In this document: positions 1-64,000 of the stretch, in pieces | Layout: each line of letters begins with the position of its first letter | Numbering within the stretch: position 1 is the stretch's first letter | NCBI GenBank assembly: GCA_937983055.1 | Contig: CALJLA010000211.1 | Location: 12,414 to 76,413, forward strand | Direction of reading: 5' to 3' | DNA: 64,000 nt | Source of the DNA: an uncultured Pseudomonadota bacterium | Lineage (GTDB): Bacteria > Pseudomonadota > Gammaproteobacteria > Burkholderiales > Eutrophovitaceae | Notes under the pieces: generated by a model | The model's input: only the letters and a program-made list of their open reading frames with translations | What the model was told of the DNA's origin: nothing | The model's database searches: none | Translations under genes and position numbers: made by a program

Positions 1-529
1 GCGATTTCTCCCAGGGTCTGAACACCATCGGATCGTGCACCTCGGCGATCCACGGCAACCGGAACCGCCGCGCCAGCAGGTAGCCCGCCCAGTGTGCCGA
101 GTTGGCGCCGCCGGTGGAATAGATCACCGAGCAACCGCGCTGCCGGATCAGCCGCGCGCCTCGCCAGTAGGCGGGAAACGCCCAGGACCATTGCGGCTCC
201 AGCCGCACGAACAGCTTCTCGATCAGGTAGAAGGGCAGCAACGCAAGCGTCATGGCGCCGACCGCCAGGCGGTAGACCGCCTGCGACCGGATGCGCCGGC
301 GCAGCACATGGCGCAGATCGAAGCGCAGCGCCACCGGCGACAGCGGCAGCAGCTGATGGTGCTCGAGCTTCGCGTCGCGCTGCCCGGTCACCGCGCTGAC
401 CACGATCGGCTCGATGCCTTGTGCGCAAAGATGCGGCATCTTGTCGGTGATGGTCTGGCTGGCCGCCCGCCCGTCCATGTTGAACGCGTGGGATAACACC
501 AGCCAGATGCCTTCAGCGCGCTCCCGCAC
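1..529 (-). CDS. glycosyltransferase, GT-B/GT4-like N-terminal part (3' end lies beyond window start)
   Basis: Hand translation of the minus strand from GTG at 529 gives MRERAEGIWLVLSHAFNMDGRAASQTITDKMPHL...IYSTGGANSAHWAGYLLARRFRLPWIAEVHDP, open to position 1. This resembles a GT4 N-terminal domain. The + strand ORFs 35..496 and 94..399 are R/A/P-rich antisense artefacts. Confidence 0.5.
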   Translation of the reverse strand, partial: MRERAEGIWLVLSHAFNMDGRAASQTITDKMPHLCAQGIEPIVVSAVTGQRDAKLEHHQLLPLSPVALRFDLRHVLRRRIRSQAVYRLAVGAMTLALLPFYLIEKLFVRLEPQWSWAFPAYWRGARLIRQRGCSVIYSTGGANSAHWAGYLLARRFRLPWIAEVHDPMVFRPWEKS

Positions 530-1907
530 GGTTGGCCTTCTCGTTGCGCGCTGACGCACCCAGGAGCACCCCTGACATCAAGATAAATTGCTCGAGAATG
601 TGATCGCGCATGATCGAGTCGACCAGTGAGCGCACTACATACATCAGCACGAGGAATATGAGCGCCCACCCGGCTACATCTGCAGCACCCCGGGTCGCCT
701 TCCATCCGGCCACGATCAGGGTAGCGACAAAACCAAACCAGATCGCCAAGCCCGGAAGCCCAACGTTCAAGCCGAAATCGATTACAGAGCTATGGGCATG
801 CGACATGGCGCCTCGGCCATATCGCTCGATCACTAGATCGCGGAACGTGTGTCGGCTGATCTCCAGACCAAGGGGATGCTCGAGCAGCATGGCCAGACCG
901 ACCTTGGCCCACGCAATACGTTGGTAAGCGGACTCTTCAACCGACTTGCCGTCTGCCGAAAGAGGCAATGCAGAGCCCGGCGGATCCAACCATTGCTGAT
1001 GCTGCTCGGTATCCAGTGCAACCGGCACGGTCCTGACGAACGCCTGCCAGCGCGGATCCCAGTGCACGCCGCCCCACAACACACCAGCAACAACTAACCC
1101 GAGCACAATCCCGAAAGCCGCTCGAACTCGCACGGAGTAATGCCTGCGGGCAGTGATCGCCAAAAAGGCCAGCCCGGCACCGCCAATCCCCAGTGCAACC
1201 ACTATCACGCCGTTCCGGGCGCCCGAAGTAACAGCGGCAGCCGTGCCGAGCAACCCGGCAACGACAATCAGGGCAGAGAATCGGCGCCCGAATGGGAGGA
1301 CCCGATTCGCTTGGACCAACGCGAAGCCGAAGACGACCGGGAGCAGCGTAGAGGCAGCGTAGGTTATGTTGGCCTTATGGTCGCTCAGCCCGGAGAAATG
1401 CGGAGAGATGGCACCTGCCCGCGCAAACTCCACAAGGACAAGAAGAATATGCGCCGCCATCAACGCACACAGCGGCAGGACCACGGCAAACCACATCCGC
1501 CGGCCCGACTCATCACAAGGTTCCGCACGTACGCAGTCAAACGCGGTAAACCCAAAAAGGAATGCGAGGATCACGGGGAGCCATTCGCCCCGCCACTCGG
1601 CCAACGAGGCCGCTGGATCGTCGGCAATGAACAAAGCGACGACAAGCGTCCAGAGAATCACTACGCCGAACATGGCAACCGCCCGCCTGGCATCCGGCGA
1701 CGATTCCTTCAGGAGCGGGAAAAGCAGTGGAGCTACGAGCACAAAGCCGGCAAAAGTCAGCATATTCCGCAACCCGATGACGTTCGGGAGCGAGTAGACG
1801 AGGAGGAGTGTTGCGGTCACGAAACAAACCATGACCGGTCGCCACCGCCGCAAGAACTCGATGGTTGAGCCGGCGCCAAGCGTGCCTTGACGTACGCTAT
1901 CCGACAT
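513..1907 (-). CDS. O-antigen ligase/polymerase-family integral membrane protein (WaaL/Wzy_C-like)
   Basis: 464-aa ORF with many hydrophobic segments and one large hydrophilic loop (DPRWQAFVRTVPVALDTEQHQQWLDPPGSALPLSADGK). It lies in the LPS cluster. The call rests on architecture and context only. Confidence 0.55.
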   Translation of the reverse strand: MSDSVRQGTLGAGSTIEFLRRWRPVMVCFVTATLLLVYSLPNVIGLRNMLTFAGFVLVAPLLFPLLKESSPDARRAVAMFGVVILWTLVVALFIADDPAASLAEWRGEWLPVILAFLFGFTAFDCVRAEPCDESGRRMWFAVVLPLCALMAAHILLVLVEFARAGAISPHFSGLSDHKANITYAASTLLPVVFGFALVQANRVLPFGRRFSALIVVAGLLGTAAAVTSGARNGVIVVALGIGGAGLAFLAITARRHYSVRVRAAFGIVLGLVVAGVLWGGVHWDPRWQAFVRTVPVALDTEQHQQWLDPPGSALPLSADGKSVEESAYQRIAWAKVGLAMLLEHPLGLEISRHTFRDLVIERYGRGAMSHAHSSVIDFGLNVGLPGLAIWFGFVATLIVAGWKATRGAADVAGWALIFLVLMYVVRSLVDSIMRDHILEQFILMSGVLLGASARNEKANRAGAR

Positions 1908-1942
1908 TGAGACCAGACCCGTGGTTACACATCATCACGCAG

Positions 1943-2989
1943 CTACCGTGCACGCAGCCGCCTGAGCAATCGTGCCAGCCGCCAAGCTTTCAGTGACGCA
2001 GCATATCCGATGCCGACAAACAGAATGAATCCATAGAACAGTATCCATTCGGGCACGCCAAAGCGCCACGCCAAAGTCGCGATGCCGGCAAGGCCGATTG
2101 CCATCGCCAAAGCAATGTAGACGACCTCCTCAGGCCGGTATCCGGCCACCTGGAGAATATGGTGCAGATGGTCGCGGCCCGCCGAAAAGGGGCTGCGACC
2201 CTTGCTCAGCCGCCGCAATATGACAACGCCCATGTCCAGTAGCGGGACCGCGAGGTACCACACGGCGACAATGGGTGGCAGACCATTCGTCGGGCGGCTG
2301 ATTTCGACGCTGAACCAGGTCAGAAGAAAGCCAAGCATCATGCTTCCGGAGTCGCCCATGAACACCGTCGCGCGATGCTGCCACGGGAACCGCATATTCA
2401 ACATCCAGAACGCAAGAATAACAGTGGCACAGACGGCGATCAGCTGGAACAGTGCGGTCTGCATGGTCATCAGTGCTGCCATCGCGAAAAAACAGAGCGC
2501 GACAAGGACCAGGCCGCCTGCCAGGCCGTCCATGCCGTCTGTCATGTTCACCGCATTGATGAGGCCAAGTACGCAAATCACCGTGAACGGAACTGCCCAG
2601 TCATGCAGCAGCAATTCCCCAGCACCAAAAAGATCTCCAAGGTTCATGACGGTGACACCGCCCCAGGAGGTCATGAATAGTGCCGCCGCAATCTGAGCAA
2701 TAAGTTTGCGTCGCGGGGACAGGTCTTTCAGGTCATCGAGAAGGCCTGCAATCAGCAGTATCGCAAGGCCGGCAAAAAGGGCTCGGTAGTCATAAAGCGA
2801 CTCGACGATCAGCAGCGCGCCGAAAACCAGCCCACCCATCATCGCGGGACCACCCACCAGAGGGATGGCGCCTTTATGCCGCTTGCGCCCCCCGGGATGG
2901 TCGACCAGCCCGACCGTCAGCGCTGGACGCGCAAGCAGCCGCACGAGCACAACGGTAGACACAAAGACAAGCACAAAATCGAATAGCAT
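1943..2989 (-). CDS. WecA/WbpL-type polyprenyl-phosphate N-acetylhexosamine-1-phosphate transferase (MraY family), paralog 1
   Basis: 348 aa with the motifs AGLLDDLKDL, NAVNMTDGMDGLAGG and VFMGDSGSMMLGF, typical of the MraY/WecA family. Confidence 0.85.
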   Translation of the reverse strand: MLFDFVLVFVSTVVLVRLLARPALTVGLVDHPGGRKRHKGAIPLVGGPAMMGGLVFGALLIVESLYDYRALFAGLAILLIAGLLDDLKDLSPRRKLIAQIAAALFMTSWGGVTVMNLGDLFGAGELLLHDWAVPFTVICVLGLINAVNMTDGMDGLAGGLVLVALCFFAMAALMTMQTALFQLIAVCATVILAFWMLNMRFPWQHRATVFMGDSGSMMLGFLLTWFSVEISRPTNGLPPIVAVWYLAVPLLDMGVVILRRLSKGRSPFSAGRDHLHHILQVAGYRPEEVVYIALAMAIGLAGIATLAWRFGVPEWILFYGFILFVGIGYAASLKAWRLARLLRRLRAR

Positions 2990-3017
2990 GCCGATTTACC
3001 CTGGGCCTGCGGGCTGA

Positions 3018-3446
3018 TCATGCTCTAGGTGACTCAATCTGGGAAACAATGCGTTCGAGCGCTCTTCCGTCTCGGCGCCCAAAGTTACGCATTGAGAAAC
3101 ATTCCAAACCAGCACTGTAGGCGGCACGAAGGTCTCGGTCCTCGAGCAGTCGCGCTATCTGTTCAGTCGCTTCACCCGGCGTAGACACAAGTACGCCCGC
3201 GCCCTCGTCTTCCGGCGCAGGGAAGATTCTGTGCCGATCACCGAGTCGCAGCACAACAGGCAGTACACCCATGGCAGCCGCCTCGGAGAGCACCGTCGAG
3301 TACAGTCCCAGCACTAGCGTCGACACCGTCAGCGCCTCCGCAACGGACGAGTCGACGCTCCTGGTACGAGCACACGGGCAACATGTAATTTGACCAGCTT
3401 CACAGATAACCGCAGTTGGTCCGCGGTGTACAACCGCACGACAGTC
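3018..3446 (-). pseudogene. C-terminal fragment of a GT-B glycosyltransferase (probable remnant)
   Basis: The listed ORF 3018..3326 (GTG start) covers only the last ~100 aa of a GT-B enzyme (STVLSEAAAMGVLPVVL...). The frame stays open upstream only to a stop at 3447..3449 and has no N-terminal domain. It is followed by a ~160-bp AT-richer non-coding gap up to 3606. Confidence 0.45.
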
Positions 3447-3606
3447 CTAAACGCATCGTGCTTACCGTTATATGATTACAATCATTTGCATGTACCACCA
3501 GAAAGTGGCGGTGTGGAATTCAGAATCGGTCACGCTCTATAGTTGCGGTGGAGATTGGTGCCGTCATATTTGACCCGCATTTCGGAAATCCGCGCCGACA
3601 TTAACT

Positions 3607-4452
3607 TCAGTTCGGTAACGCTCGCCGCAATACCTCCCTTACGAAGCGCGCCCAAACTCTTGCAACGTGATAGGGAATCAAAGGCCAGTCGCACGCCAGG
3701 ATTACGAAGGAAGTCCAGTACAAGGGATTCGCATGTGACTTATTCGAAAACACCAGCTTAAGGTACTCACCAAGTTTAGCCACCTTGGAGAAATCCCAGT
3801 ACCCAGATGCGCCCGTGTTCGGTGAATCAAGTACCAGACGATTGTCTGTAATGCATCTAAACCCCTTGCGTGCGGCCCTCATCGTCCACTCGTAGTCTGA
3901 TAGGTAATGAGGAAGGATGTGAGGATGAAAATCACCCACCTGCTTAACAACGGCCCAGCGCACAAAAAGGCCTCTCGTTGAGAGACAGTTGATACTTTCT
4001 GGACTTGTCGCAGTCACAAAATTCAGCCGCCGTACATCGGCATGGACACCGGTTTCAAGAATGCTGCCCGCGCCAGAATCGCGGATTCTTGACAGTAGCA
4101 AGCAATCCGGATTCTCCTGCAGTACACGCATACCAGCGGACAGGAAATCCGGCGCGAAAGTGACATCATCGTTTATGAACAGCACGACATCCGATGACGC
4201 TGGATTAAATTGACGCAGACAGTCGAGCCCCTTTTGCAGGCTGCCTGCCCACCACCATGTACCCGTTCCTCTAATCGCAGTCGCACTTGGGATCGAATTG
4301 AGCACCATTTCGGTGGTTCCGTCCGTCGATCCGTCGTCAATTAAGATCAGGTGAAAATTAGGATACGTTTGGCCGGTGAGGCAATGCACGAACAGCTTTG
4401 TTGTTTCCCTGCGGTTGTGGACCGGGAGCAAGACGTAAATCTTCTCTGTCAT
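3607..4452 (-). CDS. family 2 glycosyltransferase
   Basis: 281 aa with N-terminus YVLLPVHNRRETTKLFVHCLTGQTYPNFHLILIDDGSTDGT (GT-A DxD region). Full-length paralog of ORF 20680..21546. Confidence 0.8.
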   Translation of the reverse strand: MTEKIYVLLPVHNRRETTKLFVHCLTGQTYPNFHLILIDDGSTDGTTEMVLNSIPSATAIRGTGTWWWAGSLQKGLDCLRQFNPASSDVVLFINDDVTFAPDFLSAGMRVLQENPDCLLLSRIRDSGAGSILETGVHADVRRLNFVTATSPESINCLSTRGLFVRWAVVKQVGDFHPHILPHYLSDYEWTMRAARKGFRCITDNRLVLDSPNTGASGYWDFSKVAKLGEYLKLVFSNKSHANPLYWTSFVILACDWPLIPYHVARVWARFVREVLRRALPN

Positions 4453-5399
4453 GCTTTTCGCAGCTCGAAAAGCACCGAATCACCGATACCAGCAATGTCG
4501 AAAGCACGCGTGAGCAGATGATTCACCCGGCTTCGGTGCAATAGAGAAGCAACCTTCACTGCAATTCTCTCGGGCAGAGAGTACCCACCGATGCCAGACC
4601 AGAACGGAGATACTCTCTGCGACCCGCGTCGCGTCGCCAGATGAATCCACTGGTACCTGAGCCACTCGGACTGGGTGATGGTTCCCAACGGCCGGCACTT
4701 CAAGCCCGCTTGCTCCGCCGCAATTTGCATTGACTGCCGCGACAAGAAAGTCAGGTGATACAGTGCCTGCCAGTTTATCCAACGTTGGCGGAAGACTCGC
4801 GCGCCCCAGCCATGCACATTGGGTGTACTCAAGATTGCTACCCCTCCAGGCTTGAGCACTTTTCGGATGCCAGCCATTGTATGTACCGGGTCACGCATGT
4901 GCTCGATTACCTGGTCCAGAGTGACCACGTCAAAGTAACTCTCTGGAAAGTCCGCGGCATCAAAGACGCCAATGGTGACTTTGAAGCCAAAGCGTTCCGC
5001 CACGCGAAGGACGTTCTCGTCTGACTCCACGCCCCACACCTCGCATCCGCGCGAAGCGTGATACCCGAGGGCTTGCCCAAGACCGCTGCCGATATCGAGG
5101 ACACGAACGCCTTGAGGCACCCAACGGAAAGCGGATGCCCGTGCCCCATCCAACCAAGCGGCGAAGCCTCGAATTTCCCGGTGAGGGCGATAGTCATCAA
5201 TGCTCATCGCGCGGCGCGGGTAATAGCTGGTGTAGAGCTGCCTTATTTGCTCATCGGTGAAACCTGCGTTTTCAAGATAGCCATGTCCGCAGGAGTTGCA
5301 CTTATACAATGGAAAAATGCCAGGGTAACCGTAGCGGTCATCGTAAAGGATGAACTGCTCTGACGTATCCGGCCCAGCGCAGATAGGACAGTCACTCAC
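4449..5399 (-). CDS. class I SAM-dependent methyltransferase with N-terminal CxxC...CxxC zinc ribbon
   Basis: 316 aa with CPICAG...CNSCGH followed by VLDIGSGLGQALGY (SAM motif I). Its start overlaps the next gene by 4 nt. Confidence 0.75.
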   Translation of the reverse strand: MSDCPICAGPDTSEQFILYDDRYGYPGIFPLYKCNSCGHGYLENAGFTDEQIRQLYTSYYPRRAMSIDDYRPHREIRGFAAWLDGARASAFRWVPQGVRVLDIGSGLGQALGYHASRGCEVWGVESDENVLRVAERFGFKVTIGVFDAADFPESYFDVVTLDQVIEHMRDPVHTMAGIRKVLKPGGVAILSTPNVHGWGARVFRQRWINWQALYHLTFLSRQSMQIAAEQAGLKCRPLGTITQSEWLRYQWIHLATRRGSQRVSPFWSGIGGYSLPERIAVKVASLLHRSRVNHLLTRAFDIAGIGDSVLFELRKA

Positions 5400-6288
5400 A
5401 GCCCAGAACCATCAGCACGTGATCAGGATCTATCGAGGGCAAACCATCGTATTGACCCCGCACCAATGCTGGGCCAGCCCTTCGCACCACACGGTACCAA
5501 GACTCCCGATACGCTCTGGCCGCATAAGTTCGCACTTTTCGGCGTAGGACGAAATTTCCCGTGCCAAATCTGAAGAAGCGAGTGGATGGAAAGACCACAT
5601 GTTCGGGATAGCGCAGGTACCACCACCTTCCCCGACACAGTCGAGCCGAGATGGACGCGATGTCCCCGGTCAGGATAACTAGCGTTCCGTTTTCGGATAG
5701 CAATTCCCGGCATCTGCGAAAGAAGCCAGGAACGTCGTAAAGATGCTCGACTAGATCGAACGCCGTGATGAGATCAAACTGCCCTTTGACCTGGTCGATC
5801 GCAGAAAAGTATCGGTGTCCCTTCTTCTCGAGAATCTCACGGCATGCAGACGAGTACTCCACTCCCGCCGTGTCGCAGCCAACGGCCCTGAGGAAGTCCA
5901 GAAGCTGCCCCGTGCTGCTTCCGATATCAAGCGCACTGGAGGACTCCTTCGCGCACGCGCGCAGGGTTTCAATAACCTCCCGGCACTTGATGTGCTCGAC
6001 GTTTTCATTCGACCAGCGATTTCCACTTTCCCCGCTGCTGTACATCGCGGCTGCTTGCTCGGGGTGCACCACATTTTGTTTGAACCAAGAACCGCAGTCA
6101 GTACACTTCCAGAGTTCGGACTTGCGACTTGGCGCGATTTCGTGTGTTGAGAAGCCGATGTGCCGAACGACTGGTATTCCCCCGAGCTGACTGATTCGCG
6201 TCGACTCGCAGAGCGGGCAATTATGCCGCCGGAAATCATTGTCGATTGTCTCGATCACCAGAGGCTTCCGCCGCGCTCCCTGGCCCAA
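5392..6288 (-). CDS. class I SAM-dependent methyltransferase with N-terminal zinc ribbon
   Basis: 298 aa with CPLCES...CTDCGS followed by ALDIGSSTGQLLDFL. Same architecture as the downstream neighbour. Confidence 0.75.
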   Translation of the reverse strand: MGQGARRKPLVIETIDNDFRRHNCPLCESTRISQLGGIPVVRHIGFSTHEIAPSRKSELWKCTDCGSWFKQNVVHPEQAAAMYSSGESGNRWSNENVEHIKCREVIETLRACAKESSSALDIGSSTGQLLDFLRAVGCDTAGVEYSSACREILEKKGHRYFSAIDQVKGQFDLITAFDLVEHLYDVPGFFRRCRELLSENGTLVILTGDIASISARLCRGRWWYLRYPEHVVFPSTRFFRFGTGNFVLRRKVRTYAARAYRESWYRVVRRAGPALVRGQYDGLPSIDPDHVLMVLGCE

Positions 6289-6998
6289 CTCTCGTAAAGC
6301 TTCAGGTCGTTCTCGTTATCTACCTCAAACCAGCGGGCAGTAATTGGCACAGTGTCAATGCGCCTTCCGTCGGCGATCAACCGTTTCAATAGCGAGGTCA
6401 TGTCAAGCTTATCGCGTGTCTCGGGGCCAAGCAGGTCTAACAGGCCGGTGACCCAGCCCCAGGCTGCCGGCGAGAACTTAAGCAGCCCCATGTATTGGCC
6501 CTCGATCTCATGGAGACTGGTCACTCGGCTTCCAATCTCCGTCAAAGTGCCCCGACGGTCGACTCTCAGCGATTCGGCGTCGGACAGAGGGTCCGCAAAG
6601 CGCTCGCTCCACAAGTCTAGCCAGTTAACGTCATAGGTAATGGCAAGGTCACCGCGCACTGCAGCGAGTTTCGCCACAGTTTCTCCCGGATAAACGATAT
6701 CCGAATAACTTACGATACAGGCATCATTCGACAGCCATTCACTGGCACACACCAGCGACATGACCATGTTGGTTTCGGCCCAGCGCGGATTCTCGAATGT
6801 TGCCACGCCTGGATAGCTGATCTTCGCGGCCATGTAACCCCGTACCACACCGATCTCCGTAATACCGGCTTCGCGAAGAGCTTGGATTTGCCATTCGATG
6901 AGCGGCTTACCTGCCAAAATGGTCAAGCATTTGGGCGCATACTGCGTAAGCTGCCCCATGCGACTACCGCGTCCCGCAGCAAGAACAATTGCCTTCAT
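6255..6998 (-). CDS. LicC-like nucleotidyltransferase; candidate CTP:phosphoglutamine cytidylyltransferase (Cj1416-like)
   Basis: 247 aa with N-terminus MKAIVLAAGRGSRMG (nucleotidyltransferase P-loop). 4-nt overlap with the C26 hydrolase gene. The functional call comes from gene context. Confidence 0.6.
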   Translation of the reverse strand: MKAIVLAAGRGSRMGQLTQYAPKCLTILAGKPLIEWQIQALREAGITEIGVVRGYMAAKISYPGVATFENPRWAETNMVMSLVCASEWLSNDACIVSYSDIVYPGETVAKLAAVRGDLAITYDVNWLDLWSERFADPLSDAESLRVDRRGTLTEIGSRVTSLHEIEGQYMGLLKFSPAAWGWVTGLLDLLGPETRDKLDMTSLLKRLIADGRRIDTVPITARWFEVDNENDLKLYESWARERGGSLW

Positions 6999-7603
6999 TG
7001 TCCTTCGGATCCAAAAACACGGGCAAACATCTCCATATCAGGCGCACGAAATGGGGAAATGCGCTCCGGATGCCACATCACGCCATGAATGGCATGACGG
7101 CGATGCTGGACCGCCTTGATGACGCCATCCTGCGCGACAGCACGGACTTCGAGTTCCGGGACCGTGGCCGTCGAACCGAAGCTGTGATAGCTGTTTACAG
7201 ATTGCGGCGTGCCGTCCGCGATGACAATCTGTTCAGGAGCCACATGACCAGTAACAGCTTCGAGGCGAACACCGAAGAAATCCTGAACCGCTTGCATGCC
7301 CCGGCACACGCCGATCAGTGGAACTCGCTCGTCGATCGCGTAGCGGATCAATGCCGCCTCCGTTGCGTCGCGCTCCGGGGCGTTTCCTCCATAGGCCAAC
7401 AGATCGCCTCCACCGGTCAAAAGGATGCCATCGATCTGGAAATTCGCCAGCAGGCTGCGCAGTGTCGATGGATTGTTCGGCACTAGCAGCGGGACAACGT
7501 CCACGCGCGCGAGGAATTCCGTCCACCGCTGGTCAAGGGCGTCGCGGCGTTCGCCGTAGGTGGGCACGATTTCAACTCGCTGCGTGACCGCGACGCGCTT
7601 CAC
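6995..7603 (-). CDS. peptidase C26 / class I glutamine-amidotransferase-like hydrolase; candidate gamma-glutamyl-CDP-amidate hydrolase (Cj1417-like)
   Basis: 202 aa with the nucleophile motif GVCRGMQ and the His motif GVMWHPE. 4-nt overlaps on both sides. Confidence 0.65.
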   Translation of the reverse strand: MKRVAVTQRVEIVPTYGERRDALDQRWTEFLARVDVVPLLVPNNPSTLRSLLANFQIDGILLTGGGDLLAYGGNAPERDATEAALIRYAIDERVPLIGVCRGMQAVQDFFGVRLEAVTGHVAPEQIVIADGTPQSVNSYHSFGSTATVPELEVRAVAQDGVIKAVQHRRHAIHGVMWHPERISPFRAPDMEMFARVFGSEGQ

Positions 7604-9948
7604 CTGAGGATCCGGACCTGTTTGTTAGCGCAGTCAATTTCGAGCACTTTGGCCCGCGACCATTCCTGGAAGTAAGCTTCACCGGCACCGATTACGGCTG
7701 GAACGTTCAGTTCCGCGGCACGAATCGCCATGTGAGAATTGACGCCCCCGAACTTTGTAATGAAGCCAACGATGCCCTGCGCGAAGATCCAATCGAATCC
7801 AGGATCGGCACTTGGGATGAGCAAAATCTTTCCCCTGATACCCTCACGCCCCGCATCGGTTGAGGCCACCTCCCCATTCGCTCGGCCGAGCGTGATGAAG
7901 TTCGGCTCCGAACACGGTAGGTGGAACGCAAAGACTTCGTCAGGGGAGGTAATCAGCGGCGGCAGGTTGATACGCTGAGCAATCGCGTAGGCGGACTCGC
8001 CAGCTGACACTGATCTCAGCAGCACTTCGCCCGGGCTCGCGCTCGACGCATACAGATCCTTGATGCACGCAATATCAGAGAACGAGCATTGCTCGACCGT
8101 CAATCCGTGCTGGCGACCAAGTTCCCCGAACTCCACCAGCACATCACTCAGGCTTTTCGTGAAGACAAACTTCGCGTACTCGCGGCCTTCGATTGCACAC
8201 TTGATGAAATCGAACAGCCCCAGCACGTCATGCTCCAGCCCATGCTCGACCAGAAGCGCCTCGGTGCGACGGAGCTGGTCGAGCGACAACACAAATGGAG
8301 CCACGGAAGGGTTCGTGTGTACTGCCGCCTTCTCCCAGTCGAAATAAAGCTCGGGCTTCTCGTCGTATCGAGGAGAGAGGATGTCATATGTGCCCGGGCG
8401 AAGATGACCATAACGCTGCAAAAATTCTGCACGATCCAACTGGTAGTAATCTCGAGCCATGCGCGAGCTCACAGTCTCTAGCGACGCCATAAAGCGCTGA
8501 TAGTCTTCCGGGCTTAGAATGCCCACCGCCACCAGCGATTTCAGTAATTGGACGGCGATGAAGCCTGCGCGGGCCAGTCCGGCGAAAGGGAGCGTTCCGT
8601 AACGCTTGCAGTCCTCGATCAACCAATAGATCTTCGATACGCGTTCTAGGTCGCTTCCCAGTATCGCTGCGCGTCGTGATTCGAGTGCCTGGATTTTTTC
8701 CACGTCCTTCCGCCAGAGACCGCGCTCCCCATGGATAATGCCGTTGGTCAGTCGCCGCAGACTGCCAGCAAAGCCGTCGATCTCCGTATGTGTGAAGCCG
8801 GCTTCGGCGAGAACATTCAATCGCTCAGGGAGGTCCAATGTATAGCACGAGAAGATGATCTCGAATTCAACCTTGTCGTGATAGTTCGGCGATTGGACCA
8901 GGCGATCTATGTAGTAATTAGTCAGCTTTTCCGCCAATGCCGGCTCCACATCCGCGGGGATGAAGGAATTGAAGCTCACGCGCACATCGATGTAGGGTAA
9001 CCCGCCGAAGCTCACCAGCAGCGGAAAGCTGCGCAGGTTCCGGTATCCGTAGTTGTCCCGCTGGTAGGCCCAGATGCTGTCGGTGATCAATTCCTTGTAC
9101 AGCGACAAAGCTAGGGGCCTTGGCCGCACGCCAACGATCTCTGCTGGATTCCAGTCCGGCATGACGCCAAAGACACTTCGAGTGCCGTGAAGGTACGGAT
9201 GCGGGCGCATCATTGCGCGTACCCGTGCGTGAATTCTTTCAAGGGCAATACGATGCGACTCAGAGTCGGCGCAATGCGCAACTGCTGCCCCCAGCGGACG
9301 CACTTGTAGCAGAAACAATTGGCCTTCGGCATCGCATGCAAATTCGACATCAATCGCATCCGTACCGAGCAATGTTTCGAGTTCGCGCACAAGTTCGATT
9401 ACACGGACCAGCGATTGCGGAGCCTTTACGGGGCAATGCTTGCTGAAGTAGAACGTCTTGACGTGGTTAGTCCCTCCGGACGTGACCGTGCCCGTGGAGC
9501 CCGAGCTGTTGTCGTAATTCACCACGAAATAGGGTCCGGCGTTATTCGGATCTATGCTGAAGGCAACGCCGCTCAGCGCGACATTCTCCAGCATGGGCTG
9601 GATGAAGATCTGGTCCTTACCATCGCGTTCACCGTACGAATCGATGACGCGAGCTACCGCAGAGCTCAAAGCCTCCGCGCCGTACACATTGCTCACCGAA
9701 AGGAATTGCCCGGCGAGGCTTCCATTCGCCGCGTCTTCGGAGAGCGCCGATGATCGCACGATGAGCGCTTTATCGAACCAGCCGTGTGCCGCAATGCGCG
9801 CGAGCACTCCGGCCTCGTCTCTCTGCCAAGCCTCGATCGTGAAGCGTTCCTGCGGGAGAACCAATGCCGACCGAACTAGCGGCGCTAACCGCTCCAGCGT
9901 TTCGGCCTTTGTCCCGAAGAGCATCTCTATTTTGCCTGAACGATCCAT
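7600..9948 (-). CDS. PEP-utilising (PPDK/PpsA-like) phosphotransferase; candidate L-glutamine kinase (Cj1418-like)
   Basis: 782 aa. The N-terminus is a PEP/pyruvate-binding ATP-grasp region (IVRSSALSEDAANGSLAGQFLSVSNV). The C-terminus is a mobile His domain (FGGVNSHMAIRAAELNVPAVIGAG, His 44 residues from the end). An alternative ATG lies at 9924. Confidence 0.65.
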   Translation of the reverse strand: MDRSGKIEMLFGTKAETLERLAPLVRSALVLPQERFTIEAWQRDEAGVLARIAAHGWFDKALIVRSSALSEDAANGSLAGQFLSVSNVYGAEALSSAVARVIDSYGERDGKDQIFIQPMLENVALSGVAFSIDPNNAGPYFVVNYDNSSGSTGTVTSGGTNHVKTFYFSKHCPVKAPQSLVRVIELVRELETLLGTDAIDVEFACDAEGQLFLLQVRPLGAAVAHCADSESHRIALERIHARVRAMMRPHPYLHGTRSVFGVMPDWNPAEIVGVRPRPLALSLYKELITDSIWAYQRDNYGYRNLRSFPLLVSFGGLPYIDVRVSFNSFIPADVEPALAEKLTNYYIDRLVQSPNYHDKVEFEIIFSCYTLDLPERLNVLAEAGFTHTEIDGFAGSLRRLTNGIIHGERGLWRKDVEKIQALESRRAAILGSDLERVSKIYWLIEDCKRYGTLPFAGLARAGFIAVQLLKSLVAVGILSPEDYQRFMASLETVSSRMARDYYQLDRAEFLQRYGHLRPGTYDILSPRYDEKPELYFDWEKAAVHTNPSVAPFVLSLDQLRRTEALLVEHGLEHDVLGLFDFIKCAIEGREYAKFVFTKSLSDVLVEFGELGRQHGLTVEQCSFSDIACIKDLYASSASPGEVLLRSVSAGESAYAIAQRINLPPLITSPDEVFAFHLPCSEPNFITLGRANGEVASTDAGREGIRGKILLIPSADPGFDWIFAQGIVGFITKFGGVNSHMAIRAAELNVPAVIGAGEAYFQEWSRAKVLEIDCANKQVRILR

Positions 9949-10691
9949 GCCCTAGTCTTGTACGGTACAGGCACAACGTCTAGGTCGCGTATCTCTTCGG
10001 AGATTGCTTCCATTATCCTCGCAAATCGTTCCGGGCCGGCCTGTGCCTGGATATCGTTAACCGACCGCCATGCCCCGAGGTACCGCTCTTTCGTCATCAA
10101 CTCCTGATGCGGCGCTTCCAGAAAGAGGAGACGATGAAAGTGGCCAGTACTTAACATCGTCTCTTCGATGCCTTGTGTGTATTTTGCGGAACCCGACGAG
10201 ATTCTTGTGATTCCAGGCACCATGTTGTGAATTCGGGCTTCTATCCGTTTGTGCAATTCGCTGTGCTCCAAATCTCTAGGATTCCAGAGCGCCGTGAAAA
10301 AGCCGCCCGGTCTCAAAATGCGGTGAAATTCCGGTAGCGAGAGTTCCGGCTTGGTCCAGTGAAACGAAGAAGCCATCAAAACCCAGTCTACGCAGCGATC
10401 CGGCAGCCCGGTGCATTCTGCAGTTCCCGCGGCCCACTTAAAGGCTTCTGTCGTCGTTCGCTGGTTAATGGCCTCGCTGCGCATCGCAGCGTTGGGCTCC
10501 ACAGCGTATCCTCGCAAACCGAGTTCACAGAGATTCTCGGTGAGCTTGCCCGTGCCGGCTCCTACGTCGGCTACCGTGAATCCTTCCCTGAATGCGCCGA
10601 CGTAAGCGGCAATCGCACCCAGCACTCTCGAAGAGTAACCAGTGCGGTGAATATAATCCTTGGCCAAACTCGTAAAATCTCCACGTTCCAC
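9927..10691 (-). CDS. class I SAM-dependent methyltransferase
   Basis: 254 aa with VADVGAGTGKLTENL (motif I) and a downstream VDWVLMASSFHW segment. Confidence 0.75.
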   Translation of the reverse strand: MERGDFTSLAKDYIHRTGYSSRVLGAIAAYVGAFREGFTVADVGAGTGKLTENLCELGLRGYAVEPNAAMRSEAINQRTTTEAFKWAAGTAECTGLPDRCVDWVLMASSFHWTKPELSLPEFHRILRPGGFFTALWNPRDLEHSELHKRIEARIHNMVPGITRISSGSAKYTQGIEETMLSTGHFHRLLFLEAPHQELMTKERYLGAWRSVNDIQAQAGPERFARIMEAISEEIRDLDVVPVPYKTRAWIVQAK

Positions 10692-10700
10692 AATGGCTCC

Positions 10701-11237
10701 TCACGTAAAAACGAGCCGACCGAACTTTGCAGACAACATTGCCACAATTTCTTCAGGTGTCTTGCCGCCGTCGTTGTCTATGACGAGTTCTGGACTGACT
10801 GGCTCTTCAACTGGCAAATCGACGCCCATCACATCTTTCACCTCACCGCGCAGCGCCCGACTGTAAAGTTGTTTTTGGTCCCGCTCGATCAGCACTTTCA
10901 TCGGCGCGCGCAAGTAGATCTCATGGTAGCCAGGAATTTGGCCACGGTTCCACTCTTGGCATTCGCGAAATAGCGAAATCGTCGCGCAAACCACATCGAT
11001 GCCCTGATCAGAGAGCATCTTGCATAACCTCGAATTGCGCATCGCGCTCTTGAGGCGCTCCTCACGGGAATGGCCCAAGTCATTGCCGAACACTTCGCGC
11101 AGGATGTCCCCGTCGAGGAACACGGAGGCCGGATGGCGCTCGCGCAGCAGTCCAAAAAACAGTCTTCCGATCGTAGTCTTGCCCGCGCCCGACAGACCGG
11201 TGAACCAGAAGACTCTGCCCGTTTTGACATCCATCAC
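10701..11237 (-). CDS. adenylylsulfate-kinase-fold kinase (CysC-like, or Cj1415-like CDP-phosphoramidate 3'-kinase)
   Basis: 178 aa with P-loop VFWFTGLSGAGKTTIG and LDGDILR. It deviates from the canonical CysC LDGDN / FISP motifs as I remember them (DGDI, TISLF here). It abuts the sulfotransferase-fold gene with no gap. Confidence 0.6.
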   Translation of the reverse strand: MMDVKTGRVFWFTGLSGAGKTTIGRLFFGLLRERHPASVFLDGDILREVFGNDLGHSREERLKSAMRNSRLCKMLSDQGIDVVCATISLFRECQEWNRGQIPGYHEIYLRAPMKVLIERDQKQLYSRALRGEVKDVMGVDLPVEEPVSPELVIDNDGGKTPEEIVAMLSAKFGRLVFT

Positions 11238-12362
11238 CTAAGTCCCCGACCCGATCACGCGCCGCACCCGTCGCAACAGCCCTCGTTTCAGGCGCGCTAG
11301 CGGTATCAGCTCCGGATCGGGCGGAACTGTCGAAGGCGTCACCTGAGCAAAACAGTCTCGAATTCGAGATTCTATGCTGGCGAGGTACTCGGCCAGGCTG
11401 GCCTTGAGCTGGGCCAGTTCGTAGGCGGGCAGATTGGCCCGCGTAATGAGGTCAGAATTCAGGGCCATGGCGAAGTCGACGGTTTGGCGAAAAGCGTCTT
11501 CCATAAACGAACTGTTGCCGGCCCGTTCTAGTACTGCAGGATCCAGGGTGACTTGCTCGAAGAATCGCAAGCACGATATGTGTCGTTCAAGAGGAATCGC
11601 AACTTCTTGCATCGCAGGGGAAGGATAGCCGAGCCGAAAGAGTAGGCCGGAGCAAAGTCGTTCGATGCGAGCAACGACACTGGGATCGATTGTTCCCGCC
11701 TGCCATTCCATCGGTCTGCCGGAGCGGTTGATGAGCTGAGCGTCTTCCGGGTGGTCGGCTCGATAGGCACGCTCGGCGGCAGCGGCACGATCAAAGGTCG
11801 AGTTCCGCACGGCTCGATCGACGTCGGCCGTATCAAATTCAAGACCCATCGCATTCAGGACGTTACGGAGCGTCCGCCCGGCGTCCGCCTTGTAGTCTTC
11901 GAATCGCACCACGGTCACCCGCGGGTGAGAGAGCCATCCTTCGTTGAACAGTTTCCAGTTCAAAACCTTGTCTAGCAGAGTATTCACGTCCGGAAACGCT
12001 GCAAACTCGGAAAAACTCAGCTGCGACCCTTCTCGCTTGTAGCGAGAGTAGAGCGCATCGCGCGGGTCCCTTACGAAATAGATGATTTCCGAGCCCGCGT
12101 ATCTATCCGATCTCCACTCGTGCATCCACTGCACTTGAATATCGTCACGGAAATCGAAACTCTCATGGTCGCTCAAGGCGGGCAGCCATTTTCGGAGCAG
12201 GTTTTCATGGGGACTGAGCGACCAACGACCTCTCGCGCGACGCCACATTCCGTCGGGCGAGTAGCGGAAAGTCTTGATTCCCAGCTCAAGTAGGCAGTTG
12301 ATCAGCCATGTCGCCCCCGAGGGCTCTCTTGGCGAGGCGAGATATACCTTTCTGCTAGCCAT
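11238..12362 (-). CDS. sulfotransferase-fold protein with ~150-aa helical C-terminal extension
   Basis: 374 aa. LASPREPSGATWL resembles the 5'-phosphosulfate-binding loop (PKxGTTW). YFVRDPRDALYS resembles the 3'-phosphate-binding RDPRD motif. The C-terminal third is Ala/Leu-rich (AYELAQLKASLAEYLASIESRIRD). Confidence 0.6.
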   Translation of the reverse strand: MASRKVYLASPREPSGATWLINCLLELGIKTFRYSPDGMWRRARGRWSLSPHENLLRKWLPALSDHESFDFRDDIQVQWMHEWRSDRYAGSEIIYFVRDPRDALYSRYKREGSQLSFSEFAAFPDVNTLLDKVLNWKLFNEGWLSHPRVTVVRFEDYKADAGRTLRNVLNAMGLEFDTADVDRAVRNSTFDRAAAAERAYRADHPEDAQLINRSGRPMEWQAGTIDPSVVARIERLCSGLLFRLGYPSPAMQEVAIPLERHISCLRFFEQVTLDPAVLERAGNSSFMEDAFRQTVDFAMALNSDLITRANLPAYELAQLKASLAEYLASIESRIRDCFAQVTPSTVPPDPELIPLARLKRGLLRRVRRVIGSGT

Positions 12363-13614
12363 TGAGCGAAAGGGTCCAATCTGCAGCGAGGTTCACAGCT
12401 CCCCAGCGCCCGTCGAAGGGAATCCCGCTCTTGAACGACGGCAGGACTTCGAACTGCTGGCAATTGTCGACCCACTCCAGAAACGTCGGCTTTTGGTCAA
12501 ATGCGCCAGCGGAAATCGTGTAGTTTCCCGGCATCAAGCCAAGACCACGCGTGCGAAAGGCAAGCCGGAAACGCCCCGGCGCAATCGCGACCGTTTCAAC
12601 ATCACGCTGATGTGAACTAAGCAGCGGCCGTCCGGCGGAATCGAACACGATGAGCCAGAACGAAACTTGCTCTGACGTGCCCGACTCCAGCGTGAACTCC
12701 ACTGAAAAGTCCTCGCCGATCAGGAAGGAGTTTGCAGGCTGACCCTCGCCATTGAATATCGAGGCAGACAGAAACCGCACACGACCGTCACCTCGGTTGC
12801 GCATCGCGGGCGTGATATCGACTGTCGTGTGCTTTTCGGCAACGCGATTGTACTCGGCCACAACTTCCATAGTCGCGCCGACGGACTGAACCGTTCCGAC
12901 CGAAAGAAGGACACATCGATTGCATAGCGCTGCTATGGTCCCCAGGTTGTGGCTGACGAAGAGCACGGTGCGCCCGGACTTGCCAATCTGCTCCATCTTG
13001 GCAAGGCATTTCTTCTGGAATAGCAGATCACCCACGGCGAGCACTTCGTCGACCACGAGGATCTCCGACTCCAGATTTGCGGCCACTGAGAACGCAAGGC
13101 GCACATACATGCCCGTCGAGTAGCGCTTTACCGGCGTGTCGAGGAACTTCTCCACTTCGGAAAAGGCGACGATCTCGTCGAACTTGCGGCGAATCTCGGC
13201 GTTAGTCATTCCAAGAATGGCGCCATTGAGAAAGATATTCTCGCGTCCCGTTAGCTCCGGATGGAAACCTGTGCCGACCTCCAGCAGGCTTGCCACGCGC
13301 CCCCTAATGATCGCCCGCCCGCGGCTCGGGTCAGTAATGCGGCTAAGGATTTTCAGCAACGTAGACTTGCCGGCACCATTGCGACCGATGATCCCGATTC
13401 GCTCCCCTTGCGCCACCTCGAACGAGACATCCTTGAGAGCCCAGAAACGTTCGGTCGAATTCTGGCTCGGGGTCTGCCTTTCGTGACTCGCGCGCCGGAA
13501 CATTGCGCGAACCGAATCGCTCACCACGTCACGAAGCGCGACGTATCGGCGATCCCGCTGATGCCGAATCAGGTACTGCTTCCCCAGCCCTTCTACTTTG
13601 ATTGACCATGCCAT
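12355..13614 (-). CDS. wzt: O-antigen/teichoic-type ABC exporter ATP-binding protein Wzt with C-terminal extension
   Basis: 419 aa with Walker A GRNGAGKSTLLK, signature YSTGM and Walker B ILVVDE. About 170 extra beta-rich C-terminal residues sit where Wzt carbohydrate-binding domains occur. Confidence 0.8.
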   Translation of the reverse strand: MAWSIKVEGLGKQYLIRHQRDRRYVALRDVVSDSVRAMFRRASHERQTPSQNSTERFWALKDVSFEVAQGERIGIIGRNGAGKSTLLKILSRITDPSRGRAIIRGRVASLLEVGTGFHPELTGRENIFLNGAILGMTNAEIRRKFDEIVAFSEVEKFLDTPVKRYSTGMYVRLAFSVAANLESEILVVDEVLAVGDLLFQKKCLAKMEQIGKSGRTVLFVSHNLGTIAALCNRCVLLSVGTVQSVGATMEVVAEYNRVAEKHTTVDITPAMRNRGDGRVRFLSASIFNGEGQPANSFLIGEDFSVEFTLESGTSEQVSFWLIVFDSAGRPLLSSHQRDVETVAIAPGRFRLAFRTRGLGLMPGNYTISAGAFDQKPTFLEWVDNCQQFEVLPSFKSGIPFDGRWGAVNLAADWTLSLNG

Positions 13615-13619
13615 GTGAG

Positions 13620-14447
13620 TCAGATCACGTCCGCGAACGAACGCTCTGTCTGACGAAAATAGATCACACCGGCCGCGAGCATGATCGTCGAGACCAAGAT
13701 GCTGGACACGAGTACTCCGGGGTCGAGAACATAGTTCGGAAGTAGACTCCAGCGGAAGCCTTCAATTATGCCAACCATCGGGTTAAGCGAATAAAGCCAG
13801 CGCCAATGCTCGGGAATAACCGCGAGGCCGAACCCCACTGGCGAAATGAACAAGCCAAACTGAATCATGAAAGGTACAACATAGCGAAAATCCCGATAGC
13901 GCACGTTCAGGGCAGCCAACAAAAGCGTAAGCCCAATTGACACGAGTATCGCTAACACCAGGAACGCTGGTAACAAGAATGCGCGTGGGCTCGGCAAGAA
14001 CTGATACCAGACCAAAAGAACGGCAAGAAGGGCCAGCGAAATGAGAAAATCGACGAAGCTCACGACCACTGCGCTGGCCGGCACAATCAGCCTGGGAAAG
14101 TAGACTTTGGAAATAATGTTTGCATTCTGGATCAGGCTGTTGCTTCCCTCAGAAACCGCATTGGCAAAGAAATGCCACGGCAGCATCGCGCAGAACACCA
14201 GAATCGGATAGGGAACTCCGTCGGAAGGCAGCCGTGCGATGCGGCCGAACACTATGGTGAAGACGACCATTGTGAGGATCGGCCGCAGCACACTCCACGC
14301 CACGCCGATGACGGTCTGTTTATAGCGCACGAGAATATCGCGCCAGGCCAGGAAAGCGAACAACTCGCGGTACGCCCAGAGGTCACGCCAGTAACGACGC
14401 TCGGTGCGGCCTGCCTCGATTACGATTTCCTGTTGGCTACTTGCCAT
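13620..14447 (-). CDS. wzm: ABC-2 type polysaccharide exporter permease Wzm
   Basis: 275 aa with six predicted TM segments. The N-terminus RDLWAYRELFAFLAWRDILVRYKQTVIGVAW is typical of the ABC-2 family, and the gene is adjacent to wzt. Confidence 0.8.
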   Translation of the reverse strand: MASSQQEIVIEAGRTERRYWRDLWAYRELFAFLAWRDILVRYKQTVIGVAWSVLRPILTMVVFTIVFGRIARLPSDGVPYPILVFCAMLPWHFFANAVSEGSNSLIQNANIISKVYFPRLIVPASAVVVSFVDFLISLALLAVLLVWYQFLPSPRAFLLPAFLVLAILVSIGLTLLLAALNVRYRDFRYVVPFMIQFGLFISPVGFGLAVIPEHWRWLYSLNPMVGIIEGFRWSLLPNYVLDPGVLVSSILVSTIMLAAGVIYFRQTERSFADVI

Positions 14448-14761
14448 TCCCGGTCTGCACTAGATTCGTTCAGCTTTCCAGCCTCGCGCTCAATCTCTGC
14501 CAGCTCGCGCTCTAGGCTTTCGTATTCGTCGAGTTTCAACTGCAGAAATCGCATATTGACTCTTGCCTTGTCTTTTATCCCTTTCGGGGTCAAGAAATGG
14601 AGATGCGACGGCTTGCTTTTATTCTGGCTAAAGGTGTCCACTTTTGTCAGCCCGTTCTCTGTGATGGTCCGAGAGAGGCGAACCCCCGCCGATAGTCGCG
14701 CAGGAGCCTGGGCCGCAAACCTCGATAAGCGTCGATCAAGCCGCCAGCGGCCGGCGTCCAT
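14420..14761 (-). CDS. EPS-associated MarR-like small regulator, possibly N-terminally truncated remnant
   Basis: The C-terminal two thirds (GLTKVDTFSQNKSKPSHLHFLTPKGIKDKARVNMRFLQLKLDEYESLERELAEIE) resemble the small EPS-locus MarR family. The N-terminal ~35 aa is R/A-rich, overlaps the end of the wecA paralog, and lies on the high-GC side of a GC break. Confidence 0.4.
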   Translation of the reverse strand: MDAGRWRLDRRLSRFAAQAPARLSAGVRLSRTITENGLTKVDTFSQNKSKPSHLHFLTPKGIKDKARVNMRFLQLKLDEYESLERELAEIEREAGKLNESSADREWQVANRKS

Positions 14762-15824
14762 GACGGCCGCGACGCGTTCGCCGAAGCCGCCTGAGCAGCC
14801 AGCGCCACTGCACAGACATCAGCCAAGATGCCGCGAGCAGCCCAAGAAAACCGTAAAACAGCCAGTAGTCAGGCACGCCGGCGCGCCACGCCAGGAACGC
14901 CATGGTCGCCAGCCCCAGCGCCAGTGAAAGCATCGTGAGCACGGCTGCGCCGGGCGACAGGTCGGCGGCAAGTAGCATATGGTAGAAGTGGTCGCGTCCT
15001 CCGCGGAAAGGGCTGTGGCCACGTCCAAGGCGTCGCAGGATCACGACACCCATGTCGATCAGCGGCACGGCCAGGAACCAGACTGCGACAATCGGCGGCA
15101 TGCGGTGCTCGCCGGCGCGGGCGACCTCGATGCTAAGCCATGTAAGCAGGAAGCCCAGAATCATGCTGCCAGAATCTCCCAGGAACACCCGCGCATGAGG
15201 CTGCCAGGGAAAACGCATATTCATCACCCAGAAAGCGGCGAGTACGGCAATTACGGTCAGCAACAACTGCAGCGATACGACCCGGCCGGTGAGCATCGCA
15301 CCGAACGCGAGAAACGCGAATGCCAGCAGGGCCAGTCCGGCGGCAAGTCCGTCGGCCCCATCGACAAGATTTATTGCGTTGATGAGACCCAGTAAAGCGA
15401 CGAGCGTAAACGGCACCGCCCAGTTGGGCAGAGATACGGGGCCAAAACCGAACAAGTCGCCGAGATGGAATACCGTGGTATGACCCCATGACACCATGAT
15501 CAGGCCGGCCACAAGCTGCGCGGCAAATTTCTGCCACGGGCTCAGGTCTCGCAGGTCGTCCAGCAGCCCGGCGATCATCAGCACCGCGAGGCCAGCGAGC
15601 AACGCGCGGTAGGGATACAGTGTGTCCACTAGCATCGGCGCTGCAAACAGCAAGCCGGCGAAGATCGCCGGACCGCCGATCAGCGGGATAGCGCCGCGGT
15701 GGCGCTTGCGCCGGCAAGGATGATCGACCAGGCCGACCCGCTCCGCCAGGTGCGACAGCAGGCGCACAAAGAACAAGGTCACAACGAATGCGGCGCCGTA
15801 GCGGATAAGATCGTCAGTACTCAT
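14736..15824 (-). CDS. WecA/WbpL-type polyprenyl-phosphate HexNAc-1-phosphate transferase, paralog 2
   Basis: Start taken at ATG 15824 (MSTDDLIRYGAAF...), because the longer ORF to 15989 overlaps the upstream GT2. It has the same motifs as paralog 1 (AGLLDDLRDL, NAINLVDGADGLAAG, VFLGDSGSMILGF). Identity to paralog 1 is about 60% by eye. Confidence 0.85.
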   Translation of the reverse strand: MSTDDLIRYGAAFVVTLFFVRLLSHLAERVGLVDHPCRRKRHRGAIPLIGGPAIFAGLLFAAPMLVDTLYPYRALLAGLAVLMIAGLLDDLRDLSPWQKFAAQLVAGLIMVSWGHTTVFHLGDLFGFGPVSLPNWAVPFTLVALLGLINAINLVDGADGLAAGLALLAFAFLAFGAMLTGRVVSLQLLLTVIAVLAAFWVMNMRFPWQPHARVFLGDSGSMILGFLLTWLSIEVARAGEHRMPPIVAVWFLAVPLIDMGVVILRRLGRGHSPFRGGRDHFYHMLLAADLSPGAAVLTMLSLALGLATMAFLAWRAGVPDYWLFYGFLGLLAASWLMSVQWRWLLRRLRRTRRGRHGRRPLAA

Positions 15825-16575
15825 CGGGCCGCCGGAAAAATTGGCCAACACGCCAACCCAGCTTGCGCGCAATCCAGAGCGGGGTTCGGGCGATGCCGAA
15901 GCGTCGGGCGATCTGCCAGGACTCGTGATTTCCGCGATAGATATTGCGTAGCGACCGGGTAGACTGCCCGCCGCTGCGCATTCGCACAAGCACTTGGGGA
16001 ATGTGTACTGAGCGGATCTTGCGCTCGATGAACAGTCGCACCATCAGGTCGAAATCGGCATGGTAGCGGTAGCGCAGATCAAAGCCACCCATATCTCGTA
16101 GGAGTGAAGTGCGGACGAAGAGTGTCGGATGCGCCGGGTGCCACCCAGCTTCAAACATGCCGGGCGTGAAGGCTTTTGATCGCCAGTAACGCAGCACGCG
16201 CTGCGGATCGCTACGTTTAACATAGATTAAGTCCGCATGTGCAGCCTCGACGTCGCTCTCTGAAAGGGCCTCGGCGACTGCCTCTAAGGCACGATCGTGA
16301 TGATACACATCGTCCGCGTTCAGGAAACCAAGGTAGTCGCCACTCGCCGCCGCGATTCCCTTGTTCATGGCGTCGTACAGCCCGCGGTCCGGTTCCGAGA
16401 TCAAACGCGCGAAACTGCTGCGATAGCGCTCCAGGACCGCCAATGTGCCGTCGCTCGAGGCCCCGTCTACGACGATGTGCTCGACTTCGCGCCAGGTCTG
16501 GCAGCGCACCGACTCCACCGCCTCGGCGATGGTGTTCTGTGCATTCAGGCAGACCGTGACTACAGTTAGCTTCAT
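15814..16575 (-). CDS. family 2 glycosyltransferase
   Basis: 253 aa with LTVVTVCLNAQNTIAEAVESVRCQTWREVEHIVVDGASSDGT and NADDVY (DxD). Confidence 0.8.
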   Translation of the reverse strand: MKLTVVTVCLNAQNTIAEAVESVRCQTWREVEHIVVDGASSDGTLAVLERYRSSFARLISEPDRGLYDAMNKGIAAASGDYLGFLNADDVYHHDRALEAVAEALSESDVEAAHADLIYVKRSDPQRVLRYWRSKAFTPGMFEAGWHPAHPTLFVRTSLLRDMGGFDLRYRYHADFDLMVRLFIERKIRSVHIPQVLVRMRSGGQSTRSLRNIYRGNHESWQIARRFGIARTPLWIARKLGWRVGQFFRRPDEY

Positions 16576-16592
16576 GACAACTTTTCGGCAGT

Positions 16593-17945
16593 TCAGTCCG
16601 GTTGGGCGGGATCGCGCAGCCCGCGCTGCTGCCGACCGCCGTCGGCGTGCGCGGCAGCTGCGGCGTTCAGCACCGTCTCATACAGCGAGAGATGCCGGCG
16701 CGCGATCGTTTCCGGGCCAAACTCGGCCAGCACCTTTTCTCGTGCACGCGCCGCCAGGGTACGGCGGCGCGGCTCGTCTTCCAGCACCCACCTCAACCCA
16801 TGGGCGAGGTCCTCCACTTCAAAGGCCGCCGCCAGGTAACCGTTCGCCCGGTGCTCGATCATGTCCGGCATGCCGCCGATATCGAAAGCCACCGAGGGAG
16901 TGCCGCAGGCCAGTGCCTCCAGAACGGTATTCGACAGGTTTTCCTGCTCGGACGGCGCCACGAACACGTCGGCTGCGCTGTAGGCAATCGCCATCGAAAG
17001 GTCATCCCCCAGCGTGCCTAGGAAAGCACACGCCAGGCCAAGATCCGGAGGCGTCGCAGGCGGGCTGGCGCCGACCACCATCGCCATCGCCCCCGCACCG
17101 GCGGGTGATTTCGCCATACGCCTCAACGCCTCAACAAGGTAGCGGTACCCCTTTCGCGTCTCGCTGGTAGCCCGCAGCGCCCCGAACAGCACGATGCGCC
17201 GGTCCTTCGGCAAACCAAGCAGATCGCGCGCCATTGACTTGTCCAGCGGCCGGTAAACAGCCGTATCGATGGCGTTCGGTATTACACTGACCGGAAACTC
17301 ACCCAGCAACGGGCTGCGCATCGCCAAGTCGCCCAACCAGCGGCTAGGCGTCACCACGGCGAGCGGTAGCCTTGGGTAGGCCTTCGCCTTGCGCCGCCAG
17401 CCCAGGCGCGACAAATCCCACTCCCGCGACGAACCCAGCAGCGGGCAGCGCCCACAGCCTTCGGCAAAGCGGCCGCAGCCCTGGTCATAATGACAGCCGC
17501 CAGTGAACGCCCACATGTCATGCAGAGTCCACACCAGCGGACGGCCGAAGCGCCGGAAGTTTCCCACGTTGACCGCACCCCCGGTTATCCAGTGCAAATG
17601 CACCACGTCCGGCGCCAAACCGGCTGCCCGTCGCGGCATGCGGTCCGGCAGCCAACCTGGATAGAACGTCGCCTTGCTGCGCCGTCGGTAGGCAAGCACC
17701 GGCAACAGGTCAGCGGCCGGGCGCAGCGGTGCTGTCAGCAACTCCCAGGCGTTCGCTGGACCCACCACGCTGGCCTCGTCGCCGTGCTTGACCTGCACCA
17801 GCATCCGCGCGTCCACGCCGATCGCACGTAGCGCATGGTGCAGACGGTGCGCGGCACGCGCGGCGCCTCCGCGCCGGTCTTCGCTGTTGACGATGAGCGC
17901 TTTCACCGGCTCGCGTAGACCGGGTTCATCCAGCTTTGATCGCAC
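16593..17945 (-). CDS. GT-B (GT4/GT1) glycosyltransferase
   Basis: 450 aa with an N-terminal KALIVNSEDRRGGAARAAHRL and the C-terminal catalytic region APSEQENLSNTVLEALACGTPSVAFDIGG. Confidence 0.8.
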   Translation of the reverse strand: MRSKLDEPGLREPVKALIVNSEDRRGGAARAAHRLHHALRAIGVDARMLVQVKHGDEASVVGPANAWELLTAPLRPAADLLPVLAYRRRSKATFYPGWLPDRMPRRAAGLAPDVVHLHWITGGAVNVGNFRRFGRPLVWTLHDMWAFTGGCHYDQGCGRFAEGCGRCPLLGSSREWDLSRLGWRRKAKAYPRLPLAVVTPSRWLGDLAMRSPLLGEFPVSVIPNAIDTAVYRPLDKSMARDLLGLPKDRRIVLFGALRATSETRKGYRYLVEALRRMAKSPAGAGAMAMVVGASPPATPPDLGLACAFLGTLGDDLSMAIAYSAADVFVAPSEQENLSNTVLEALACGTPSVAFDIGGMPDMIEHRANGYLAAAFEVEDLAHGLRWVLEDEPRRRTLAARAREKVLAEFGPETIARRHLSLYETVLNAAAAAHADGGRQQRGLRDPAQPD

Positions 17946-18705
17946 ATCGGCCGGAATAGTCGATCCGGTGAAGCATCAGCGGCAGTCGGTGCCGGGAAAT
18001 ATACTCGTCGACCGCCCTGCGCGCTCCCTGCCAATGACCGTAATCGTCGATAATCAGGACGCCGCCCGGCACCAGGCGCGGATACAGATGCTCGAGCTCG
18101 TGGCTGGTCGATTCGTACCAGTCGGTGTCGAGCCGCAACATGGCGATGCGCCCGGGCGCCTGGCCGGGCAGGGTATCCTCCACCCTGCCCTGCACGAAGT
18201 GCAGCTTTTCTGCTGGGTAACCGGTGCCGGCCAACGCGCTGCGCACCGCCGCAAGTGGCGCTTCGCACCAGACCGACTCCGCGCTGGTGCGATCGCTTTG
18301 CGCAGCCAACAAATCCTCTGCACGCTCGCCGGTAAGCGACACGTCCAGGGCGCCCGGTGCGGTCATGCCCTCGAAGGTGTCGAACAGATACAACTCACGC
18401 GTCCGGTCGCCCAGCCGAACAAGCGTTTGGGCGACCGCCATCATGCTGCCGCCGCGCCAGACGCCGCACTCGACGAAGTCGCCGTCGATCCCGGCCTCGA
18501 CCAAGTAGCGTACCGACTCGCACAGCGCGGCGATGCGCAACGGCGAGGTCATCGTGTAATCGCGCACACGCTCCACAGTGCGTGCAATCTCTGGGTCCAG
18601 GTCGTGCGGCAGCGCACGATAGCGCACGAGGTCGTAGCCACTGGCACGCAAGCCACGGCGCAGCCAGTCGAATGGCTTTCTAAGAGCGGTGCTCAGCCGT
18701 TTCAT
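17926..18705 (-). CDS. TylF/MycF-family sugar O-methyltransferase
   Basis: 259 aa with DFVECGVWRGGS and LRLDTDWYESTSHELEHLYPRLVPGGVLIIDDYGHWQGA, typical of the macrocin-O-methyltransferase family. Confidence 0.75.
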   Translation of the reverse strand: MKRLSTALRKPFDWLRRGLRASGYDLVRYRALPHDLDPEIARTVERVRDYTMTSPLRIAALCESVRYLVEAGIDGDFVECGVWRGGSMMAVAQTLVRLGDRTRELYLFDTFEGMTAPGALDVSLTGERAEDLLAAQSDRTSAESVWCEAPLAAVRSALAGTGYPAEKLHFVQGRVEDTLPGQAPGRIAMLRLDTDWYESTSHELEHLYPRLVPGGVLIIDDYGHWQGARRAVDEYISRHRLPLMLHRIDYSGRCAIKAG

Positions 18706-18733
18706 TGCCCACCCCCCGCATCCTTGGACGACC

Positions 18734-19654
18734 TCATCGACGCCCGCTCAGCGCGCGCAGCAATCGGCCGGCGACGCGGCGCCACACCGGCGTCCGGAAC
18801 ATCGTCCGCTGAGTGAAATTGTCCGCCCGAGCATCGCGAATCAGATAAGGCGGGTGACGAAGGGGCAAAGCCATCGCTTCGCACGGCAAGGCCGCAAAGC
18901 GATTGCGGCGATTCAAGGTATGCGTCGCCATGTCGCCGAACCCTATGTTCGACACAAGGTTGACGCTCGGCAGCACGGTCAGCGCGCTGTGAACCCAGGC
19001 GGAGAAGGTCCAGCGATACGCCCATGAGGTATTCCGCCACGCCCAAGTGGCCTCGAAGATCCTCGACCAGTAGGCCGCGGCCGACCGATCCTGGAGTATA
19101 TCCATCAGCCAGCCGCCGTCGCGAAGCTCCGGCCACAGCGACATGCGGTGGTCGTACAACTGCCAGGCACGGCGCCAGCTCGCCCAGCCCCAGATGTGGG
19201 TGAAGCGGGAAAAGTAGTAACTGTAAGGCGTGCGCCGACGCCCGAACTGGAAGTTGTCGCCGGAGATCATGCACACACGGTCGTCGTCCCGGTAGCGCTC
19301 GAGCAACTCGGCGGCAAACGCAAAGAAGGTCGGATGGGCGACGCAATCGTCCTCCAGGATGATGCCGGCATCCACTTGCTCGAAAAACCACGTTATCGCC
19401 TCGCTGACCGCCCGCTTGCAGCCGAGATTTGCGCCGCGAAACAAAGTGTCGACCTGGCAGGGCCAGTCGACGGCGTCTGCCAGCCGCTGCACCGCCAGCA
19501 CTTGGTCGCGTTCGCCCGGCCGATCGGCACGCGGTCCGTCGACCGCAAGGAACAGCCTGCGCGGCCGCACCGGGCGGACTGCATCGATGACCGCCCGGGT
19601 GTTGTCCGGCCGGTTGAAGGCGAGAATCAGGACTGGCGCACAATCGCGTCGCAC
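18734..19654 (-). CDS. GT-A fold nucleotide-diphospho-sugar transferase (HlpA-like family)
   Basis: Conserved core PVLILAFNRPDNT...LFLAVDGPR...GIILEDDCVAHPTFF...RYRDDDRVCMISGDNF. The start is uncertain (GTG 19654, TTG 19663 or GTG 19726). The listed ATG at 19900 would overlap the upstream methyltransferase by 160 nt. Confidence 0.65.
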   Translation of the reverse strand: MRRDCAPVLILAFNRPDNTRAVIDAVRPVRPRRLFLAVDGPRADRPGERDQVLAVQRLADAVDWPCQVDTLFRGANLGCKRAVSEAITWFFEQVDAGIILEDDCVAHPTFFAFAAELLERYRDDDRVCMISGDNFQFGRRRTPYSYYFSRFTHIWGWASWRRAWQLYDHRMSLWPELRDGGWLMDILQDRSAAAYWSRIFEATWAWRNTSWAYRWTFSAWVHSALTVLPSVNLVSNIGFGDMATHTLNRRNRFAALPCEAMALPLRHPPYLIRDARADNFTQRTMFRTPVWRRVAGRLLRALSGRR

Positions 19655-19737
19655 AGCGGGCAATTCGCCCGCGACCGCGAGCGCGGCGGCAACACCCGGC
19701 GAGTTGGTAACGCGCAGTTGTTCCACGGCCTCGAATT

Positions 19738-20673
19738 CTACCCAAGCGCGCCGTCGTCCGGCTGCGCCGATGTCGGCCGCGCGGGCAGATCGACGACCTC
19801 GAAACCTTGCCGGAGCAGCGCGGCGCGCAGCGCCGGCTCCGGCGCCTGGCGCAGGATCACCGCACCGAGCAGGCCGAACTGATTGATGCCGAGCGCGCAC
19901 AGACGATCATACCGGGCGATCTGCCTGCGTACGCGCCGGAAGACAGCTGACGCCGGCTCAGCGCGCTCGAACTCCACCCGGGGAAAGTATGCGTCGTTGA
20001 TTCCCTTGAACGCGACCGTCGGGAAACCTGCGCCCAATGCCACCTTGGACAGCTCGCGACGCGAGATGCCGTAGACGTAATTGCCGAGCTCCTCAAAGCG
20101 ATGGCCGTGCACTGGACGTCCGAGCAGCCGCTTCGCCAGGTTTTTCAGCCAGCGGCTGGCGGCCGTAACCGGGGTATCCGGAATCTCGTGGTCGCAGGGT
20201 TCGATCAGAAGCACGCCGCGGCGCGCCACCCTCAGCATCTCGTACAGCGCCATCATCGGTCGCGGGAAGTGATGATAGGACTCCTTGCACAGCACGAAGT
20301 CAAAGGCGTTGTCGTCGAAGCTCAGCGCCTCGGCGTTCTCAACGCGATAATCGGAGATGAGGCCGGCCTGCTTCGCCTCCCCAAGCAGAGTGCCGGAAAT
20401 GTCGGTCGCCAGCGCCCGCGCGCCATGGGTGGCAAGATATGCGGCATCCAGCCCATAGCGCCCGTCACCCACCGTCAGCCATTGCGCGCCCGGAAAGGTA
20501 TCCAGCAGCGGCGCCGCCAGCTGGTACATGCGGCCCATGCGCCAGCCATTGACGGTGCCCGGCTGAAGCCAGGCGGCCGCCAATGCGGCTTTGCTGCCGT
20601 CGCGCGTATACGCATCGTAGGCGCCCTCGTGCGACCTGTAGCTGCGTTGCACGAACTCTGAATGATCAGTCAT
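19738..20673 (-). CDS. class I SAM-dependent methyltransferase
   Basis: 311 aa with WLTVGDGRYGLDAAYL and FDFVLCKESYHHFPRP (Methyltransf_11-like). Confidence 0.65.
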   Translation of the reverse strand: MTDHSEFVQRSYRSHEGAYDAYTRDGSKAALAAAWLQPGTVNGWRMGRMYQLAAPLLDTFPGAQWLTVGDGRYGLDAAYLATHGARALATDISGTLLGEAKQAGLISDYRVENAEALSFDDNAFDFVLCKESYHHFPRPMMALYEMLRVARRGVLLIEPCDHEIPDTPVTAASRWLKNLAKRLLGRPVHGHRFEELGNYVYGISRRELSKVALGAGFPTVAFKGINDAYFPRVEFERAEPASAVFRRVRRQIARYDRLCALGINQFGLLGAVILRQAPEPALRAALLRQGFEVVDLPARPTSAQPDDGALG

Positions 20674-20679
20674 ATTTCA

Positions 20680-21546
20680 TCAATCTCCTGGCGCGCGCCT
20701 CGGAAACGGCCGATGCGCGACGCCCTGCCAGACGATCCTGAGCAACGCTCGTGCCCAGACGTTAATGAGCGCCGGCAACTTCGCCAGCACCGGTGCGGCG
20801 AGCAGCACAAACGCGCTCCGATGTAACGGATTAAGCGGCGTCTTGATCGAGAACAGCCTGCGCACGAATTCCACTCCGACGAGCCGGTCGAGATCGTGAA
20901 AGCCCGTGGTCTGCGCGTTCGCACGCAGCGCAACCGCGGGGTCGGTCAGGCACCGGTAGCCCAGCCGGTGAGCGCGCAGAGTGTACTCATAGTCGGAGAA
21001 ATAGTGCGGGAGCAACCGCGGACGGAAGCCGCCGATGCGCCGCATGTCGCCCCAACGCAGGAACAGCCCGCGCGTGGGCAGGCAATTGATTTCGCTCGGC
21101 ACATCGGCAATGCGGAAACGGAAGCGCAGCAGATCAGCATGCACGCCGGTTTCGCGCACCTGCCCTAAGCGCTCGTCCTCCAGCTGCGCGCACAGTAGAG
21201 CGCCCGGTTGATCGGAGAGCAAGCGCACGCCACGAGCAATGAAGTCGGCTTGAAAACGCGTATCGTCATTGGCAATCACGACTGTATCGGTGTCCGGGGC
21301 ACCGATGCGCAGCAGATGCTCGTATCCGCGCTGCAGGCTGCCGGCCCACCACAGCCCCCCATCTCCGCGCAGCACGGTCGCTTGCGGCCACAACTCGAGC
21401 ACCATGTCCTTCGTACCGTCGCTGGAACCGTCGTCGATGACCAGCAACGATACCGCTGGGAATGTCTGCAAGCGCAGATCTTCGATGAACTGCCGAGTGA
21501 GCGCGCAGCGATTATGCACCGGCAGCAGCACATGCACAGTGCTCAT
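20680..21546 (-). CDS. family 2 glycosyltransferase (paralog of 3607..4452)
   Basis: 288 aa with VHVLLPVHNRCALTRQFIEDLRLQTFPAVSLLVIDDGSSDGT. Colinear with ORF 3607..4452 over its whole length. Confidence 0.8.
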   Translation of the reverse strand: MSTVHVLLPVHNRCALTRQFIEDLRLQTFPAVSLLVIDDGSSDGTKDMVLELWPQATVLRGDGGLWWAGSLQRGYEHLLRIGAPDTDTVVIANDDTRFQADFIARGVRLLSDQPGALLCAQLEDERLGQVRETGVHADLLRFRFRIADVPSEINCLPTRGLFLRWGDMRRIGGFRPRLLPHYFSDYEYTLRAHRLGYRCLTDPAVALRANAQTTGFHDLDRLVGVEFVRRLFSIKTPLNPLHRSAFVLLAAPVLAKLPALINVWARALLRIVWQGVAHRPFPRRAPGD

Positions 21547-21607
21547 TTCTGGATTGCCCTGGATGGCTTTGCCGGCAATCCCGCGATAGTGCTGTTACGC
21601 CACAAAA

Positions 21608-22570
21608 TCACTCCGGCGTTGCGCTATCCAGAAACGTCGCGTAAGCCGCCTCGATCCCGGGGCGCAATTGAATGCCGGGTTTCCAGCCCAGAGAAAACAT
21701 CCTCGAGACATCGAGCAGTTTTCGAGGCGTACCATCAGGTTTCGTCCGATCAAATCGCAGATCGCCATGGAAACCCACGACGCTGGCCACGAGCGTTGCC
21801 AAGTCGGCAACCGACAGGTCATGGCCTGCACCGATGTTGATCAGTGGCGGCCAGCTTTCAGTAATGGAAGCAAATGATTCGTCGGCGAGCTGCATAAGCA
21901 TTACGCAAGCATCGCCAAGGTCGTCGCTGTGAAGAAACTCCCTGCACGGCTTTCCCGATCCCCAGACGACGACTTCGGCATCGCCTCGTACTTTGCCTTC
22001 GTGCAGTTTCCTGATTAGCGCCGGCAAGACATGCGAAGTCTGCAAATCGTAGTTGTCGCCGGGACCGTACAGGTTTGTCGGCATAACGGCCAGAAAGCGC
22101 GTGCCGTACTGCCGGTTATAGGCCGAGCACATTTCGATGCCGGCGATCTTTGCGATGGCATAAGGGCGGTTGGTCGGTTCCAGCGGACCGGTCAGCAGAT
22201 ACTCCTCTTTCATCGGCTGCGGGCACTCGCGCGGATAGATGCAGGATGAGCCGAGAAACAGTAACCGCCTAACGCCGGCGCGCCAGGCCTGGTGAATAAC
22301 ATTGGTCTGGATTGCCAGATTCTGATGGATGAAATCGGCCGGATAGCTGTGATTGGCGAGAATCCCGCCGACCTTGGCCGCCGCCAGAAAAACATACTCC
22401 GGCTTCTCGCGCTCAAAGAAATCGCGCGTCGCATGCTGGTCGGTCAGATCCAGTTCGGCGTGCGTGCGCAGCACTAGATGACGGTAGCCGGCCGCAAGAA
22501 GCCGGCGAACGATCGCCGATCCAGCCAGTCCGCGGTGACCGGCGACATATATCCTGGCGTCGGCGCGCAT
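21608..22570 (-). CDS. fcl: GDP-L-fucose synthase (GDP-4-keto-6-deoxymannose 3,5-epimerase/4-reductase)
   Basis: 320 aa with IYVAGHRGLAGSAIVRRL and SSCIYP...YAIAK. Directly downstream of gmd. Confidence 0.9.
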   Translation of the reverse strand: MRADARIYVAGHRGLAGSAIVRRLLAAGYRHLVLRTHAELDLTDQHATRDFFEREKPEYVFLAAAKVGGILANHSYPADFIHQNLAIQTNVIHQAWRAGVRRLLFLGSSCIYPRECPQPMKEEYLLTGPLEPTNRPYAIAKIAGIEMCSAYNRQYGTRFLAVMPTNLYGPGDNYDLQTSHVLPALIRKLHEGKVRGDAEVVVWGSGKPCREFLHSDDLGDACVMLMQLADESFASITESWPPLINIGAGHDLSVADLATLVASVVGFHGDLRFDRTKPDGTPRKLLDVSRMFSLGWKPGIQLRPGIEAAYATFLDSATPE

Positions 22571-22571
22571 G

Positions 22572-23660
22572 CTATTCGTGGTAGTCGTACGCAGAGAAGC
22601 CGTGCTTCTTCACGAGCTCGTCGCGCTCCGCCGCCTTCAGGTCCTCGCGCACCATCTCCGACACCAGCTCGCCGAACCTGACCCGCGGTTGCCAACCCAG
22701 CGCTTTGCGCGCCCGTGAAGCGTCGCCCAGCAGACTGTCGACTTCCGCGGGACGGAAGTAGCGCGGGTCGACGCGCACGATCACCCGCCCCGCGGTGTCG
22801 ATGCCCTGCTCGTCGACACCCTTGCCCTTCCACTCGACCGCGATGCCCAGCTCTCGCGCCGCCTCGGTGACGAAATCTCGCACGCTGTGCTGAGCACCGG
22901 TGGCGATGACGTAGTCTTCCGGCGTGTCCTGCTGGAGCATCAGCCACATCGCCTCGACATAATCGCGGGCATGGCCCCAGTCGCGCCGCGCGTCCAGATT
23001 GCCCAGGTACAGGCAGTCCTGCAGCTGCAGCTTGATGCGCGCCAGCGCCCGGGTGATCTTGCGGGTGACGAAGGTTTCGCCGCGAATCGGCGATTCATGG
23101 TTGAACAAGATTCCGTTGCAGGCGTACAGCCCGTAGGCTTCGCGGTAGTTGACGGTAATCCAGTAGGCGTAGAGTTTGGCGACCGCGTAAGGCGAACGGG
23201 GATGAAAGGGCGTGGTCTCTTTCTGCGGCGTCTCGCGCACCAGGCCGTAGAGCTCGGAGCTGGAAGCCTGGTAGAAGCGGGTCTTCTTTTCCAGGCCGAG
23301 AATGCGGATCGCTTCCAGCACCCGCAGCGCGCCGAGGGCATCGGAGTTGGCGGTGTACTCCGGTTCCTCGAACGACACGGCCACATGGCTTTGGGCGGCG
23401 AGGTTGTAGATTTCGTCGGGCTGAACCTGCTGAATCACGCGCGTCAGGCTCATCGAGTCGGTCATGTCGCCGTAGTGCAGGATGAAGCGGCGCTGCGGCT
23501 CGTGCGGGTCCTGGTACAGGTGGTCGATGCGGTCGGTATTGAACAGCGAGGTGCGGCGCTTGATGCCATGCACGACGTAGTTCCTGGAGAGCAGGAACTC
23601 GGCGAGATAAGCGCCGTCCTGACCGGTGATTCCGGTGATCAGCGCAACTTTCTTCAGCAT
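22572..23660 (-). CDS. gmd: GDP-mannose 4,6-dehydratase
   Basis: 362 aa with [27 protein letters not shown] and [12 protein letters not shown]. Confidence 0.92.
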
Positions 23661-23814
23661 GAGTGAGAGCTGGGTTCGTTATACTCCGCCTGCTGAAGCG
23701 TCGATGGACCAAGGACTGGGCCAATGGCGGCGCGCTTCCGGGGCGAGTGGCGCCGATTCTAGACAATTACCGTCTGCCCGAAAAGAAAATCTCTTTGGTT
23801 GTCTGAACAGGGAA

Positions 23815-25233
23815 ATGCTGATACCGGTGATTCTGTCGGGCGGATCGGGCAGCCGGCTCTGGCCGCTGTCGCGCACGTTGCTGCCGAAGCAGTTCCTTCC
23901 GCTCACTTCGGCGGAGAGCTTGTTGCAGGATACGGTCAGGCGGCTGGACGGGCTGCAGGACGTTTCGCCGCCGCTCATCGTGTGCAGCAACGACCACCGG
24001 TTTCTGGCGGCAGAACAGTTGCGCAACATCGGGGTGGCGCCGCTTGCCCAGCTGCTCGAGCCCGTCGGACGCAACACCGCCCCTGCCATCGCGGTCGCGG
24101 CGCTGGAGGCACTGAGCCACGATGCTTCCGCCATGCTGATCGTGCTGCCCGCCGATCATCTGATCCGAGATGTGCCGCGCTTTCACGCGGCGGTGCTCAA
24201 AGCCGTGCAGCTCGCCGCGGCCGGGCGCCTGGTTACCTTCGGAATCGTGCCGACGGCGCCCGAAACCGGCTACGGCTATCTCGAGCGCGGCGCACCGGTC
24301 GAGCACGTCGCCGGCGGGTTCGAGGTCGCGCGCTTCGTCGAGAAGCCCGATGCCGAGACCGCCGCGCAGTTCGTCGCCGCGGGCCGCTTTTACTGGAACA
24401 GCGGCATGTTCGTGTTCGGCGCGCAGCGCTTTGTCGACGAGCTGGGGCGCCTGCATCCCGAAGTGCTGGAGGCCGCCAACCGCGCCTGGCAGGCGCGCAC
24501 GCGCGACCTCGACTTCTGCCGGCTGGAAGAGACTGCCTTCGCGCGCTGCCCGTCGATTTCCGTCGACTACGCGGTCATGGAAAAGACGCGGGGCGCCGCC
24601 ATGGTGGAAGCCGACATCGGCTGGAGCGACATTGGCTCGTGGTCTTCGCTCTGGCAGGCATCCGCGCCCGATCAGGACGGCAACGTCGCGGTAGGCGATG
24701 TGCACCTGGACAACGTCGGCAACAGCTACGTACGCGCCGATAGCCGGATGATCGCCGCCATCGGTATCCGCGACCTGATCGTGATTGAGACGGCCGATGC
24801 CGTGCTTGTGGCACGCAAGGAAGATGCGCAGCGGGTCAAGGACATGGTGGAATCGCTGAAGGCGAAGCAGCGCGACGAATACCTCAAGCACCGGCGTGTC
24901 TACCGTCCCTGGGGCTACTACGAAGGCCTCGACGGCGGCGAGCGCTTCCAGGTCAAGCGCATCATGGTCAAGCCGGGGGCGCGGCTGTCGATGCAGATGC
25001 ACCACCATCGTGCCGAGCACTGGGTGGTGGTATCCGGCACGGCAAAGGTTACCTGCGGGGAGGAGACGATACTGCTCTCCGAGAACCAGTCGACCTACAT
25101 TCCGCTCGGCACCCGTCACCGGCTGGAAAACGTCGGCAAGCTGCCGCTCTACCTGATCGAAGTCCAGTCCGGCAGCTATCTCGGCGAGGACGACATCGTG
25201 CGCTTTCAGGACGACTACAACCGGCAGGAATGA
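23815..25233 (+). CDS. manC: mannose-1-phosphate guanylyltransferase / mannose-6-phosphate isomerase
   Basis: Start taken at ATG 23815 (MLIPVILSGGSGSRLWPLSR), because the listed start 23626 overlaps gmd. The C-terminal cupin region is SMQMHHHRAEHWVVVSGTAKV. Confidence 0.9.
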   Translation: MLIPVILSGGSGSRLWPLSRTLLPKQFLPLTSAESLLQDTVRRLDGLQDVSPPLIVCSNDHRFLAAEQLRNIGVAPLAQLLEPVGRNTAPAIAVAALEALSHDASAMLIVLPADHLIRDVPRFHAAVLKAVQLAAAGRLVTFGIVPTAPETGYGYLERGAPVEHVAGGFEVARFVEKPDAETAAQFVAAGRFYWNSGMFVFGAQRFVDELGRLHPEVLEAANRAWQARTRDLDFCRLEETAFARCPSISVDYAVMEKTRGAAMVEADIGWSDIGSWSSLWQASAPDQDGNVAVGDVHLDNVGNSYVRADSRMIAAIGIRDLIVIETADAVLVARKEDAQRVKDMVESLKAKQRDEYLKHRRVYRPWGYYEGLDGGERFQVKRIMVKPGARLSMQMHHHRAEHWVVVSGTAKVTCGEETILLSENQSTYIPLGTRHRLENVGKLPLYLIEVQSGSYLGEDDIVRFQDDYNRQE

Positions 25234-26264
25234 CCGACACCAATAACCGCAATCTTCCGCCCGGCAGCGACGCCGCGCGCCGCATCCTGCTGGTAAAGAC
25301 CTCGTCGATGGGCGACGTGGTGCACAACTTCCCGGTGGTCAGCGATCTCGCGGTACAGTTTCCGCAGACCGAGATCGACTGGGTGGTGGAAGAGGCGTTT
25401 GCCGCTTTGCCGCCGTTGCATGCCATGGTCGGCCGCGTAATTCCGGTGGCTTTGCGCCGCTGGCGCCGGCAGCCGTTCACGGCGCAGACCTGGCGCGAGA
25501 TCCGCACCTGCCTGCGCCAGCTGCGCGGCCGCAGCTACGACGCAATCATCGACACCCAGGGGCTGCTGAAAAGCGCCGTGGTCGCCGCCTGTGCGCGGGG
25601 CCGCCGCTACGGCCTGAACTGGGCCAGCTCGCGCGAACCGATCGGCTGGTTTTATCACCGCGCGTTCTCGATACCCTGGGACCGGCACGCGGTAGAGCGC
25701 AACCGGGCGCTGGCGGCGGCGGCGCTGGGCTACCCGCTGTCGGGACCGGCGAGCTACGCGTTGCGTGTGCCAGACGAACTGACCGGGCGCCTGCGGCGAC
25801 GGCTGCCCGCGCATATTTCAGCAGCCCTCGACCGGCCGTATGCGGTGCTACTGCACGCCACCAGCGCCGCCGACAAGCAATGGCCGGAGCAGCGCTGGAT
25901 CCAGCTCGGCAAGGCGCTGTACGACACCGGCCTGATCTGCCTGCTGCCCCACGGCAGCGCCGCCGAGCAGCACCGTGCCGAGAGTCTCGCCAACGCGATT
26001 CCCGGCGCCCTGGTGCCGCCGAAGCTGGCGCTCGACGAGCTGGCGGCATTGCTCGCGGGCGCCGCGCTCGCCGTCGGCGTCGACACCGGCGCGCCCCACC
26101 GGGCGGCGGCCTTGGGACGCCCGACCGTGGGTATCTACTGCGCGACCGATCCCCGCGCGACCGGGCTGCACGGCGGCGCCCGTTCGATCAATGCGGGCAC
26201 CATCGGCCGCGCGCCCGACCTCGCGGACGTGCTGCCCTGCGTCGATCGCGTCAGGGCAGGCTGA
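25230..26264 (+). CDS. waaC: ADP-heptose:LPS heptosyltransferase I
   Basis: 344 aa with RILLVKTSSMGDVVHNFPVVSDL and the C-terminal VGVDTGAPHRAAALGRPTVGIY. Confidence 0.8.
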   Translation: MTDTNNRNLPPGSDAARRILLVKTSSMGDVVHNFPVVSDLAVQFPQTEIDWVVEEAFAALPPLHAMVGRVIPVALRRWRRQPFTAQTWREIRTCLRQLRGRSYDAIIDTQGLLKSAVVAACARGRRYGLNWASSREPIGWFYHRAFSIPWDRHAVERNRALAAAALGYPLSGPASYALRVPDELTGRLRRRLPAHISAALDRPYAVLLHATSAADKQWPEQRWIQLGKALYDTGLICLLPHGSAAEQHRAESLANAIPGALVPPKLALDELAALLAGAALAVGVDTGAPHRAAALGRPTVGIYCATDPRATGLHGGARSINAGTIGRAPDLADVLPCVDRVRAG

Positions 26265-26265
26265 A

Positions 26266-27501
26266 ATGCTGTACACGGCGGCGGTCTACGCCCTTCTGCC
26301 GTGGGCGCTGCTGCATCTGCTGTGGCGTGCGCGCCGGCAACCGGCATACCTCAAGCAGGTCGGCGAGCGGTTCGGCTTTTATCGGCTGACGCCCCGTCAG
26401 CCGCTGATCTGGATTCACGCGGTGTCGGTGGGCGAGACGCGGGCGGCCGAGCCGTTGATCGCGGCGCTCGGCCGGCGCCATCCCGATCACGCCATCCTGA
26501 TTACGCACATGACGCCGACCGGGCGGGAGACGTCCGAGGCCCTGCTGGGAGCGCGCGTGTCGCGCTGCTACCTGCCCTGGGATCTGCCCGGAGCGGTGGG
26601 CCGATTCCTGCGCCATTTCCGGCCGGTGGCCGGCATCATCATGGAAACCGAGCTGTGGCCCAATCTGCTTGCCGCGTGCGAGCGCCACGGCGTGCCGGTT
26701 CATCTCGTCAACGCGCGCCTGTCCGAGCGTTCCGCCCGGCGCTATGCGCGGCTGCCGGGACTCACCCGCCGCACTCTGGCGCGCCTCGCCTCGGTCGGCG
26801 CGCAGACCGAGCGCGACGCCCAGCGCCTGCAGGCCCTGGGCGCCGTGCGGCTGGAAGTTACCGGCAACGTGAAGTTCGACCGCCCGCCGCCGGAGGCGCA
26901 GCTTGCCCTCGGTGCCACCCTGCGCGAACGCTTCGGCGCGCAGCGCCGGGTGTTTCTGGCCGCCAGCACGCGCGACGGCGAAGAGGCCCTGATCCTCGAT
27001 GCATTGGCGGAAATCGCCGATCCCGCCCTGCTTACCGTGATCGTGCCGCGGCATCCACAGCGCTTCGACGCGGTCGCCGGCCTGCTGGCGCAGCGCCGCC
27101 TGCGCTTTCAGCGCCGCAGCGGGAATGCCCCGGTCGACGGCCAGACCCGCGTGTTGCTGGGCGATTCGATGGGCGAGATGTTTGCGTACTACGCCGCGTG
27201 CGACCTGGCGTTCATCGGCGGCAGCCTGCTGCCACTCGGCGGACAGAACCTGCTCGAGGCCTGCGCGGTCGGCCGCGCGGTGATCGTCGGCCCGCACACG
27301 TTTAATTTCGAAGAGGCCACCGAACAGGCGATCGCCGCCGGCGCTGCGCTCCGTGTAGCGGACGCCGCAGGACTTGCCCGAACGGCGGCGGAACTCCTTG
27401 CGCGGCCCGAGCGCCGCCAGGCCATGGCCGATGCCGGCCTGCGCTTCACCGCGCGCCACCGCGGCGCTACCGAGCGCACCTTGACTCTGATCGGGCTGTA
27501 G
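26266..27501 (+). CDS. waaA: 3-deoxy-D-manno-octulosonic acid (Kdo) transferase
   Basis: Start at ATG 26266 (MLYTAAVYALLPWALL...) right after the waaC stop. The motif WIHAVSVGETRAAEPL is present. Confidence 0.88.
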   Translation: MLYTAAVYALLPWALLHLLWRARRQPAYLKQVGERFGFYRLTPRQPLIWIHAVSVGETRAAEPLIAALGRRHPDHAILITHMTPTGRETSEALLGARVSRCYLPWDLPGAVGRFLRHFRPVAGIIMETELWPNLLAACERHGVPVHLVNARLSERSARRYARLPGLTRRTLARLASVGAQTERDAQRLQALGAVRLEVTGNVKFDRPPPEAQLALGATLRERFGAQRRVFLAASTRDGEEALILDALAEIADPALLTVIVPRHPQRFDAVAGLLAQRRLRFQRRSGNAPVDGQTRVLLGDSMGEMFAYYAACDLAFIGGSLLPLGGQNLLEACAVGRAVIVGPHTFNFEEATEQAIAAGAALRVADAAGLARTAAELLARPERRQAMADAGLRFTARHRGATERTLTLIGL

Positions 27502-27639
27502 CACGCGCGACCACCAGTCAACGACGGACGTGGGGCATGAGGAAGGGCGCCGCGGACGGCATCCGGGTGCCCGGTAAGCCAGCCATTGCCCGGTCACGCG
27601 CGCTCAAAACGCCGGTCATGGCGAATGAGGCATGCGCAG

Positions 27640-27884
27640 GACTCGCATCCCTTCGTGCCTTCGGGCCTTTGTGTTTCTCTTTTCGGGACGAGTTCCGCTC
27701 GGTGCCGGGTGCCCAGGTGTCGCCCGATCGAGTCTGCGGTCATTGCCAGAATCGCATAGTGTACGCGTTCTTCAGGCGCCAGTTCGAGGGCAAGTGCGTG
27801 CACCAAGTACGAGTTCGGCCCGCAACTGCTGCCAGACTGCGCTGCTCGCGTTAGACCGCCTGGACCGATTCCCGGATGCGAGTC
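27640..27884. repeat. hairpin-family element (degenerate) enclosing a possible four-helix-bundle gene remnant
   Basis: An 11-nt perfect inverted repeat, gactcgcatcc (27640..27650) and ggatgcgagtc (27874..27884). The left arm continues as cccttcgtgccttcg, and atcccttcgtgccttcg (17 nt, 27646..27662) recurs in reverse complement at 32531..32547. Confidence 0.4.
27708..27815 (-). pseudogene. possible 3'-half remnant of a four-helix-bundle (23S rRNA IVS protein family) gene
   Basis: The minus-frame translation NSYLVHALALELAPEERVHYAILAMTADSIGRHLGT resembles the C-terminal helix pair of that family as I remember its consensus (..THLLLA.DLGYL.E.....L......IGRML.GL). There is no N-terminal half and no start codon. 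Confidence 0.3.
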
Positions 27885-27942
27885 GGCGCCACGCGCCACA
27901 GCGCATCCCGAGAGGCCGCGGCATCGACGCGCACGCCTGCCT

Positions 27943-28623
27943 TCAAGGTCGCTGTTTCTGGCTGCCTGCGGTTTCCGCTGGTGGCGCAGCGTCGGCGTGG
28001 GAGTAGCAGCCTGCCTCGGTGAGCACGGCGTCGAGTCGCTGGTCGTGCGGCCCGAGCGGCAGCGATTCGAGCACCTGCACCGAGAACGCGCCGGCCGCCT
28101 TGAAGACCCCATGCCCGAGCGTGGCAATCAGCCCGTCGTAATAGCCCCCGCCGTAACCCAACCGCTCGCCGCGCGCGGTGAAAGCCACACCGGGCACCAG
28201 CATGAACTCCAAGCTTGCCGCATCGACCGGCTCACAGCGCGTCGGGTCCGGTTCGAGAATACCCCACACACCGGGCCGCAGCTCGGCGTCCGGATCCGCC
28301 ACCCTGCACAGCTCCAGCCGCCGCCGGGAACGATCGACCCTCGGCAGCAGCAGCGCCTTGCCGTCGCCGAGCACCGACCGGATGAACGCGCCCGTGTCGA
28401 ACTCGGTGCCGAATGCGCTGTAGGCCGCCACGCAGCGCGCGGCCCGGTAGCGCGGGTGGCCAAGCAGCAAACCGGTGATGACGCCGCTCGCCGCCGCACG
28501 CGCCGCGCCGGACAGCGCCGCGCGCGCCGCGAGCACCTGCTCCCGCAGCGCGTGCTTCGCCTGAGCCAGCCGCTCGTCCCGCGCCGATGGCGTCGTGGCC
28601 GCGCGTGCATCACCCGCATGCAT
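27943..28623 (-). CDS. 5-formyltetrahydrofolate cyclo-ligase
   Basis: Start taken at ATG 28623. The C-terminus VPGVAFTARGERLGYGGGYYD is typical of the family. Confidence 0.8.
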   Translation of the reverse strand: MHAGDARAATTPSARDERLAQAKHALREQVLAARAALSGAARAAASGVITGLLLGHPRYRAARCVAAYSAFGTEFDTGAFIRSVLGDGKALLLPRVDRSRRRLELCRVADPDAELRPGVWGILEPDPTRCEPVDAASLEFMLVPGVAFTARGERLGYGGGYYDGLIATLGHGVFKAAGAFSVQVLESLPLGPHDQRLDAVLTEAGCYSHADAAPPAETAGSQKQRP

Positions 28624-28681
28624 CGTCTGCTCTTCGCTCCCCCGCTGCCCGGCGTTGCCCCGCATGGCGCATGGACCGCCG

Positions 28682-29335
28682 TCAGAAAACAAACCGCTCC
28701 GGCTGTCGAATGTTGCGAAGCGGTGGAATACAGGTCTCGAACAGGCCCGCGCTGTTCCAGGCCGTGTCGGTGAGCCGGGTGATCAGCGTCGCGGTCATCA
28801 CCGGAGGTTCGCCGATCACCGCAAGCAGCCGCCCGCCCAGCGCCAGCTGCGCCTTGAACGCCTCGGGCAGCAGCGGCACCGACCCGGTCAACAGAATGGC
28901 GTCGTAAGGCGCGAACGGCGACCAGCCCGAGGCCGCATCGCCGACTTCCAGTGTGACGTTGCGCAGGTCATGGCCGGCCAGCCTGCGCGCCGCGGCGTGA
29001 CTGAACTCGGCGATTCGCTCGACGCTGACCACATGCCCTGCCTGTCCGGCAAGCAGCGCAGTGACATAGCCGCTGCCGGTGCCGACTTCCAGCACCTTGT
29101 CCGCCGTCGTCAGCGCCAGCGACTGAAGCATCCGCGCCTCGAGCTTCGGTGTCAGCATGACTTCGCCATGGCCGAGCGGAATTTCCATGTCGGCAAAGGC
29201 CAGCGAGCGGTACTGCGGCGGCACGAATTCCTCGCGCTTCACCGTGAACAGCAGATCCAGCACCGCCTGGTCGAGCACGTCCCACGTGCGAATCTGGCTT
29301 TCGATCATGTTGAACCGCGCCTTCTCGACATCCAT
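28682..29335 (-). CDS. pcm: protein-L-isoaspartate O-methyltransferase family protein
   Basis: 217 aa from ATG 29335 (MDVEKARFNMIESQIRTW), with motif VLEVGTGSGYVTALLA. The longer listed ORF to 29752 runs into the thiC leader. Confidence 0.7.
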   Translation of the reverse strand: MDVEKARFNMIESQIRTWDVLDQAVLDLLFTVKREEFVPPQYRSLAFADMEIPLGHGEVMLTPKLEARMLQSLALTTADKVLEVGTGSGYVTALLAGQAGHVVSVERIAEFSHAAARRLAGHDLRNVTLEVGDAASGWSPFAPYDAILLTGSVPLLPEAFKAQLALGGRLLAVIGEPPVMTATLITRLTDTAWNSAGLFETCIPPLRNIRQPERFVF

Positions 29336-29435
29336 CGGAACGTGACGACCCCGGGGCGTTGAACGTGGCGTTAATGATACAGATGCTTTACCATCGGTAC
29401 TGCGTTGGGGGTCCTTCTGACGCTGCGCTTGCATG

Positions 29436-31475
<2,040 letters not shown>

Positions 31476-31502
31476 AATCGCCGCGTCTCCTACAGGCGGT
31501 CG

Positions 31503-31537
31503 GAAGCGGTGGGCCGATGACTCACCGCTTCTTTTTT
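31503..31537 (+). terminator. rho-independent terminator after thiC
   Basis: The stem gaagcggtg (31503..31511) pairs with caccgcttc (31523..31531) and is followed by tttttt. Confidence 0.75.
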
Positions 31538-31550
31538 GCACACGATTTCA

Positions 31551-32363
31551 ATGGATCTGATTAAGGCACTGCTGCTGGGCATCCTCGAGGGACTGACCGA
31601 GTTCATTCCAGTCTCCAGCACCGGACATCTGATCATCGCTTCCAGCCTGCTCGACTTCACCGATGAGCGTGCCAAGGTATTCGCCATCGTCATCCAGCTC
31701 GGCGCCATCTGCGCGGTGTGCTGGGCCTACCGCGACAAGCTGCTGGAGGTAACGCGGGGGCTGGGCCGCAACGCGGCGGCCAACCGCTTCGTCACGAACC
31801 TGCTGATCGCTTTTCTGCCGGCAGTAGTGATCGGCCTGCTGTTCCACCGTGTCATCAAGACCTACCTGTTCTCGCCGCTGACCGTGGCCGGCGCCCTGGT
31901 GGTCGGCGGCCTGGTCATCCTGTGGGCGGAGTCGCGATCGCACACCGCACGCCTGAACCATGTCGACGAGCTGCGCTGGCATGACGCGCTCAAGGTAGGC
32001 CTGGCGCAGACCGTCGCAATGTTTCCGGGCGTCTCGCGTGCCGGCGCCACCATCATCGGCGGCATGCTACTGGGCTTGTCGAGGGAGACCGCGACGCGCT
32101 TCTCGTTCTTTCTGGCCATTCCCACCATGCTGGGCGCCGCGGTCTACGACCTGTACCGGAACTGGTCGCTGTTGAATGCCGCCGACCTGCCGGTGTTCTG
32201 CGTCGGCTTTGCGGCGGCCTTTGCCGCCGCACTGCCGACGGTGCGGGCCCTGTTGAACTATGTGGCCCGACACAGTTTCCGGCCCTTTGCCTGGTACCGG
32301 ATTGCCTTCGGCGGGCTGGTGCTGCTGACCTGGCAGCTCGGCTGGGTGGATTGGTCAGATTAG
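31551..32363 (+). CDS. uppP: undecaprenyl-diphosphate phosphatase
   Basis: Start at ATG 31551 ([27 protein letters not shown]), because the listed TTG start 31536 lies inside the thiC terminator. Confidence 0.9.
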
Positions 32364-32390
32364 TTTTTTTCGCGCGAGCAAAACCTCGGT

Positions 32391-32467
32391 CGAACCACCC
32401 AGTCACCAGGAGAACCCCTCACCCGGTTTGCCCTGCCGTTTTGGCGTCTCGGTGTCTTGGTGGTTCG
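32391..32467. repeat. empty hairpin-family element
   Basis: The left arm cgaaccacccagtcaccaggaga pairs with the right arm tctcggtgtcttggtggttcg (9 perfect terminal bp, then imperfect pairing), with a ~33-nt loop. Confidence 0.6.
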
Positions 32468-32514
32468 CCCTATCTTTTCGCTTTAGAACGCACCCGGTGC
32501 GGACCCAAAGACAA

Positions 32515-32664
32515 GAACCAGAAGCGATACACGAAGGCACGAAGGGATCCAGATTTCCTTGTCTCGCCGCCAGATTATCGTCGGCGCCCTCTGCGTTGAG
32601 CGCCTTGCGCCGTCCAACGGCCGGCTTACCGAGCACTAAGCACTGAGCACCGAGCAACGAGCAC
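32515..32664. repeat. unpaired hairpin-family arms (gaaccagaagcgatacacgaaggcacgaaggg; tandem gagcac 7-9-mers)
   Basis: 32515..32546 carries a left-type terminal motif plus cgaaggcac repeats. 32631..32664 is gagcactaagcactgagcaccgagcaacgagcac. I saw no complementary partner nearby. Confidence 0.45.
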
Positions 32665-32670
32665 TGCTTT

Positions 32671-33123
32671 TCAGCTTTGCACCCAAGGCAATCCGGCCGC
32701 GCGCCAGCCACCGATCGTATTGCGATGGCCCTGGCTGTCCTTGTCGCCCTCGAAACCCTCGAGCACGTTGAATGCCTGCGCATAGCCCGCGGCGGCCGCG
32801 GCGGCCGCGGCCGCGTGCGAGCGGGCGCCGCTGCGACAGATGAACATGACCAACGCCTCCGGATCGACCCGCGCCTTGAGCTCGGCGATGAAGTCAGGGT
32901 TGAGCTGCCCTCCGGGGTATCGCTGCCATTCGATCTGCACCGCACCGGGTATGCGCCCGACGTAATCCCATTCAGCGCGAGTGCGCACATCGACAAGGCA
33001 CGCCCCGGGCGCCTTGCGCAGCACTTCGGCCGCTTCCGCGGGCAATAGTGCACCGTTGTAGGGCAGGGTTTGCGCTTCGCCACGCTGCTCGGCGGCGCTG
33101 ATGATATCGCTGAGTGAAGCCAT
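32671..33123 (-). CDS. rhodanese-domain sulfurtransferase
   Basis: 150 aa with the active-site loop FICRSGARS and a typical single-domain rhodanese layout. Confidence 0.8.
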   Translation of the reverse strand: MASLSDIISAAEQRGEAQTLPYNGALLPAEAAEVLRKAPGACLVDVRTRAEWDYVGRIPGAVQIEWQRYPGGQLNPDFIAELKARVDPEALVMFICRSGARSHAAAAAAAAAGYAQAFNVLEGFEGDKDSQGHRNTIGGWRAAGLPWVQS

Positions 33124-33242
33124 ATTCAGTCCTTAATTTAGATAGTTGTCTATTACTCCGGGCGCCCTGCCAAGAGCGACTGGCAAGTGTGCCCGGCTGT
33201 GGCGACGATCATCGCCCTGATTTGGGGCGGTATAATCCCGCC

Positions 33243-33259
33243 TGCACTATAAATGTGCA
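33243..33259 (+). promoter_or_regulatory. NtrC enhancer-type binding site
   Basis: tgcactataaatgtgca has the form TGCAC-N7-GTGCA (consensus TGCACCA-N3-TGGTGCA). It lies ~65 bp upstream of the sigma-54 promoter. Confidence 0.6.
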
Positions 33260-33321
33260 TCAAAGCCGCACTTCCATTCGATTTTATCTCTCAACTCTTT
33301 GTTTATTAGTAATTATTTGAC

Positions 33322-33337
33322 GGGCACGCTTCCTGCT
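33322..33337 (+). promoter_or_regulatory. sigma-54 (-24/-12) promoter of glnA
   Basis: gGGCACGcttccTGCT compared with the consensus TGGCACG-N4-TTGCT. The GG-N10-GC spacing is exact, and the site is ~50 nt upstream of the glnA ATG. Confidence 0.7.
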
Positions 33338-33389
33338 CATCTGCGTTTCCGATTTTCTACACCCAACCCGATAGTCCCAGGAGAACAAG

Positions 33390-34802
33390 ATGGCTTCACC
33401 AGCCGAAGTACTTAAGTTGATCAAGGACAAGGAGGTCAAGTTCGTCGACCTGCGGTTCACCGATACGCGTGGCAAGGAGCAGCACGTGTCCGTCCCGGCC
33501 AAGCAATTCGATGCTTCGAAGTTCGAAGACGGACATGCCTTCGACGGTTCATCGATCGCCGGCTGGAAAGGCATTCAGGCCTCCGACATGCTGCTGATGC
33601 CGGACGCGGATTCTGCGCGGATGGATCCTTTCAGCGATGAGCCCGTGCTGAACATCAGTTGCGACGTGATCGAGCCGTCCGACGGCAAGGGATACGACCG
33701 CGACCCGCGCTCGATTGCCAAGCGCGCCGAAGCCTACCTGAAGTCCAGCGGCCTGGGCGACATCGCCTACTTCGGACCAGAACCCGAGTTCTTCGTCTTC
33801 GACAGCATCACCTGGAAGGTGGACATGCAGGGCTGCTTCGTCAAGATCAACTCCGAAGAGGCCCCGTGGTCGACCGGCATCGAATTCGAGGGCGGCAACA
33901 TGGGCCACCGCGCTCCCGTCAAAGGCGGCTATTTCCCGGTGCCGCCGGTCGATTCCCTGCAGGATATCCGCAACGCGATGTGTCTTGCGCTGGAGGCCCA
34001 GGGCGTCGAAGTGGAAGTGCATCACCATGAAGTCGCCGCACCCGGCCAGTGCGAAATCGGCACCAAGTTCAACAGCCTGGTGAAGCGCGCCGACTGGATG
34101 CAGATCCTGAAGTACACCGTCTGGAATGTCGCGGCTTCCTACGGCAAGACGGCGACCTTCATGCCCAAGCCGGTCGTGGGCGACAACGGCTCGGGCATGC
34201 ACGTGCACCAGTCGGTGTGGAAGGGCGGCCAGAACCTGTTCGCGGGCAACGGCTATGCCGGGCTGTCGGAGTTCGCGCTCTACTACATCGGCGGGATCAT
34301 CAAGCACGCGCGTGCGCTGAACGCCATTACCAATCCCGGCACCAACTCCTACAAGCGACTGGTTCCCGGCTTCGAGGCGCCGATCAACCTGGCCTACTCG
34401 GCGCGAAACCGTTCCGCCGCCTGCCGGATTCCCCACGTGTCGAGCCCGAAAGCGCGCCGCGTTGAAGTGCGCTTCCCCGACCCGACGGCCAACCCGTATC
34501 TGGCATTCTCGGCGCTGCTGATGGCCGGCCTCGACGGCGTGCAGAACAAGATCCACCCGGGCGACCCGATTGACAAGAACCTCTACGACCTGCCGCCGGA
34601 AGAAGCGAAGAAGGTGCCGACGGTGTGCGCCTCGCTCGAGCAGGCCCTGGAGCACCTGGACAAGGAGCGCGCCTTCCTCACCAAGGGCGGCGTGTTCACC
34701 GACGACATGATCGACGCCTACATCGCGCTGAAGATGGAAGAGGTCACCCGGTTCCGGATGACCTCCCACCCGGTCGAGTTCGACATGTACTACAGCTCCT
34801 GA
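33390..34802 (+). CDS. glnA: glutamine synthetase type I
   Basis: 470 aa with [34 protein letters not shown] and the adenylylation-site region NLYDLPPEE. Confidence 0.95.
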
Positions 34803-34828
34803 CCCGCGCGCGGGCCGCGGGCCGAGAA

Positions 34829-34853
34829 AGGGCGGGCCTCCCCGCCCTTTTTT
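34829..34853 (+). terminator. rho-independent terminator after glnA
   Basis: The hairpin gggcggg-cctc-cccgccc is followed by tttttt. Confidence 0.8.
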
Positions 34854-34952
34854 GTCTGCGCGCTTCGCGCTGGGCCGTCACCTTCAACGTTGATCCGTCC
34901 CTACAGCTAGCTTAGACTCCGGTGCCGAAAACTGCCGAACTGATCCGGGTCG

Positions 34953-35471
34953 ATGCGGGCCCGAACCTGCCGGATGTCAAGACTTCCGTTCCAGGCTGCC
35001 TGCCTCGCGATCCTTGCCACTATCTTCGCCCGCGACGCGCTTGCGGAGATCTGCATGTATCGCGACGCCGATGGCCACATCACTTACTCGAACATCACCG
35101 AGCTGCCGCCAAAGGGCGCCGAGAAGATCCGCTGCTTCGAGGAAGCGCGCAAGCCCCGGGCAGCGGCGCCGGAGGCGGAGCGCGCGAACACGCCGCGGTC
35201 GGCGAACACCGACGCCTTTCCCAAGGTCGACGGCGAAACCCAGCGCCGCAGGGACGATGGCCGGCGCCGGATTCTGGAGCAGGAGCTTGCCGACGAAACA
35301 CAGCGCCTGCAGGATGCCCAGCAGGCGCTGGCCGCCCAGGAGTCGGTGCGCGCCGGCGACGAACGAAATTACCAGCGCTATCTGGACCGCGTTCAACCCT
35401 TCCGCGAAGCGGTCGAAAACCATCAACCCAACGTAGCAGCGATCCGGCGCGACCTCGCCTACATGCGCTGA
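34953..35471 (+). CDS. DUF4124-domain secreted protein
   Basis: A signal-like N-terminus is followed by MYRDADGHITYSNITELP (DUF4124 signature) and a charged coiled region. The start may be ATG 34974. Confidence 0.6.
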   Translation: MRARTCRMSRLPFQAACLAILATIFARDALAEICMYRDADGHITYSNITELPPKGAEKIRCFEEARKPRAAAPEAERANTPRSANTDAFPKVDGETQRRRDDGRRRILEQELADETQRLQDAQQALAAQESVRAGDERNYQRYLDRVQPFREAVENHQPNVAAIRRDLAYMR

Positions 35472-35520
35472 TCGGGCGCGGGCGCGCGGCGCCGCGCGAA
35501 ATGCTTCACGGCGGACGGCC

Positions 35521-36570
35521 GTGGATATCCTGAGATTTCCGGGGCTGGAGGCCCTCGCCACGGCGGTCGTGCTGCTCGAAGCGCGGCGCGTCGTGCGCTA
35601 CATCAATCCAGCGGCGGAAAACCTTTTCGCGATAAGCGCAAAGAACATCGTCGGTCAGCCCATCGAGCGGGTCTTCGCCGAGCCAGCCCCGGTGTCGACC
35701 GTCGTGGACTACGCCGAAAGTCACAGCTGCAGCTACACCCAGCACGAGTTGGCGTTAGTCATGCCCAGCGGCGCAAGGCTGGAGCTTTCCTGTACGGTCA
35801 CTCCGGCGGAAATCGGTGGCCTTGGCGGCTTCCTGCTGGAGTTCAATCCGCTCAGCCAGCAGCTGCGCGTCGCCCGCGAGGAGCGACTGCTTGACCAGAG
35901 CGCCCGCAATCGCGAGCTGATCCGCAACCTGGCCCACGAAATCAAGAATCCGCTGGGCGCGCTGCGCGGGGCCGCCCAGCTGCTCGACCGCGAGCTGGAC
36001 CGGCCGGAGCTGCACGAATACACGCAGGTGATCATGGCCGAGGCCGACCGGCTTCAGTTGCTGATGGACCGTCTGCTCACGCCGCATCGCATTCCGCAGT
36101 ATGTGCAGTTCAACATTCACGAAGCGCTGGAGCGCGTGCGCAGCCTGATCCTCGCCGAGTTTCCGCGCACGCTGAAAGTGCGCCGCGACTACGACGTCAG
36201 CCTCCCGCCTCTGACCGCCGACCGGGAACAGATCATCCAGGCGCTTCTCAACATCTCGCGCAATGCCGCGGTGGCAATGCAGTGCCGCGGCGAGCTCAGG
36301 CGGTTCACTCGGTTCTCCCGGCAACTCCCCCTGCCGAACAAGGTCCCCCCACTGGCGACCGCGGTGCACATCGAGGACGACGGACCCGGTATTCCGGCGG
36401 AGCTGCAGGACCGCATTTTCTTTCCGCTGGTGTCGGGCCGCGAAGGCGGCAGCGGCCTGGGGCTGACGCTCGCCCAGACCTTTGTCAGCCAGCACCACGG
36501 CACCATCGAACTCGACACACGGCCGGGACGCACCTGCTTCTCGGTGCTGCTGCCCGTCGAGGAGCACTGA
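35521..36570 (+). CDS. glnL: nitrogen regulation sensor histidine kinase NtrB
   Basis: PAS region, H-box NLAHEIKNPLGALRGAAQLL, and ATPase region DDGPGIP...GGSGLGLTLAQ. Located upstream of ntrC and downstream of glnA. Confidence 0.9.
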   Translation: MDILRFPGLEALATAVVLLEARRVVRYINPAAENLFAISAKNIVGQPIERVFAEPAPVSTVVDYAESHSCSYTQHELALVMPSGARLELSCTVTPAEIGGLGGFLLEFNPLSQQLRVAREERLLDQSARNRELIRNLAHEIKNPLGALRGAAQLLDRELDRPELHEYTQVIMAEADRLQLLMDRLLTPHRIPQYVQFNIHEALERVRSLILAEFPRTLKVRRDYDVSLPPLTADREQIIQALLNISRNAAVAMQCRGELRRFTRFSRQLPLPNKVPPLATAVHIEDDGPGIPAELQDRIFFPLVSGREGGSGLGLTLAQTFVSQHHGTIELDTRPGRTCFSVLLPVEEH

Positions 36571-36634
36571 CAGGCACCTGGATCGCCAGGCACCACAAGT
36601 ACCAACAGGTTGACGAGACATCGCCAGGAACATC

Positions 36635-38038
36635 ATGAAACCGATCTGGATCATCGACGACGACCGCTCCATCCGCTGGGTTTTCGAGAAAGCCTTGTCT
36701 CGGGAAGGCATCCCGTTCAAGGTCTTCTCATCCACGCAGGAGGCGCTCGCAGCCCTCGGCGAATCGTTGCCGCAGGTAGTGGTCAGCGACATCCGCATGC
36801 CGGGCGGCTCGGGCCTCGAGCTCCTGCAGCGCATGAAGGAAAGCCATCCGACGCTGCCGGTCATCATCATGACCGCCTATTCCGACCTGGAGAGCGCGGT
36901 CGCGGCGTTTCAGGGCGGCGCGTTCGAGTATCTGCCGAAACCCTTCGACGTGGACCAGGCGGTCGATCTCATCCGCCGCGCGATGGACGAGAGCCTGCGC
37001 CAGGACGAAGTTGGCGACGCCGTCGACGAAGCGCCGGAGATACTGGGCCAGGCACCTTCGATGCAGGAGGTGTTTCGCGCCATCGGGCGCCTGACCCAGT
37101 CGCACGCGACGGTGCTGATCAACGGCGAATCCGGCACCGGCAAGGAACTGGTGGCGCGCGCGCTCCATCGCCACAGCCCGCGGGCGGCCAAGCCTTTCAT
37201 CGCCATCAACACCGCGGCCATTCCCAAGGACCTGCTGGAATCCGAGCTCTTCGGCCACGAACGCGGCGCCTTTACCGGCGCCCAGGCGATGCGCCGCGGC
37301 CGATTCGAGCAGGCGGAGGGCGGCACCCTGTTTCTGGACGAGATCGGCGATATGCCGCCGGATCTTCAGACCCGCCTGCTGCGGGTGATTTCGGATGGAC
37401 ACTTCTATCGGGTGGGCGGCCACCAGCCGATCAAGGCGAACGTGCGAATCATCGCCGCGACCCATCAGGATCTCGAAAACCGGGTGAAACAGGGTCTGTT
37501 CCGCGAAGACCTGTTTCATCGGCTGAACGTGATTCGGGTGCGCCTGCCGAGCCTGCGCGAACGGCGTGAGGACATTCCCCTGCTTGCCCGCCACTTCTTG
37601 CAGAAGAGCGCGCGCGAGCTCAGCGTCGAGCCGAAGCGGCTGACGCCGGCCGCCATGAAGTATCTCGGATCGCTCGACTGGCCGGGCAACGTGCGGCAGC
37701 TGGAGAACCTCTGCCACTGGGTGACCGTAATGGCGCCCGGCAGCAACGTCGATGTGAAAGATCTGCCGCCGGAGTTGCGCGAAGAGGCACGCGCGGGAGC
37801 GACGGAGAGCTGGGTCTCGGCGCTGGAGCGCGAAGCGGAAAGCCAGCTGAAGGGCGGCCAGACCGGCATCCTCGACGAGCTGACCCGCCAGTTCGAGCGC
37901 GCGCTGATCATGCGCGCGCTGGCGCACACCGGCGGCCGACGCATCGAAGCCTCGCAGCTGCTCGGCATGGGCCGCAATACGCTGACCCGCAAGATCCAGG
38001 AACTCGGTCTGGACGAGGAACTGCAGAAGGACAGATAA
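36635..38038 (+). CDS. glnG: nitrogen regulation response regulator NtrC (sigma-54 activator)
   Basis: Receiver domain ([13 protein letters not shown]...DIRMPG), AAA+ region ([21 protein letters not shown]) and a C-terminal Fis-type HTH. Confidence 0.93.
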
Positions 38039-38050
38039 CGCCGCCGGGCG

Positions 38051-38812
38051 TCAGAACTCGGCGACGACCGGCGCGTGATCGGAGGGACGTTCCAGGCTGC
38101 GCAGCTCGCGCACGATCTCGACCCGGCGGCAGCGCTGCGCAAGCGCGGGAGACACCAGGATGTGGTCGATGCGAAGACCCAGGCCGCGCTTGAACGCGTT
38201 CAAGCGGTAATCCCACCACGTGAACGATTTGTCCGGCTGCTCGAACAGGCGGAAGGCATCCACGAATCCAAGGTCGAGCAGGCGGCGAAACGCCGTCCGC
38301 TCCGGCTCGCTGAAGAGCACCTGCCCCTCCCACGCCTTCGGGTCGTGTACATCGCGCGGCTCGGGCGCGATGTTGAAATCTCCGACCACCGCGAGCGCCG
38401 GATGGCTGGACAACTCGGCCTCGATCCAGCGCGTGAAACGCTCAAGCCAGTCCATCTTGTACCGGTATTTGTCCGAATCCACGCTCTGGCCATTGGGCAC
38501 ATAGGCATTCACCACCCGGATATCGCCCGCGCTCGCCGCGATCACCCGCCGCTGCTCGTCGCCGAAATCCGGAATGCCCTTGAGCACCCGCGCCAGCGGC
38601 GTGCGCGATGCGATCGCCACGCCGTTGTAAGTCTTCTGACCCGAACAGACAGTCTCGTAACCCGCGTTGCGCAGCGCCTCGGCCGGGAAGTTCGCGTCCT
38701 CGAGCTTGGTTTCCTGCAGGCAAACGATATCGATCGGCTCGCGCGCCAGCCAGTCGAGCAGATGCGGCAGCCGCACCTTGAGCGAATTGACGTTCCAGGT
38801 TGCGAGCTTCAA
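38051..38812 (-). CDS. xthA: exodeoxyribonuclease III
   Basis: 253 aa with MKLATWNVNSLKVRL...CLQETK and the C-terminal SDHAPVVAEF. Confidence 0.92.
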   Translation of the reverse strand: MKLATWNVNSLKVRLPHLLDWLAREPIDIVCLQETKLEDANFPAEALRNAGYETVCSGQKTYNGVAIASRTPLARVLKGIPDFGDEQRRVIAASAGDIRVVNAYVPNGQSVDSDKYRYKMDWLERFTRWIEAELSSHPALAVVGDFNIAPEPRDVHDPKAWEGQVLFSEPERTAFRRLLDLGFVDAFRLFEQPDKSFTWWDYRLNAFKRGLGLRIDHILVSPALAQRCRRVEIVRELRSLERPSDHAPVVAEF

Positions 38813-39381
38813 TTCTCTTCTGCGGGCTCACCCGTTTCGGCCGGCGGCTGCTCCGCTCCGGCCTGCGCCTCGGGCGGTGCCGGTGGCGCCGGCGGCGTCG
38901 CCTGTTCGGGCGTGACCTTCACCAGCGCCGTCGCCGGATAGCCTGCCGCGTCGAGGGCGGTATTCCACTGGCCTGCCTCGAAACCGCGCAGCACGCTCTG
39001 GCCGACCTGCAGCACCGGCACCACGAGCTGGCCGCCCGCGAGCTCCTTCAGGCGATCCTGGAATGCCGGCTGCGTCGCGTCGTACACCGTGTGCGGGATG
39101 CCGCGCCGCGCCAGCAGCTCCGAGGCCCTGGCGCAGCCCTCTCCACAGCTGCTGGTGTACAACGCCACCGGAAAATTGCGCACCGCCCTGTCCAGTGCGT
39201 ACGGCAGCGGTTGGTCCGCAGGCTTGCCGGCGCCACGCCGTTCCTCGACATCGCGCGCATCCGGCGGGGGCGGCTGGTCGCTGTAGTTCACGTTGCCGTC
39301 CTTGTCCACCCAGCGATACATCTGCGCATGCGCCGCGCTCGCCAGCACGATCAGTCCAAGCAATACGCTCCGAGTCAACAT
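38809..39381 (-). CDS. DUF4124 + glutaredoxin-like domain secreted protein with Pro/Ala-rich tail
   Basis: A signal peptide, then MYRWVDKDGNVNYSDQPP (DUF4124), then VALYTSSCGEGCARASELLARRGIPHTVYD (thioredoxin-fold-like), then PPAPPAPPEAQAGAEQPPAE. Confidence 0.6.
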   Translation of the reverse strand: MLTRSVLLGLIVLASAAHAQMYRWVDKDGNVNYSDQPPPPDARDVEERRGAGKPADQPLPYALDRAVRNFPVALYTSSCGEGCARASELLARRGIPHTVYDATQPAFQDRLKELAGGQLVVPVLQVGQSVLRGFEAGQWNTALDAAGYPATALVKVTPEQATPPAPPAPPEAQAGAEQPPAETGEPAEEN

Positions 39382-39401
39382 GGCACCTCCCCAGGTGATG
39401 T

Positions 39402-41465
39402 TCAGGCCGCCTCCAGCATTCCGCTGTGCCGCAGCAGCGCATCGATCTTAGGTTCGCGTCCGCGAAAGGCGACGAACGATTCCAGTGCCGGCCGGCTGCC
39501 GCCGCGCGCGAGAATCTCGTCGAGAAACCGTGATCCGACGGCAGGATGGAGCACCCCGCCCTCTTCGAACAGGCTGTAGGCGTCGGCGGACAGCACCTCC
39601 GCCCATTTATAGCTGTAGTAACCGGCGGCGTAACCGCCACCGAAGATGTGCGAAAAACTGTTGGCGAACCGGTTGAACGCCGGCGGCACCAGCACCGCCA
39701 CCTGCCGGCGCACCCGGTCCAGCACCTGCATCGGCGTTTCGCCGCCGTCCGGGTCGAAGTCGTAGTGCAGGTGCATGTCGAACAGCGCGAATTCCAGCTG
39801 GCGGACGGTATGCATGCCGCTCTGGAAATTCTTCGCGGCCAGCATCTTGTCGAACAAGGCCCTCGGCAACGGGGCGCCGCTGTCGACGTGTCCGCTCATG
39901 TCCTTGAGCACATCCCATTCCCAGCAGAAATTCTCCATGAACTGGCTGGGCAGCTCGACCGCGTCCCACTCGACGCCGTTGATGCCCGATACGCCAAGCT
40001 CGTCGACCTGCGTGAGCAGATGGTGCAGGCCGTGGCCGAATTCATGAAACAGGGTGATGACTTCGTCGTGCGTGAGCAGGGCCGGCTTGCCGCCCACCGG
40101 GCGGGAGAAATTACAGTTCAGGTACGCGACCGGCGTTTGCACGCCGTCCGGCTTTCGGCGGCGCGTGATCGCGTCGTCCATCCAGGCACCGCCGCGCTTC
40201 GACGTGCGCGCATAGAGGTCGACATAAAAGCGCCCGACCAGGCTGCCCGCGTGATCGTGGATGGCGAAAAAACGCACGTCGTCGTGCCAGCGCGGCGCAT
40301 CGGCCGCGCTGATTTTCACCCCGTACAGCGTTTCGACCACCTTGAACATGCCCGCCAGCACCTTGTGCTCGGCGAAGTACTGCTTAACCTCCTGGTCGGA
40401 GAAGGCATACCGTGCGGCACGCAGTTTCTCCGACGCAAAGGGAATATCCCAGGCTTCCAGTGCCGGCAAGCCAAGCTGCTCTCGCGCGAAGCCGCGCAAT
40501 TCGTCCAGATCGCGCAGCGCATAAGGCTTCGCGCGCGCCCCGAGCTCCCCAAGAAACGCAAGCACCTGATCCGGCGTCTCCGCCATCTTCGGCGCCAGGG
40601 ACACTTCGGCGTAGTTGCCAAGGCCGAGCAGCCGGGCCTGCGCGCGCCGCAGGCGGAGGATGTCGACGATGATCGAGGTGTTGTCCCATTCGGACCGACC
40701 GAACTCCGAGGCCCGCGTGGCGTAGGCGCGATACATCTGTTCGCGCAGGCTGCGGTCTTGCGCATACTGCATCAACGGCATGTACGAGGGCGCGTGCAAA
40801 GTGAATTTCCAGCCCTTCCGGCCTTCCTGCTCGGCATTCTGGCGGGCACCCTCGACCACGTCGTCGGGGATGCCATGCAGCCGCGCCTCGTCCTCCACGA
40901 CCAGCTCGAAGGTGTTGGTGGCATCGAGCACGTTATCATTGAAGCGGGACGACAGCCTGGCCAGCGCCTCGGCGTTCGCTTTGAACTGCGCCTTGCGCTC
41001 GTCGGGCAGTTCCGCGCCGCCAAGCCGGAAATCGCGCAACTCGTTTTCGACGACCTTGCGCCGCGGGGCATCGAGCGCCGCGAACGCCGGCGACGCGGCG
41101 AGCGCCTTGTAGCGCCGGTACAACCCTTCGTTCTGCGCCATCTCGGTGAAGAACTGCGTGACCTTCGGAAGATTCGCGTTATAGGTTTCGCGCAGCTCCG
41201 GCGTGTTCATCACCGCATTGAGATGGGCGACCTGGCCCCAGGCGCGCCGCAGCCGCTCGATGGCATCGTCGAGCGGTCTCGCGACCTCCGCCGACTCCGG
41301 CGGCGCCCCGTCGTCAACGCCACGCCCCCCGCAGTCACCGCCCTCGGACGGCAACGGATCGACGGCAGGCGTGACATGGGCCGGCTCGATGTCGGCAAAT
41401 CGCGGCAGCCCGGAAAGGTCCAGCAGGGGATTCATCGTTTCGCTATGGGTACGGGTTTCAGACAC
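39402..41465 (-). CDS. prlC: oligopeptidase A (M3 metallopeptidase)
   Basis: 687 aa with the zinc motif FHEFGHGLHH and family-wide similarity. Confidence 0.9.
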   Translation of the reverse strand: MSETRTHSETMNPLLDLSGLPRFADIEPAHVTPAVDPLPSEGGDCGGRGVDDGAPPESAEVARPLDDAIERLRRAWGQVAHLNAVMNTPELRETYNANLPKVTQFFTEMAQNEGLYRRYKALAASPAFAALDAPRRKVVENELRDFRLGGAELPDERKAQFKANAEALARLSSRFNDNVLDATNTFELVVEDEARLHGIPDDVVEGARQNAEQEGRKGWKFTLHAPSYMPLMQYAQDRSLREQMYRAYATRASEFGRSEWDNTSIIVDILRLRRAQARLLGLGNYAEVSLAPKMAETPDQVLAFLGELGARAKPYALRDLDELRGFAREQLGLPALEAWDIPFASEKLRAARYAFSDQEVKQYFAEHKVLAGMFKVVETLYGVKISAADAPRWHDDVRFFAIHDHAGSLVGRFYVDLYARTSKRGGAWMDDAITRRRKPDGVQTPVAYLNCNFSRPVGGKPALLTHDEVITLFHEFGHGLHHLLTQVDELGVSGINGVEWDAVELPSQFMENFCWEWDVLKDMSGHVDSGAPLPRALFDKMLAAKNFQSGMHTVRQLEFALFDMHLHYDFDPDGGETPMQVLDRVRRQVAVLVPPAFNRFANSFSHIFGGGYAAGYYSYKWAEVLSADAYSLFEEGGVLHPAVGSRFLDEILARGGSRPALESFVAFRGREPKIDALLRHSGMLEAA

Positions 41466-41495
41466 GGCGTTTGGACCGCGAAAACGGCGCGGCGA

Positions 41496-42776
41496 TCACG
41501 ACCGCAGTTCGTGGACGATGCTGCCGGCCACGACAGTGAACAGCGCCCGTCCGGTCATCTCGAGGCCGTAGAACGGGGTGTTCTTGCCTTGGCTGTGCAG
41601 GGTGTCGTGGCCGACGGTCCACCGCGCCTGCGGATCGAACAGGCACAAATCGGCCGGCGCACCGACTTCGATGCGCCCGGAATCGAGCCCGAGCAATCGC
41701 GCCGGCTGCAGGGTGACCCGGGCAAGGGCCGAAGGCAGGGGCACCTTGGCCTGCTCGGCCCATTTCAGGGTGAGCGGCAGCAGCAGCTCGACCCCGCTCG
41801 CCCCCGGCGCCGCCTCGCCGAATGGCAGCTGCTTGGCATCGTCGTCGACCGGCGTGTGGTCGGAACAGAGGACGTCGATCGTCCCGTCGGCCAGCCCCCG
41901 TCGCAAAGCTTCGCGGTCGCGGGCGTCTCGCAACGGCGGCACCACGTTGCAATTGCTGTCGAAGTAGCCGATATCCATCTCGCTCAGGTGCAGATGATTC
42001 GCCGACACGTCCGCCGTGACGTCGAGACCCTTCGCCTTGGCTTGGCGTACCATCTCGACGGCCTCCGCGCTCGACAGGCGACACAGGTGGACACGGGCGC
42101 CGGTTCCCTCCGTAAGCCGCAGGATCGTGGCGAGCGCGACCGTCTCGGCCGCGACCGGCACCGGCGCCAGGCCGAGGCGGGTTGCCACCTGCCCGTCGTG
42201 GGCCACCCCGCCCCGGCCCAGCGCGGCATCCTGCGGGCGCAGCCACAGCGAGTAGCCGAACGTGCCGGCGTACTGCAGCGTACGCAACAGCACCTGATGA
42301 TCGGCAAGAGCAAAATCGGCCTGCGAGAAGGCCACGCATCCGGCGTCGGTGAGTTCGGCCATCTCGGTCAGGCGCTCTCCGCGAAGCCCGCGGGTCGCCG
42401 CGCCGACCGGAAACAGGCGCGCCAGTTGAAGGCTGCGGGCGCGATGCTTGAGCATCTCCACCAGGCCCGGCTCGTCCAGCGGCGGGTCGGTATCGGGCGG
42501 GCAGCAGAGCGCGGTGACGCCCCCCGCCACCGCCGCCGCCAGCTCGCTCTCCAGCGTGGCACGATGTTCCTCCCCCGGCTCGCGCACCCGCACCGACAGA
42601 TCCACCAGTCCGGGGCACACGACCAGGCCCGCGGCATCGATTATCCGGTCGGCCCGGAAGCCGGCCGGCGCCTGCCCCAGGGCGGCAATGCAACCTCCGG
42701 AAACAAACACGTCCTGGCGCCGGTCGCCGCCGCTGGCGGGGTCGATCACCCGGCCGCCACGCAGGTGCAGGTTCAC
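41496..42776 (-). CDS. dihydroorotase-like non-catalytic subunit (PyrC')
   Basis: 426 aa of amidohydrolase fold, but [14 protein letters not shown] replaces the metal-binding DxHxH motif (PGxIDxHVHxREPG). It overlaps pyrB by 4 nt, as in the Pseudomonas pyrB-pyrC' arrangement. Confidence 0.75.
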
Positions 42777-43729
42777 GGGGCGCTCCCGGCCAGAATCGAC
42801 ATCACCGCCATGCGCACGGCGATGCCAAAGGTCACCTGCGGCAGAATCACCGACTGCCTGCCGTCCGCGACCATGGAATCGATCTCGACGCCGCGATTCA
42901 TCGGCCCCGGATGCATCACGATGGCGTCCGGGCTCGCGACCGCGAGCTTCTCCGGCGTAAGACCATAGGTCTTGAAATACTCATGCGCGCTTGGCAGCAG
43001 CGCGCCGCCCATGCGCTCGTTCTGCAGTCTGAGCATCATCACCACGTCAACGTCGGCCAGCGCCTCGCGCATGTCGTGGAACACCTGAACGCCGAGCTCG
43101 GATACATGGTTGGGCAGCAACGTGCGCGGCGCCACCACCCGCACCTCGGCCACGCCCAGCGTGGTCAGCGCATGGATCTGCGAGCGCGCCACGCGAGAAT
43201 GCAGCACATCGCCGACAATGGCCACGCGCAGACCCTGAAATTCCTGCTTGTAGTGCCGAATGGTGAACATGTCGAGCAGCGCCTGCGTGGGGTGCGCATG
43301 GCGGCCGTCGCCCGCATTGATGACATGGATGTGCGGCGCGGCATGCTGCGCGATCAGGTGCGCCGCGCCGCTTTGAGCGTGGCGCACGACGAACATGTCG
43401 GCGTGCATCGCCGAGAGATTCGCAACCGTGTCGAGAAGCGTCTCCCCCTTGGACTGGGACGAGGTACCGATGCTGAGATTGATGACGTCCGCCGACAGCC
43501 GCTTGGCCGCGATCTCGAACGTGGTGCGGGTGCGGGTACTGGGCTCGAAGAAAAGATTGAATACCGCCTTGCCGCGCAGCAGAGGCACTTTCTTGATCTC
43601 GCGCTCTGTGACCGACAGGAAGGAACGCGCGGTGTCGAGGATGCGCAGCAGGATCTCCCGCGGCAGCCCCTCGGTTGTCAACAGATGGCGCAGTTCGCCC
43701 TTGTCGCCGAGCTGGGGATTGCGCGTCAC
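42773..43729 (-). CDS. pyrB: aspartate carbamoyltransferase catalytic subunit
   Basis: 318 aa with [13 protein letters not shown] and HPTQALLD. Confidence 0.95.
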
Positions 43730-44247
43730 CGGCCGTCGCCTTCCTGCGACCGGGATTCGATCGCCAGGTGAAGCCGGCCGTCGCCGGCCCGGCTCAACAC
43801 GATGCGCTCATCGTCCGCCACCGGTAGTGTCGCCCCGAGGAACTGCGGCGAAATGGGGAGCTGGCGCCCGCCCCGGTCGACCAGCGCCGCCAGCATGACC
43901 TTGCCGGGCCGGCCGTAGTCGAAGATCTCGTTCATCGCGGCGCGGATGGTGCGCCCGGTATAGAGCACATCGTCCACCAGCACGATATCGCGTCCCGCGA
44001 CGTCGAACGAAATGTCGGAAGGCCGTACGTTGGCGTTAAGCCCTCGGTGGGCATAGTCGTCGCGGTAAAACGCAACGTCGATGGTACCCAGCGGCACCTG
44101 AAGGTCGAGCAGAGAATGCAGCCGTTGCGCCACCCACACGCCACCGGTATGTATGCCGACCAGTGCGGTGTCCGGCTTGAGCGCCGGACGCAACTGCTCG
44201 GTGAGCACCAGCAGCAGCTTTTCTGCGTCAGGCGTCGGTGTCGTCAT
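43726..44247 (-). CDS. pyrR: pyrimidine operon regulator / uracil phosphoribosyltransferase PyrR
   Basis: Start taken at ATG 44247, with PRPP motif [17 protein letters not shown]. The longer ORF to 44286 is also possible. Confidence 0.85.
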
Positions 44248-44731
44248 GCCGCGCGAAATAGTCGTCGAGAATGGCCGAAGCGGCAACCTGGTCGAGGTAG
44301 GCCTTTTGCGCGCGCCCGCGAACCCCGGCGGCGCTCAACCGCTCGCCGGCCTCGGCAGAGGTGAAGCGCTCGTCCACCGAAGCCGTCGGCAGCCCGAAAC
44401 GCCGCTCAAGCTGCCGGCAGAAGGCGCGTACGCGCGGCGCAAGGGCATGCGGACTGCCCTCAACCGTGACCGGCATGCCAACCACCGCCAGCACCGGCCG
44501 CCATTCGGCGACCAGGGCCGCGATACGTTCGAACCGGCGACCGGGGTCGGCCGCGTCGATGGTTTCCAGCGGATGCGAGATTTTCAGCGCAAGGTCTCCC
44601 ACCGCCACGCCCAGCCGGCGCTCACCGAAATCGAACGCCAGCACCACGCCTGAGGAACGGCCAGCATTGGGAACCGGGGACGGGCCTGACGGGGAACTGC
44701 GGCCGGCGCCCATCGCCCGAGCCGTCACCAC
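44228..44731 (-). CDS. ruvX: Holliday-junction-resolvase-like nuclease YqgF/RuvX
   Basis: Contains VLAFDFGERRLGVAVGD. The start is uncertain, since the family is usually ~140 aa and an internal ATG 44713 or GTG near 44647 is possible. Confidence 0.85.
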   Translation of the reverse strand: MVTARAMGAGRSSPSGPSPVPNAGRSSGVVLAFDFGERRLGVAVGDLALKISHPLETIDAADPGRRFERIAALVAEWRPVLAVVGMPVTVEGSPHALAPRVRAFCRQLERRFGLPTASVDERFTSAEAGERLSAAGVRGRAQKAYLDQVAASAILDDYFARHDDTDA

Positions 44732-44752
44732 CGGGGACCGGTTGCCCTGGCG

Positions 44753-45319
44753 TCAGGCATGACCCACGTCCTCCGACAGGCTGGCGGGATCGACGCCGAG
44801 CAGGTCCAGCGCGGCGGGCAGGCGATCCTCGGCCGGCATGTCGAACATGACAGCGGCCTGCGCACCCACCGTGAGCCAGGCGTTTTGCTTCAGCTCTTGC
44901 TCGAGCTGACCCGGTGCCCAGCCCGCGTAACCAAGAGACACAAGGATGTCGCCAGGCTTGGGCCCATGACCGTCGCTCAAGGCCTGGAGAATGTCCTTCG
45001 ACGTGGTCAGCCCCACTTCATCGTTGACCGACAGGGTCGACTGCCACTCGCCGACCGGCCGGTGCAGCACGAAGCCGCGATCGACCTGCACCGGTCCGCC
45101 GAAGTAGACCGGCAGCTTGGCCAGGGCAGGGTCCGCCAATGCGATTTCGACTTGCTCGAACAGGGCGCCCAGCGTCATGTCGGTCGGCCGATTGACGACC
45201 ACGCCAAGCGCCCCCTGCTCGTTGTGCTCGCAGATGAAGGTCAGGGACTTGGCGAAGTAGGGATCGACCATGTTGGGCATGGCGATCAGAAAATGATTCG
45301 TGAGGTTCACGCTTTGCAT
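44753..45319 (-). CDS. YqgE/AlgH family protein
   Basis: 188 aa with [38 protein letters not shown]. Confidence 0.88.
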
Positions 45320-45428
45320 CGGCGCACCGGAGACATTCTAAACCGCGCGGTCTGCGGCGCCAATGTCCGCACGTATAATGCCTTCAGGTAACCGTCATTG
45401 ACGCGCTCGCTGCCGGAGCGGATCTCCC

Positions 45429-45989
45429 CTGGCCACCGAACAGGAACTTTCCAGCTTTCTTGCGGATGTCGAACGCCGCGCCTTCAGACAGGCAATGTTC
45501 GCAGTGCGGGATGAGCACTCGGCGCTGGACATCGTGCAGGACGCCATGCTGAAGCTGGCGGATCGCTACTCGCAGCGGCCCGCCGCAGAACTGCCGTTGC
45601 TGTTCCAGCGCATCCTGCAGAACACGATCCGCGATTATTATCGCCGCCAGAAAGTCCGCTCGACCTGGACGACGTTGTTTTCGTCGTTCAAGTCCGGGGA
45701 CGACGGCGAGGATTTCGACTTCCTCGAGAACCTGGAAACCGAGGCCGGACAGGCGGCCAGCCCCGCCAACCTGATGGAGCGCAGCCAGCTCGGCGCTCTC
45801 ATCGAACAGGCGCTGCAGCGGCTGCCGCCGCGTCAACGCGAGGCTTTTTTGCTGCGTTACTGGGAGGAGTTGGACGTGGCCGAAACCGCGGTCGCAATGG
45901 GCTGTTCGCAGGGTAGCGTGAAGACTCACTGTTCCCGGGCGACGCACGCGATAGCGGCCTTTCTGAAAGCCCAGGGGATCGAGTCATGA
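45429..45989 (+). CDS. ECF-type sigma-70 family sigma factor (apparent CTG start)
   Basis: Region 2 DIVQDAMLKLADRY and region 4 EAFLLRYWEELDVAETAVAMGCSQGSVKTHCSRA. The conserved-looking N-terminus ATEQELSSFLADVERRAFRQA lies upstream of the first ATG (45495). See the finding on this start. Confidence 0.7.
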   Translation: MATEQELSSFLADVERRAFRQAMFAVRDEHSALDIVQDAMLKLADRYSQRPAAELPLLFQRILQNTIRDYYRRQKVRSTWTTLFSSFKSGDDGEDFDFLENLETEAGQAASPANLMERSQLGALIEQALQRLPPRQREAFLLRYWEELDVAETAVAMGCSQGSVKTHCSRATHAIAAFLKAQGIES

Positions 45990-46372
45990 ACGAGCACGAT
46001 CTTGCCAGGCAGATCGTCAGTGAACTCGATCGACGCCTGGCAGACATTTCGCCCAATACCTCGACGCGACTGGCCGAGGCGCGAGCGGCCGCGCTGGCGG
46101 CTCATCGCCGGCGGCGCAGCGCGTCTCCGCGCCGGGCCGCCGCCATGGACTGGCTGCGCAGCCAGGTGGCAATGCATCGTACCGCCTTCAAGGTGGGCAT
46201 TCCGGTCGCCGTCGCCGCCCTGCTTGCGGCCAGCGTGCTGTACGTGGACAACACGATGCGGCGTGATGCCCTGGAAGTCGAGGCCGCCCTGCTGGCGGAC
46301 GAACTGCCCATCCACGCCTATACCGACCCGGGATTCGATGCATGGCTCAGACACACCTCGGACGAGCAGTAG
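45986..46372 (+). CDS. DUF3619 membrane protein (putative anti-sigma partner)
   Basis: 128 aa with one TM segment (VGIPVAVAALLAASVLYV) and the C-terminal ELPIHAYTDPGFDAWL. 4-nt overlap with the sigma gene. Confidence 0.7.
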   Translation: MNEHDLARQIVSELDRRLADISPNTSTRLAEARAAALAAHRRRRSASPRRAAAMDWLRSQVAMHRTAFKVGIPVAVAALLAASVLYVDNTMRRDALEVEAALLADELPIHAYTDPGFDAWLRHTSDEQ

Positions 46373-46782
46373 CGCTCGGCGTCTTGTTGCACCTGTTCTC
46401 CGGCGCGGGCGCGGAACCGGCGCGTGCCCAGGCGGCACCAAGCTGGGTGCAGTTAAGCGCCCAGCAACGCGAAATTCTGGCGCCACTGGCGGCGGAATGG
46501 GATGCGATCGAGCCGCAGCGCCGGGAGCGCTGGCTGGAGCTGGCGGCCCGCTATCCCGACATGCCGGTGGAACGCCAGCAACGCGTCCAGGCGCGCATGC
46601 GCGAGTGGGCGCAGCTGACCCCCGAGCAGAAGGCCCGCGCCCGCGAACGCTACCGCGCGCTGCAGGAACTGCCGCCCGAGCGGCGCGAGGAGCTGCGCCG
46701 TCGCTGGCATGAGTACCAGCAGCTGCCCGAGGACCAGCGGCGCGAATTCCGGCAGAGGTACCAGCTGCGCGATGCCGACTGA
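46342..46782 (+). CDS. DUF3106 protein
   Basis: A signal-like N-terminus is followed by repeated W..L...QRE/ERR..W helical motifs (WVQLSAQQREILAPLAAEWDAIEPQRRERWLELA...). Confidence 0.65.
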   Translation: MAQTHLGRAVALGVLLHLFSGAGAEPARAQAAPSWVQLSAQQREILAPLAAEWDAIEPQRRERWLELAARYPDMPVERQQRVQARMREWAQLTPEQKARARERYRALQELPPERREELRRRWHEYQQLPEDQRREFRQRYQLRDAD

Positions 46783-46791
46783 GGCGCCCCG

Positions 46792-47247
46792 GTGAACGGG
46801 CCGCAACGGCCGGTCGGCGCCGGGCTGCCACGGCGCATGGCGGCAATGGCCTACGAGGCCGTACTGCTGTTCGGCCTGCTGTTCGTCGCCGGCTATCTGT
46901 TCGTGGCCTTGGCGCGCGACGCCCAGTCCGGGCTGCCGCGACTGGCGTTCCAGGTCTACCTGTTCGCGGTGTGCGGCGCCTATCTGTTGTATTGCTGGCT
47001 GCGCACCGGTCAGACCCTGGCGATGAAGACCTGGGGCATCCGCCTGGTTGCACGCGACGGCGCACCGCTGCCCCCGACCCGGGCACTGCTGCGATACCTG
47101 CTGGCAATTCCAAGCGTCTTGAGCGGCATCGGGCTGGCGTGGGCGCTGCTCGATCGCGAAGGCCTGTTCCTGCACGACAGGCTCGCCGGCACCCGGCTGA
47201 TCAGCGTCGACCGGATCGCCGGCGGCGGAGCGGCGGACGCCGGCTGA
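46792..47247 (+). CDS. RDD family membrane protein
   Basis: 151 aa with RRMAAMAYEAVLLFGLLFVAGYLF and the RDD-like LHDRLAGTRLI. Confidence 0.7.
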   Translation: MNGPQRPVGAGLPRRMAAMAYEAVLLFGLLFVAGYLFVALARDAQSGLPRLAFQVYLFAVCGAYLLYCWLRTGQTLAMKTWGIRLVARDGAPLPPTRALLRYLLAIPSVLSGIGLAWALLDREGLFLHDRLAGTRLISVDRIAGGGAADAG

Positions 47248-47268
47248 CAGCCCCGGAGCGCCAGCGCA

Positions 47269-48345
47269 CTAACGCTGCTCGGCCTTCCACATCATCCAGA
47301 CGGCCGTTGCGAGGAATACCAGGGTCGGCATCACGGCGCTGAACAGCGGCGGCCAGGCGTTCAGCAAGCCGAGGTGGCCGAACAGCCGGTTTGCCAGGTG
47401 AAAGCCGAGTCCGAGCATGATGCCGGCGAAGATCTTCGAACTGATGCCGCCCTCGCGCACCTGGAAGTTGGCGAATGGCAGCGCCAGCACCATCATCACC
47501 AGCACCGCGAACGGGTAGATGATCTTCTGCCACAGGGCGATTTCGTAGCGGGCGGTCTCCTGCTTGTTGTCGCGCAGGTGCCCGATGTAGGAGTAGAGGT
47601 CCCAAAGCGACATCTGTTCCGGCACCACCATCAGCACGTTCAGGATCGACGGGCTCAGCACCGAACGCCAGAACGCCTCGGGTATCTTGCTGACGGAGGT
47701 TCGGTTGCTCTCGAACCGGGTCTGCACCACATCCTTGAGCCGCCAAAGATTGTCCCGCTGGTACTCGCCGCGCTTTGCATGACTGATGGCGCGCAGGCGA
47801 TAGTCCGCGTCGAATTCATAGATATTCACGTCGTGAATCACGGTTTCCGGCATGATTCTCGACACATTGACGAAGTTGGTGTCGTCCTTCACCCACAGGC
47901 CGGATCGGAACGCCTGCGCGACGACGTTGCTGGTGGTGGCCTTCAGGCGCAGGCGCTGCGCCGCCTGCTCGCTGATGGGCGCCACGAACTCGCCGAGCAC
48001 GAAAGTCAGCACCGACAGCGCAACGCCGATCTGAACCAGGGCAACGGCCATCGCGCGCATCGACACGCCGGATACCCGCATCACCGTGTACTCCGAGCTC
48101 GACACCAGCTGCGCCAGCGAGAACAGCGTCCCGATCAGCGCGGCCACCGGCAGAATCTCGTAAGCGCGCCCCGGAAGGCTGAGCCCGACGTATACCGCCG
48201 CTACCGTCAGGCTGTACCTTCCTCGGCCGAGATCGGACAGCTCCTGGATGAAATCGAAGAACCCGAACAGCAGCAACAGAGCGGAAAATACCAGCGCGGT
48301 TGCGCCGAATACCTGCTTCGCGACATAGCGACGGATCGTCCTCAT
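47269..48345 (-). CDS. lptG: LPS export ABC permease LptG
   Basis: Start at ATG 48345 (MRTIRRYVAKQVFGAT...), overlapping the lptF stop by 4 nt. The listed start 48441 overlaps lptF. Confidence 0.88.
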   Translation of the reverse strand: MRTIRRYVAKQVFGATALVFSALLLLFGFFDFIQELSDLGRGRYSLTVAAVYVGLSLPGRAYEILPVAALIGTLFSLAQLVSSSEYTVMRVSGVSMRAMAVALVQIGVALSVLTFVLGEFVAPISEQAAQRLRLKATTSNVVAQAFRSGLWVKDDTNFVNVSRIMPETVIHDVNIYEFDADYRLRAISHAKRGEYQRDNLWRLKDVVQTRFESNRTSVSKIPEAFWRSVLSPSILNVLMVVPEQMSLWDLYSYIGHLRDNKQETARYEIALWQKIIYPFAVLVMMVLALPFANFQVREGGISSKIFAGIMLGLGFHLANRLFGHLGLLNAWPPLFSAVMPTLVFLATAVWMMWKAEQR

Positions 48346-49430
48346 GCGCGCGCGCGCCTCAGGCGAAACAGCGGGCGCACCGCCAGCCGCCGGTGAAACA
48401 GGGCAACAACCAGCGCGAGCATGATCAGATGCATCGACCACATGCCGACGACGGGGGGCACTTTCTGCTGGGCAACCCAGGCCTGCATGATGCTCAGCAT
48501 GTTGCTGTAGACCATGTACACCAGCGCGGCGACCATCAGGTTAAGCGAACGGCCGGCGCGCGGATTGACGAAAGAAAGCGGGATCGCGAGCAGGCACAAC
48601 ATCAGCGCGCTGAGCGGAAAGCCGGCGCGCCAGATCAGCTCGGCCTTGGCCTCCGCATTGTTCTCATTGAGCAGATCCAGCGACGGTCGCGATTTCGTCG
48701 AGGGGAGGTATTCCTTCATCTCCCGCGCTTCGATGCGCAACGCGTACTTGTCGAACTCGATGATCTTGTATTCCGCCGAGCCCGGCGGCCCGATGTAGCG
48801 CCGCCCGTTCTCGAGTACCAGGAAGCGGTCGCCGTTCGGGGCCGTTTCCTGATAGCCGCGCTTCGCGACGGTGGTCCCGATTTCCTTGTTCTCTTCCGAA
48901 TACACGAAGATGTTGGCCACCACGGACAGATCCATGGTGAGCTTTTCGACGAAGAATACCCGGTCTCCGCCGCGCGATTCCTTGAACACGCCGGGCGAGA
49001 TCGCGGCGACGTCGTCACGACTTTCCAGCTGGCGCCGGAACTCTTCCGTCTTGGCCGTGGCCCAGGGCGACAGCAGCATGCTGAGCAGGCCGATAGTGAA
49101 GATGAACGGCGCCGCATAGTACAGGGTCGGCCTGATCCATTTTGTCAGCCCCTGGCCGGAGGTGAACCACACGACCATCTCCGAATCCCGGTAGCTGCGC
49201 GTCAACACCATCAGCACCGAAATGAACAAGGTCAGCGACAGCAGAATCGGCAGATAACGCAGCGCCGCGAAGCCCAGAAAAGTCAGCACCGCATCGGTGG
49301 AGATGCTGCCGCGGGCGGCATAGCCAAGAAAGCGGATGAACTGCGTCGTAAAGGTTATCGCCAGGAGCACCAGCAGCGTCGCAACACCCGTCGAGGCGAA
49401 TTCTCGCAGTAACGCCCGCTGGAAGATCAT
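48342..49430 (-). CDS. lptF: LPS export ABC permease LptF
   Basis: 362 aa starting MIFQRALLREFASTG. YjgP/YjgQ family, paired with lptG and divergent from pepA. Confidence 0.88.
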   Translation of the reverse strand: MIFQRALLREFASTGVATLLVLLAITFTTQFIRFLGYAARGSISTDAVLTFLGFAALRYLPILLSLTLFISVLMVLTRSYRDSEMVVWFTSGQGLTKWIRPTLYYAAPFIFTIGLLSMLLSPWATAKTEEFRRQLESRDDVAAISPGVFKESRGGDRVFFVEKLTMDLSVVANIFVYSEENKEIGTTVAKRGYQETAPNGDRFLVLENGRRYIGPPGSAEYKIIEFDKYALRIEAREMKEYLPSTKSRPSLDLLNENNAEAKAELIWRAGFPLSALMLCLLAIPLSFVNPRAGRSLNLMVAALVYMVYSNMLSIMQAWVAQQKVPPVVGMWSMHLIMLALVVALFHRRLAVRPLFRLRRARA

Positions 49431-49435
49431 TGCTT

Positions 49436-49465
49436 TTGACTTTTGCTTCGGCGCGAAGAGATAAT
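49436..49465 (+). promoter_or_regulatory. candidate sigma-70 promoter for pepA
   Basis: TTGACT-N18-GATAAT, ~40 nt upstream of the pepA start. Found by motif inspection only. Confidence 0.3.
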
Positions 49466-49506
49466 TCTAAGTGGTTGAAAAAAATGAATCATTGAAGGAG
49501 AGTCGC

Positions 49507-50994
49507 GTGGACTTTAGCACAAAAGAAGCGCACCCGGAGTCACTGAAATCCGATTGCGTGGCCGTCGTCGTGTTTTCCGACGGCAAGCTCTCGGCCTCTG
49601 CCAAGCGGATCGACAGCGCCGCCCGCGGACGCATCGTCAGGCTGCTGAAGAACGGCGACTTCGAGCCGCGGCCCGGGGCCACGGCAATGCTCTACGACCT
49701 GGAAGGGGTCGCCGCGCCGCGCGTAATGCTGGTCGGCGCCGGCAAGAATGCGAAAGTGTCTGCAAAAGATTACCGCGATATGGTGCGGGGCGCCGTGCGC
49801 ACCGTGGCAGACAGCGGCATCGCGGAACTCGCGCTGTACCTGACCGACTGCGACGTCGACGGGCGCGACGCCGCCTGGGCGGCGATGCAGGTGCCGGTAG
49901 GCGCCCTGGAGGTTACCTACCGGTTCAGCCGGCTGAAGAGCGACAAGCCGCGCAGCCGCGGCGGGCTTAAGCGCGTCGTTGTGGCAGCCAGCGCCAAGGG
50001 CGCGCGCCACCTGGATGCGGCGGTCAAGCGCGGCGCCGCGATTGGCGACGGCGTGAACTTCGCGCGAGAGCTCGGCAACCTGCCGCCCAACGTGTGCACG
50101 CCAAGCTACCTTGCCGACCAGGCCAGGCAGCTTGCCCGGCACGGCAAAATGAGCGTCAGCGTGCTCGGCGAAAAGGAAATGCGCAAGCTGGGCATGGGCG
50201 CCCTGCTGGCAGTGGCTCAGGGCAGCCGGCAGCCGCCGAAGTTCATCGTGCTCGAGCACCGCGGCGGAACGCGCACGCAGAAACCGGTGGTGCTGGTCGG
50301 CAAGGGCATCACCTTCGACACCGGCGGCATCTCGCTGAAGCCCTCGGCCGAGATGGACGAGATGAAGTACGACATGTCCGGGGCCGGCAGCGTGCTCGGC
50401 ACTCTCCATGCGATCTCGGCAATGAAGCTGCCGCTCAACGTAGTGGGGCTTGTACCGACGACAGAGAACATGCCCGGCGGCAATGCCACCCGGCCCGGCG
50501 ACATCGTCACCAGCATGTCGGGACAGACCGTCGAGGTTCTCAACACCGACGCAGAAGGCAGACTGATTCTGTGCGACGCGCTCACGTATGCCGAGCGGTA
50601 TCAGCCGTCGGCCGTGGTGGACATCGCCACGCTGACCGGCGCCTGCGTCATCGCGCTGGGCCATGTCGCCACCGGGCTGTTCAGCCCGGACGACGGATTG
50701 GCGCAGGAACTGCTGGATGCCGGCCAAACTGCCTGGGACCGGGCCTGGCGTATGCCGGTGTGGGAGGACTATCAGGACCAGCTGAAGAGCAATTTCGCCG
50801 ACATGGCGAATATCGGCGGCCGGCCCGCCGGCAGCGTAACCGCAGCCTGTTTTCTGGAACGCTATGCGCGAAAGTATCCTTGGGCGCATCTGGACATCGC
50901 AGGCACCGCCTGGCGCTCGGGCAAGGAAAAGGGCTCGACCGGTCGCCCGGTTCCGCTGCTTACCCAGTTTCTGATGACGCGGGCTGGGTGGTGA
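49507..50994 (+). CDS. pepA: leucyl aminopeptidase
   Basis: GTG 49507 preceded by aaggag (MDFSTKEAHPESL...), while the listed start 49471 lacks an SD. The motif NTDAEGRLILCDAL is present. Confidence 0.92.
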   Translation: MDFSTKEAHPESLKSDCVAVVVFSDGKLSASAKRIDSAARGRIVRLLKNGDFEPRPGATAMLYDLEGVAAPRVMLVGAGKNAKVSAKDYRDMVRGAVRTVADSGIAELALYLTDCDVDGRDAAWAAMQVPVGALEVTYRFSRLKSDKPRSRGGLKRVVVAASAKGARHLDAAVKRGAAIGDGVNFARELGNLPPNVCTPSYLADQARQLARHGKMSVSVLGEKEMRKLGMGALLAVAQGSRQPPKFIVLEHRGGTRTQKPVVLVGKGITFDTGGISLKPSAEMDEMKYDMSGAGSVLGTLHAISAMKLPLNVVGLVPTTENMPGGNATRPGDIVTSMSGQTVEVLNTDAEGRLILCDALTYAERYQPSAVVDIATLTGACVIALGHVATGLFSPDDGLAQELLDAGQTAWDRAWRMPVWEDYQDQLKSNFADMANIGGRPAGSVTAACFLERYARKYPWAHLDIAGTAWRSGKEKGSTGRPVPLLTQFLMTRAGW

Positions 50995-51049
50995 GGCATC
51001 GGAGCATGCCTGCCGCTGATGCGACAATGCACACCATGAGCGCACGGCG

Positions 51050-51478
51050 ATGACCGAAGTCCTGTTCTACACCCACAGCGCAGACCGTTTTCACACCGCC
51101 TGCCAGGTGACGGCGAAAGCGCATTCGCTCAGAAAACGAGTCATGTTGCTGACACCGGATGCCGCCACGACCGACAAGGTTTCGCGGCTGTTATGGACGA
51201 CGCCGGCCATCGGCTTCTTTCCGCATTGCCGGAGCGGCGATCGGTTGGCCGCAGTCACGCCGATCATCGTCGACCATCTGAGCGACCCGCTGGTGCACGA
51301 CGAAGTGCTTATCAATCTCTGCGACCAGACACCTGAATGCTTCAGCCGTTTTCACCGGCTGGTCGAGATCGTCGGCATCGACGAGGCGGCGCGGGCTGCG
51401 GCCCGCGAGCGCTACCGGTTCTATCGGGACCGCGGCTATCAAATCCGCACCCATCCGCTTGCCAAGGGCGAAGACTGA
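51050..51478 (+). CDS. holC: DNA polymerase III subunit chi
   Basis: 142 aa. Call rests on the conserved pepA-holC-valS context, the size, and the N-terminus VLFYTHSADRFHTACQVTAKAH. Confidence 0.8.
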   Translation: MTEVLFYTHSADRFHTACQVTAKAHSLRKRVMLLTPDAATTDKVSRLLWTTPAIGFFPHCRSGDRLAAVTPIIVDHLSDPLVHDEVLINLCDQTPECFSRFHRLVEIVGIDEAARAAARERYRFYRDRGYQIRTHPLAKGED

Positions 51479-51482
51479 GCCA

Positions 51483-51896
51483 ATGGCCGACCAAAGGCGC
51501 AATCGGGACGCCCTGTTCGACAAGCTCGACAGTCTCATCAAGCGGCAGCGAGCGCAGCCGTCAGCCGAGGTACCGGTCCTCTCGCGGCCGACCCAGGCCG
51601 GTACGGGGGAAGGCATCCCGACACTGACCGAGGCGGTGTCCGGCCCGGGCCGAAGTCGCCAGCTCTCCCGAAGCGAACTGGAACAGGCGATATCGATGCG
51701 CCTGGCCGAGAGCATCGAGCGCGAAATCAGAAACCTCGGTGTCGAGTTTCCCTCAATCGCCTCTTCGCTCGATCTGCTCGGCCGTTCGATGGTGCGCAGC
51801 CTGCCGGCGCTGGCGCACATCGCCTGCGCGGACGCGCCGGACAAGCCGGCCCCGGCAGACGGATCGGCGCCGCAGCCCGCGGACAGCGAGGACTGA
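51483..51896 (+). CDS. hypothetical protein
   Basis: 137 aa from ATG 51483 ([22 protein letters not shown]...). I recognise no motif. Coding status is supported only by ORF length and its position between holC and valS. Confidence 0.45.
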
Positions 51897-51955
51897 GCCG
51901 CTATAATCCTGCGCTTTCGAGTTGCCCCGGGCGTTCGCCCCGGGATTCAGGCCCC

Positions 51956-54757
51956 ATGGAATTAGCCAAGAGCTTCGAGCCGAAAGCCATCGAGCAGCGC
52001 TGGTACCCGTTCTGGGAGTCGCGCGGATACTTTAGCGCCGATCCGAAGCGCAAGGGGCCCGCGTACTGCATCCAGCTGCCGCCGCCCAACGTCACCGGCA
52101 CGCTGCACATGGGCCATGCGTTCCAGCAGACGTTGATGGACGCGCTGATCCGTTATCACCGGATGCGCGGGCACAACACTAACTGGGTGGTCGGCACCGA
52201 TCATGCCGGTATCGCGACCCAGATAGTGGTCGAGCGCCAGCGCGAGGCGGAAGGCAAGGCGCGGCACGACCTCGGGCGCGAGGCATTTGTCGAGCGGGTG
52301 TGGGGCTGGAAACAACAGTCCGGGTCCACCATCACCCGCCAGATGCGTCGGCTGGGCACGTCCGCCAACTGGACCTACGCCGACACCGAGGGGCAGCGCG
52401 GCGGCTATTTCACCATGGATGCGCGCATGTCCCGCGCGGTATCCGAAGTGTTCGTTCGATTGCACGAGCAGGGCCTGATCTACCGCGGCAAGCGCCTGGT
52501 GAACTGGGACCCGGTGCTCGGGACCGCGGTATCGGATCTCGAGGTCGACAGCGAGGAAGAAGACGGCCGCCTTTGGGAAATCCGCTACCCTGGCGCCGAC
52601 GGCTCGGCCGGCGTAGTCGTTGCCACGACCCGGCCGGAGACGATGCTTGGTGACGTGGCCGTGGCGGTGCATCCGGAGGATGCGCGCTACCGAAACCTCG
52701 TCGGCAAGCAGCTCGTCCTGCCGCTGACCGGTCGAAGCATCCCGGTAATCGCCGACGAGTATGTCGATCCGGACTTCGGCACCGGCTGCGTCAAGATCAC
52801 GCCGGCCCATGATTTCAACGACTACCGGGTAGGTCAGCGGCACCACCTCGACGCGATCAGCGTCCTGACGCTCGACGCGAAGATCAGCGATGCCGCGCCC
52901 GAAGCCTATCGAGCGCTCGACCGCTTCGAAGCAAGAAAGCGCGTCCTGGAAGATCTCAAGACCCAGGGCCTCCTGGTGTCGGAGAAACCGCACAAGCTCA
53001 AGGTTCCACGCTCCGGGCGCACCGGCGTGGTGGTCGAGCCGATGCTCACCGACCAATGGTTCGTGCAGATGGAGGGCCTGGCGCGGCGCGGACTGGAGGC
53101 AGTTGCCAGCGGCGAGGTGAAGTTTTTTCCGGAACACTGGTCGGCGACCTACAACCACTGGCTGGAGAACATCCAGGACTGGTGCATTTCCCGGCAGCTC
53201 TGGTGGGGCCACCAGATTCCTGCGTGGTACGACGATGCGGGCAATATTTATGTTGCGCGCACCGAGGAAGCCGCGCGTCAGCAGGCCGCTGCCCGCGGTT
53301 ATCGCGGCGAACTGCGGCGCGACCCCGACGTGCTCGATACCTGGTTTTCCTCGGCGCTGGTGCCGTTCACCTCGCTGGGCTGGCCCGAACAGACACCCGA
53401 CCTCAAGGCTTTCCTGCCGTCCAACGTGCTGGTCACCGGCTTCGACATCATTTTCTTCTGGGTTGCCCGGATGATCATGATGACGCTGCATTTCACCGAT
53501 CAGGTGCCGTTCCGGCATGTCTACATCAATGCCCTGGTAAGAGACGCCGAGGGGCAGAAGATGTCCAAGTCCAAGGGGAACACGCTGGATCCGCTTGATC
53601 TGATCGACGGCATCACGCTGCCCGCGTTGCTGGAGAAGTCGACCGTTGGCCTGCTGCGCGCCGAACACAAGGCCAAGATCGAAAAGTACGTGCGCCGCAA
53701 TTACCCGGAGGGCATTCCGGCTTTCGGTGCCGATGCGCTGCGTTTCACCTTTGCGTCGCTGGCAACTTTTGCACGCACGCTCAACTTCGATTTGAATCGC
53801 TGCGAAGGCTACCGCAACTTCTGCAACAAGCTCTGGAATGCCACCCGCTTCGTGCTGATGAACTGCGAGGGGCAGGATTGCGGTCTCGAGCCGCACGACA
53901 CCTCGGAATGCGCGCCGGGTGGTTACCTGGAATTCTCCGCCGCCGACCGTTGGATCGTCAGCCAGCTCCAGCGCACCGAGGCCGAGGTGGAAAAGGGCTT
54001 TGCCGAGTACCGCTTCGACAATGCGGCCGGAGCGATCTACCGCTTCGTCTGGGACGAATATTGCGACTGGTACCTGGAGCTGGCAAAAGTCCAGCTACAG
54101 GGCGGCACTCCGGCGCAGCAGCGGGCCACCCGCCGCACGCTGCTGCGGGTGCTCGAGACGACGCTGCGGCTTGCACACCCGATCATTCCCTTCATCACCG
54201 AAGAGCTGTGGCAGAAGGTTGCGCCGATGGCCGGCCGAGAAGGCGAAACCATCATGCTCGCCCCCTATCCTCAAAGCGAGCCCGGCAAGATCGACGAGGC
54301 TGCGGAAGCGACGGTTCGCGAGCTGAAGGAACTCACAACCGCCTGTCGCAGCCTGCGTTCCGAGATGGGGTTGTCGCCCGCACAGCGCGTGCCGTTGCTG
54401 ATCAGCACCGACGAATCGCGCGCCGCCCGGCTGCGACCTTACCTCGTTGCGCTCGCGCGCCTGTCGGAGGTCACCGCCCTTGGCGGCGAACTGCCCAGGG
54501 CGGAGGCACCGGTTGCCATCGTCGGCGAGCACCGGCTGATGCTCAAAGTCGAAGTCGACGTTGCCGCCGAGCGCGAGCGCCTGGGCAAGGAAGTTGCGCG
54601 CCTCGAAGGCGAGATCGCCAAAGCCAACGCCAAGTTGGCGAACAAAAGCTTCGTCGAGCGCGCCCCCGCGAACGTCGTCGCCCAGGAAAAAGAACGACTC
54701 GACACCTTCAGCTCCACCCTGGAGAAGATACGGGGGCAACTGGCGCGGCTGCAATAG
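51956..54757 (+). CDS. valS: valine--tRNA ligase
   Basis: 933 aa with [14 protein letters not shown] (HIGH), KMSKSKGN (KMSKS) and a C-terminal coiled coil. Confidence 0.97.
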
Positions 54758-54782
54758 TGGCCGGTCTTCAACGAGGTAAGGC

Positions 54783-55369
54783 AAAAGCGAGGCGAACCAC
54801 CAAGGCACTAAGAAGGGTTCGAATCCTTGTCTACTCGACAAATCCTTGAGGGCGGCGATTGCCCGGGGAGTAAGTACTCGAATGCCTCAAGACGATGGTA
54901 GCGAGGCGATAGGCGTTCCTCTTGCGCATGCCCCGATCGGTGCAGACCTCGACTTCCTGGCAAAAAAAGGTCATCGATGCCGCGTTCAAGGTGCATCGGG
55001 TCCTCGGACCGGGCTTACTCGAGTCGGTCTACGAGGTGTGCTTATGCGAAGAACTGAGTATTCGGGGAATTTCCTTCACGCGGCAGCATCCGATTCCCAT
55101 TGTCTACGAGAGCGCCGTAATTGAGGCAGGACTGAGAATTGATCTCTTGATTCGCGATCAGTTGGTCGTTGAACTGAAGGCGGTCGAGCACCTCTTGCCA
55201 ATTCATGAAGCCCAGGTCCTCACCTATCTGAAGCTAGCCAAACTGCGGCTCGGACTGCTGATCAACTTCAACGTGCGGTCGTTCAAGCAAGGCATCCGAA
55301 GACTGATCTTATAGATGTTCAGAATTTTCTTGGTGTCCTTGGTGCCTTGGTGGTTCGATCAAAGCTTTT
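54783..55369 (+). mobile_element. hairpin-bounded cassette carrying a GxxExxY gene
   Basis: A perfect 16-nt inverted repeat, cgaaccaccaaggcac (54793..54808) and gtgccttggtggttcg (55342..55357), extended imperfectly outward to aaaagc (54783..54788) and gctttt (55364..55369). It encloses ORF 54922..55314. Mobility is inferred, not shown. Confidence 0.5.
54922..55314 (+). CDS. GxxExxY protein (PD-(D/E)XK nuclease-fold, PDDEXK_3-like)
   Basis: 130 aa with VIDAAFKVHRVLGPGLLESVYEVCL (the GxxExxY motif), DLLIRDQLVVELKAVEHLLPIHEAQVLTYLKL and LGLLINFN. Confidence 0.85.
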   Translation: MRMPRSVQTSTSWQKKVIDAAFKVHRVLGPGLLESVYEVCLCEELSIRGISFTRQHPIPIVYESAVIEAGLRIDLLIRDQLVVELKAVEHLLPIHEAQVLTYLKLAKLRLGLLINFNVRSFKQGIRRLIL

Positions 55370-56564
55370 CAGCGCGCTAAAACACCCCAGTTATCGCCGA
55401 TTCTTCTCCGGCCAGGCCGTCTCCATCCTCGGCAGCTGGCTTCAGCAGATCGCGCTTTCCTGGCTGGTGTACCGGACTACCGGGTCGGCGCTGTTGCTGG
55501 GCGTCGTAGCGTTTGCCAACCAGGCGCCGATACTCTTTATCGCGCCCTTTTCCGGGCTGCTCGCCGACCGGTTCGATCGGCGCAAACTCCTGATCGCCAC
55601 CCAGAGCTTCGCCGCGCTGCAAGCGCTGCTGCTGGCAGTGCTGACGCTCGGCGGCTGGATCGAGTCGTGGCACATCGTTTTGCTCGCGCTGGTGTACGGC
55701 GTGGCGATGGGTCTCGACACGCCGGTGCGGCACTCGCTGTTCGTGCATCTGCTGAACGACCGTGCCGATCTGCCGAACGCGATCGCGCTGAATTCCTTTC
55801 TGATGAACAGCGGGCGACTGGTCGGCCCCTCAATCGCGGGGGTGGCACTGATCTTCGTCGACGAAGGGGTGTGCTTTCTGCTCAATGCGCTGAGCTACCT
55901 GGCAATGCTGTGGGTAGCTTGGACGCTGACGCCCCCGCCGGCAAAGACTCAGGCAGCGATCACGTCATGGCTGGAATCGTTGAAAGAGGGGTTCGCCTAC
56001 GCATGGCGCACCCGCGAAATCCGCCTGCTGCTTGCGATGGTCGCCTCCATCGGATTCTTTGGCTCTTCCTACCTGGTGCTGATGCCCGTCTTCGCCAAGG
56101 ACGTTTTCGCCGGCGGGTCGGAAACGCTGGGCTTTCTGGTCGGGTGCGCCGGTTTCGGCGCGGTGATCGGCACCGGCTACCTGGCAGCCTGCGGCGATCC
56201 TCGGCAACTGAGCCGCCGGCTGGCGTGTTCCAGTTTCATCGCCGGCGTCGCGCTACTAGGCGTCGGCCTGTCGCCGTCGCTGTGGATCGCCTATCCGGTG
56301 ATGGTGTTCCTCGGGTTCGGCATTATCGTCACCGCGGCCTCGGTCAACATCCTGCTGCAATCAAAGGTCGACGACGACAAGCGCGGCCGTGTAGTGAGCT
56401 TCTACGCCATGGCTTTCATGGGCATCATGCCCTTCGGCTCGCTAACCGCAGGCAGTCTCGCCAACCAGATCGGCGCCCCGGCCACCGCCGTCACTTTCGG
56501 CCTCTGCTGCCTGACGATTGGCACCCTGATCGGCCTGCGCATCCGGAGCGCATCAGCTCCCTGA
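55347..56564 (+). CDS. MFS transporter (EntS/DUF894-like)
   Basis: 405 aa with ~12 TM segments and the N-terminus LFSALKHPSYRRFFSGQAVSILGSWLQQIALSWLVY. The only in-frame starts are TTG 55347 and GTG 55350, both inside the right hairpin arm. Confidence 0.85.
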   Translation: MVVRSKLFSALKHPSYRRFFSGQAVSILGSWLQQIALSWLVYRTTGSALLLGVVAFANQAPILFIAPFSGLLADRFDRRKLLIATQSFAALQALLLAVLTLGGWIESWHIVLLALVYGVAMGLDTPVRHSLFVHLLNDRADLPNAIALNSFLMNSGRLVGPSIAGVALIFVDEGVCFLLNALSYLAMLWVAWTLTPPPAKTQAAITSWLESLKEGFAYAWRTREIRLLLAMVASIGFFGSSYLVLMPVFAKDVFAGGSETLGFLVGCAGFGAVIGTGYLAACGDPRQLSRRLACSSFIAGVALLGVGLSPSLWIAYPVMVFLGFGIIVTAASVNILLQSKVDDDKRGRVVSFYAMAFMGIMPFGSLTAGSLANQIGAPATAVTFGLCCLTIGTLIGLRIRSASAP

Positions 56565-56617
56565 TCCCTCTTCGCGCCAGACTTCTCCGCGCAGCATGCT
56601 GCCCGAACGCATTCCTG

Positions 56618-56642
56618 GGTGCCTTCGTGCCTTCGTGTTGCG
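56618..56642. repeat. solo right-type hairpin-family arm
   Basis: ggtgccttcgtgccttcgtgttgcg. Its reverse complement matches the left-arm core at 54793..54808 in 13 of 16 positions. Confidence 0.5.
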
Positions 56643-56663
56643 CTTTGAGCTTTTGAAAAGCAC

Positions 56664-56695
56664 TCAAAAGAAAACGGGCGCCCGAAGGCGCCCGT
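56664..56695 (-). terminator. rho-independent terminator of the porin gene
   Basis: The hairpin acgggcgcc-cgaa-ggcgcccgt is followed on the minus strand by a T-rich run (ttttctttt). Confidence 0.75.
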
Positions 56696-56726
56696 CCTGA
56701 TGCCGTGCTGCCTGACCTAAGTCAGA

Positions 56727-57902
56727 TCAGAACGTGTGCTTGATGCCGACGTACAGACCTTTGTGATCCGCACCATTGACCACATTGGTGCCGCCAACCG
56801 CGAGGTAGCTCGCGTTGGCGTCGTTGCTGGTCTGGTTGTAGATCACCTGGATCTGGGACTGCTTCGACAGATTGTGGAAGTAGCCGATTCCGATGTGGTC
56901 GGCACCGGTGTCAGGCGCCGTGCACGCGCCACCGACAGCGGTACAGTCCGCCTCGTCCGCCCAGCCGTACTGAACCGCGGCGTATCCGGTGGGCAGGTTC
57001 CACTTCACGCCCAGCCAGAACGCGTCGCGCTCCCACTCGGTCAGCGAACCAACCAGCGCGGTCGAGCCTTCGTACGTCAGCCGCTCCCAACGCGCGTTGA
57101 ACTGCCAGTCGCCGAAGGTGTAGCCGCCACCGATCTGGATGCCGGTGTCGTCGGTGCTGGTGTACGCGCCGGTCGCCGCACCCTTGTTGGCGCCAATCTG
57201 GTTGATGCCGCCGAAGTCGTCGTGGGTCTCATAAGCGACGTCGACGAAGAAGGGCATGCCTTCCGGCGCGTACTTGCCGCCAATCGAGAGTACCTTCGGG
57301 TCCGAGCCTGGGGTCTTGTACGCGCTAAGGGTGTAATCGACTTCGAAGCTGAAGCCGTTCCAGTTCGGGGACTCGTACCAGATGGTGTGGTCGGTGCGGC
57401 GATAGAAGCCCGCGCAGTTGCTGGTCGCATTCGGACCGCAACCAGACTGGCCAGCGTCAAACGCGGTGCCCACGCCCGGGTTGGAGAGGATCATCAGATT
57501 GCCGCCCGGCCCGAGCGCGCCGTCCAGGAAGTCGGACGAGTACTGCATGCGCTCATACACGTTTTCGTTCGTGCCGTACTTGAAACCACCCCAGTTGCCG
57601 ACGATACCGAGGAAGCTGTTACGGTTGAAGGGGTTTGCACCCGGGGTCGCGTCCTGGATGTTCACCTGGAGCTGCAGGTGGAACACGACCTTGTTGCCGT
57701 TGCCGATGTCATCCACCGACTCGATGTCTACGTGCGAATAGTTGCTGGCCAGCGAAGTCCTGGTGACGTCGTTGGCACCGCCGCCGCTGGACTTGCCGTA
57801 CAACAGGCCAGTCGCGATCGCACCGCTGATCGTGACGTCGGCCATCGCGGCCGGTGCGGCGAACAGGCCCGCCACCGCCACTGCGATAAGGCTCTTCTTC
57901 AT
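56727..57902 (-). CDS. outer-membrane porin (Gram-negative porin, Porin_4-like)
   Basis: 391 aa with signal peptide MKKSLIAVAVAGLFAAPAAMA, Gly/Tyr-rich beta-strand periodicity and a C-terminal ...VGIKHTF. Confidence 0.85.
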   Translation of the reverse strand: MKKSLIAVAVAGLFAAPAAMADVTISGAIATGLLYGKSSGGGANDVTRTSLASNYSHVDIESVDDIGNGNKVVFHLQLQVNIQDATPGANPFNRNSFLGIVGNWGGFKYGTNENVYERMQYSSDFLDGALGPGGNLMILSNPGVGTAFDAGQSGCGPNATSNCAGFYRRTDHTIWYESPNWNGFSFEVDYTLSAYKTPGSDPKVLSIGGKYAPEGMPFFVDVAYETHDDFGGINQIGANKGAATGAYTSTDDTGIQIGGGYTFGDWQFNARWERLTYEGSTALVGSLTEWERDAFWLGVKWNLPTGYAAVQYGWADEADCTAVGGACTAPDTGADHIGIGYFHNLSKQSQIQVIYNQTSNDANASYLAVGGTNVVNGADHKGLYVGIKHTF

Positions 57903-58207
57903 GCTATCTCCTTAATGGTTAGCTCAAGCCGGTCGGGCGAAAAGTCCGCCCTCCCTGAGGAGCGCCGGGCTTGTCCCGCCCGGATCACCCCACCCTTTTT
58001 CTTAACCTCTCCCGGGAAAGAAGAAGTCGCGTCGATTGTGCCAAAGCGCAACAAAGCGAAGCAAGCATCAACCGTCTGAAAGAAGGCGTCTTCCGAATTG
58101 GGTGTTGCGAAATAGATACATCGCAGCGCACAATAACTCGGCTTATCCACAGCCGACGTAGTTTTCGCCTCGGTTTAGGAACTTACGCCCCTGACTTAAT
58201 CCGGGTT

Positions 58208-59044
58208 CTAACTTTTCGGGGCAACTTGTTTGCCGGGCACCGGAGGCACCTCCGAAACACCGAAAAGCCTGGCCAGCGCGGCACCCGGGTCATCCGCACG
58301 CATGAACGCTTCGCCCACGAGAAAGGCGTTGACGCCGGCCGCGCGCATGCGCGCCACATCGTCTGGCGCCAGAATCCCGCTCTCGGTCACCACCAGCTTG
58401 CCGTCGGGAATGTCCGCCAGCAGGTCGAGCGTGGTCTCGAGGCGGGTGTCGAAAGTACGCAGATTGCGGTTATTGATGCCGACAAGCGGCGTCTTCAGCC
58501 TGAGCGCGCGCGCAAGCTCCGCCGCGTCATGCGCTTCCACCAGCGTCGCCATCCCCAGCGCCGTCGCGGTCGCTTCCAGCTCGGCCATTTGCGCATCGGT
58601 CAGCGCCGCAACGATCAGCAGGATGCAGTCGGCCCCCATCGCCCGCGCCTCGAATACCTGGTAGGCATCGATCATGAAGTCCTTTCGCAGCACCGGCAGG
58701 CCACTCGCCTCGCGCGCGCGCGCCAGGTACGACGGATGGCCCTGAAAGAACTGCACGTCAGTCAGCACGGAAAGGCATGCCGCCCCGTGCTTCGCATACG
58801 ACGCCCCGATTGCAGCAGGGTCGAAGTGTTCGCGCAGGACGCCCTTGCTCGGACTCGCCTTCTTCACCTCTGCGATGACGGCCGGCAGCCCGGCGCCGAT
58901 CTTTTCCCGGAGCGCGCCGACGAAATCACGCGGCGCGGGCATGCGCTCCGCGTCTGCACGAATTGCCGTCAACGGGGCGGCTTTCGCCGCCACAGCAACT
59001 TCATCGCGCTTGACGGCGAGGATTCTGTCGAGGATGTCAGGCAT
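58208..59044 (-). CDS. trpC: indole-3-glycerol phosphate synthase
   Basis: 278 aa with [13 protein letters not shown] and [13 protein letters not shown]. Confidence 0.93.
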
Positions 59045-59099
59045 TCACGGGTTCGACGAGGGCAGACGGGGTTCGGGCGCAAACGCAGCTTCGCGAGGG

Positions 59100-60125
59100 T
59101 TACGCACTGAGCGCCCTGGTATAGGCGATGAACTCTTCCAGTTTCCTGGCGGCCGCGCCGCTGCGCAGGAGATCGCGCGCGATCCTGACCCCGCCGCCGT
59201 GGTCCTCCGCCAGACCCGCGACATAGATGGCCGCGCCGGCGTTCAACGCGACGATGTCGGATGCCGGGCCATCGCCTCCATTGAGCGCGGTCAGCAGCAT
59301 GTCCTTCGCCTGGCCGGCGTCGCTCACCTGAATGGCTTCCAGAGACGCCTCCCTGAGGCCAAACTTGCGGGGATGCACGCTGTACTCGCGGATCACGCCA
59401 TCGCGCAGCTCGCCGACCGCGGTCTCGCCGCCGATGGAAATCTCGTCGAGGCCTTCGGCCCCATGCACCACCATCACATGCCGGCTGCCCAGGCGCTGCA
59501 GCACGCGCACCTGGATGCCAACCAGGTCGGGATGGAACACGCCCATGACCTGGTTTCTGGCGCCAGCAGGGTTGGTCAGCGGGCCGAGAATGTTGAACAG
59601 CGTGCGCACCCCGAGCTCACGGCGCACCGGCGCCGCATGCTTCATCGCGGAATGATGGCTGGGCGCGAACATGAAGCCCACACCCACTTCGTCGATGCAC
59701 CGGGCGACCTGCGCCGGGGTCACGTTCAGGTTCGCACCCAGCGACTCGAGCACGTCGGCGCTGCCCGACTTGCTCGATACCGACCGGCCGCCATGCTTCG
59801 CGACCCGAGCGCCGGCGGCGGCGGCCACGAACGCCGCCGCAGTGGATATATTGAAGGTGTGCGCGCTGTCGCCGCCGGTGCCGCAGGTATCGAGCAGATG
59901 GGCATCGTCAGATACCGGCACCTTGGTCGAGAACTCGCGCATCACCTGGGCGGCGGCCGCAATTTCGCCGATGGTCTCTTTCTTGACCCGCAGGCCGACA
60001 ATCAGCGCCGCGATCAGCGTCGGAGACATCTCGCCGCTCATGATCTGCCGCATCAGGTCCAGCATCTCCTCGTGAAAAATCTCCCGATGCTCGATCACGC
60101 GAACCAGCGCTTCCTGGGGCGTCAT
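59100..60125 (-). CDS. trpD: anthranilate phosphoribosyltransferase
   Basis: 341 aa with [27 protein letters not shown]. Confidence 0.95.
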
Positions 60126-60694
60126 TACCGCTTCTCCTCCAGGAAATTCTTCAGCAGTTCATGGCCGTGTTCGGTAAGAATCGACTCCGGATGAAACTGC
60201 ACGCCCTCGATCGGCAGGCTCTTGTGGCGCACGCCCATGATTTCGCCGTCGTCGGTCCAGGCCGTTACTTCCAGACAGTCGGGCATCGACGAGCGCTCGA
60301 TCACCAGGGAGTGGTAGCGCGTGGCGATCAGCGGATCGGGCAACGCCCTGAACACGCCTTTACCCTCATGCCTGACAGGCGAGGTCTTGCCGTGCATCAG
60401 CGTCGCGGCATGCACGATGCGCCCGCCAAAGGCCTGGCCGATGCTCTGGTGGCCGAGGCACACGCCGAGAATCGGGACCCGCCCGGCAAACGCCTTGATC
60501 AGCGGCACCGACACCCCGGCCTCGTTCGGCGTGCAGGGCCCGGGCGACACCACGATGCGCTCCGGCGTCAGTCGCTCGACCTGCTCCAGCGAGATCTCGT
60601 CGTTCCGGTACACCCGCACCTCCTCGCCCAGTTCTCCGAAGTACTGGACAAGGTTGTAAGTGAACGAGTCGTAGTTGTCGATCATCAGGAGCAT
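60125..60694 (-). CDS. trpG: anthranilate synthase component II (glutamine amidotransferase)
   Basis: 189 aa with [26 protein letters not shown] and GVQFHPES. Confidence 0.93.
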
Positions 60695-60710
60695 TTTCTC
60701 GGTCCTAGGA

Positions 60711-60877
60711 TTTGACCACGGAGGACACGGAGGGAAATCGAAACAAAACGGCGAACCACCAAGGCACCAGGTGATCTGATCTGAGGAATCTTTATTCTTT
60801 GGTGCTCTTGGTGAACTTGGTGTCCGTGGTGGTTCGCCTTCGCCCTTGGTTGTCCTCCGCGTCCTCCGTGGTTCAAA
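60711..60877. repeat. empty ~167-nt hairpin-family element between trpE and trpG
   Basis: The outer stem is tttgaccacggaggacacggagg with cctccgcgtcctccgtggttcaaa. The inner stem is ggcgaaccaccaaggcaccagg (60750..60771) with cttggtgtccgtggtggttcgcc (60816..60838). There is no ORF inside. Confidence 0.75.
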
Positions 60878-60884
60878 CTCGCCC

Positions 60885-62360
60885 TTAGTTGATCCTGGCG
60901 TTCAAGCCAGCCTGCGCCATCTCGGCTGCGCGCAACAGCGCGCGGGCCTTGTTCTGGGTCTCGATCCATTCGTTCTTGGGCACAGAGTCGGCGACAATGC
61001 CGGCACCCGCCTGAACGTACAGCATGCCATCCTTGATCACGGCGGTGCGAATCGCGATGGCCAGATCCATGTCCCCGCCGAACCCGAGGTAACCGACGGC
61101 CCCGGCATAGATGCCGCGCTTGGACGGCTCCAGCTCTTCGATGATCTCCATCGCGCGAATCTTCGGTGCGCCGGACACCGTGCCGGCCGGAAACGTCGCC
61201 TTGAGCACCGCCATCGCGTCCAGCCCCGGCTTCAGCCGCCCTTCAACGTTGGAGACGATGTGCATCACGTGCGAGTAGCGTTCGATCACCATGCTGTCGG
61301 ACACCTTGACCGAACCGATGTCCGCCACCCGGCCGACATCGTTGCGGCCGAGGTCCATCAGCATGACGTGCTCGGCGCGCTCCTTGGGGTCGGCCAGCAG
61401 ATCCTGCTCCAGCGCGAGATCCTCCTCGCGCGTCCCGCCGCGCGGCCGGCTGCCGGCAATCGGCCCCAGCGTGACCACACCGCTTTCCAAGCGAACCAGG
61501 ATCTCCGGCGATGCGCCGACCACATGAAAGCCGCCCATGTCGAAATAGAACATGTAGGGCGAGGGATTCAGCGCGCGCAGTGCGCGGTACAGGGACAGGG
61601 GCGAAGCGCTGAAGGGCGCGCTCATCCGCTGGGACAGCACCACCTGCATGATGTCGCCGTCGTAGATGTAGCGCTTGGCCCGATCCACCGCCGCCATGAA
61701 GTCCGCTTCGGCAAACTCCGACCGCGCAACGGCCGCGACAGACGGCGCCTCGGGCGGCACCACCACCGGCTGCCTGAGCATCCAGAGCAGCTCTTCCAGC
61801 CGCTTCTGGGCGCGGGCCCAGGTTCCTTCTTCGCCCGGGTCCGCGTAGACCACCAGAAACAGTTTGCCCGACAGGTTATCGAGCACCACCAGCTGGTCGG
61901 ACAGCAGCAGCAGGATATCGGGCGTGTGCAGCACATCCGGCTTGTCGACTGCGGCAACGCGCCTCTCGATGTACTTGACCGTTTCGTAACCGAAGCAGCC
62001 GACCAGCCCCCCGAGAAACCTCGGCAGCCCTGGGCGCGGCGCCGCGCGAAGCCGCGCATGCTGGGCGGCGATCCAGTCGAGTGGATTGTCCTGTTCGCTG
62101 TCGGACACTACGGTGTCGCCGCGCAGTTCGCGGCAACGCCTGCCCCGCACCTCAAACCTTGTGTGCGCCGGCAGCCCGATGAAGGAATAGCGTCCGAAGC
62201 GCTCCCCACCCTGCACCGACTCCAGAAGATAGGAGTAAGGCTTGTTGGCAAGCTTCAGATAGACGGACAGCGGGGTGTCGAGATCGGCAAAGGTTTCCAG
62301 AACGACCGGAACCCGGTTGAAACCCTGCGCGGCAAGCTGCTTGAACTCCTGCTCAGTCAT
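60885..62360 (-). CDS. trpE: anthranilate synthase component I
   Basis: 491 aa with [18 protein letters not shown] and the C-terminal [20 protein letters not shown]. Confidence 0.95.
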
Positions 62361-62492
62361 GACGAACTCCGGAAACGCTGAAAAACGAGAGGGCTTTGCG
62401 TGTCAGACGCGACGCCAGCAGGCGCTCTGGCGCCACCAGCGCCAGCCGGCCCACTGCGCAAACCTCAGGCTCTCATGCGTGTGGAGTTTCAT
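62361..62492 (-). promoter_or_regulatory. trp leader: 29-codon Trp-rich leader peptide (62403..62492) plus structured region and U-run
   Basis: The minus-strand ORF ATG AAA CTC ... encodes MKLHTHESLRFAQWAGWRWWRQSACWRRV* (5 Trp). The segments CUGGCGC, GCGCCAG and CUGGCGU can pair in mutually exclusive ways. A UUUUU run lies at 62381..62385, 20 nt before the trpE ATG. Confidence 0.65.
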
Positions 62493-63190
62493 GACCGGAA
62501 GGGTCTTGTCAGATCGAGCACTTCGGAAACGGTCGCTACTATAGCATCGCAGTCGAGATCCGTTAGCGCCATGCCGCCGCGATATCCATAGGGCACGCAG
62601 AAGACCGGGCAGCCGGCCGCCCGGGCCGCGGCGATATCGGTTTGCGAGTCGCCCACCATCAGCAGCCGCTCAGCGGACACCCCGAAGCTTTGCGCGCAGT
62701 GAAGCAATGGCAAGGCATCCGGCTTCTTGCGAGGCAGCGTATCGCCCGCGACGACGAGGTCGAGCCTCGCGCGCAGGCCGACCGCCTCGAGCAGGGGCAG
62801 GGTAAAGGCCTCCGGTTTGTTCGTAACGCAGGCGAGCTTCTGACCCCGGGCCCGCAGCGCATCCAGCGCCGGCACGACGCCCGGAAACGGCCTGGACGCC
62901 CTCACCAGGACCTCCCGGTAGTGCTCGCGGAACCTGGAGCGCGCCTGCTCGAACACGTCGGTATCGGGCTCTCCGGTCATCGTGCCGGTCAGCATTCGCT
63001 TCACCAGCCGGTCGACGCCCTCGCCGACATACGAACGCACCTTCTCCACGCCGATCGGCGAACGGCCAAGGTCCTTGAGGGTGCGATTGGCCGCCTCGTG
63101 CAGATCCGGCAGCGTCTCGACCAGGGTGCCGTCGAGATCGAAGGCCACCGCGGCGATCTCGATTGGAAAGGCGACGCTCGACTTAACCAC
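62489..63190 (-). CDS. gph: phosphoglycolate phosphatase (HAD family)
   Basis: Contains AVAFDLDGTLVETLPDL plus HAD motifs. The start is uncertain: GTG 63190 lies in the hairpin arm, and a downstream GTG just before AFDLDGT is possible. The listed ATG 63274 lies inside the hairpin element. Confidence 0.85.
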   Translation of the reverse strand: MVKSSVAFPIEIAAVAFDLDGTLVETLPDLHEAANRTLKDLGRSPIGVEKVRSYVGEGVDRLVKRMLTGTMTGEPDTDVFEQARSRFREHYREVLVRASRPFPGVVPALDALRARGQKLACVTNKPEAFTLPLLEAVGLRARLDLVVAGDTLPRKKPDALPLLHCAQSFGVSAERLLMVGDSQTDIAAARAAGCPVFCVPYGYRGGMALTDLDCDAIVATVSEVLDLTRPFRS

Positions 63191-63330
63191 GGAGACGCAG
63201 AGACACAGAGGAAATCTCGCAGGAAAGGCAACTCGCTCGACTCGCAAACCGGCACGCGCCCGGCAAGCACGCAACCGACACAGAAGACATTCAGCCCTTT
63301 CTCTGTGCCTCTGTGTTTCTGTGGTTCAAG
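63182..63330. repeat. empty hairpin-family element between rpe and gph
   Basis: The left arm cttaaccacggagacgcagagacacagaggaaa (63182..63214) pairs with the right arm tttctctgtgcctctgtgtttctgtggttcaag (63298..63330). In the 26-position core, 22 are Watson-Crick. There is no ORF inside. Confidence 0.7.
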
Positions 63331-63994
63331 CTTTACCTCCCAGCTCGGCCCGCATCGCGGCGATCGTTGCTTTGTAGTCCTTGCTGCCGAAGATGGCCGA
63401 GCCCGCAACGAAGGTGTCGGCGCCCGCGCGGGCCACCTCGCCGATGTTGTCGACCTTGATGCCGCCATCGACCTCGAGCCAGATGTCGCGGCCGCTCGCG
63501 TCGATACGGCGCCGCACCTCGCGCACCTTGTCGAGGGCATGCCGGATGAACGACTGCCCCCCGAAGCCCGGGTTGACCGACATGATCAGGACCAGGTCGA
63601 GCTTGTCCAGCGTCCAGTCCAGCCAGTGCAGCGGCGTCGAGGGATTGAACACCAGCCCCGGCCTGCAGCCGCTGTCGCGGATCAGCCCGATGGTACGGTC
63701 GACATGCGCGCTGGCCTCGGGGTGGAAGCTGATGATATTGGCGCCCGCCCGGGCGAAGTCCGGAACGATGCGATCGACCGGGCTCACCATCAGGTGCACG
63801 TCGATGGGCGCCTCGGTCAGGGGGCGAATCGCCTCGCACACCAGGGGGCCGACCGTCAGGTTCGGCACGTAATGGTTGTCCATGACGTCGAAGTGCACGA
63901 CGTCGGCGCCGGCAGCTATCACTGACTGCACCTCCTCGCCCAGCTTGGCGAAGTTCGCCGACAGCAGGCTCGGTGCGATACGGTAGGTTTTCAT
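63326..63994 (-). CDS. rpe: ribulose-phosphate 3-epimerase
   Basis: 222 aa with [17 protein letters not shown] and [14 protein letters not shown]. Its stop codon (tca at 63326..63328) lies inside the terminal gtggttca of the hairpin arm. Confidence 0.95.
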
Positions 63995-64000
63995 CGACGA

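Follow-up and report, generated by a model that had tools for sequence, protein, structure and literature searches.

We found that positions 536 to ~14,700 of the window (the whole 64,000-nucleotide stretch analysed here) probably constitute an acquired, patchwork O-polysaccharide module, which would combine ABC export with phosphoramidate end-decoration and is located in the LPS locus of an uncultured Burkholderiales bacterium; we give this reading a probability of roughly 0.6. The predicted product is an ABC-exported O-polysaccharide bearing (methyl)phosphoramidate, possibly as a chain-terminating cap. In the literature searched, phosphoramidate decoration of sugars is described only in Campylobacter; if the reading is true, a phosphoramidate pathway has been joined to an O-antigen ABC exporter in a soil betaproteobacterium.

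The composition of the window was analysed at several levels. In 1-kb windows, GC content was 0.52-0.59 across ~1.5-15 kb and mostly 0.62-0.73 elsewhere. An optimal-partition change-point analysis on 100-bp bins, with the window lengthened 4 kb leftward using L092 (a contig 99.95% identical to the window), yielded three segments with GC contents of 0.685 (-4064..535), 0.568 (536..14635) and 0.649 (14636..63935), and this partition was unchanged at penalties x6 and x12. The third-position GC (GC3) of block genes was 0.648 ± 0.036 (n=13) against 0.849 ± 0.029 (n=14) for host genes, with ranges that did not overlap (Mann-Whitney P=1e-5), while the genes at 14.7-21.5 kb were intermediate (0.757 ± 0.034, n=6); tetranucleotide z-scores correlated at 0.76 among host segments and at 0.39-0.46 when the block was compared with the host. 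These profiles bear out the lower-GC block within a higher-GC LPS cluster that a sequence-only reading had proposed, together with its right step, found at 14,636. The left step, which that reading had placed at ~3 kb, lies instead at ~0.53 kb with no separate change point at 3 kb, and the border at 513-535 coincides with the stop of a Wzy_C gene and the start of the next glycosyltransferase gene. The 0.5-3 kb stretch it had called intermediate is slightly higher in GC (0.59-0.61) than the remaining block but belongs to it; the single-line values of 42-58% reported there are noise about a mean of 57%. All genes from 23660 down to 1 lie on one strand, as had been claimed, and every feature below is on the minus strand unless stated otherwise.

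The core of the block, whose content the sequence-only reading had not recognised, is a 12-gene order, HTH-Wzm-Wzt-ST-APSK-MT-GlnK-GATase-NTP-MT-MT-GT2, shared by at least five divergent lineages that differ in GC (L001, L088, L089, L090 and L175). Four of its genes are homologues of Campylobacter jejuni Cj1415-1418, which turn glutamine, ATP and CTP into CDP-phosphoramidate 3'-phosphate (PMC11800397). The L-glutamine kinase homologue (GlnK, Cj1418-type; 7600..9948), with PPDK_N and swivelling phosphohistidine domains and a GGVNSH739 motif, matched NF004508/PRK05849 over its full length with 961 bits (cutoff 501); its homologues are labelled 'glutamine kinase' by JGI. A nucleotidyltransferase (NTP; 6255..6998; NTP_transf_3, E 1e-19), whose best PDB match is the CTP:phosphocholine cytidylyltransferase 1jyk, is a candidate CTP:phosphoglutamine cytidylyltransferase (Cj1416-type), assigned at the domain level only. 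The class-I glutamine amidotransferase-fold hydrolase (GATase; 6995..7603) carries GVCRGMQ and WHPE motifs (Peptidase_C26, E 3.4e-25) and is a candidate gamma-glutamyl-CDP-amidate hydrolase (Cj1417-type), which is also its best NCBIfam match (NF045546, E 1.6e-33, with 116 bits against a cutoff of 250). Finally, an APS-kinase-fold kinase (APSK; 10701..11237) is a candidate cytidine diphosphoramidate 3'-kinase (Cj1415-type), scoring 195 bits against NF004041/PRK05541 (cutoff 127) and 125 bits, under the cutoff of 138.7, against canonical apsK (TIGR00455). Across 80 species loci, GlnK was adjoined by homologues of APSK in 76 (adjacent or fused, GlnK+APS_kinase fusion proteins being frequent), of NTP in 76, of GATase in 73 and of the methyltransferase MT3 in 68. 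This strictly conserved clustering, together with homology, suggests that the four enzymes would convert L-glutamine, ATP and CTP into 3'-phospho-cytidine-5'-diphosphoramidate (3'-phospho-CDP-amidate).

Three SAM-dependent methyltransferases accompany these genes: MT3 (9927..10691; Methyltransf_11, E 8.5e-15), located between the kinase genes, MT4 (5392..6288; Methyltransf_23, E 5.6e-21) and MT5 (4449..5399; Methyltransf_23, E 1.8e-19; intact in L092). One of them may O-methylate the phosphoramidate to give methyl phosphoramidate (MeOPN). The conserved last gene of the module encodes a GT2 glycosyltransferase (3607..4452; PF00535, E 2.5e-17), which has the lowest GC in the block (0.517) and shares 48-51% amino acid identity with its positional counterparts in the five lineages and 42% with that of Pelagibius (L173).

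The protein proposed to transfer the phosphoramidate is ST (11238..12362; Sulfotransfer_1, E 1e-7, above the Pfam cutoff), a sulfotransferase-fold protein with a C-terminal helical extension (AF2 model pLDDT 89.6). Known MeOPN transferases are Cj1421 and Cj1422, and 3'-phospho-cytidine-5'-diphosphoramidate is an isostere of PAPS. ST would use this donor to decorate a sugar of the lipid-linked glycan with phosphoramidate; that it does so is probable from its gene association and its retained 3'-phosphonucleotide-binding motifs, in that R98, S106 and R213-S-G align with the 3'-phosphate-binding motifs of SULT1E1. By inspection, ST has PSGATW in place of PKSGTTW, without the lysine of the 5'-phosphosulfate loop at the corresponding position. 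The fold itself is just as compatible with an ordinary PAPS-dependent sulfotransferase.

Were ST such an enzyme, the product would be a sulfated O-polysaccharide, with PAPS supplied by the adjoining APSK or by the host, and any phosphoramidate made would be attached by GT2 or another protein, or to another target. The Pfam score, the kept 3'-phosphate-binding motifs, the APS-kinase fold of the neighbouring gene and the top 50 Foldseek PDB matches, all of them PAP(S)-dependent sulfotransferases or the sulfotransferase-fold retinol dehydratase, agree with this alternative, and a Pseudomonas taiwanensis cassette with a Glyphos_transf-family protein in place of ST indicates that other transferase types exist. 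We nevertheless consider it unlikely. APSK, which scores as PRK05541 and not as canonical apsK, belongs to the GlnK cassette with or without ST: the cassette lacks ST in ~76 of 80 loci, with ST present in 2-4, so ST depends on the cassette, whereas the cassette does not depend on ST. ST adjoins the APSK-GlnK cassette in every lineage examined, and in all three ST homologues chosen independently of GlnK (Pelagibius sp. CAU 1746, 43% identity; a 36%-GC Bacteroidetes MAG, 41%; L175, 74%) ST-APSK-MT-GlnK-NTP were contiguous and accompanied by Wzm and a Wzt with Wzt_C. Moreover, the sulfate-activation genes CysD and CysN are absent from the block, the loop lysine is not found at the corresponding position and, if ST is set aside, the module offers no transferase candidate to use the donor it would make.

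Export of the finished chain would fall to Wzm, an ABC-2 permease (13620..14447; ABC2_membrane, E 4e-23; 86% amino acid identity to L175), and Wzt, an ABC-transporter ATPase with a C-terminal carbohydrate-binding domain (CBD) (12355..13614; ABC_tran, E 5e-20; Wzt_C, E 2e-12; 88% to L175). Wzt matches Aquifex aeolicus Wzt (8DKU/7K2T) over its full length (E 1e-65), and its CBD shares W381 of the methyl-binding pocket but lacks the two pocket histidines. Wzt proteins that bear a CBD imply an O-antigen that is capped (PMC9445017); speculatively, the block's CBD would probably read a terminal cap, which may be the phosphoramidate or an O-methyl sugar.

The left part of the block holds genes that could begin and complete such a chain. 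A WecA-family polyprenyl-phosphate HexNAc-1-P transferase (copy A, 1943..2989; PF00953, E 7.5e-36; 246 bits against TIGR02380, under the cutoff of 326), 59% identical at the amino acid level to copy B (14736-15824), would initiate it. The last gene of the low-GC block encodes an O-antigen ligase/polymerase-family membrane protein (Wzy_C, WaaL-like; 513..1832; PF04932, E 2e-9; GC3 0.69), a 439-aa gene call in L092 with no NCBIfam match, which would ligate the chain to lipid A-core. Between copy A and GT2, 3018..3606 had been described as a scar at the left border; it is internal to the block, and its first part (3018..3326, followed by a 280-bp non-coding gap at 3327-3606) may be the C-terminal remnant of a GT-B glycosyltransferase at an internal seam, as it matches the C-termini of Glyco_trans_1_2 (E 0.0057) and Glycos_transf_1 (E 0.057) below threshold. 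This stretch had no gene call in L092, matched none of the fetched loci in tblastx and showed no promoter or terminator consensus. Leftward of the block lie GT4/MT21/DUF6492 genes.

At the other end, the scar that had been described as a regulator changing composition near 14,700 was confirmed. The gene orf113 (14420..14761), by homology a degenerate remnant of the module's winged-HTH (HTH_24/MarR-like) regulator, aligns with the 117-aa regulators of L001, L089 and L090 only from residue ~36 on; in its N-terminal 35-40 residues the winged HTH is unrecognisable and six residues are deleted, and no HTH Pfam match was obtained, against an HTH_24 match at E 2.5e-16 for the homologue in L001. The relatives are homologous in nucleotide sequence only up to 14664-14667, and GC leaps from 0.50-0.55 to 0.70, which places the junction inside the remnant (~14636-14736), whose start overlaps the stop of WecA copy B (14736). 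These alignments indicate that, at the right junction, the regulator belonging to the module is truncated or degenerate in its DNA-binding half. Integration, downstream of resident glycosyltransferase genes of the LPS O-polysaccharide locus, would have destroyed this half, so that transcription of the module probably now depends on read-through from the same-strand resident genes upstream.

Beyond the junction lie resident glycan genes of intermediate GC (14736..21546; WecA copy B, GT2, GT1, a TylF O-methyltransferase, a GNT-I-like gene, MT and GT2c, assigned by Pfam), followed by an fcl-like gene (21608..22570; NF047922 GDP-L-fucose synthase, 469 bits, just under the cutoff of 500), gmd (22572..23660; GDP_Man_Dehyd, E 8e-156) and, on the plus strand, manC (23815..25233; ManC domains). 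The host's core genes resemble those of Burkholderiales, ThiC being 86% identical to its counterparts in Burkholderiales MAGs. Among relatives of the host, L102 shows the best synteny: it shares the frame WaaA-GT9-manC|gmd-fcl and the glycosyltransferase and methyltransferase genes of 14.7-21.5 kb (GT2c, MT, unk330 and TylF, 59-72% amino acid identity in the same order), carries a Wzx flippase and has no module within 10 kb. Since no block-free close relative of the host turned up (best manC match 71%), we infer the polarity and timing of the insertion.

The opposite polarity, in which a unit fcl-HTH-Wzm-Wzt-...-GT2 came first and the 6.9-kb segment 14736-21546 (GT2c...WecA-B) was inserted later, truncating the regulator, would explain why the module begins with the regulator directly after an fcl-like gene in L001, L090 and L175, why the window's fcl-like gene is block-like (GC 0.588, GC3 0.673) and why the 3' end of WecA copy B overlaps the 5' end of the regulator; L175 also has the GT9/manC|gmd-fcl frame with the module at its own GC. 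We think it doubtful, however, because the genes of this segment are closest to their L102 counterparts and nearer in GC3 to the host than to the block, the change-point analysis assigns 14,636 onward to the host at stringent penalties, and the fcl identity is non-discriminating (71-74% to all candidate relatives). The fcl-like gene, another low-GC islet, is not accounted for by one insertion; together with the 14.7-21.5 kb segment, itself below host GC3, it points to a history of more than one step.

Insertion of the block into a pre-existing glycan locus, as the sequence-only reading had suggested for an export and modification module, is well supported by its composition, scarred junction, L102, foreign relatives and mosaic identities. 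Its nearest relatives come from soil metagenomes (contigs with a GC of 55-60%) and from a Terracidiphilus-labelled MAG contig, to the closest of which GlnK, Wzt and APSK show 84-88% amino acid identity (GlnK 84-86% to L001, L008 and L175); the Terracidiphilus-labelled contig reaches 85%, and the other species representatives among the matches listed 60% or less. The Acidobacteriota label rests on one binned contig of 5.9 kb. At the nucleotide level, L001 and L175 are only 75-80% identical to the block (HSPs of 3.9-8.3 kb), so no donor was identified. Identities differ from gene to gene, with MT3 as the mosaic patch: it is 82-83% identical in nucleotides (89% in amino acids) to L001 but non-homologous to L175, where, as in L088 and L090, a non-orthologous UbiE-type methyltransferase (33-35%) occupies the slot; Wzm-Wzt are 78-85% identical in nucleotides to L175 and 67-70% to L001; MT4 shows 76% amino acid identity to L175 and 46% to L001, and MT5 72% to L088, 68% to L175 and 45% to Pelagibius. 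On these comparisons the block is itself a patchwork.

Even long-resident O-antigen loci often have a low GC, and a block of AT-shifted, weakly expressed, fast-evolving O-antigen genes that was never foreign would agree with their classically lower GC relative to their genomes and with the reduced GC3 of the 14.7-21.5 kb segment. No integrase, IS, tRNA or flanking repeat was found at the block, which also fits long residence, so recombination, as had been suggested, is the default explanation and not a demonstrated one. Long residence is nonetheless improbable: the steps are sharp at 100-bp resolution, one of them inside a degenerated gene; the module matches its own flanks at 66% GC in L089 and 60% in L175, and low GC is thus not intrinsic to it; the identities form a mosaic against different lineages; and the module also occurs in Alphaproteobacteria, Bacteroidetes and Acidobacteriota-labelled contigs. 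A chimeric MAG contig from two organisms, which a metagenome assembly with so sharp a difference in composition might suggest, is very improbable, as host-like sequence flanks the block at either end, a further assembly record (ENA ERZ869938 NODE_165, 75.9 kb; 99.94-99.95% identity) has both junctions without gaps, and each junction is crossed by uninterrupted reading frames and overlapping genes.

The 1-kb sliding GC profile showed values of 0.52–0.59 at about 1.5–15 kb, relative to 0.62–0.73 across most of the remaining window. Borders were placed by optimal-partition change-point analysis in 100-bp bins, with the window lengthened by 4 kb leftward using L092, a 99.95%-identical contig; this resulted in three segments (−4064..535, GC 0.685; 536..14635, GC 0.568; 14636..63935, GC 0.649), and the result was the same under six- and twelve-fold penalties. 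GC at third codon positions (GC3) separated the genes into three strata without overlap: 0.849 ± 0.029 for host genes (n=14), 0.648 ± 0.036 for block genes (n=13; Mann–Whitney P=1 × 10−5 relative to host) and 0.757 ± 0.034 for genes of 14.7–21.5 kb (n=6). Tetranucleotide z-scores correlated at 0.76 between host segments and at 0.39–0.46 between block and host. Taken together, the GC profile, change points, GC3 and tetranucleotides agree that the lower-GC block proposed in the sequence-only reading is real and clearly separated in composition from the host. Its right border held (change point 14636), while the left step lies at 513–535 and not at 3 kb as had been suggested, the 0.5–3 kb stretch being barely above the remainder of the block in GC. 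The genes leftward of 23660 are all on the minus strand, as claimed, also in the 4 kb past the window start. We put the probability that the block is foreign in origin at roughly 85%; the horizontal acquisition first proposed is supported, with its borders corrected and with a history more complex than one step. Other GC dips, of 0.57–0.59, lie outside the glycan region at 33000–34000 (upstream of glnA), 48500–49500 (near lptF/G–pepA) and 54500–56000 (an MFS_3 transporter adjoining a porin gene).

Glycan genes flank the block on both sides, in accordance with its earlier description as part of a long 'super-cluster'. To the left are GT4-family, Methyltransf_21, DUF6492 and GT2 genes, whose GC3 (0.84–0.88) resembles that of the host; to the right follow, in order, WecA-B (14736–15824), GT2, GT1, a TylF O-methyltransferase, a GNT-I-like gene, a methyltransferase (MT) and a further GT2 gene (GT2c), beyond which lie an fcl-like gene (21608–22570), gmd (22572–23660) and then the divergent manC (23815–25233), a heptosyltransferase gene and waaA. 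The manC, gmd and fcl-like genes point to a polymer with 6-deoxyhexose or mannose. The fcl-like gene scored 469 bits against the NCBIfam GDP-L-fucose synthase model, just under the cutoff of 500; the name 'rmd' was rejected because NCBIfam puts the gene with GDP-L-fucose synthase. The same gene is a lone low-GC islet (GC 0.588, GC3 0.673), with the host-like gmd (GC3 0.854) on one side and the intermediate segment on the other, and a single block insertion leaves this islet unexplained. Two pairs of paralogues have one member inside and one outside the block, namely the WecA-family genes at 1943–2989 and 14736–15824 (59% amino-acid identity) and the GT2 genes at 3607–4452 and 20680–21546 (44.5%); a 16-nt match between 1953–1968 and 14782–14797 corresponds to the homologous 3′ ends of both wecA genes. 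Core chromosomal genes are found elsewhere in the window (glnA, ntrC-like, valS, lptF/G, pepA, trpE, thiC, waaA and heptosyltransferase), and its ThiC shares 85–87% identity with proteins of Burkholderiales/Betaproteobacteria MAGs and Pelomicrobium, indicating that the host is an uncultured betaproteobacterium of ~65% GC. Long shadow ORFs in the wrong frame or on the wrong strand are typical of high-GC DNA; the ORF at 18702–19745 (−) was discarded as out of frame (GC3<GC1), the true gene being the GNT-I-like one at 18734–19726, and that at 26251–27597 (−) as a shadow of waaA on the plus strand. Like these two, an ORF at 39546–42968 (+; 1,140 aa) had no Pfam match.

In transcription order on the minus strand, the block begins with a regulator remnant (14761–14420), followed by Wzm (13620–14447; ABC2_membrane, E=4 × 10−23), Wzt with a C-terminal carbohydrate-binding domain (CBD; 12355–13614; ABC_tran, E=5 × 10−20; Wzt_C, E=2 × 10−12, residues 273–393), a sulfotransferase-like protein (ST; 11238–12362), an APS-kinase-like protein (APSK; 10701–11237), the methyltransferase MT3 (9927–10691), a 782-aa PPDK_N/PEP-utilizers protein homologous to GlnK (7600–9948), a class-I amidotransferase-fold protein (GATase; 6995–7603), a nucleotidyltransferase (NTP; 6255–6998), the methyltransferases MT4 (5392–6288) and MT5 (4449–5399) and a GT2 protein (3607–4452). 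A 280-bp gap and a 102-codon ORF (3018–3606) form a seam between GT2 and WecA copy A (1943–2989), and a Wzy_C-domain membrane protein (513–1832), a candidate ligase or polymerase, is encoded last. At 2990–3650 the seam showed no tblastx match in the fetched loci and no promoter or terminator consensus. Wzm and Wzt are encoded together and Wzt carries a CBD, as in capped ABC-type O-polysaccharide export; this Wzt aligned from end to end, through the CBD, to that of Aquifex aeolicus (PDB 8DKU/7K2T, E=1 × 10−65). The two WecA-family genes scored 246 and 229 bits on TIGR02380, under its cutoff of 326. The domain scan found no WbdD-like or Kdo-transferase terminator in the block, and the ops/JUMPStart core occurs a single time in the window, on the wrong strand and at chance level. 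The public gene call of the near-identical L092 missed the intact 316-aa methyltransferase at 4449–5399 and has a 70-aa ORF on the other strand instead (L092 7966–8178, window 4812–5024); public annotation of the block is therefore incomplete. Look-ups by exact sequence gave no match for GlnK or GT9 of the window, probably owing to differing start codons in the annotations.

We then compared the genes between APSK and NTP with the phosphoramidate pathway of Campylobacter. The GlnK homologue matched NF004508/PRK05849 over its full length at 961 bits (cutoff 501) and belongs to that family, which we take to be that of Cj1418; many of its homologues carry the JGI label 'glutamine kinase', and many are fused to an APS_kinase domain. 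APSK fell within the subfamily NF004041/PRK05541 (195 bits, cutoff 127) and under the canonical apsK cutoff. The best NCBIfam match of the GATase was the gamma-glutamyl-CDP-amidate hydrolase NF045546 (E=1.6 × 10−33; 116 bits, under the curated cutoff of 250), and the NTP gene was assigned at the domain level only (NTP_transf_3, E=1 × 10−19), with no match to an equivalog model. Catalytic motifs are intact in GlnK (swivelling His739), GATase (Cys and His) and the kinase (P-loop). In C. jejuni, Cj1418, Cj1417, Cj1416 and Cj1415 convert glutamine, ATP and CTP to CDP-phosphoramidate 3′-phosphate (PMC11800397), the presumed donor for the O-methyl phosphoramidate (MeOPN) of the capsule (PMC11800397, PMC6429109). 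PDB sequence searches returned no solved structure of the Cj1415–1418 type. Among 80 species-representative genomes with a GlnK homologue, a sample that does not include the window's genome, GlnK was accompanied by APSK (adjacent or fused) in 76 loci, GATase in 73, NTP in 76 and an MT3-like gene in 68; because these neighbours are kept in 68–76 of the 80 loci, the four- to five-gene cassette represents a conserved functional unit. GlnK–APS_kinase fusions of ~930–1,016 aa make up a large share of the homologues and provide a Rosetta-stone link that joins the first step of the pathway to its last. The window appears to hold a complete copy of the donor cassette, and the block quite probably makes a nucleotide-activated phosphoramidate.

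The AlphaFold (AF2) model of ST, built from 44 homologues, reached a pLDDT of 89.6. The best 50 of its 98 PDB matches in Foldseek (E≤0.001), at a probability of 1.00, were PAP(S)-dependent sulfotransferases or the sulfotransferase-fold retinol dehydratase, most of them solved with PAP or PAPS bound; by model and structure search alike, ST has the sulfotransferase fold. No NCBIfam model matched it. The residues R98/S106 and R213-S-G215..W220 are invariant or nearly so in the 44 homologues, consistent with 3′-phosphate binding, and align to R130...S138 and RKGxxGDW, respectively, of a SULT1E1 reference sequence. ST thus resembles PAPS-dependent sulfotransferases of the Sulfotransfer_1 family in its fold, in the 3′-phosphate motifs RxxxDxxxS and RxGxxxxW, and in its conserved His81, but differs from them in its low identity to solved members (12–19%), in a 130-residue helical C-terminal extension that ends in a basic amphipathic helix, and in the invariant P-loop-like PSGATW of its 5′ loop, where inspection found no Lys at the position equivalent to that of PKSGTTW; hhalign left this N-terminal region unaligned. 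The family comprises 265 representatives at 50% identity at E≤10−30 and 668 at E≤10−10, annotated only as 'sulfotransferase domain-containing' or 'hypothetical'.

Gene context sets ST further apart from PAPS-dependent enzymes, since its link to the cassette is obligatory in the contexts seen. All ST homologues with visible context lie directly beside APSK–MT–GlnK, whereas the cassette occurs without ST in about 76 of the 80 species loci; such one-way dependence is expected if ST consumes the cassette product. Three loci picked via ST alone, from Pelagibius sp. CAU 1746 (43% identity), a 36%-GC Bacteroidetes MAG (41%) and the metagenome contig L175 (74%), each had ST beside APSK–MT–GlnK as well as Wzm and a CBD-bearing Wzt. 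The Pelagibius copy (GCA_039839785.1) occupies 666–687 kb of JBDOQT010000002.1. 3′-Phospho-CDP-amidate is isosteric with PAPS, as follows from established chemistry and the homology of Cj1415 to APS kinase. An ST-fold 'phosphoramidate transferase' would use it as a PAPS isostere, and the gene context argues for this compound over PAPS as the putative donor. We infer, at slightly better than even odds, that ST transfers phosphoramidate instead of sulfate.

If so, the group would be placed on a different kind of polymer from that of C. jejuni. As in the MeOPN genes Cj1415–Cj1422 of that species, homologues of Cj1418 (glutamine kinase) and Cj1415 (3′-kinase) and candidate homologues of Cj1416 (cytidylyltransferase) and Cj1417 (hydrolase) are clustered in the window, and SAM methyltransferases lie beside the donor genes as Cj1419 and Cj1420 do there. 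In contrast, the predicted target is a Wzm/Wzt-exported LPS O-polysaccharide of a betaproteobacterium rather than a Kps-type capsule, the gene order is unlike, phase-variable tracts are absent from the window, and the candidate transferase has a sulfotransferase fold.

Methyl, (methyl)phosphate and Kdo are the caps known from exported O-polysaccharides (PMC9445017). In the block, ST and the three methyltransferases are candidates for adding a chain-ending cap. Different lineages retain the transporter along with the phosphoramidate pathway, ST, MT4, MT5 and GT2, which suggests that (methyl)phosphoramidate is the cap. On this circumstantial evidence, an export-licensing (methyl)phosphoramidate, the P–N analogue of the O9a methyl phosphate, can be put forward only tentatively; it is equally possible that the cap is a simple O-methyl group and that phosphoramidate decorates the chain at its side. 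The A. aeolicus WzmWzt (7K2T/8DKU) is the best solved homologue, CBD included, and its cap is a plain O-methyl sugar, 3-O-methyl Man/Rha (PMC9445017). The Trp lid of its methyl pocket is kept in the window Wzt (W381), whereas both cap-binding His (His350 and His355) are not conserved and three residues are deleted there. The WbdD–Wzt systems of E. coli O9a and Klebsiella O3, in which a terminal methyl-phosphate cap is reportedly read by the Wzt CBD, resemble the window in Wzm and CBD-bearing Wzt, a predicted WecA-type initiation, a GDP-mannose pathway at the locus edge and phospho-plus-methyl chemistry predicted to be encoded beside the transporter. They differ in that the window has no WbdD-like kinase/methyltransferase fusion and in that its phospho group would derive from nucleotide-activated phosphoramidate via the ST-fold enzyme, giving P–N instead of P–O. 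On the most far-reaching view, methyl phosphoramidate would end the chain at the non-reducing end and be the ligand of the Wzt CBD, and the export-and-capping unit would move as one cassette across phyla, with Beta- and Alphaproteobacteria, Bacteroidetes and soil bacteria resembling Acidobacteriota among its carriers. That all of this holds jointly, with MeOPN as terminator and CBD ligand, a new ST-fold class installing it and the whole unit an inter-phylum cassette, we regard as rather unlikely.

The history of the block was examined using fetched loci that carry the same module. Six soil and rhizosphere metagenome contigs (L001–L006), uniformly of 57% GC, have the order manC|gmd–fcl–HTH–Wzm–Wzt–ST–APSK–MT–GlnK–GATase–NTP–MT–MT–GT2 and matched window 6450–14664 in a single 8.26-kb HSP at 75% identity. 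L175, a 184-kb contig with a flat GC of 60%, was the closest overall (80% nucleotide identity across 10768–14667; Wzm 86%, Wzt 88%, GATase 81%) and has the heptosyltransferase/manC|gmd–fcl frame in common with the window. The module also occurs at 66% GC in L089 and at 55% GC in L090; as the copies of other lineages match the GC of their own contigs, the window being the exception, low GC is not intrinsic to the module genes. Among the matches listed from named genomes, the sole close GlnK (85%) is on a contig of 5.9 kb that binning assigned to Terracidiphilus sp., and the others, at ≤60%, come from Acidobacteriota, Planctomycetota, Pseudomonas, Azospirillum, Paenibacillus and more. In a Bacteroidetes MAG (JACRAL010000168.1, 12453–15567), no amidotransferase/hydrolase gene lies between GlnK and the nucleotidyltransferase; the module there has a Wzz/tyrosine-kinase-like gene first and a GC of 33–43%.

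For the INTERMEDIATE segment and for the polarity of the event, the sole informative host-frame relative was L102, a syntenic locus with a flat GC of 63%; when metagenomes were scanned with manC, identity did not exceed 71%. The amino-acid identities of L102 to the window are 66% for WaaA, 64% for GT9, 71% for manC, 86% for gmd and 72% for fcl. Past fcl, L102 encodes a Wzx-type flippase, followed by homologues of GT2c (59%), MT (64%), the GNT-I-like protein (72%) and TylF (67%) in the window order, and it has no Wzm, Wzt or cassette within 10 kb. The flippase (Polysacc_synt) and an extra methyltransferase occupy L102 6336–7676 between fcl and the GT2c homologue, where the window has only a 61-bp spacer (21546–21608); this suggests that an exporter belonging to the resident part of the locus was lost. 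This comparison favours 14.7–21.5 kb as the older, resident-type part and the low-GC module as the newcomer, which now supplies the only exporter in view. The reverse polarity, with the 6.9-kb segment entering a pre-existing fcl–HTH–module unit, would account for the regulator directly after fcl in L001, L090 and L175, for the block-like GC (0.588) of the fcl-like gene and for the GNT-I-like and TylF homologues that L088 and L175 carry immediately downstream of the module. We nevertheless consider it improbable, given that L102 has the homologues of the 14.7–21.5 kb genes in order without the module; with either polarity, the locus was built from parts with differing histories.

A clean single donor for the block was rejected on the basis of sliding identity, which revealed a patchwork. 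Wzm–Wzt (14361–12362) is closer to L175 (78–85% nucleotide identity) than to L001 (67–70%), as is GATase–NTP–MT4 (7561–5162; 68–82% versus 50–65%), while the MT3 region (10761–9962) shows 82–83% to L001 and 42–48% to L175, where a non-homologous UbiE-type MT fills the slot. At the distal GT2 end (3961–3607), identity drops to ~50% against all relatives (51% to both L175 and L001). At the right junction, the regulator remnant orf113 (14420–14761) aligns to the 117-aa wHTH regulators of the relatives from residue ~36 on; its N-terminal part has lost six recognition-helix residues and shows no HTH match (L001: HTH_24, E=2.5 × 10−16), turns GC-rich (0.70) exactly where nucleotide homology stops (14664–14667), and overlaps the WecA-B stop codon. 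On the left, the host-composition GT4 gene starts at 529, so that the Wzy_C stop (513) and the GT4 start overlap. The window has no tRNA and no convincing flanking repeats, and the ORFs scanned have no integrase, IS or mobility-gene domains, so that the block does not qualify as an integrative element; integration presumably took place by recombination, homologous or illegitimate, the usual route at O-antigen loci (compare PMC7820976). An assembly chimera was rejected, since a second assembly record (ENA ERZ869938 NODE_165, 75.9 kb; spanning −4 kb to +33.7 kb in window coordinates) includes both block borders at 99.94–99.95% identity without gaps. The 19 differences between the window and NODE_165 fall in short clusters (810–866, 4743–4767, 19038–19039, 26094–26101, 27633–27656 and 30842–30847), which could be strain microdiversity or consensus artefacts.

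The 'TET operon' of the Pseudomonas syringae CPA provides a precedent, in which a transport/termination/polymerisation operon was swapped horizontally within a conserved sugar-precursor frame, with a phylogeny discordant with that of core genes (PMC7820976). The export/termination part of the window locus was probably likewise exchanged horizontally inside such a frame; this exchange differs in crossing class or phylum boundaries and in carrying the phosphoramidate pathway, with no tRNA or integrase nearby. The locus illustrates cleanly how the export and termination part of an O-antigen locus can be replaced as a module across lineages, with the junction scar in the regulator still visible.

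Stretches of low GC that have been exchanged horizontally are commonplace in O-antigen loci, and the content of the block is of more interest than its composition. Two known kinds are combined here, a capped ABC-type O-antigen system and the MeOPN pathway, in one recurring architecture that couples the donor pathway to an O-antigen ABC exporter and a small soluble sulfotransferase-fold enzyme. A phosphoramidate donor pathway in a Wzm/Wzt(CBD) module with a dedicated sulfotransferase-fold enzyme appears to be an undescribed combination. The literature searched contained nothing relevant that joins phosphoramidate with Wzt, O-antigen or sulfotransferase, and its sole non-Campylobacter mention was a structural annotation in archaeal Borg elements, although the primary Raushel papers may cover a wider distribution. 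In Campylobacter, MeOPN acts as a receptor for phages and is a determinant both of serum resistance and of vaccine design. Because the transfer of phosphoramidate to sugar is biochemically unsolved even in C. jejuni (PMC12409886, PMC11800397), the ST-fold protein is a tractable transferase candidate, and Pelagibius sp. CAU 1746, as a cultured carrier, makes the prediction directly testable.

Reviews call MeOPN and glutamine kinase Campylobacter-specific (PMC6429109, PMC9561416). The window and the related loci change this picture: species-representative genomes contain at least 592 stretches with a GlnK relative, the number of matching protein clusters exceeds 7,000, and the donor pathway is predicted to be widespread. 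In Pseudomonas taiwanensis xwS3 (NZ_QJRF01000064.1, 4176–18184), a GlnK–GATase–NTP–APSK–MT cassette lies in a flagellar region, with FlgI, FlgJ, FlgK and a flagellin-like gene upstream and DegT, an FdtA/hexapeptide acyltransferase and a Glyphos_transf-family protein downstream, which suggests that phosphoramidate may be placed on a flagellin glycan there by another kind of transferase.

Follow-up and report, generated by a model that had tools for sequence, protein, structure and literature searches.

A putative phosphoramidate donor pathway and candidate transferase beside a Wzm/Wzt O-polysaccharide exporter

Does an O-antigen locus in a betaproteobacterial MAG encode the donor chemistry of Campylobacter O-methyl phosphoramidate (MeOPN), and if so, which enzyme would transfer the group and where would it be placed? 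In C. jejuni NCTC 11168 the MeOPN chemistry is carried out by the L-glutamine kinase Cj1418, the cytidylyltransferase Cj1416, the gamma-glutamyl-CDP-amidate hydrolase Cj1417 and the CDP-amidate 3'-kinase Cj1415 (PMC11800397), with transcription in the order cj1419-cj1418-cj1417-cj1416 (PMC3907429). An original prediction, made from a 64,000-nucleotide stretch of DNA (hereafter the window), placed a pathway of this type in a Wzm/Wzt O-antigen locus, and we have followed this up using curated protein families, structural comparison and gene neighbourhoods.

The locus and its donor enzymes

All of the predicted open reading frames are present on the minus strand (Table 1), and a Pfam search returned the domains that had been assigned to them, namely PPDK_N with PEP-utilizers, NTP_transf_3, Peptidase_C26/GATase and APS_kinase, together with three class I methyltransferases. 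The quoted motifs (GGVNSHMAIRA, MKAIVLAAGRGSRMG, GVCRGMQ, GVMWHPE, FWFTGLSGAGKTT and LDGD) were likewise found; the catalytic His does lie in GGVNSHMAIRA, but as His739 it is 43 and not 44 residues from the end. Nine genes had been counted between 4449 and 12362 where there are eight, and the reported junction overlaps of 8, 0, 22, 4, 4, 34, 8 and 4 nt are reproduced only when the Wzt and GT2 genes are included, with a 9-nt gap between K178 and MT254 omitted from that list. When GlnK782 is started at the ATG at 9924, as in the public gene call (774 aa), the 22-nt overlap shortens to 4 nt. The lower-GC block is real, with a GC content of 0.54–0.59 over about 2 to 15 kb compared with 0.61–0.71 elsewhere, as is the O-antigen export context, with Wzm and Wzt encoded directly upstream. 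Minor miscounts apart, the original observation is confirmed. The same window also holds a WaaL-like gene, WecA-like genes, gmd, manC, a heptosyltransferase gene and waaA, and the cassette is flanked by two WecA/WbpL-like paralogues, the copy in Table 1 being 59% identical to that at 14736-15989. GlnA shares a 90% cluster with MAGs of Burkholderiales/Betaproteobacteria.

Table 1. Genes of the cassette and its immediate surroundings, with proposed roles.
Feature	Position	Strand	Evidence
Wzm, ABC-2 permease of O-polysaccharide exporter	13620..14447	-	PF01061 ABC2_membrane, E 4e-23
Wzt, ATPase with C-terminal carbohydrate-binding domain (residues about 270-419)	12355..13614	-	ABC_tran + Wzt_C
ST374, sulfotransferase-fold, proposed phosphoramidate transferase	11238..12362	-	374 aa; Sulfotransfer_1/3
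K178, APS-kinase-fold, proposed cytidine diphosphoramidate 3'-kinase (Cj1415 role)	10701..11237	-	178 aa; PF01583, E 4e-33
MT254, class I methyltransferase (Methyltransf_11 type)	9927..10691	-	Pfam
GlnK782, L-glutamine kinase homologue	7600..9948	-	782 aa; PPDK_N + PEP-utilizers
C26_202, C26/class I amidotransferase fold, proposed gamma-glutamyl-CDP-amidate hydrolase (Cj1417 role)	6995..7603	-	202 aa; PF07722, PF00117
NT247, LicC-like, proposed CTP:phosphoglutamine cytidylyltransferase (Cj1416 role)	6255..6998	-	247 aa; NTP_transf_3
MT298, Methyltransf_23 methyltransferase, N-terminal CxxC...CxxC motif	5392..6288	-	Pfam
MT316, Methyltransf_23/MetW-type methyltransferase, N-terminal CxxC...CxxC motif	4449..5399	-	Pfam
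GT2 glycosyltransferase, 4-nt overlap with MT316	3607..4452	-	PF00535
WecA/WbpL-like initiating transferase (GT family 4)	1943..2989	-	PF00953
WaaL-like O-antigen ligase	513..1907	-	PF04932 Wzy_C, E 2e-9

GlnK782 matches the NCBIfam model NF004508 over its full length with 961 bits, while the PEP synthase and rifampin phosphotransferase models reach no more than 51 bits, and we rejected both of these identities. It has more than 7,200 homologues, some of which carry the JGI name 'glutamine kinase', and those from different phyla share long invariant blocks. The best NCBIfam model for C26_202 is NF045546 (gamma-glutamyl-CDP-amidate hydrolase; E 1.6e-33, full length), and both motifs, GVCRGMQ with the Cys and WHPE with the His, are present in the protein; its 116.5 bits are, however, below the equivalog cutoff of 250 bits for this model. 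For NT247 the best PDB match is LicC (1jyk), and JGI gives the name 'L-glutamine-phosphate cytidylyltransferase' to homologues that are 57–72% identical. K178 passes NF004041 (195 bits, cutoff 127) and fails the apsK equivalog TIGR00455 (125 bits, cutoff 138.7), while its similarity to genuine APS kinases is still clear (7yq0, E 4e-30).

Other genomes contain the same cassette. The block Wzm-Wzt(CBD)-ST-kinase-MT-GlnK-C26-NT-MT-MT, where CBD denotes the carbohydrate-binding domain, has an identical order in a spirochaete MAG (L004), and the same order minus the C26 gene, which is absent from the cassette, in a Bacteroidetes MAG (L003). In Pelagibius (L002) the same genes are arranged differently, with wzm-wzt lying within the cassette, flanked by its final two methyltransferase genes. 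Synteny places the C26 gene behind GlnK in L002, L004 and four further loci (L125, L126, L127 and L128), the NT247 gene is syntenic in every cassette examined, and a five-gene core of K, GlnK, C26, NT and MT254 recurs in Acidobacteria, Azospirillum and further loci. Furthermore, fusion to a kinase domain with 50–60% identity to K178 was seen in 42 of the 120 homologues nearest to GlnK. With the same order across phyla, and some of the four enzymes fused together, their assignment to unrelated pathways finds no support.

Curated models, automatic names, synteny and gene fusions together support the presence of a Cj1415-Cj1418-type donor pathway in this Wzm/Wzt O-antigen locus. On the basis of homology, synteny and fusions, GlnK782 would phosphorylate L-glutamine on its amide nitrogen, NT247 would join phosphoglutamine and CTP to form CDP-L-glutamine, C26_202 would cleave this to glutamate and cytidine diphosphoramidate, and K178 would then phosphorylate the 3'-OH, giving 3'-phospho-CDP-amidate as a PAPS-like donor. 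The window and the C. jejuni MeOPN locus therefore have four enzyme architectures and accompanying class I methyltransferases in common, along with the gene sub-order MT-GlnK-C26-NT (cj1419-cj1418-cj1417-cj1416) and, presumably, the product, CDP-phosphoramidate 3'-phosphate. They differ in that the window belongs to a betaproteobacterial MAG, its target would be a Wzm/Wzt-exported O-polysaccharide and not a KpsMT capsule, its kinase gene lies upstream beside the transferase gene and not at the operon end, and it has three methyltransferases instead of two.

A sulfotransferase-fold candidate for the transfer step

The C. jejuni MeOPN transferases Cj1421 and Cj1422 are built from 244 conserved N-terminal residues, a segment that spans the membrane and a C-terminal DUF2972 (PF11186). 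The original prediction recognised no such transferase and, unlike C. jejuni, the window does lack a DUF2972-type protein, this domain being absent from ST374 and all 58 family members tested, but the adjacent gene encoding ST374 was overlooked. This 374 aa protein is predicted to be soluble, and its AlphaFold model (pLDDT 91.7) adopts a sulfotransferase fold, with the top 50 Foldseek matches in the PDB all being PAPS-type sulfotransferases. Four residues (R98, D99, P100 and S106) do not vary within the family alignment, R98 and S106 being the 3'-phosphate-binding pair, and a P-loop-like SPREPxGxTW varies very little; the conserved 3'-phosphate-binding RDPxD...S motif and an NRxGxxGEW motif likewise recall PAPS enzymes. 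In each of the six contexts that were read the kinase gene comes after the ST gene, with the two co-oriented and abutting or overlapping in five and convergent in the remaining one (the P0238 locus), and, as with Cj1421/Cj1422, the ST374 gene is upstream of the donor genes.

Sequence and modelled structure make ST374 the best candidate for the missing transferase, and we propose that it uses 3'-phospho-CDP-amidate as a PAPS analogue. It would bind the 3'-phosphonucleotide through the conserved 3'-phosphate-binding Arg/Ser and move the phosphoramidyl group onto a sugar hydroxyl with release of 3',5'-CDP, which would be the same role as that of Cj1421/Cj1422, where a sugar hydroxyl receives phosphoramidate from a 3'-phosphorylated cytidine donor. 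The parallel with the PAPS cycle extends to an APS-kinase-fold enzyme making the 3'-phosphorylated donor and to CysQ-like Inositol_P phosphatase genes within the module in L125 and L127, which would fit the release of a 3',5'-bisphosphonucleotide. The differences are that the proposed nucleotide is cytidine and that a phosphoramidyl, instead of a sulfuryl, group would be transferred.

The membership of ST374 in the sulfotransferase family is clear, and PAPS-dependent sulfation is a possible activity. Two separate chemistries could then coexist, with K178 a true APS kinase and ST374 sulfating the O-polysaccharide, while the cytidine diphosphoramidate from GlnK, C26 and NT serves another transferase or purpose. 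The Pfam and PDB similarities of both proteins fit this, as do the fusion of some ST-like domains to canonical Sulfotransfer_1 domains and the several sulfotransferase-domain genes near the module in Azospirillum (AZO_p6). However, the two model scores of K178 and its resemblance to GlnK-fused kinase domains argue for a place in the donor pathway; there is a single kinase in the cassette, and a kinase is required for the chemistry in C. jejuni (PMC11800397). Moreover, no ATP sulfurylase gene was found in any cassette and no sulfate-activating enzyme genes in those read (L002, L003, L004 and L125). In the ST374 loop PREPSGATW, Pro14 occupies, by a by-eye alignment, the position of the 5'-phosphosulfate-binding Lys of canonical PKSGTTW. 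One locus does have the ST-K pair without GlnK, but the partner there is a fusion of PEP mutase with a cytidylyltransferase, which points to another cytidine-linked phosphorus donor and not a sulfate donor. We regard two separate chemistries as unlikely, and retain ST374 as the proposed phosphoramidate transferase. A point against the proposal is that cassettes linked to an ST-like gene are few among GlnK loci (735 compared with >7,200 hits), which means that a different transferase must serve in most GlnK systems.

Methylation, export and a putative terminal cap

MT254 holds the position relative to GlnK782 that cj1419 holds relative to cj1418. Its orthologues (39–54% identity) separate the kinase from GlnK in five loci (L002, L003, L004, L125 and L128); in L126 and L127, where ST and Wzm/Wzt are both missing, they follow GlnK-C26-NT. 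MT298 is kept in L002, L003, L004 and L125, and its orthologues (34–37% identity, E 2e-63) include the methyltransferase domains fused C-terminally to ST-like domains in P0341 and P0371. Because of these fusions MT298 is the best candidate among the conserved methyltransferases for O-methylation of the transferred group; alternatively, MT254 could act at the nucleotide level. MT316 has orthologues in L002, L004 and L125 (34–45% identity), and a GT2 orthologue (42% identical) is found at the equivalent place in Pelagibius. In C. jejuni, knocking out cj1419 and cj1420 had no visible effect (PMC11800397). The final product may be O-methyl phosphoramidate, or else a plain or differently methylated phosphoramidate.

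The cassette adjoins Wzm-Wzt(Wzt_C) in the window, L002, L003 and L004, with the Wzm orthologues of the latter three being 30–34% identical to the Wzm of the window. The best PDB match of Wzt is full-length Aquifex aeolicus Wzt (E 1e-65); its carbohydrate-binding domain matches that of A. aeolicus marginally (E 0.003) and is 43–51% identical to cassette-linked domains of three other phyla or classes. In E. coli O9a, wbdD stands next to wzm-wzt, and the methyl phosphate made by WbdD is the export signal. WbdD is a bifunctional kinase-methyltransferase (PMC3482155), and recognition of caps by the carbohydrate-binding domain is established for this exporter class (PMC9445017). The window resembles this system in that a methylated phosphorus group would be made by enzymes encoded beside wzm-wzt, Wzt has a C-terminal carbohydrate-binding domain, and the ST-like family includes transferase-methyltransferase fusions. 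It differs in using a dedicated nucleotide donor, not ATP, a sulfotransferase fold, not a protein-kinase fold, and phosphoramidate, not phosphate, at a terminal location that is proposed only. By analogy, the modification would be at the non-reducing terminus, halting polymerisation, and this (methyl)phosphoramidate cap would be read by the Wzt carbohydrate-binding domain as an export signal.

The donor pathway and ST374 could also operate as proposed with the phosphoramidate placed in-chain or on the core, leaving the carbohydrate-binding domain to read a terminal sugar methylated by MT298 or MT316. Such a sugar, 3-O-methyl Rha/Man, is the cap in A. aeolicus (PMC9445017), and the Trp lidding its methyl pocket appears aligned with 'EWVDN' of the window's Wzt. 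C. jejuni carries MeOPN on internal repeat-unit sugars (PMC11800397), phosphoramide is known on the LPS core of Xanthomonas and Shewanella, and gmd, an rmd-like gene and manC in the locus fit a 6-deoxyhexose polymer. Against this, the ST, K and donor genes travel with wzm-wzt in identical order in the window, L003 and L004, the cassette occupies a wbdD-like position, the cassette-linked carbohydrate-binding domains are unusually conserved, and the ST-MT fusions mimic the bifunctional terminator WbdD. An in-chain or core location seems to us rather improbable, and we consider it reasonably probable that 3607-14447 is a self-contained module that places phosphoramidate on an ABC-transporter-exported O-polysaccharide through the donor pathway, transfer by ST374 and a terminal cap.

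The context had been described as new, which holds only for the literature searched: many genomes contain the cassette, and automatic JGI annotation already names relatives glutamine kinase. Since the same gene block occurs in several bacterial phyla, this rare P-N decoration of sugars is probably much commoner than published work indicates.

Organisation of the cassette and its surroundings

The cassette is a block of minus-strand genes (3607–14447) transcribed from 14.4 to 3.6 kb in the order Wzm, Wzt, ST374 (a sulfotransferase-fold protein), K178 (an APS-kinase-fold kinase), the class I methyltransferase MT254, GlnK782 (an L-glutamine kinase homologue), C26_202 (a peptidase C26 hydrolase), NT247 (a LicC-like nucleotidyltransferase), two further class I methyltransferases, MT298 and MT316, and a GT2 glycosyltransferase. 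From Wzt to GT2 the successive junctions are overlaps of 8 and 0 nt, a 9-nt gap, and overlaps of 22, 4, 4, 34, 8 and 4 nt. The original prediction had listed these same overlap values, which we reproduced, but it had missed the gap, and Wzt and GT2 must be counted in for the series to hold; it had also placed nine genes within 4449–12362, where there are eight ORFs. All motifs that it quoted were found in the cassette ORFs. If GlnK782 starts at the ATG at 9924, as in the public gene call (774 aa), its 22-nt overlap is reduced to 4 nt.

The GC content is 0.54–0.59 over ~2–15 kb compared with 0.61–0.71 elsewhere in the window, and no tRNA marks the borders of this lower-GC block. The cassette is flanked by two WecA/WbpL-like initiating transferases, one on each side and 59% identical to each other, which suggests that the Wzm/Wzt-cassette block came with its own initiating enzyme beside a resident glycan cluster. 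Along with a WaaL-like ligase, the window also contains more GT2 and GT1 glycosyltransferases and methyltransferases, as well as gmd, an rmd/fcl-like reductase gene, manC, a heptosyltransferase gene and waaA, and is an LPS region. Its assignment to a high-GC proteobacterium was correct, since GlnA shares a 90%-identity cluster with Burkholderiales- or Betaproteobacteria-labelled MAGs; the window comes from a 79-kb contig of an uncultured betaproteobacterium. Two ORFs gave no Pfam match, one of 388 aa in the neighbouring glycan cluster and one of 1140 aa, and the latter may be a spurious high-GC ORF that overlaps real genes on the other strand.

Coordinates of the cassette genes and other features of the window
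Feature	Position	Strand	Remark
WaaL-like ligase	513–1907
WecA/WbpL-like initiating transferase	1943–2989	minus
GT2 glycosyltransferase	3607–4452	minus
MT316 methyltransferase	4449–5399	minus	316 aa
MT298 methyltransferase	5392–6288	minus	298 aa
NT247	6255–6998	minus	247 aa
C26_202	6995–7603	minus	202 aa
GlnK782	7600–9948	minus	782 aa
MT254 methyltransferase	9927–10691	minus	254 aa
K178	10701–11237	minus	178 aa
ST374	11238–12362	minus	374 aa
Wzt	12355–13614	minus	Wzt_C, E 2e-12
Carbohydrate-binding domain (CBD) of Wzt	12358–12822
Wzm	13620–14447	minus
WecA/WbpL-like initiating transferase	14736–15989	minus
388-aa ORF	18734–19900
GlnA	33390–34802
1140-aa ORF	39546–42968

Enzymes of the probable donor pathway

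In C. jejuni, Cj1415–Cj1418 convert glutamine, ATP and CTP into CDP-phosphoramidate 3'-phosphate (PMC11800397), the donor for O-methyl phosphoramidate (MeOPN), and the sub-order methyltransferase-GlnK-C26-nucleotidyltransferase of the window is the same as cj1419-cj1418-cj1417-cj1416 (direction of C. jejuni transcription from PMC3907429). The presence of a Cj1415–Cj1418-type donor set, the core of the original prediction, was supported by family models, JGI names, synteny and kinase-GlnK fusions, and this pathway very probably yields 3'-phospho-CDP-amidate. The roles proposed are L-glutamine kinase (Cj1418, EC 2.7.3.13) for GlnK782, CTP:phosphoglutamine cytidylyltransferase (Cj1416) for NT247, gamma-glutamyl-CDP-amidate hydrolase (Cj1417) for C26_202 and cytidine diphosphoramidate 3'-kinase (Cj1415) for K178.

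GlnK782 is formed of an N-terminal PPDK_N ATP-grasp domain (PF01326) and a C-terminal PEP-utilizers swivelling domain (PF00391), with the catalytic His739 located in GGVNSHMAIRA, 43 residues from the end and not 44 as first counted. This block, as GGxNSHMAIRA, and other long blocks are kept in ≥97% of 124 GlnK family members from several phyla. Using NCBIfam, GlnK782 scored 961 bits on NF004508 (cutoff 501) across model positions 7–788 of 789, a family that presumably takes in Cj1418. Grouping with PpsA or rifampin phosphotransferases had been named beforehand as evidence against this assignment; we rejected GlnK782 as PpsA or a rifampin phosphotransferase (Rph), because the models for PEP synthase, PPDK and rifampin phosphotransferases gave it ≤51 bits. 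More than 7,200 homologues were detected, and several at 58–60% identity carry the JGI name 'glutamine kinase'.

C26_202 matched PF07722 and PF00117 and has the catalytic Cys-His pair in GVCRGMQ and GVMWHPE. Its best NCBIfam model was NF045546 (gamma-glutamyl-CDP-amidate hydrolase), matched over the full length with an E-value of 1.6e-33 and ahead by 16 orders of magnitude, with a score under the equivalog cutoff (116.5 vs 250 bits); it is therefore a relative and no certified equivalog, and we infer its hydrolase role from its position after GlnK in six loci. NT247 is a LicC-type nucleotidyltransferase, with an NTP_transf_3 match and LicC as its best PDB match, and its gene, which lies next to those of GlnK and C26 in the window, is syntenic across all cassettes. 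For relatives at 57–72% identity the JGI name is 'L-glutamine-phosphate cytidylyltransferase', and in older entries 'choline kinase'.

K178 has an APS-kinase fold and a PF01583 match, and it passes NF004041 (195 vs a cutoff of 127 bits) while failing the apsK equivalog TIGR00455 (125 vs a cutoff of 138.7 bits). A kinase domain 50–60% identical to K178 is present at the N-terminus in 42 of the 120 closest GlnK homologues, and at the level of domain architecture this fusion ties K178 to the glutamine-kinase pathway and not to sulfate assimilation.

PDB searches with MT254 and MT316 returned generic class I methyltransferases alone, with MT316 weakly like phosphoethanolamine N-methyltransferases. 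At the N-termini of MT298 and MT316, ahead of the Rossmann domain, there are paired CxxC...CxxC motifs (CPLC...CTDC and CPIC...CNSC, respectively), reminiscent of a small zinc ribbon. No Cj1415–Cj1418 chains were returned by the PDB searches. Primer CS-1246 (PMC3907429) had no match when scanned against genome contigs, and the cj1415 start ATGAAAAATAATCC combined with a Walker-A pattern matched at least 120 unrelated AT-rich loci in genome contigs, with no cassette-protein homologue among the loci listed.

A sulfotransferase-fold candidate for the transfer step

No Cj1421/Cj1422-like transferase had initially been recognised in the locus, but the ST374 gene, which was left undescribed, provides a candidate. 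ST374 gave modest matches to Sulfotransfer_1 and Sulfotransfer_3 and no match to NCBIfam. Its AlphaFold model, created from 58 relatives, had a pLDDT of 91.7 and a pTM of 0.86, and using Foldseek against the PDB the best 50 matches were PAPS-dependent sulfotransferases or retinol dehydratase (11–18% identity; E down to 3e-7). R98, D99, P100 and S106 are invariant across the family and lie within 'FVRDPRDALYSRY', which we take to be the counterpart of the sulfotransferase 3'-phosphate-binding RxxxDxxxS motif, while a strand-loop-helix 'SPREPSGATW' and 'NRxGxxGEW', which is similar to RKGxxGDW, are nearly invariant. ST374 thus shares with PAPS-type sulfotransferases both the fold and the 3'-phosphate-binding Arg/Ser (R98, S106). 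When its loop S-P-R-E-P-S-G-A-T-W is compared with the canonical 5'-phosphosulfate loop P-K/R-S/T-G-T-T, Pro14 would take the place of the canonical Lys of PKSGTTW, a placement made by eye, with the Pfam match beginning at residue 93 and leaving this loop unaligned.

The fold, R98/S106 and the 0-nt junction between the ST374 and K178 genes together indicate an enzyme with a 3'-phosphonucleotide-holding fold abutting the putative 3'-kinase. ST374 would take 3'-phospho-CDP-amidate, a PAPS analogue, as its donor, and transfer would set free 3',5'-CDP in the way that sulfation sets free PAP. We lean towards ST374 being the transferase for 3'-phospho-CDP-amidate, and a PAPS analogue needing a PAPS-type enzyme would also account for the presence of a 3'-kinase in the pathway. 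A phosphatase removing this bisphosphonucleotide would be expected if transfer frees 3',5'-CDP. CysQ-like Inositol_P phosphatase genes were present in two of the loci, from unrelated genomes, one (15414–16175) inserted among enzymes in the window's order in a further genome (L125), and the other (3406–4224) beside a fused kinase-GlnK in an Acidobacteria MAG.

It is unlikely that K178 and ST374 are instead an ordinary APS kinase and sulfotransferase functioning in sulfation. They do look like APS kinases and sulfotransferases, and some ST-like domains are fused to canonical Sulfotransfer_1 domains, but the joining of a K178-like kinase domain to GlnK and the score of K178 below the apsK cutoff both speak against this, as do the single kinase per cassette and our finding of no sulfate-activating genes in any cassette read.

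In C. jejuni the transferases Cj1421 and Cj1422 have 244 N-terminal residues in common, and behind these lie a transmembrane segment and a C-terminal DUF2972/PF11186 domain (PMC5808241). PF11186 was absent from ST374 and from 58 ST-like relatives at E ≤5, which on sequence grounds places ST374 outside the Cj1421/Cj1422 family as DUF2972 defines it, and we rejected ST374 as their orthologue; nor was the domain seen in the other cluster ORFs scanned. ST374, a small sulfotransferase-fold protein predicted to be soluble, is a concrete and testable candidate for the missing transferase.

Spread of the module, Wzt and the putative cap

Distant ST374 relatives (40–54% identity) sit in the same cassette. 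The gene order in a Spirochaetota MAG is that of the window (Wzm, Wzt with Wzt_C, ST-like, kinase, MT254-type, GlnK, C26, NT, MT298-type, MT316-type). A Bacteroidetes MAG (GCA_016213435.1) also has this order but lacks a C26 gene, both in the GlnK–NT interval and within 10 kb, and an MT316 orthologue, with a Methyltransf_21 gene in the MT316 position. Pelagibius sp. CAU 1746 keeps the window's run from the ST-like to the MT298-type gene; its Wzm and Wzt are inside the cassette, where they separate the last two methyltransferase genes, and a GT2 comes after. The core of kinase, GlnK, C26, NT and MT254 is also present in the Acidobacteria MAG, in another MAG (L126) and on plasmid AZO_p6 of Azospirillum lipoferum 4B, with 39–60% identity to the window proteins. 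On this plasmid (NC_016588.1, 27861–37327), from a cultured plant-associated bacterium, the genes have generic PGAP names, the kinase is the C-terminal part of an 847-aa protein that has a sulfotransferase-like 'FVRNPFDWYISSY' motif at its N-terminal end, and two more sulfotransferase-domain genes are nearby. The module is common to several phyla, as its loci span 36–68% GC. More distant, plasmid-borne GlnK homologues (H4–H14; 34–38% identity) were found in Vibrio alfacsensis, Roseovarius pelagicus, Cupriavidus taiwanensis, Agrobacterium vitis S4 and Microvirga lotononidis.

A profile searched against 1.84 billion representatives matched 268 ST-like proteins with E ≤1e-30, rising to 735 with E ≤1e-10, which is few relative to GlnK (735 vs >7,200). 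In P0341, P0371, P0311 and P0307 an N-terminal ST-like domain is fused to Methyltransf_23, with Methyltransf_24 also in P0307, and the fused Methyltransf_23 domain is orthologous to MT298 (34–37% identity; E 2e-63), an architecture that links putative transfer with methylation. Tandem sulfotransferase domains, one ST374-like and one strong canonical Sulfotransfer_1/3, were observed in P0369, P0282, P0350, P0360 and P0385; these proteins could be double transferases or tie to real sulfation. In the P0238 locus (JGI sample 3300056388) APS-kinase-like, MT254-type and second Sulfotransfer_3 genes come after an ST-like gene and lie on the other strand; the locus also encodes a PEP mutase-cytidylyltransferase fusion, an adenylation/PCP pair and a PKS but no GlnK, C26 or NT. 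The pairing of the trio with PEP mutase-cytidylyltransferase in a locus lacking GlnK suggests that ST-like, kinase and MT254-type proteins are able to serve other cytidine-linked phosphorus donors, and the locus may make a phosphonate natural product by the same 3'-phospho-cytidine donor logic.

In E. coli O9a, wbdD is positioned next to wzm-wzt. The modification genes in the window and in the Bacteroidetes and Spirochaetota MAGs hold this same position, which by analogy supports a terminal (methyl)phosphoramidate. WbdD is a kinase-methyltransferase that caps the O9a mannan with methyl phosphate (PMC3482155), and its bifunctional build is paralleled by the ST-like/Methyltransf_23 fusions. In Wzm/Wzt systems with capping, chain growth ends once the terminus is modified, and the Wzt CBD recognises this modification (PMC9445017); the window Wzt likewise has a C-terminal CBD at residues ~270–419 and modification genes adjoining wzm-wzt, as is also the case in the Bacteroidetes and Spirochaetota MAGs. 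Cassette-linked CBDs are 43–51% identical among the betaproteobacterium, the alphaproteobacterium, and the Bacteroidetes and spirochaete MAGs, while the window CBD matches that of A. aeolicus, which reads 3-O-methyl sugars (PMC9445017), only with an E-value of 0.003. The simplest reading of these comparisons is that the cassette-linked CBDs would share a distinctive ligand. 'EWVDN' in the window CBD lines up with 'HWIDN' in its A. aeolicus counterpart, whose Trp appears to be Trp362, the lid of the methyl-binding pocket (PMC9445017), and this hints that the ligand in the window may also be methyl-bearing.

Whether the product is O-methylated we regard as evenly balanced, and the idea that it caps the chain end, where Wzt would read it, is a tentative proposal. 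It is also possible that MT298 or MT316 provides a methyl-sugar cap, with the phosphoramidate elsewhere. The full reading, in which sulfotransferase-fold enzymes would be an unrecognised class of phosphoramidyl transferases acting on 3'-phospho-CDP-amidate, and (methyl)phosphoramidate both a chain-ending cap and the ticket for export through the Wzt CBD, in a module common to phyla, is rather doubtful as a whole.

In the literature searched, MeOPN has been described as Campylobacter-only (PMC6429109) and glutamine kinase as C. jejuni-specific (PMC9561416), with MeOPN genes beyond the genus Campylobacter proposed only in a preprint on Borg elements. How the group is transferred and methylated has yet to be worked out even in Campylobacter (PMC11800397, PMC12409886), and Cj1419 and Cj1420 are without an assigned function (PMC11800397). 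In the literature searched we did not find MeOPN and sulfotransferase combined, and found no mention of phosphoramidate in the papers listed on O-antigen and Wzt. The donor pathway is of a known kind, and what is new against this literature is its link to an O-antigen exporter that bears a CBD, the occurrence of one cassette across phyla, and a sulfotransferase-fold candidate for transfer. Cultured carriers for direct chemistry are Pelagibius sp. CAU 1746, with the full cassette, and Azospirillum lipoferum 4B, with the donor module, and a GlnK homologue is plasmid-borne in the cultured bacteria Vibrio alfacsensis, Cupriavidus taiwanensis and Agrobacterium vitis.

Thousands of bacteria, environmental or associated with plants, carry genes for the donor pathway, and one recurrent, portable module wires it to an O-antigen ABC exporter. 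Phosphoramide groups whose origin is unexplained have been reported for the LOS of Xanthomonas campestris and the LPS core of Shewanella MR-4. If the full reading is true, P-N-linked glycan caps would be common outside Campylobacter, and it would suggest how the phosphoramide of Xanthomonas and Shewanella LPS is made.

What the first reader, a model, noticed from the sequence alone, without database searches (positions are those of the whole stretch)
27640..63330. Family of low-complexity hairpin cassettes bounded by (G)AACCAC...GTGGTT(C), inserted between housekeeping genes; cargo families match rRNA intervening sequences
Seven intergenic loci in the housekeeping half carry arms made of short tandem 7-9-mers (ccttggtg / ccttcgtg, cacggagga, cagagac, gagcac). 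The arms end in a shared terminal motif and pair into long imperfect hairpins: 32391..32413 with 32447..32467, 54783..54817 with 55328..55369, 60711..60771 with 60816..60877, and 63182..63214 with 63298..63330. A weaker pair lies at 27640..27650 with 27874..27884, and unpaired arms lie at 32515..32546, 32631..32664 and 56618..56642. One copy encloses an intact GxxExxY (PD-(D/E)XK-fold) gene, one seems to enclose half of a four-helix-bundle gene, and three are empty. All sit exactly in spacers of conserved gene pairs (waaA|folate ligase, uppP|rhodanese, valS|MFS, trpE|trpG, rpe|gph). I saw none in the spacers of the 27-kb LPS cluster. The four-helix-bundle family is the one known from 23S rRNA intervening sequences, which are excised at a flanking stem by RNase III. 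I have not established the same for the GxxExxY family. These loci therefore look like IVS-type cassettes and MITE-like empty derivatives living in mRNA operons. There they could impose RNase III processing, transcript stabilisation or translational masking. I am not aware of a described mechanism for their spread.
Basis: partly seen in the sequence, partly recalled or inferred. Interest (0 to 1): 0.75.

Follow-up and report, generated by a model that had tools for sequence, protein, structure and literature searches.

The report
Hairpin-enclosed nuclease gene cassettes in operons
The spacers between housekeeping genes here carry members of a very widespread but apparently undescribed family of long DNA/RNA hairpins, which are either empty or enclose a small nuclease gene, and which are built like the "intervening sequences" known from ribosomal RNA genes.

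Summary
Five intact hairpins, one nested inside another, and four decayed arms lie in six intergenic spacers between 27 and 64 kb. Their arms are tandem 8-mers (CAC-NN-AGG / CCT-NN-GTG) that end in a conserved palindromic terminus, YGAACCAC...GTGGTTCR. One hairpin encloses an intact GxxExxY (PDDEXK_3) gene.

Relatives show gain and loss at the same sites. Full GxxExxY cassettes sit at trpE|trpG and trpD|trpC where this window has an empty nested hairpin or nothing. Relatives also show decayed copies.

Element sizes are bimodal: 60-200 nt (empty) and about 450-585 nt (six of seven carry GxxExxY). Thirteen of 15 GxxExxY genes are arm-enclosed, and all of those between known genes are co-oriented with their neighbours. 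The cargo is under strong purifying selection (dN/dS about 0.09).

Four-helix-bundle genes (the rRNA-IVS protein family) sit in the same kind of tandem-repeat hairpin inside operons elsewhere. The published Coxiella IVS has the same layout.

Not supported:
- the "half four-helix-bundle gene" at 27640-27884;
- location in rRNA;
- target-site duplications;
- any strand bias in folding.

RNase III processing and the mobility mechanism remain inferred. Verdict: an IVS-like/REP-like cassette family, a new variant of a known kind.

The parts
32391..32467 (+). Empty hairpin in the uppP|rhodanese spacer, 28 nt after the uppP stop. Termini are CGAACCAC...GTGGTTCG.
   Evidence: I5; MFE -38.1, z -3.5.
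32515..32546 (+). Unpaired left-arm remnant (GAACCAgAAGcgataCACGAAGGCACGAAGG). Its partner has decayed.
   Evidence: z +0.42, no better than shuffles.
32628..32664 (+). Unpaired period-7 arm remnant (GAGCACN x5) abutting the rhodanese stop.
27645..27680 (+). Right-arm-type remnant (CCTTCGTG CCTTCGGG CCTTTGTG TTTC) downstream of waaA. A possible degenerate left partner is at 27508-27535. No four-helix-bundle coding remnant is present.
   Evidence: (z +0.15).
54793..55357 (+). Full cassette between valS and the MFS gene: left arm 54793-54817, loop with ORF, right arm 55325-55357.
   Evidence: (I16, 95% complementary). Orthologous cassettes are in L084/L095 and L090.
54928..55314 (+). GxxExxY / PDDEXK_3 gene (128 aa from the ATG), with a PD-(D/E)XK fold and invariant E32, D72, E82 and K84.
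   Evidence: dN/dS 0.09 against L095.
56613..56642 (+). One-armed remnant (CCTGGGTG CCTTCGTG CCTTCGTG) in the MFS|porin spacer. The relative L095 has an intact empty hairpin at this site.
60713..60875 (-). Outer empty hairpin in the trpE|trpG spacer (TGACCACGGAGGACACGGAGG ... CCTCCGCGTCCTCCGTGGTTCA).
   Evidence: I21; MFE -85.5, z -8.8. L095 has a full GxxExxY cassette in this spacer.
60752..60836 (-). Inner empty hairpin nested in the loop of the outer one (CGAACCACCAAGGCACCAGG ... GTCCGTGGTGGTTCG).
63183..63328 (-). Empty hairpin in the rpe|gph spacer. The rpe stop TGA (63326-63328) lies in one terminus. The called gph start GTG (63188-63190) lies in the other.
   Evidence: P0121 has this start. 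Decayed orthologous copies are in L091 and L093.

Best explanation
These loci belong to one very widespread class of palindromic 'hairpin cassettes'.

Anatomy. Two arms are built from tandem 8-mers (5' arm CAC-NN-AGG, 3' arm CCT-NN-GTG, with NN matched between arms). They end in the conserved palindrome YGAACCAC...GTGGTTCR. The arms enclose either a short loop (empty form, 60-200 nt) or a promoterless gene for a small GxxExxY PD-(D/E)XK nuclease (about 450-600 nt).

Shown. The elements settle in short spacers inside or at the ends of operons, in the sense orientation. Over evolutionary time they are gained, nested, emptied and eroded.

Inferred. They are transcribed by read-through from the host operon. 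In the transcript the arms pair into a 25-35-bp stem that sets the cassette apart from the neighbouring cistrons, and this stem is the natural substrate for a double-strand RNase such as RNase III. That is how the stems of ribosomal intervening sequences (IVS) work, and the anatomy is the same: tandem short repeats in the stem and an ORF in the loop. On this reading rRNA IVS and these mRNA-spacer elements are two habitats of one kind of element.

Cargo. Cargo-bearing copies are not junk. The nuclease and the 3' arm are kept by purifying selection at a fixed site. The termini are often co-opted as the stop codon (TGA) or start codon (GTG/ATG) of the flanking genes.

More weakly inferred. The GxxExxY nuclease acts on the conserved termini or hairpin of its own family, and so accounts for the spread of cassettes and of the far more numerous empty copies. 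This would parallel the way RAYT transposases (the enzymes that mobilise REP repeats) relate to REP/REPIN elements.
For: Structure:
- The stems fold far better than shuffles.
- On 56 elements defined by the left arm plus the 7-nt terminus only, 82.9% of 28 terminal pairs are standard pairs, against 67.4% in shuffles (0 of 500 shuffles as high). Slid registers give 34-46%. Nineteen pairs change on both sides.

Family size:
Nearly every hit is a clear member, across 38-70% GC.
- The 132 two-armed elements are bimodal in size. Six of seven in the 454-585 nt class carry GxxExxY.
- Thirteen of 15 distinct GxxExxY genes have such arms. Twelve score z 6.8-16, and one more was seen by eye.

Gain and loss:
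- L095 has full cassettes at trpE|trpG and trpD|trpC and an intact hairpin at porin|MFS.
- L091 has a hairpin at trpG|trpD and decayed arms at valS|MFS.
- L093 lacks most of them.
- The window has a nested pair at trpE|trpG.

Orientation and expression:
- All GxxExxY genes lying between known genes are co-oriented with them, and so are 3 of 3 four-helix-bundle genes.
- No promoter-like site lies beside the cassette, and no T-tract follows the stems.

Selection:
- dN/dS is 0.09 for the valS-site cargo, against 0.10-0.26 for neighbouring genes.
- Same-site orthologues are 68-78% identical, whereas paralogues within one genome are 51-53% identical.
- The 3' arm is 28/33 identical between the window and L095 (my count from the sequences), while the linkers cannot be aligned.

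IVS parallel:
- The Coxiella IVS has an AG-rich tract, tandem GACAGAT heptamers of variable number, an S23p ORF, and an RNase III cut at the first repeat (PMC4990558).
- Four-helix-bundle genes in fad operons are enclosed by tandem 7-8-mer arms (z 4.6-15.5), with 6 to 35 units among strains that share an identical protein.

Nuclease:
- The AlphaFold model has pLDDT 92 and a PD-(D/E)XK fold. E, D, E and K residues are invariant.
Against: - Nothing here shows RNA cleavage.
- The sense strand does not fold better than the antisense strand (7 of 13 oriented elements; 3 of 6 cargo-bearing ones). The stems therefore give no G-U signature of selection at the RNA level, and could equally matter as DNA cruciforms or single-strand hairpins.
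- There are no target-site duplications.
- I found no near-identical copies at different loci, so recent transposition is not demonstrated.
- Long vertical residence under purifying selection fits a domesticated gene as well as a selfish one.
- Two unrelated cargo families (nuclease and four-helix bundle) share the architecture. This weakens the idea that the cargo is the mobility enzyme.
- No member was found inside an rRNA gene, so the link to IVS rests on architecture and on the four-helix-bundle family.
- The fold matches to solved nucleases are all weak (E > 0.01).
Confidence: 0.6

Rival explanations
1. DNA-level mobile element. The hairpins are the DNA ends of a REPIN/RAYT-like or IS200/IS605-like system. 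The GxxExxY nuclease cuts single-stranded or cruciform DNA at YGAACCAC/GTGGTTCR and moves cassettes and empty copies. Any RNA stem is a by-product. This overlaps with the best explanation and differs on where the stem matters.
For: - The 8-bp palindromic terminus is conserved while the inner units vary.
- There are no target-site duplications, as with IS200/IS605 and REP elements.
- Folding shows no strand asymmetry.
- Arms and GxxExxY are tightly associated.
- Copies occur nested and in tandem.
- Empty copies are abundant in viral contigs that lack the gene.
- The catalytic residues of a metal-dependent DNA nuclease fold are invariant.
Against: - Cargo orientation is always sense, which a purely DNA-level element does not require.
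- The arm is conserved at a fixed orthologous site, and selection at the level of the element does not explain that.
- The same architecture holds a four-helix-bundle protein that is not a nuclease.
- No recent identical copies were seen.
Confidence: 0.3
2. Host regulatory hairpins that arise in place. These would be REP-like stabilisers or insulators of operon mRNA, made by slippage of short repeats and not mobile. GxxExxY genes would merely be captured in them.
For: - Positions lie strictly in operon spacers.
- Repeat number varies through slippage: 6 to 35 units in strains with an identical protein, and variable heptamer numbers in Coxiella.
- The valS-site arm is conserved.
- Termini serve as stop and start codons.
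Against: - The same 8-nt terminus and unit grammar recur across 38-70% GC and in phage contigs, which independent origin in place cannot explain.
- Presence and absence differ among close relatives, and one element is nested in another.
- Empty copies erode without compensatory changes (L091 and L093 at rpe|gph; remnants with z about 0).
Confidence: 0.12
3. True rRNA intervening sequences that have strayed. The window elements would be members of the IVS family proper, carrying IVS proteins.
For: The architecture is identical to the Coxiella IVS. The four-helix-bundle family occurs in the same style of cassette.
Against: - There is no rRNA in the window or in 40 arm-bearing loci.
- The cargo is PDDEXK_3, not PF05635.
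- There is no four-helix-bundle remnant in the window.
- The arms of the four-helix-bundle cassettes use different units and termini.
Confidence: 0.05
4. Chance low-complexity sequence or an assembly artefact.
For: The window is a metagenome contig. The weak pair at 27640/27874 is consistent with chance.
Against: The same elements are assembled independently in several samples and projects. The folding and covariation statistics also argue against chance.
Confidence: 0.01

Closest known systems
23S rRNA intervening sequences with an ORF (Coxiella burnetii, Leptospira; S23p / four-helix-bundle protein, PF05635)
   Same: Both have a long stem formed by terminal inverted repeats. The 5' arm is purine-rich and built of tandem 7-8-mers whose number varies between strains. 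A small promoterless ORF in the sense orientation sits in the loop. ORF-less versions exist. Distribution is sporadic (PMC4990558).
   Different: The elements here lie in mRNA spacers, not in rRNA helices. The cargo is a PD-(D/E)XK nuclease (PDDEXK_3). The terminus YGAACCAC is specific to this family. The cargo is under strong purifying selection, whereas Coxiella S23p is reported to be decaying. RNase III cleavage is shown for IVS and is only inferred here.
REP / REPIN elements and their RAYT transposases
   Same: Both are short intergenic palindromes that are very abundant and lack target duplications. Both have a protein gene flanked by inverted copies of the same repeat. Both sit in operon spacers, where they can affect mRNA.
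   Different: The associated protein is a PD-(D/E)XK nuclease, not a Y1 HUH transposase. It is multi-copy per genome (three copies in 10 kb of L095), with paralogues only about 52% identical. The arms are tandem 8-mers, not a single REP with a GTAG head.
MITEs such as Neisseria Correia elements
   Same: Both have terminal inverted repeats, a size of 60-200 bp and intergenic positions within transcripts. Correia transcripts are cut by RNase III (my recollection of De Gregorio et al., not checked here).
   Different: There is no target-site duplication. No transposase-bearing parent element is known. The arms are internally repetitive.
Integron gene cassettes with attC hairpins
   Same: Both are promoterless, co-oriented small genes associated with an imperfect palindrome that is recognised as a folded strand.
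   Different: Here the palindrome encloses the gene instead of following it. There is no integrase or attI nearby. The copies are scattered singly in housekeeping operons, not arrayed.

Membership tests
rRNA intervening sequence (IVS) | Inserted in a helix of a 23S (or 16S) rRNA gene | tested here: not met
   Rfam finds no rRNA in the window or in 40 arm-bearing metagenome loci. All window copies lie between protein-coding genes.
rRNA intervening sequence (IVS) | Terminal inverted repeats that form a long stem | tested here: met
rRNA intervening sequence (IVS) | Excised from the transcript by RNase III without religation | not testable with these tools
   This needs RNA end mapping in wild type against an rnc mutant. 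The stems of 25-35 bp are long enough for RNase III (inference).
rRNA intervening sequence (IVS) | The ORF, when present, belongs to the S23p / four-helix-bundle family (PF05635, TIGR02436) | tested here: not met
   The cargo is PF13366/TIGR04256. No PF05635 signal occurs anywhere in the window.
rRNA intervening sequence (IVS) | Tandem short repeats in the 5' stem arm, variable in number (Coxiella type) | tested here: met
   Unit number differs between orthologous copies.
GxxExxY protein / PDDEXK_3 (cargo) | Match to TIGR04256 and PF13366 above the curated cut-offs, with the PD-(D/E)XK core residues | tested here: met
   148 bits against a cut-off of 35, and 146 bits against 22. E32, D72, E82 and K84 are invariant. 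The fold is confirmed.
MITE | Target-site duplication flanking the terminal inverted repeats | tested here: not met
   In 48 elements, direct repeats of 2-6 nt occur at about chance level.
MITE | A longer parent element with the same ends that encodes a transposase | tested here: inconclusive
   Longer forms with the same ends exist and encode GxxExxY. No transposase activity is known for that family (PMC3424549 lists its function as unknown).
REP/REPIN-RAYT | The associated gene is a Y1 (HUH) transposase of the IS200/IS605 type | tested here: not met
   The associated gene is a PD-(D/E)XK nuclease.
Intrinsic terminator | A GC-rich stem followed by a T-tract | tested here: not met
   The ends read GTGGTTCG/A and no T-run follows. 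The terminator scan picks up only the porin terminator at 56671-56698 and small sub-stems.

The most novel reading that the evidence does not exclude
GxxExxY nucleases and GAACCAC-type hairpins form a previously unrecognised, very widespread system of self-insulating, promoterless gene cassettes. The nuclease would recognise the hairpin or terminus of its own family, as RNA or DNA, and so spread cassettes and thousands of empty copies through operon spacers and phage genomes. The classical rRNA intervening sequences, which carry four-helix-bundle cargo, would be only the rRNA-resident branch of the same element class. This would give a function to two large 'unknown' protein families and a mechanism for the origin of IVS.
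Probability: 0.3. Interest if true: 0.85.

Novelty: new variant of a known kind. Interest (0 to 1): 0.7.

Why it matters
If this reading is right, the intervening sequences of rRNA are one habitat of a much larger class of hairpin-enclosed mini-gene cassettes. Their origin and spread have been unexplained for decades. The class pervades operons of environmental bacteria and also phage genomes.

- It links two large uncharacterised protein families to a defined nucleic-acid structure. These are GxxExxY/PDDEXK_3, with about 35,000 clusters at 50% identity, and the four-helix-bundle/S23p family.
- It predicts specific processing sites inside housekeeping operons (trp, rpe-gph, valS).
- It explains a common source of spurious ORFs (MNHRGTE..., ...LCLCVSVV) and of mis-called start codons, and possibly of assembly breaks in metagenomes.
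- It makes the mobility question testable, because there is now a conserved 8-bp terminus and a candidate nuclease.

Tried and rejected
- **Four-helix-bundle remnant at 27640-27884.** Six-frame translation was tested against Pfam at E<=10, NCBIfam, and a local HMM built from 120 real four-helix-bundle proteins and run with --max. Nothing was found.
- **Known RNA family.** Rfam at gathering thresholds gave nothing for the window. A permissive scan of the trpE|trpG hairpin gave only meaningless miRNA-like hits.
- **Location in rRNA.** 0 of 40 arm-bearing loci contain rRNA.
- **Strand asymmetry (G-U signature) of the stems.** None was found.
- **Target-site duplications and a flank consensus.** Only the palindrome extends by one base (Y...R), and the flanks are A/T-rich. 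The metagenome set is biased because I required an ATG.
- **Other cargo.** ORFs inside mid-sized elements (L175, L123, L142, L157, L149) have no Pfam family.
- **Close relatives among GTDB species representatives, using TrpG.** The best match is 83% identical, and only 1 of 80 loci (L006) carries an arm. This was not useful for defining exact empty sites.
- **GxxExxY genes in viral contigs.** Only one was found, although empty hairpins abound there.
- **Literature.** No paper in the held library contains the arm sequences. GxxExxY and PDDEXK_3 appear only in annotation lists.
- **attC/integron, tRNA-like and terminator readings.** These were considered and rejected on anatomy.
- **First look-up of the cargo protein.** It failed because of the wrong start codon.

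Full report
**Source and setting.** The window matches a metagenome contig (ENA ERZ869938 NODE_165). It comes from a betaproteobacterium of about 65% GC with no close species representative; the best TrpG match is 83% identical. The right-hand half encodes housekeeping genes:
- waaA, 25975-27501
- 5-formyltetrahydrofolate cyclo-ligase, 27943-28692 (-)
- uppP, 31536-32363
- a rhodanese
- valS, 51956-54757
- an MFS transporter
- a porin
- trpC, trpD, trpG and trpE
- gph and rpe

.

**Check of the observation.**
It finds none of this type in the first 27 kb.
- GAACCAC and its complement occur as inverted pairs at four loci.
- The arms are up to 95% complementary.
- As RNA, the trpE|trpG element folds at -85.5 kcal/mol, against -48.7 +/- 4.2 for shuffles (z -8.8). 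The uppP element gives z -3.5, the rpe|gph element z -2.7 and the 601-nt valS cassette z -3.1.
- The trpE|trpG element is really two hairpins. The inner one (60752-60836, CACCAAGG-type arms) sits in the loop of the outer one (60713-60875, CACGGAGG-type arms).
- The cargo at 54928-55314 is an intact GxxExxY/PDDEXK_3 gene.

Two parts of the observation fail:
- The "half four-helix-bundle gene" at 27640-27884 matches nothing in Pfam, in NCBIfam, or in a local profile of 120 real four-helix-bundle proteins run without filters.
- The one-armed loci (27498-27690 and 32480-32680) fold no better than shuffled sequence. They are eroded remnants.

**Grammar of the arms.**
- The 5' arm reads YGAACCAC followed by units CAC-NN-AGG.
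- The 3' arm reads units CCT-NN-GTG followed by GTTCR.
- NN differs between elements (CA, GG, AG, GA, AA, TA) but matches between the two arms of one element.
- I took 56 elements from the window, relatives, viral contigs and metagenomes. They were defined only by the left arm and the 7-nt right terminus. Of the 28 terminal positions, 82.9% form standard pairs, against 67.4% when partners are shuffled (0 of 500 shuffles as high) and 34-46% when the register is slid. Nineteen pairs show changes on both sides.
- The palindrome extends one base beyond GAACCAC (Y...R).
- Beyond that the flanks are not complementary, and there is no target-site duplication.

**Comparison with relatives.** I fetched syntenic blocks through the cargo protein and Gph.
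- One relative (L084/L095/L096; Gph 69% identical by local alignment) has rpe-gph-trpE-[GxxExxY]-trpG-trpD-[GxxExxY]-trpC-porin-(hairpin)-MFS-[GxxExxY]-valS. Every nuclease gene is enclosed by arms of the same grammar.
- Where that genome has a full cassette at trpE|trpG, the window has the nested empty pair.
- Where it has a cassette at trpD|trpC, the window has a plain 55-bp spacer.
- Where it has an intact empty hairpin at porin|MFS, the window has a one-armed remnant.
- Two further relatives (L091, L093) have no nuclease gene in the block. L091 has a hairpin at trpG|trpD, where the window's genes overlap, and decayed arms at valS|MFS. Both carry eroded but recognisable copies at rpe|gph.
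- A more distant genome (L090) again has valS-[GxxExxY]-MFS with CACCAAG-type arms.
- GxxExxY genes also lie between trpE and trpG in two gammaproteobacterial MAGs (L036, L037). Another lies after trpD in a Thiobacillus MAG (L012).
- Every GxxExxY gene that lies between known genes is co-oriented with them.

**Breadth of the family.**
The same pattern with a leading AT hit the limit in JGI metagenomes. Almost every hit is an obvious member, in DNA of 38-70% GC.
- The 132 two-armed elements fall into two size classes. Most are 60-200 nt (mode about 90). A second class spans 454-585 nt, and six of its seven members carry GxxExxY; the seventh holds an ORF with no known family.
- Conversely, 13 of 15 distinct GxxExxY genes in hand are enclosed by such arms (plus L095 trpE|trpG by eye).
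- Many homologues begin MNHQGTK, MNHRDTE and the like. This is the terminus and units read as codons: ATG AAC CAC ....
- The protein family comprises 35,136 clusters at 50% identity at E <= 0.001.
- No solved structure matches it by sequence, and Pfam-based surveys list its function as unknown (PMC3424549).
- No paper in the held library contains the arm sequences.

**The cargo.**
- The AlphaFold model is confident (pLDDT 92.4) and has the PD-(D/E)XK nuclease fold. Its nearest solved relatives are Cas4 SSO0001, lambda exonuclease and Bax1. More remote are splicing and homing endonucleases and Hjc. All of these matches are weak (E > 0.01).
- E32, D72, E82, K84, Q96 and Y100 are invariant in 51 homologues.
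- At the valS|MFS site the gene evolves with dN/dS 0.09 between the window and L095. This is as constrained as trpG (0.10) and more so than MFS, trpD or gph (0.19-0.26).
- Same-site copies are 68-78% identical. The three paralogues in one genome are only 51-53% identical. The insertions are therefore old, independent and maintained.
- The 3' arm at that site is 28/33 identical between the two genomes (my count from the sequences), while the linkers between arm and ORF cannot be aligned. At least in cargo-bearing copies, the arm itself appears to be under selection.

**Link to rRNA intervening sequences.**
- The Coxiella burnetii IVS is the best-studied ORF-bearing IVS. Its description reads: an AG-rich tract, then three tandem heptamers (GACAGAT; two in some strains), then the S23p ORF. 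RNase III cuts at the first repeat in the stem (PMC4990558). That is the same anatomy.
- I then fetched real four-helix-bundle (PF05635) genes. Their genomic places were between fadB and fadA, or between two acyl-CoA dehydrogenase genes. All are co-oriented with their neighbours.
- Each is enclosed by inverted arms built of tandem 7-8-mers of a low-GC type (GAGATNT / ANATCTC; z 4.6-15.5).
- In four strains with an identical protein, the 3' array has 6, 20, 20 and 35 units.
- Three things are not shown. No member of the GAACCAC family was found in an rRNA gene (0 of 40 loci tested). I found no GxxExxY in an IVS. I found no four-helix-bundle cargo inside GAACCAC arms.

**How it probably works.**

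Shown:
- the structure;
- the sense orientation;
- the lack of an obvious promoter or T-tract terminator;
- gain, loss, nesting and erosion;
- selection on the cargo and on one arm.

Inferred: the cassette is transcribed by read-through. The arms pair in the mRNA, and the stem is processed by RNase III as in IVS. This frees or insulates the cassette while leaving the flanking cistrons usable.

The termini are frequently part of the neighbours' signals:
- The rpe stop codon lies in the left terminus in three lineages, as TGA, TAA and TAG.
- The trpD stop in L095 is the TGA of TGAACCAC.
- The called starts of gph and of the MFS gene are the GTG of GTGGTTC.

More weakly inferred: the nuclease acts on its own family's termini and spreads the elements.

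Against an RNA-only view, sense and antisense strands fold equally well. Against the cargo-as-transposase view, a non-nuclease cargo uses the same architecture.

**Verdict.** The finding is real and largely correctly interpreted, apart from the four-helix-bundle remnant and some details. It is best filed as a new variant of known kinds (IVS; REP/REPIN-like palindromes): a hairpin-enclosed PD-(D/E)XK gene cassette family with abundant empty derivatives. The family is extremely widespread and, as far as the searchable literature shows, undescribed.

Noticed in passing
window 62403-62492 (-), gph|trpE spacer: There is a Trp-rich leader ORF, MKLHTHESLRFAQWAGWRWWRQSACWRRV (5 Trp in 29 aa). Its ATG overlaps the gph stop (ATGA), and a stem plus T-run follows. 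It is conserved in L091, L093 and L095. It looks like a classical trp attenuator leader, and Rfam reports nothing there.
   Followed up: partly
window 63188-63190 and 55350-55352; L091 and L093 rpe|gph; L095 14327-14329: The element termini double as gene signals. The GTG of GTGGTTC is the called start of gph and of the MFS gene. The TGA of TGAACCAC is the stop of rpe (TAA and TAG in two relatives) and of trpD in L095. Gene callers also extend ORFs through the arms (for example trpC in L095, and the MNH... N-termini).
   Followed up: partly
window 54816-54826: An exact GGTTCGAATCC, the canonical tRNA T-arm/loop 11-mer, sits just inside the left arm of the valS cassette. ARAGORN finds no tRNA anywhere in the window.
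   Followed up: partly
L338-L341 (four-helix-bundle cassette between fadB and fadA): The 3' arm is a tandem array that varies from 6 to 35 units (152 to 714 nt) among four metagenome strains. Their four-helix-bundle protein is identical. The 160 nt upstream are identical in the three strains compared (L338, L339, L341).
   Followed up: yes
proteins P0241-P0253: The best-scoring representatives of the GxxExxY family are proteins of about 270-295 aa with two tandem GxxExxY domains. They may be fusions of adjacent cassettes.
   Followed up: no
window 1-16000 against 16000-64000: The left part of the LPS/glycosyltransferase region is 54-60% GC, against 62-73% elsewhere. This suggests horizontally acquired DNA, and it carries none of the hairpins.
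   Followed up: no
L095 9865-10010 (rpe|gph spacer of the relative): At the site where the window has a GAACCAC hairpin, this relative has a different GC-rich palindrome (GCGCGGACAGCGCCGGCAGGCGGGCGG ... CCGCCCGCCGGCGCTGTTGCC) that is not of this family.
   Followed up: no
window 32364-32670 (uppP|rhodanese spacer): One 307-bp spacer holds one intact hairpin and two eroded arms of different unit types. Tandem or nested copies also occur in L104, L250, L294 and L305. This suggests that existing elements or their spacers are preferred landing sites.
   Followed up: partly
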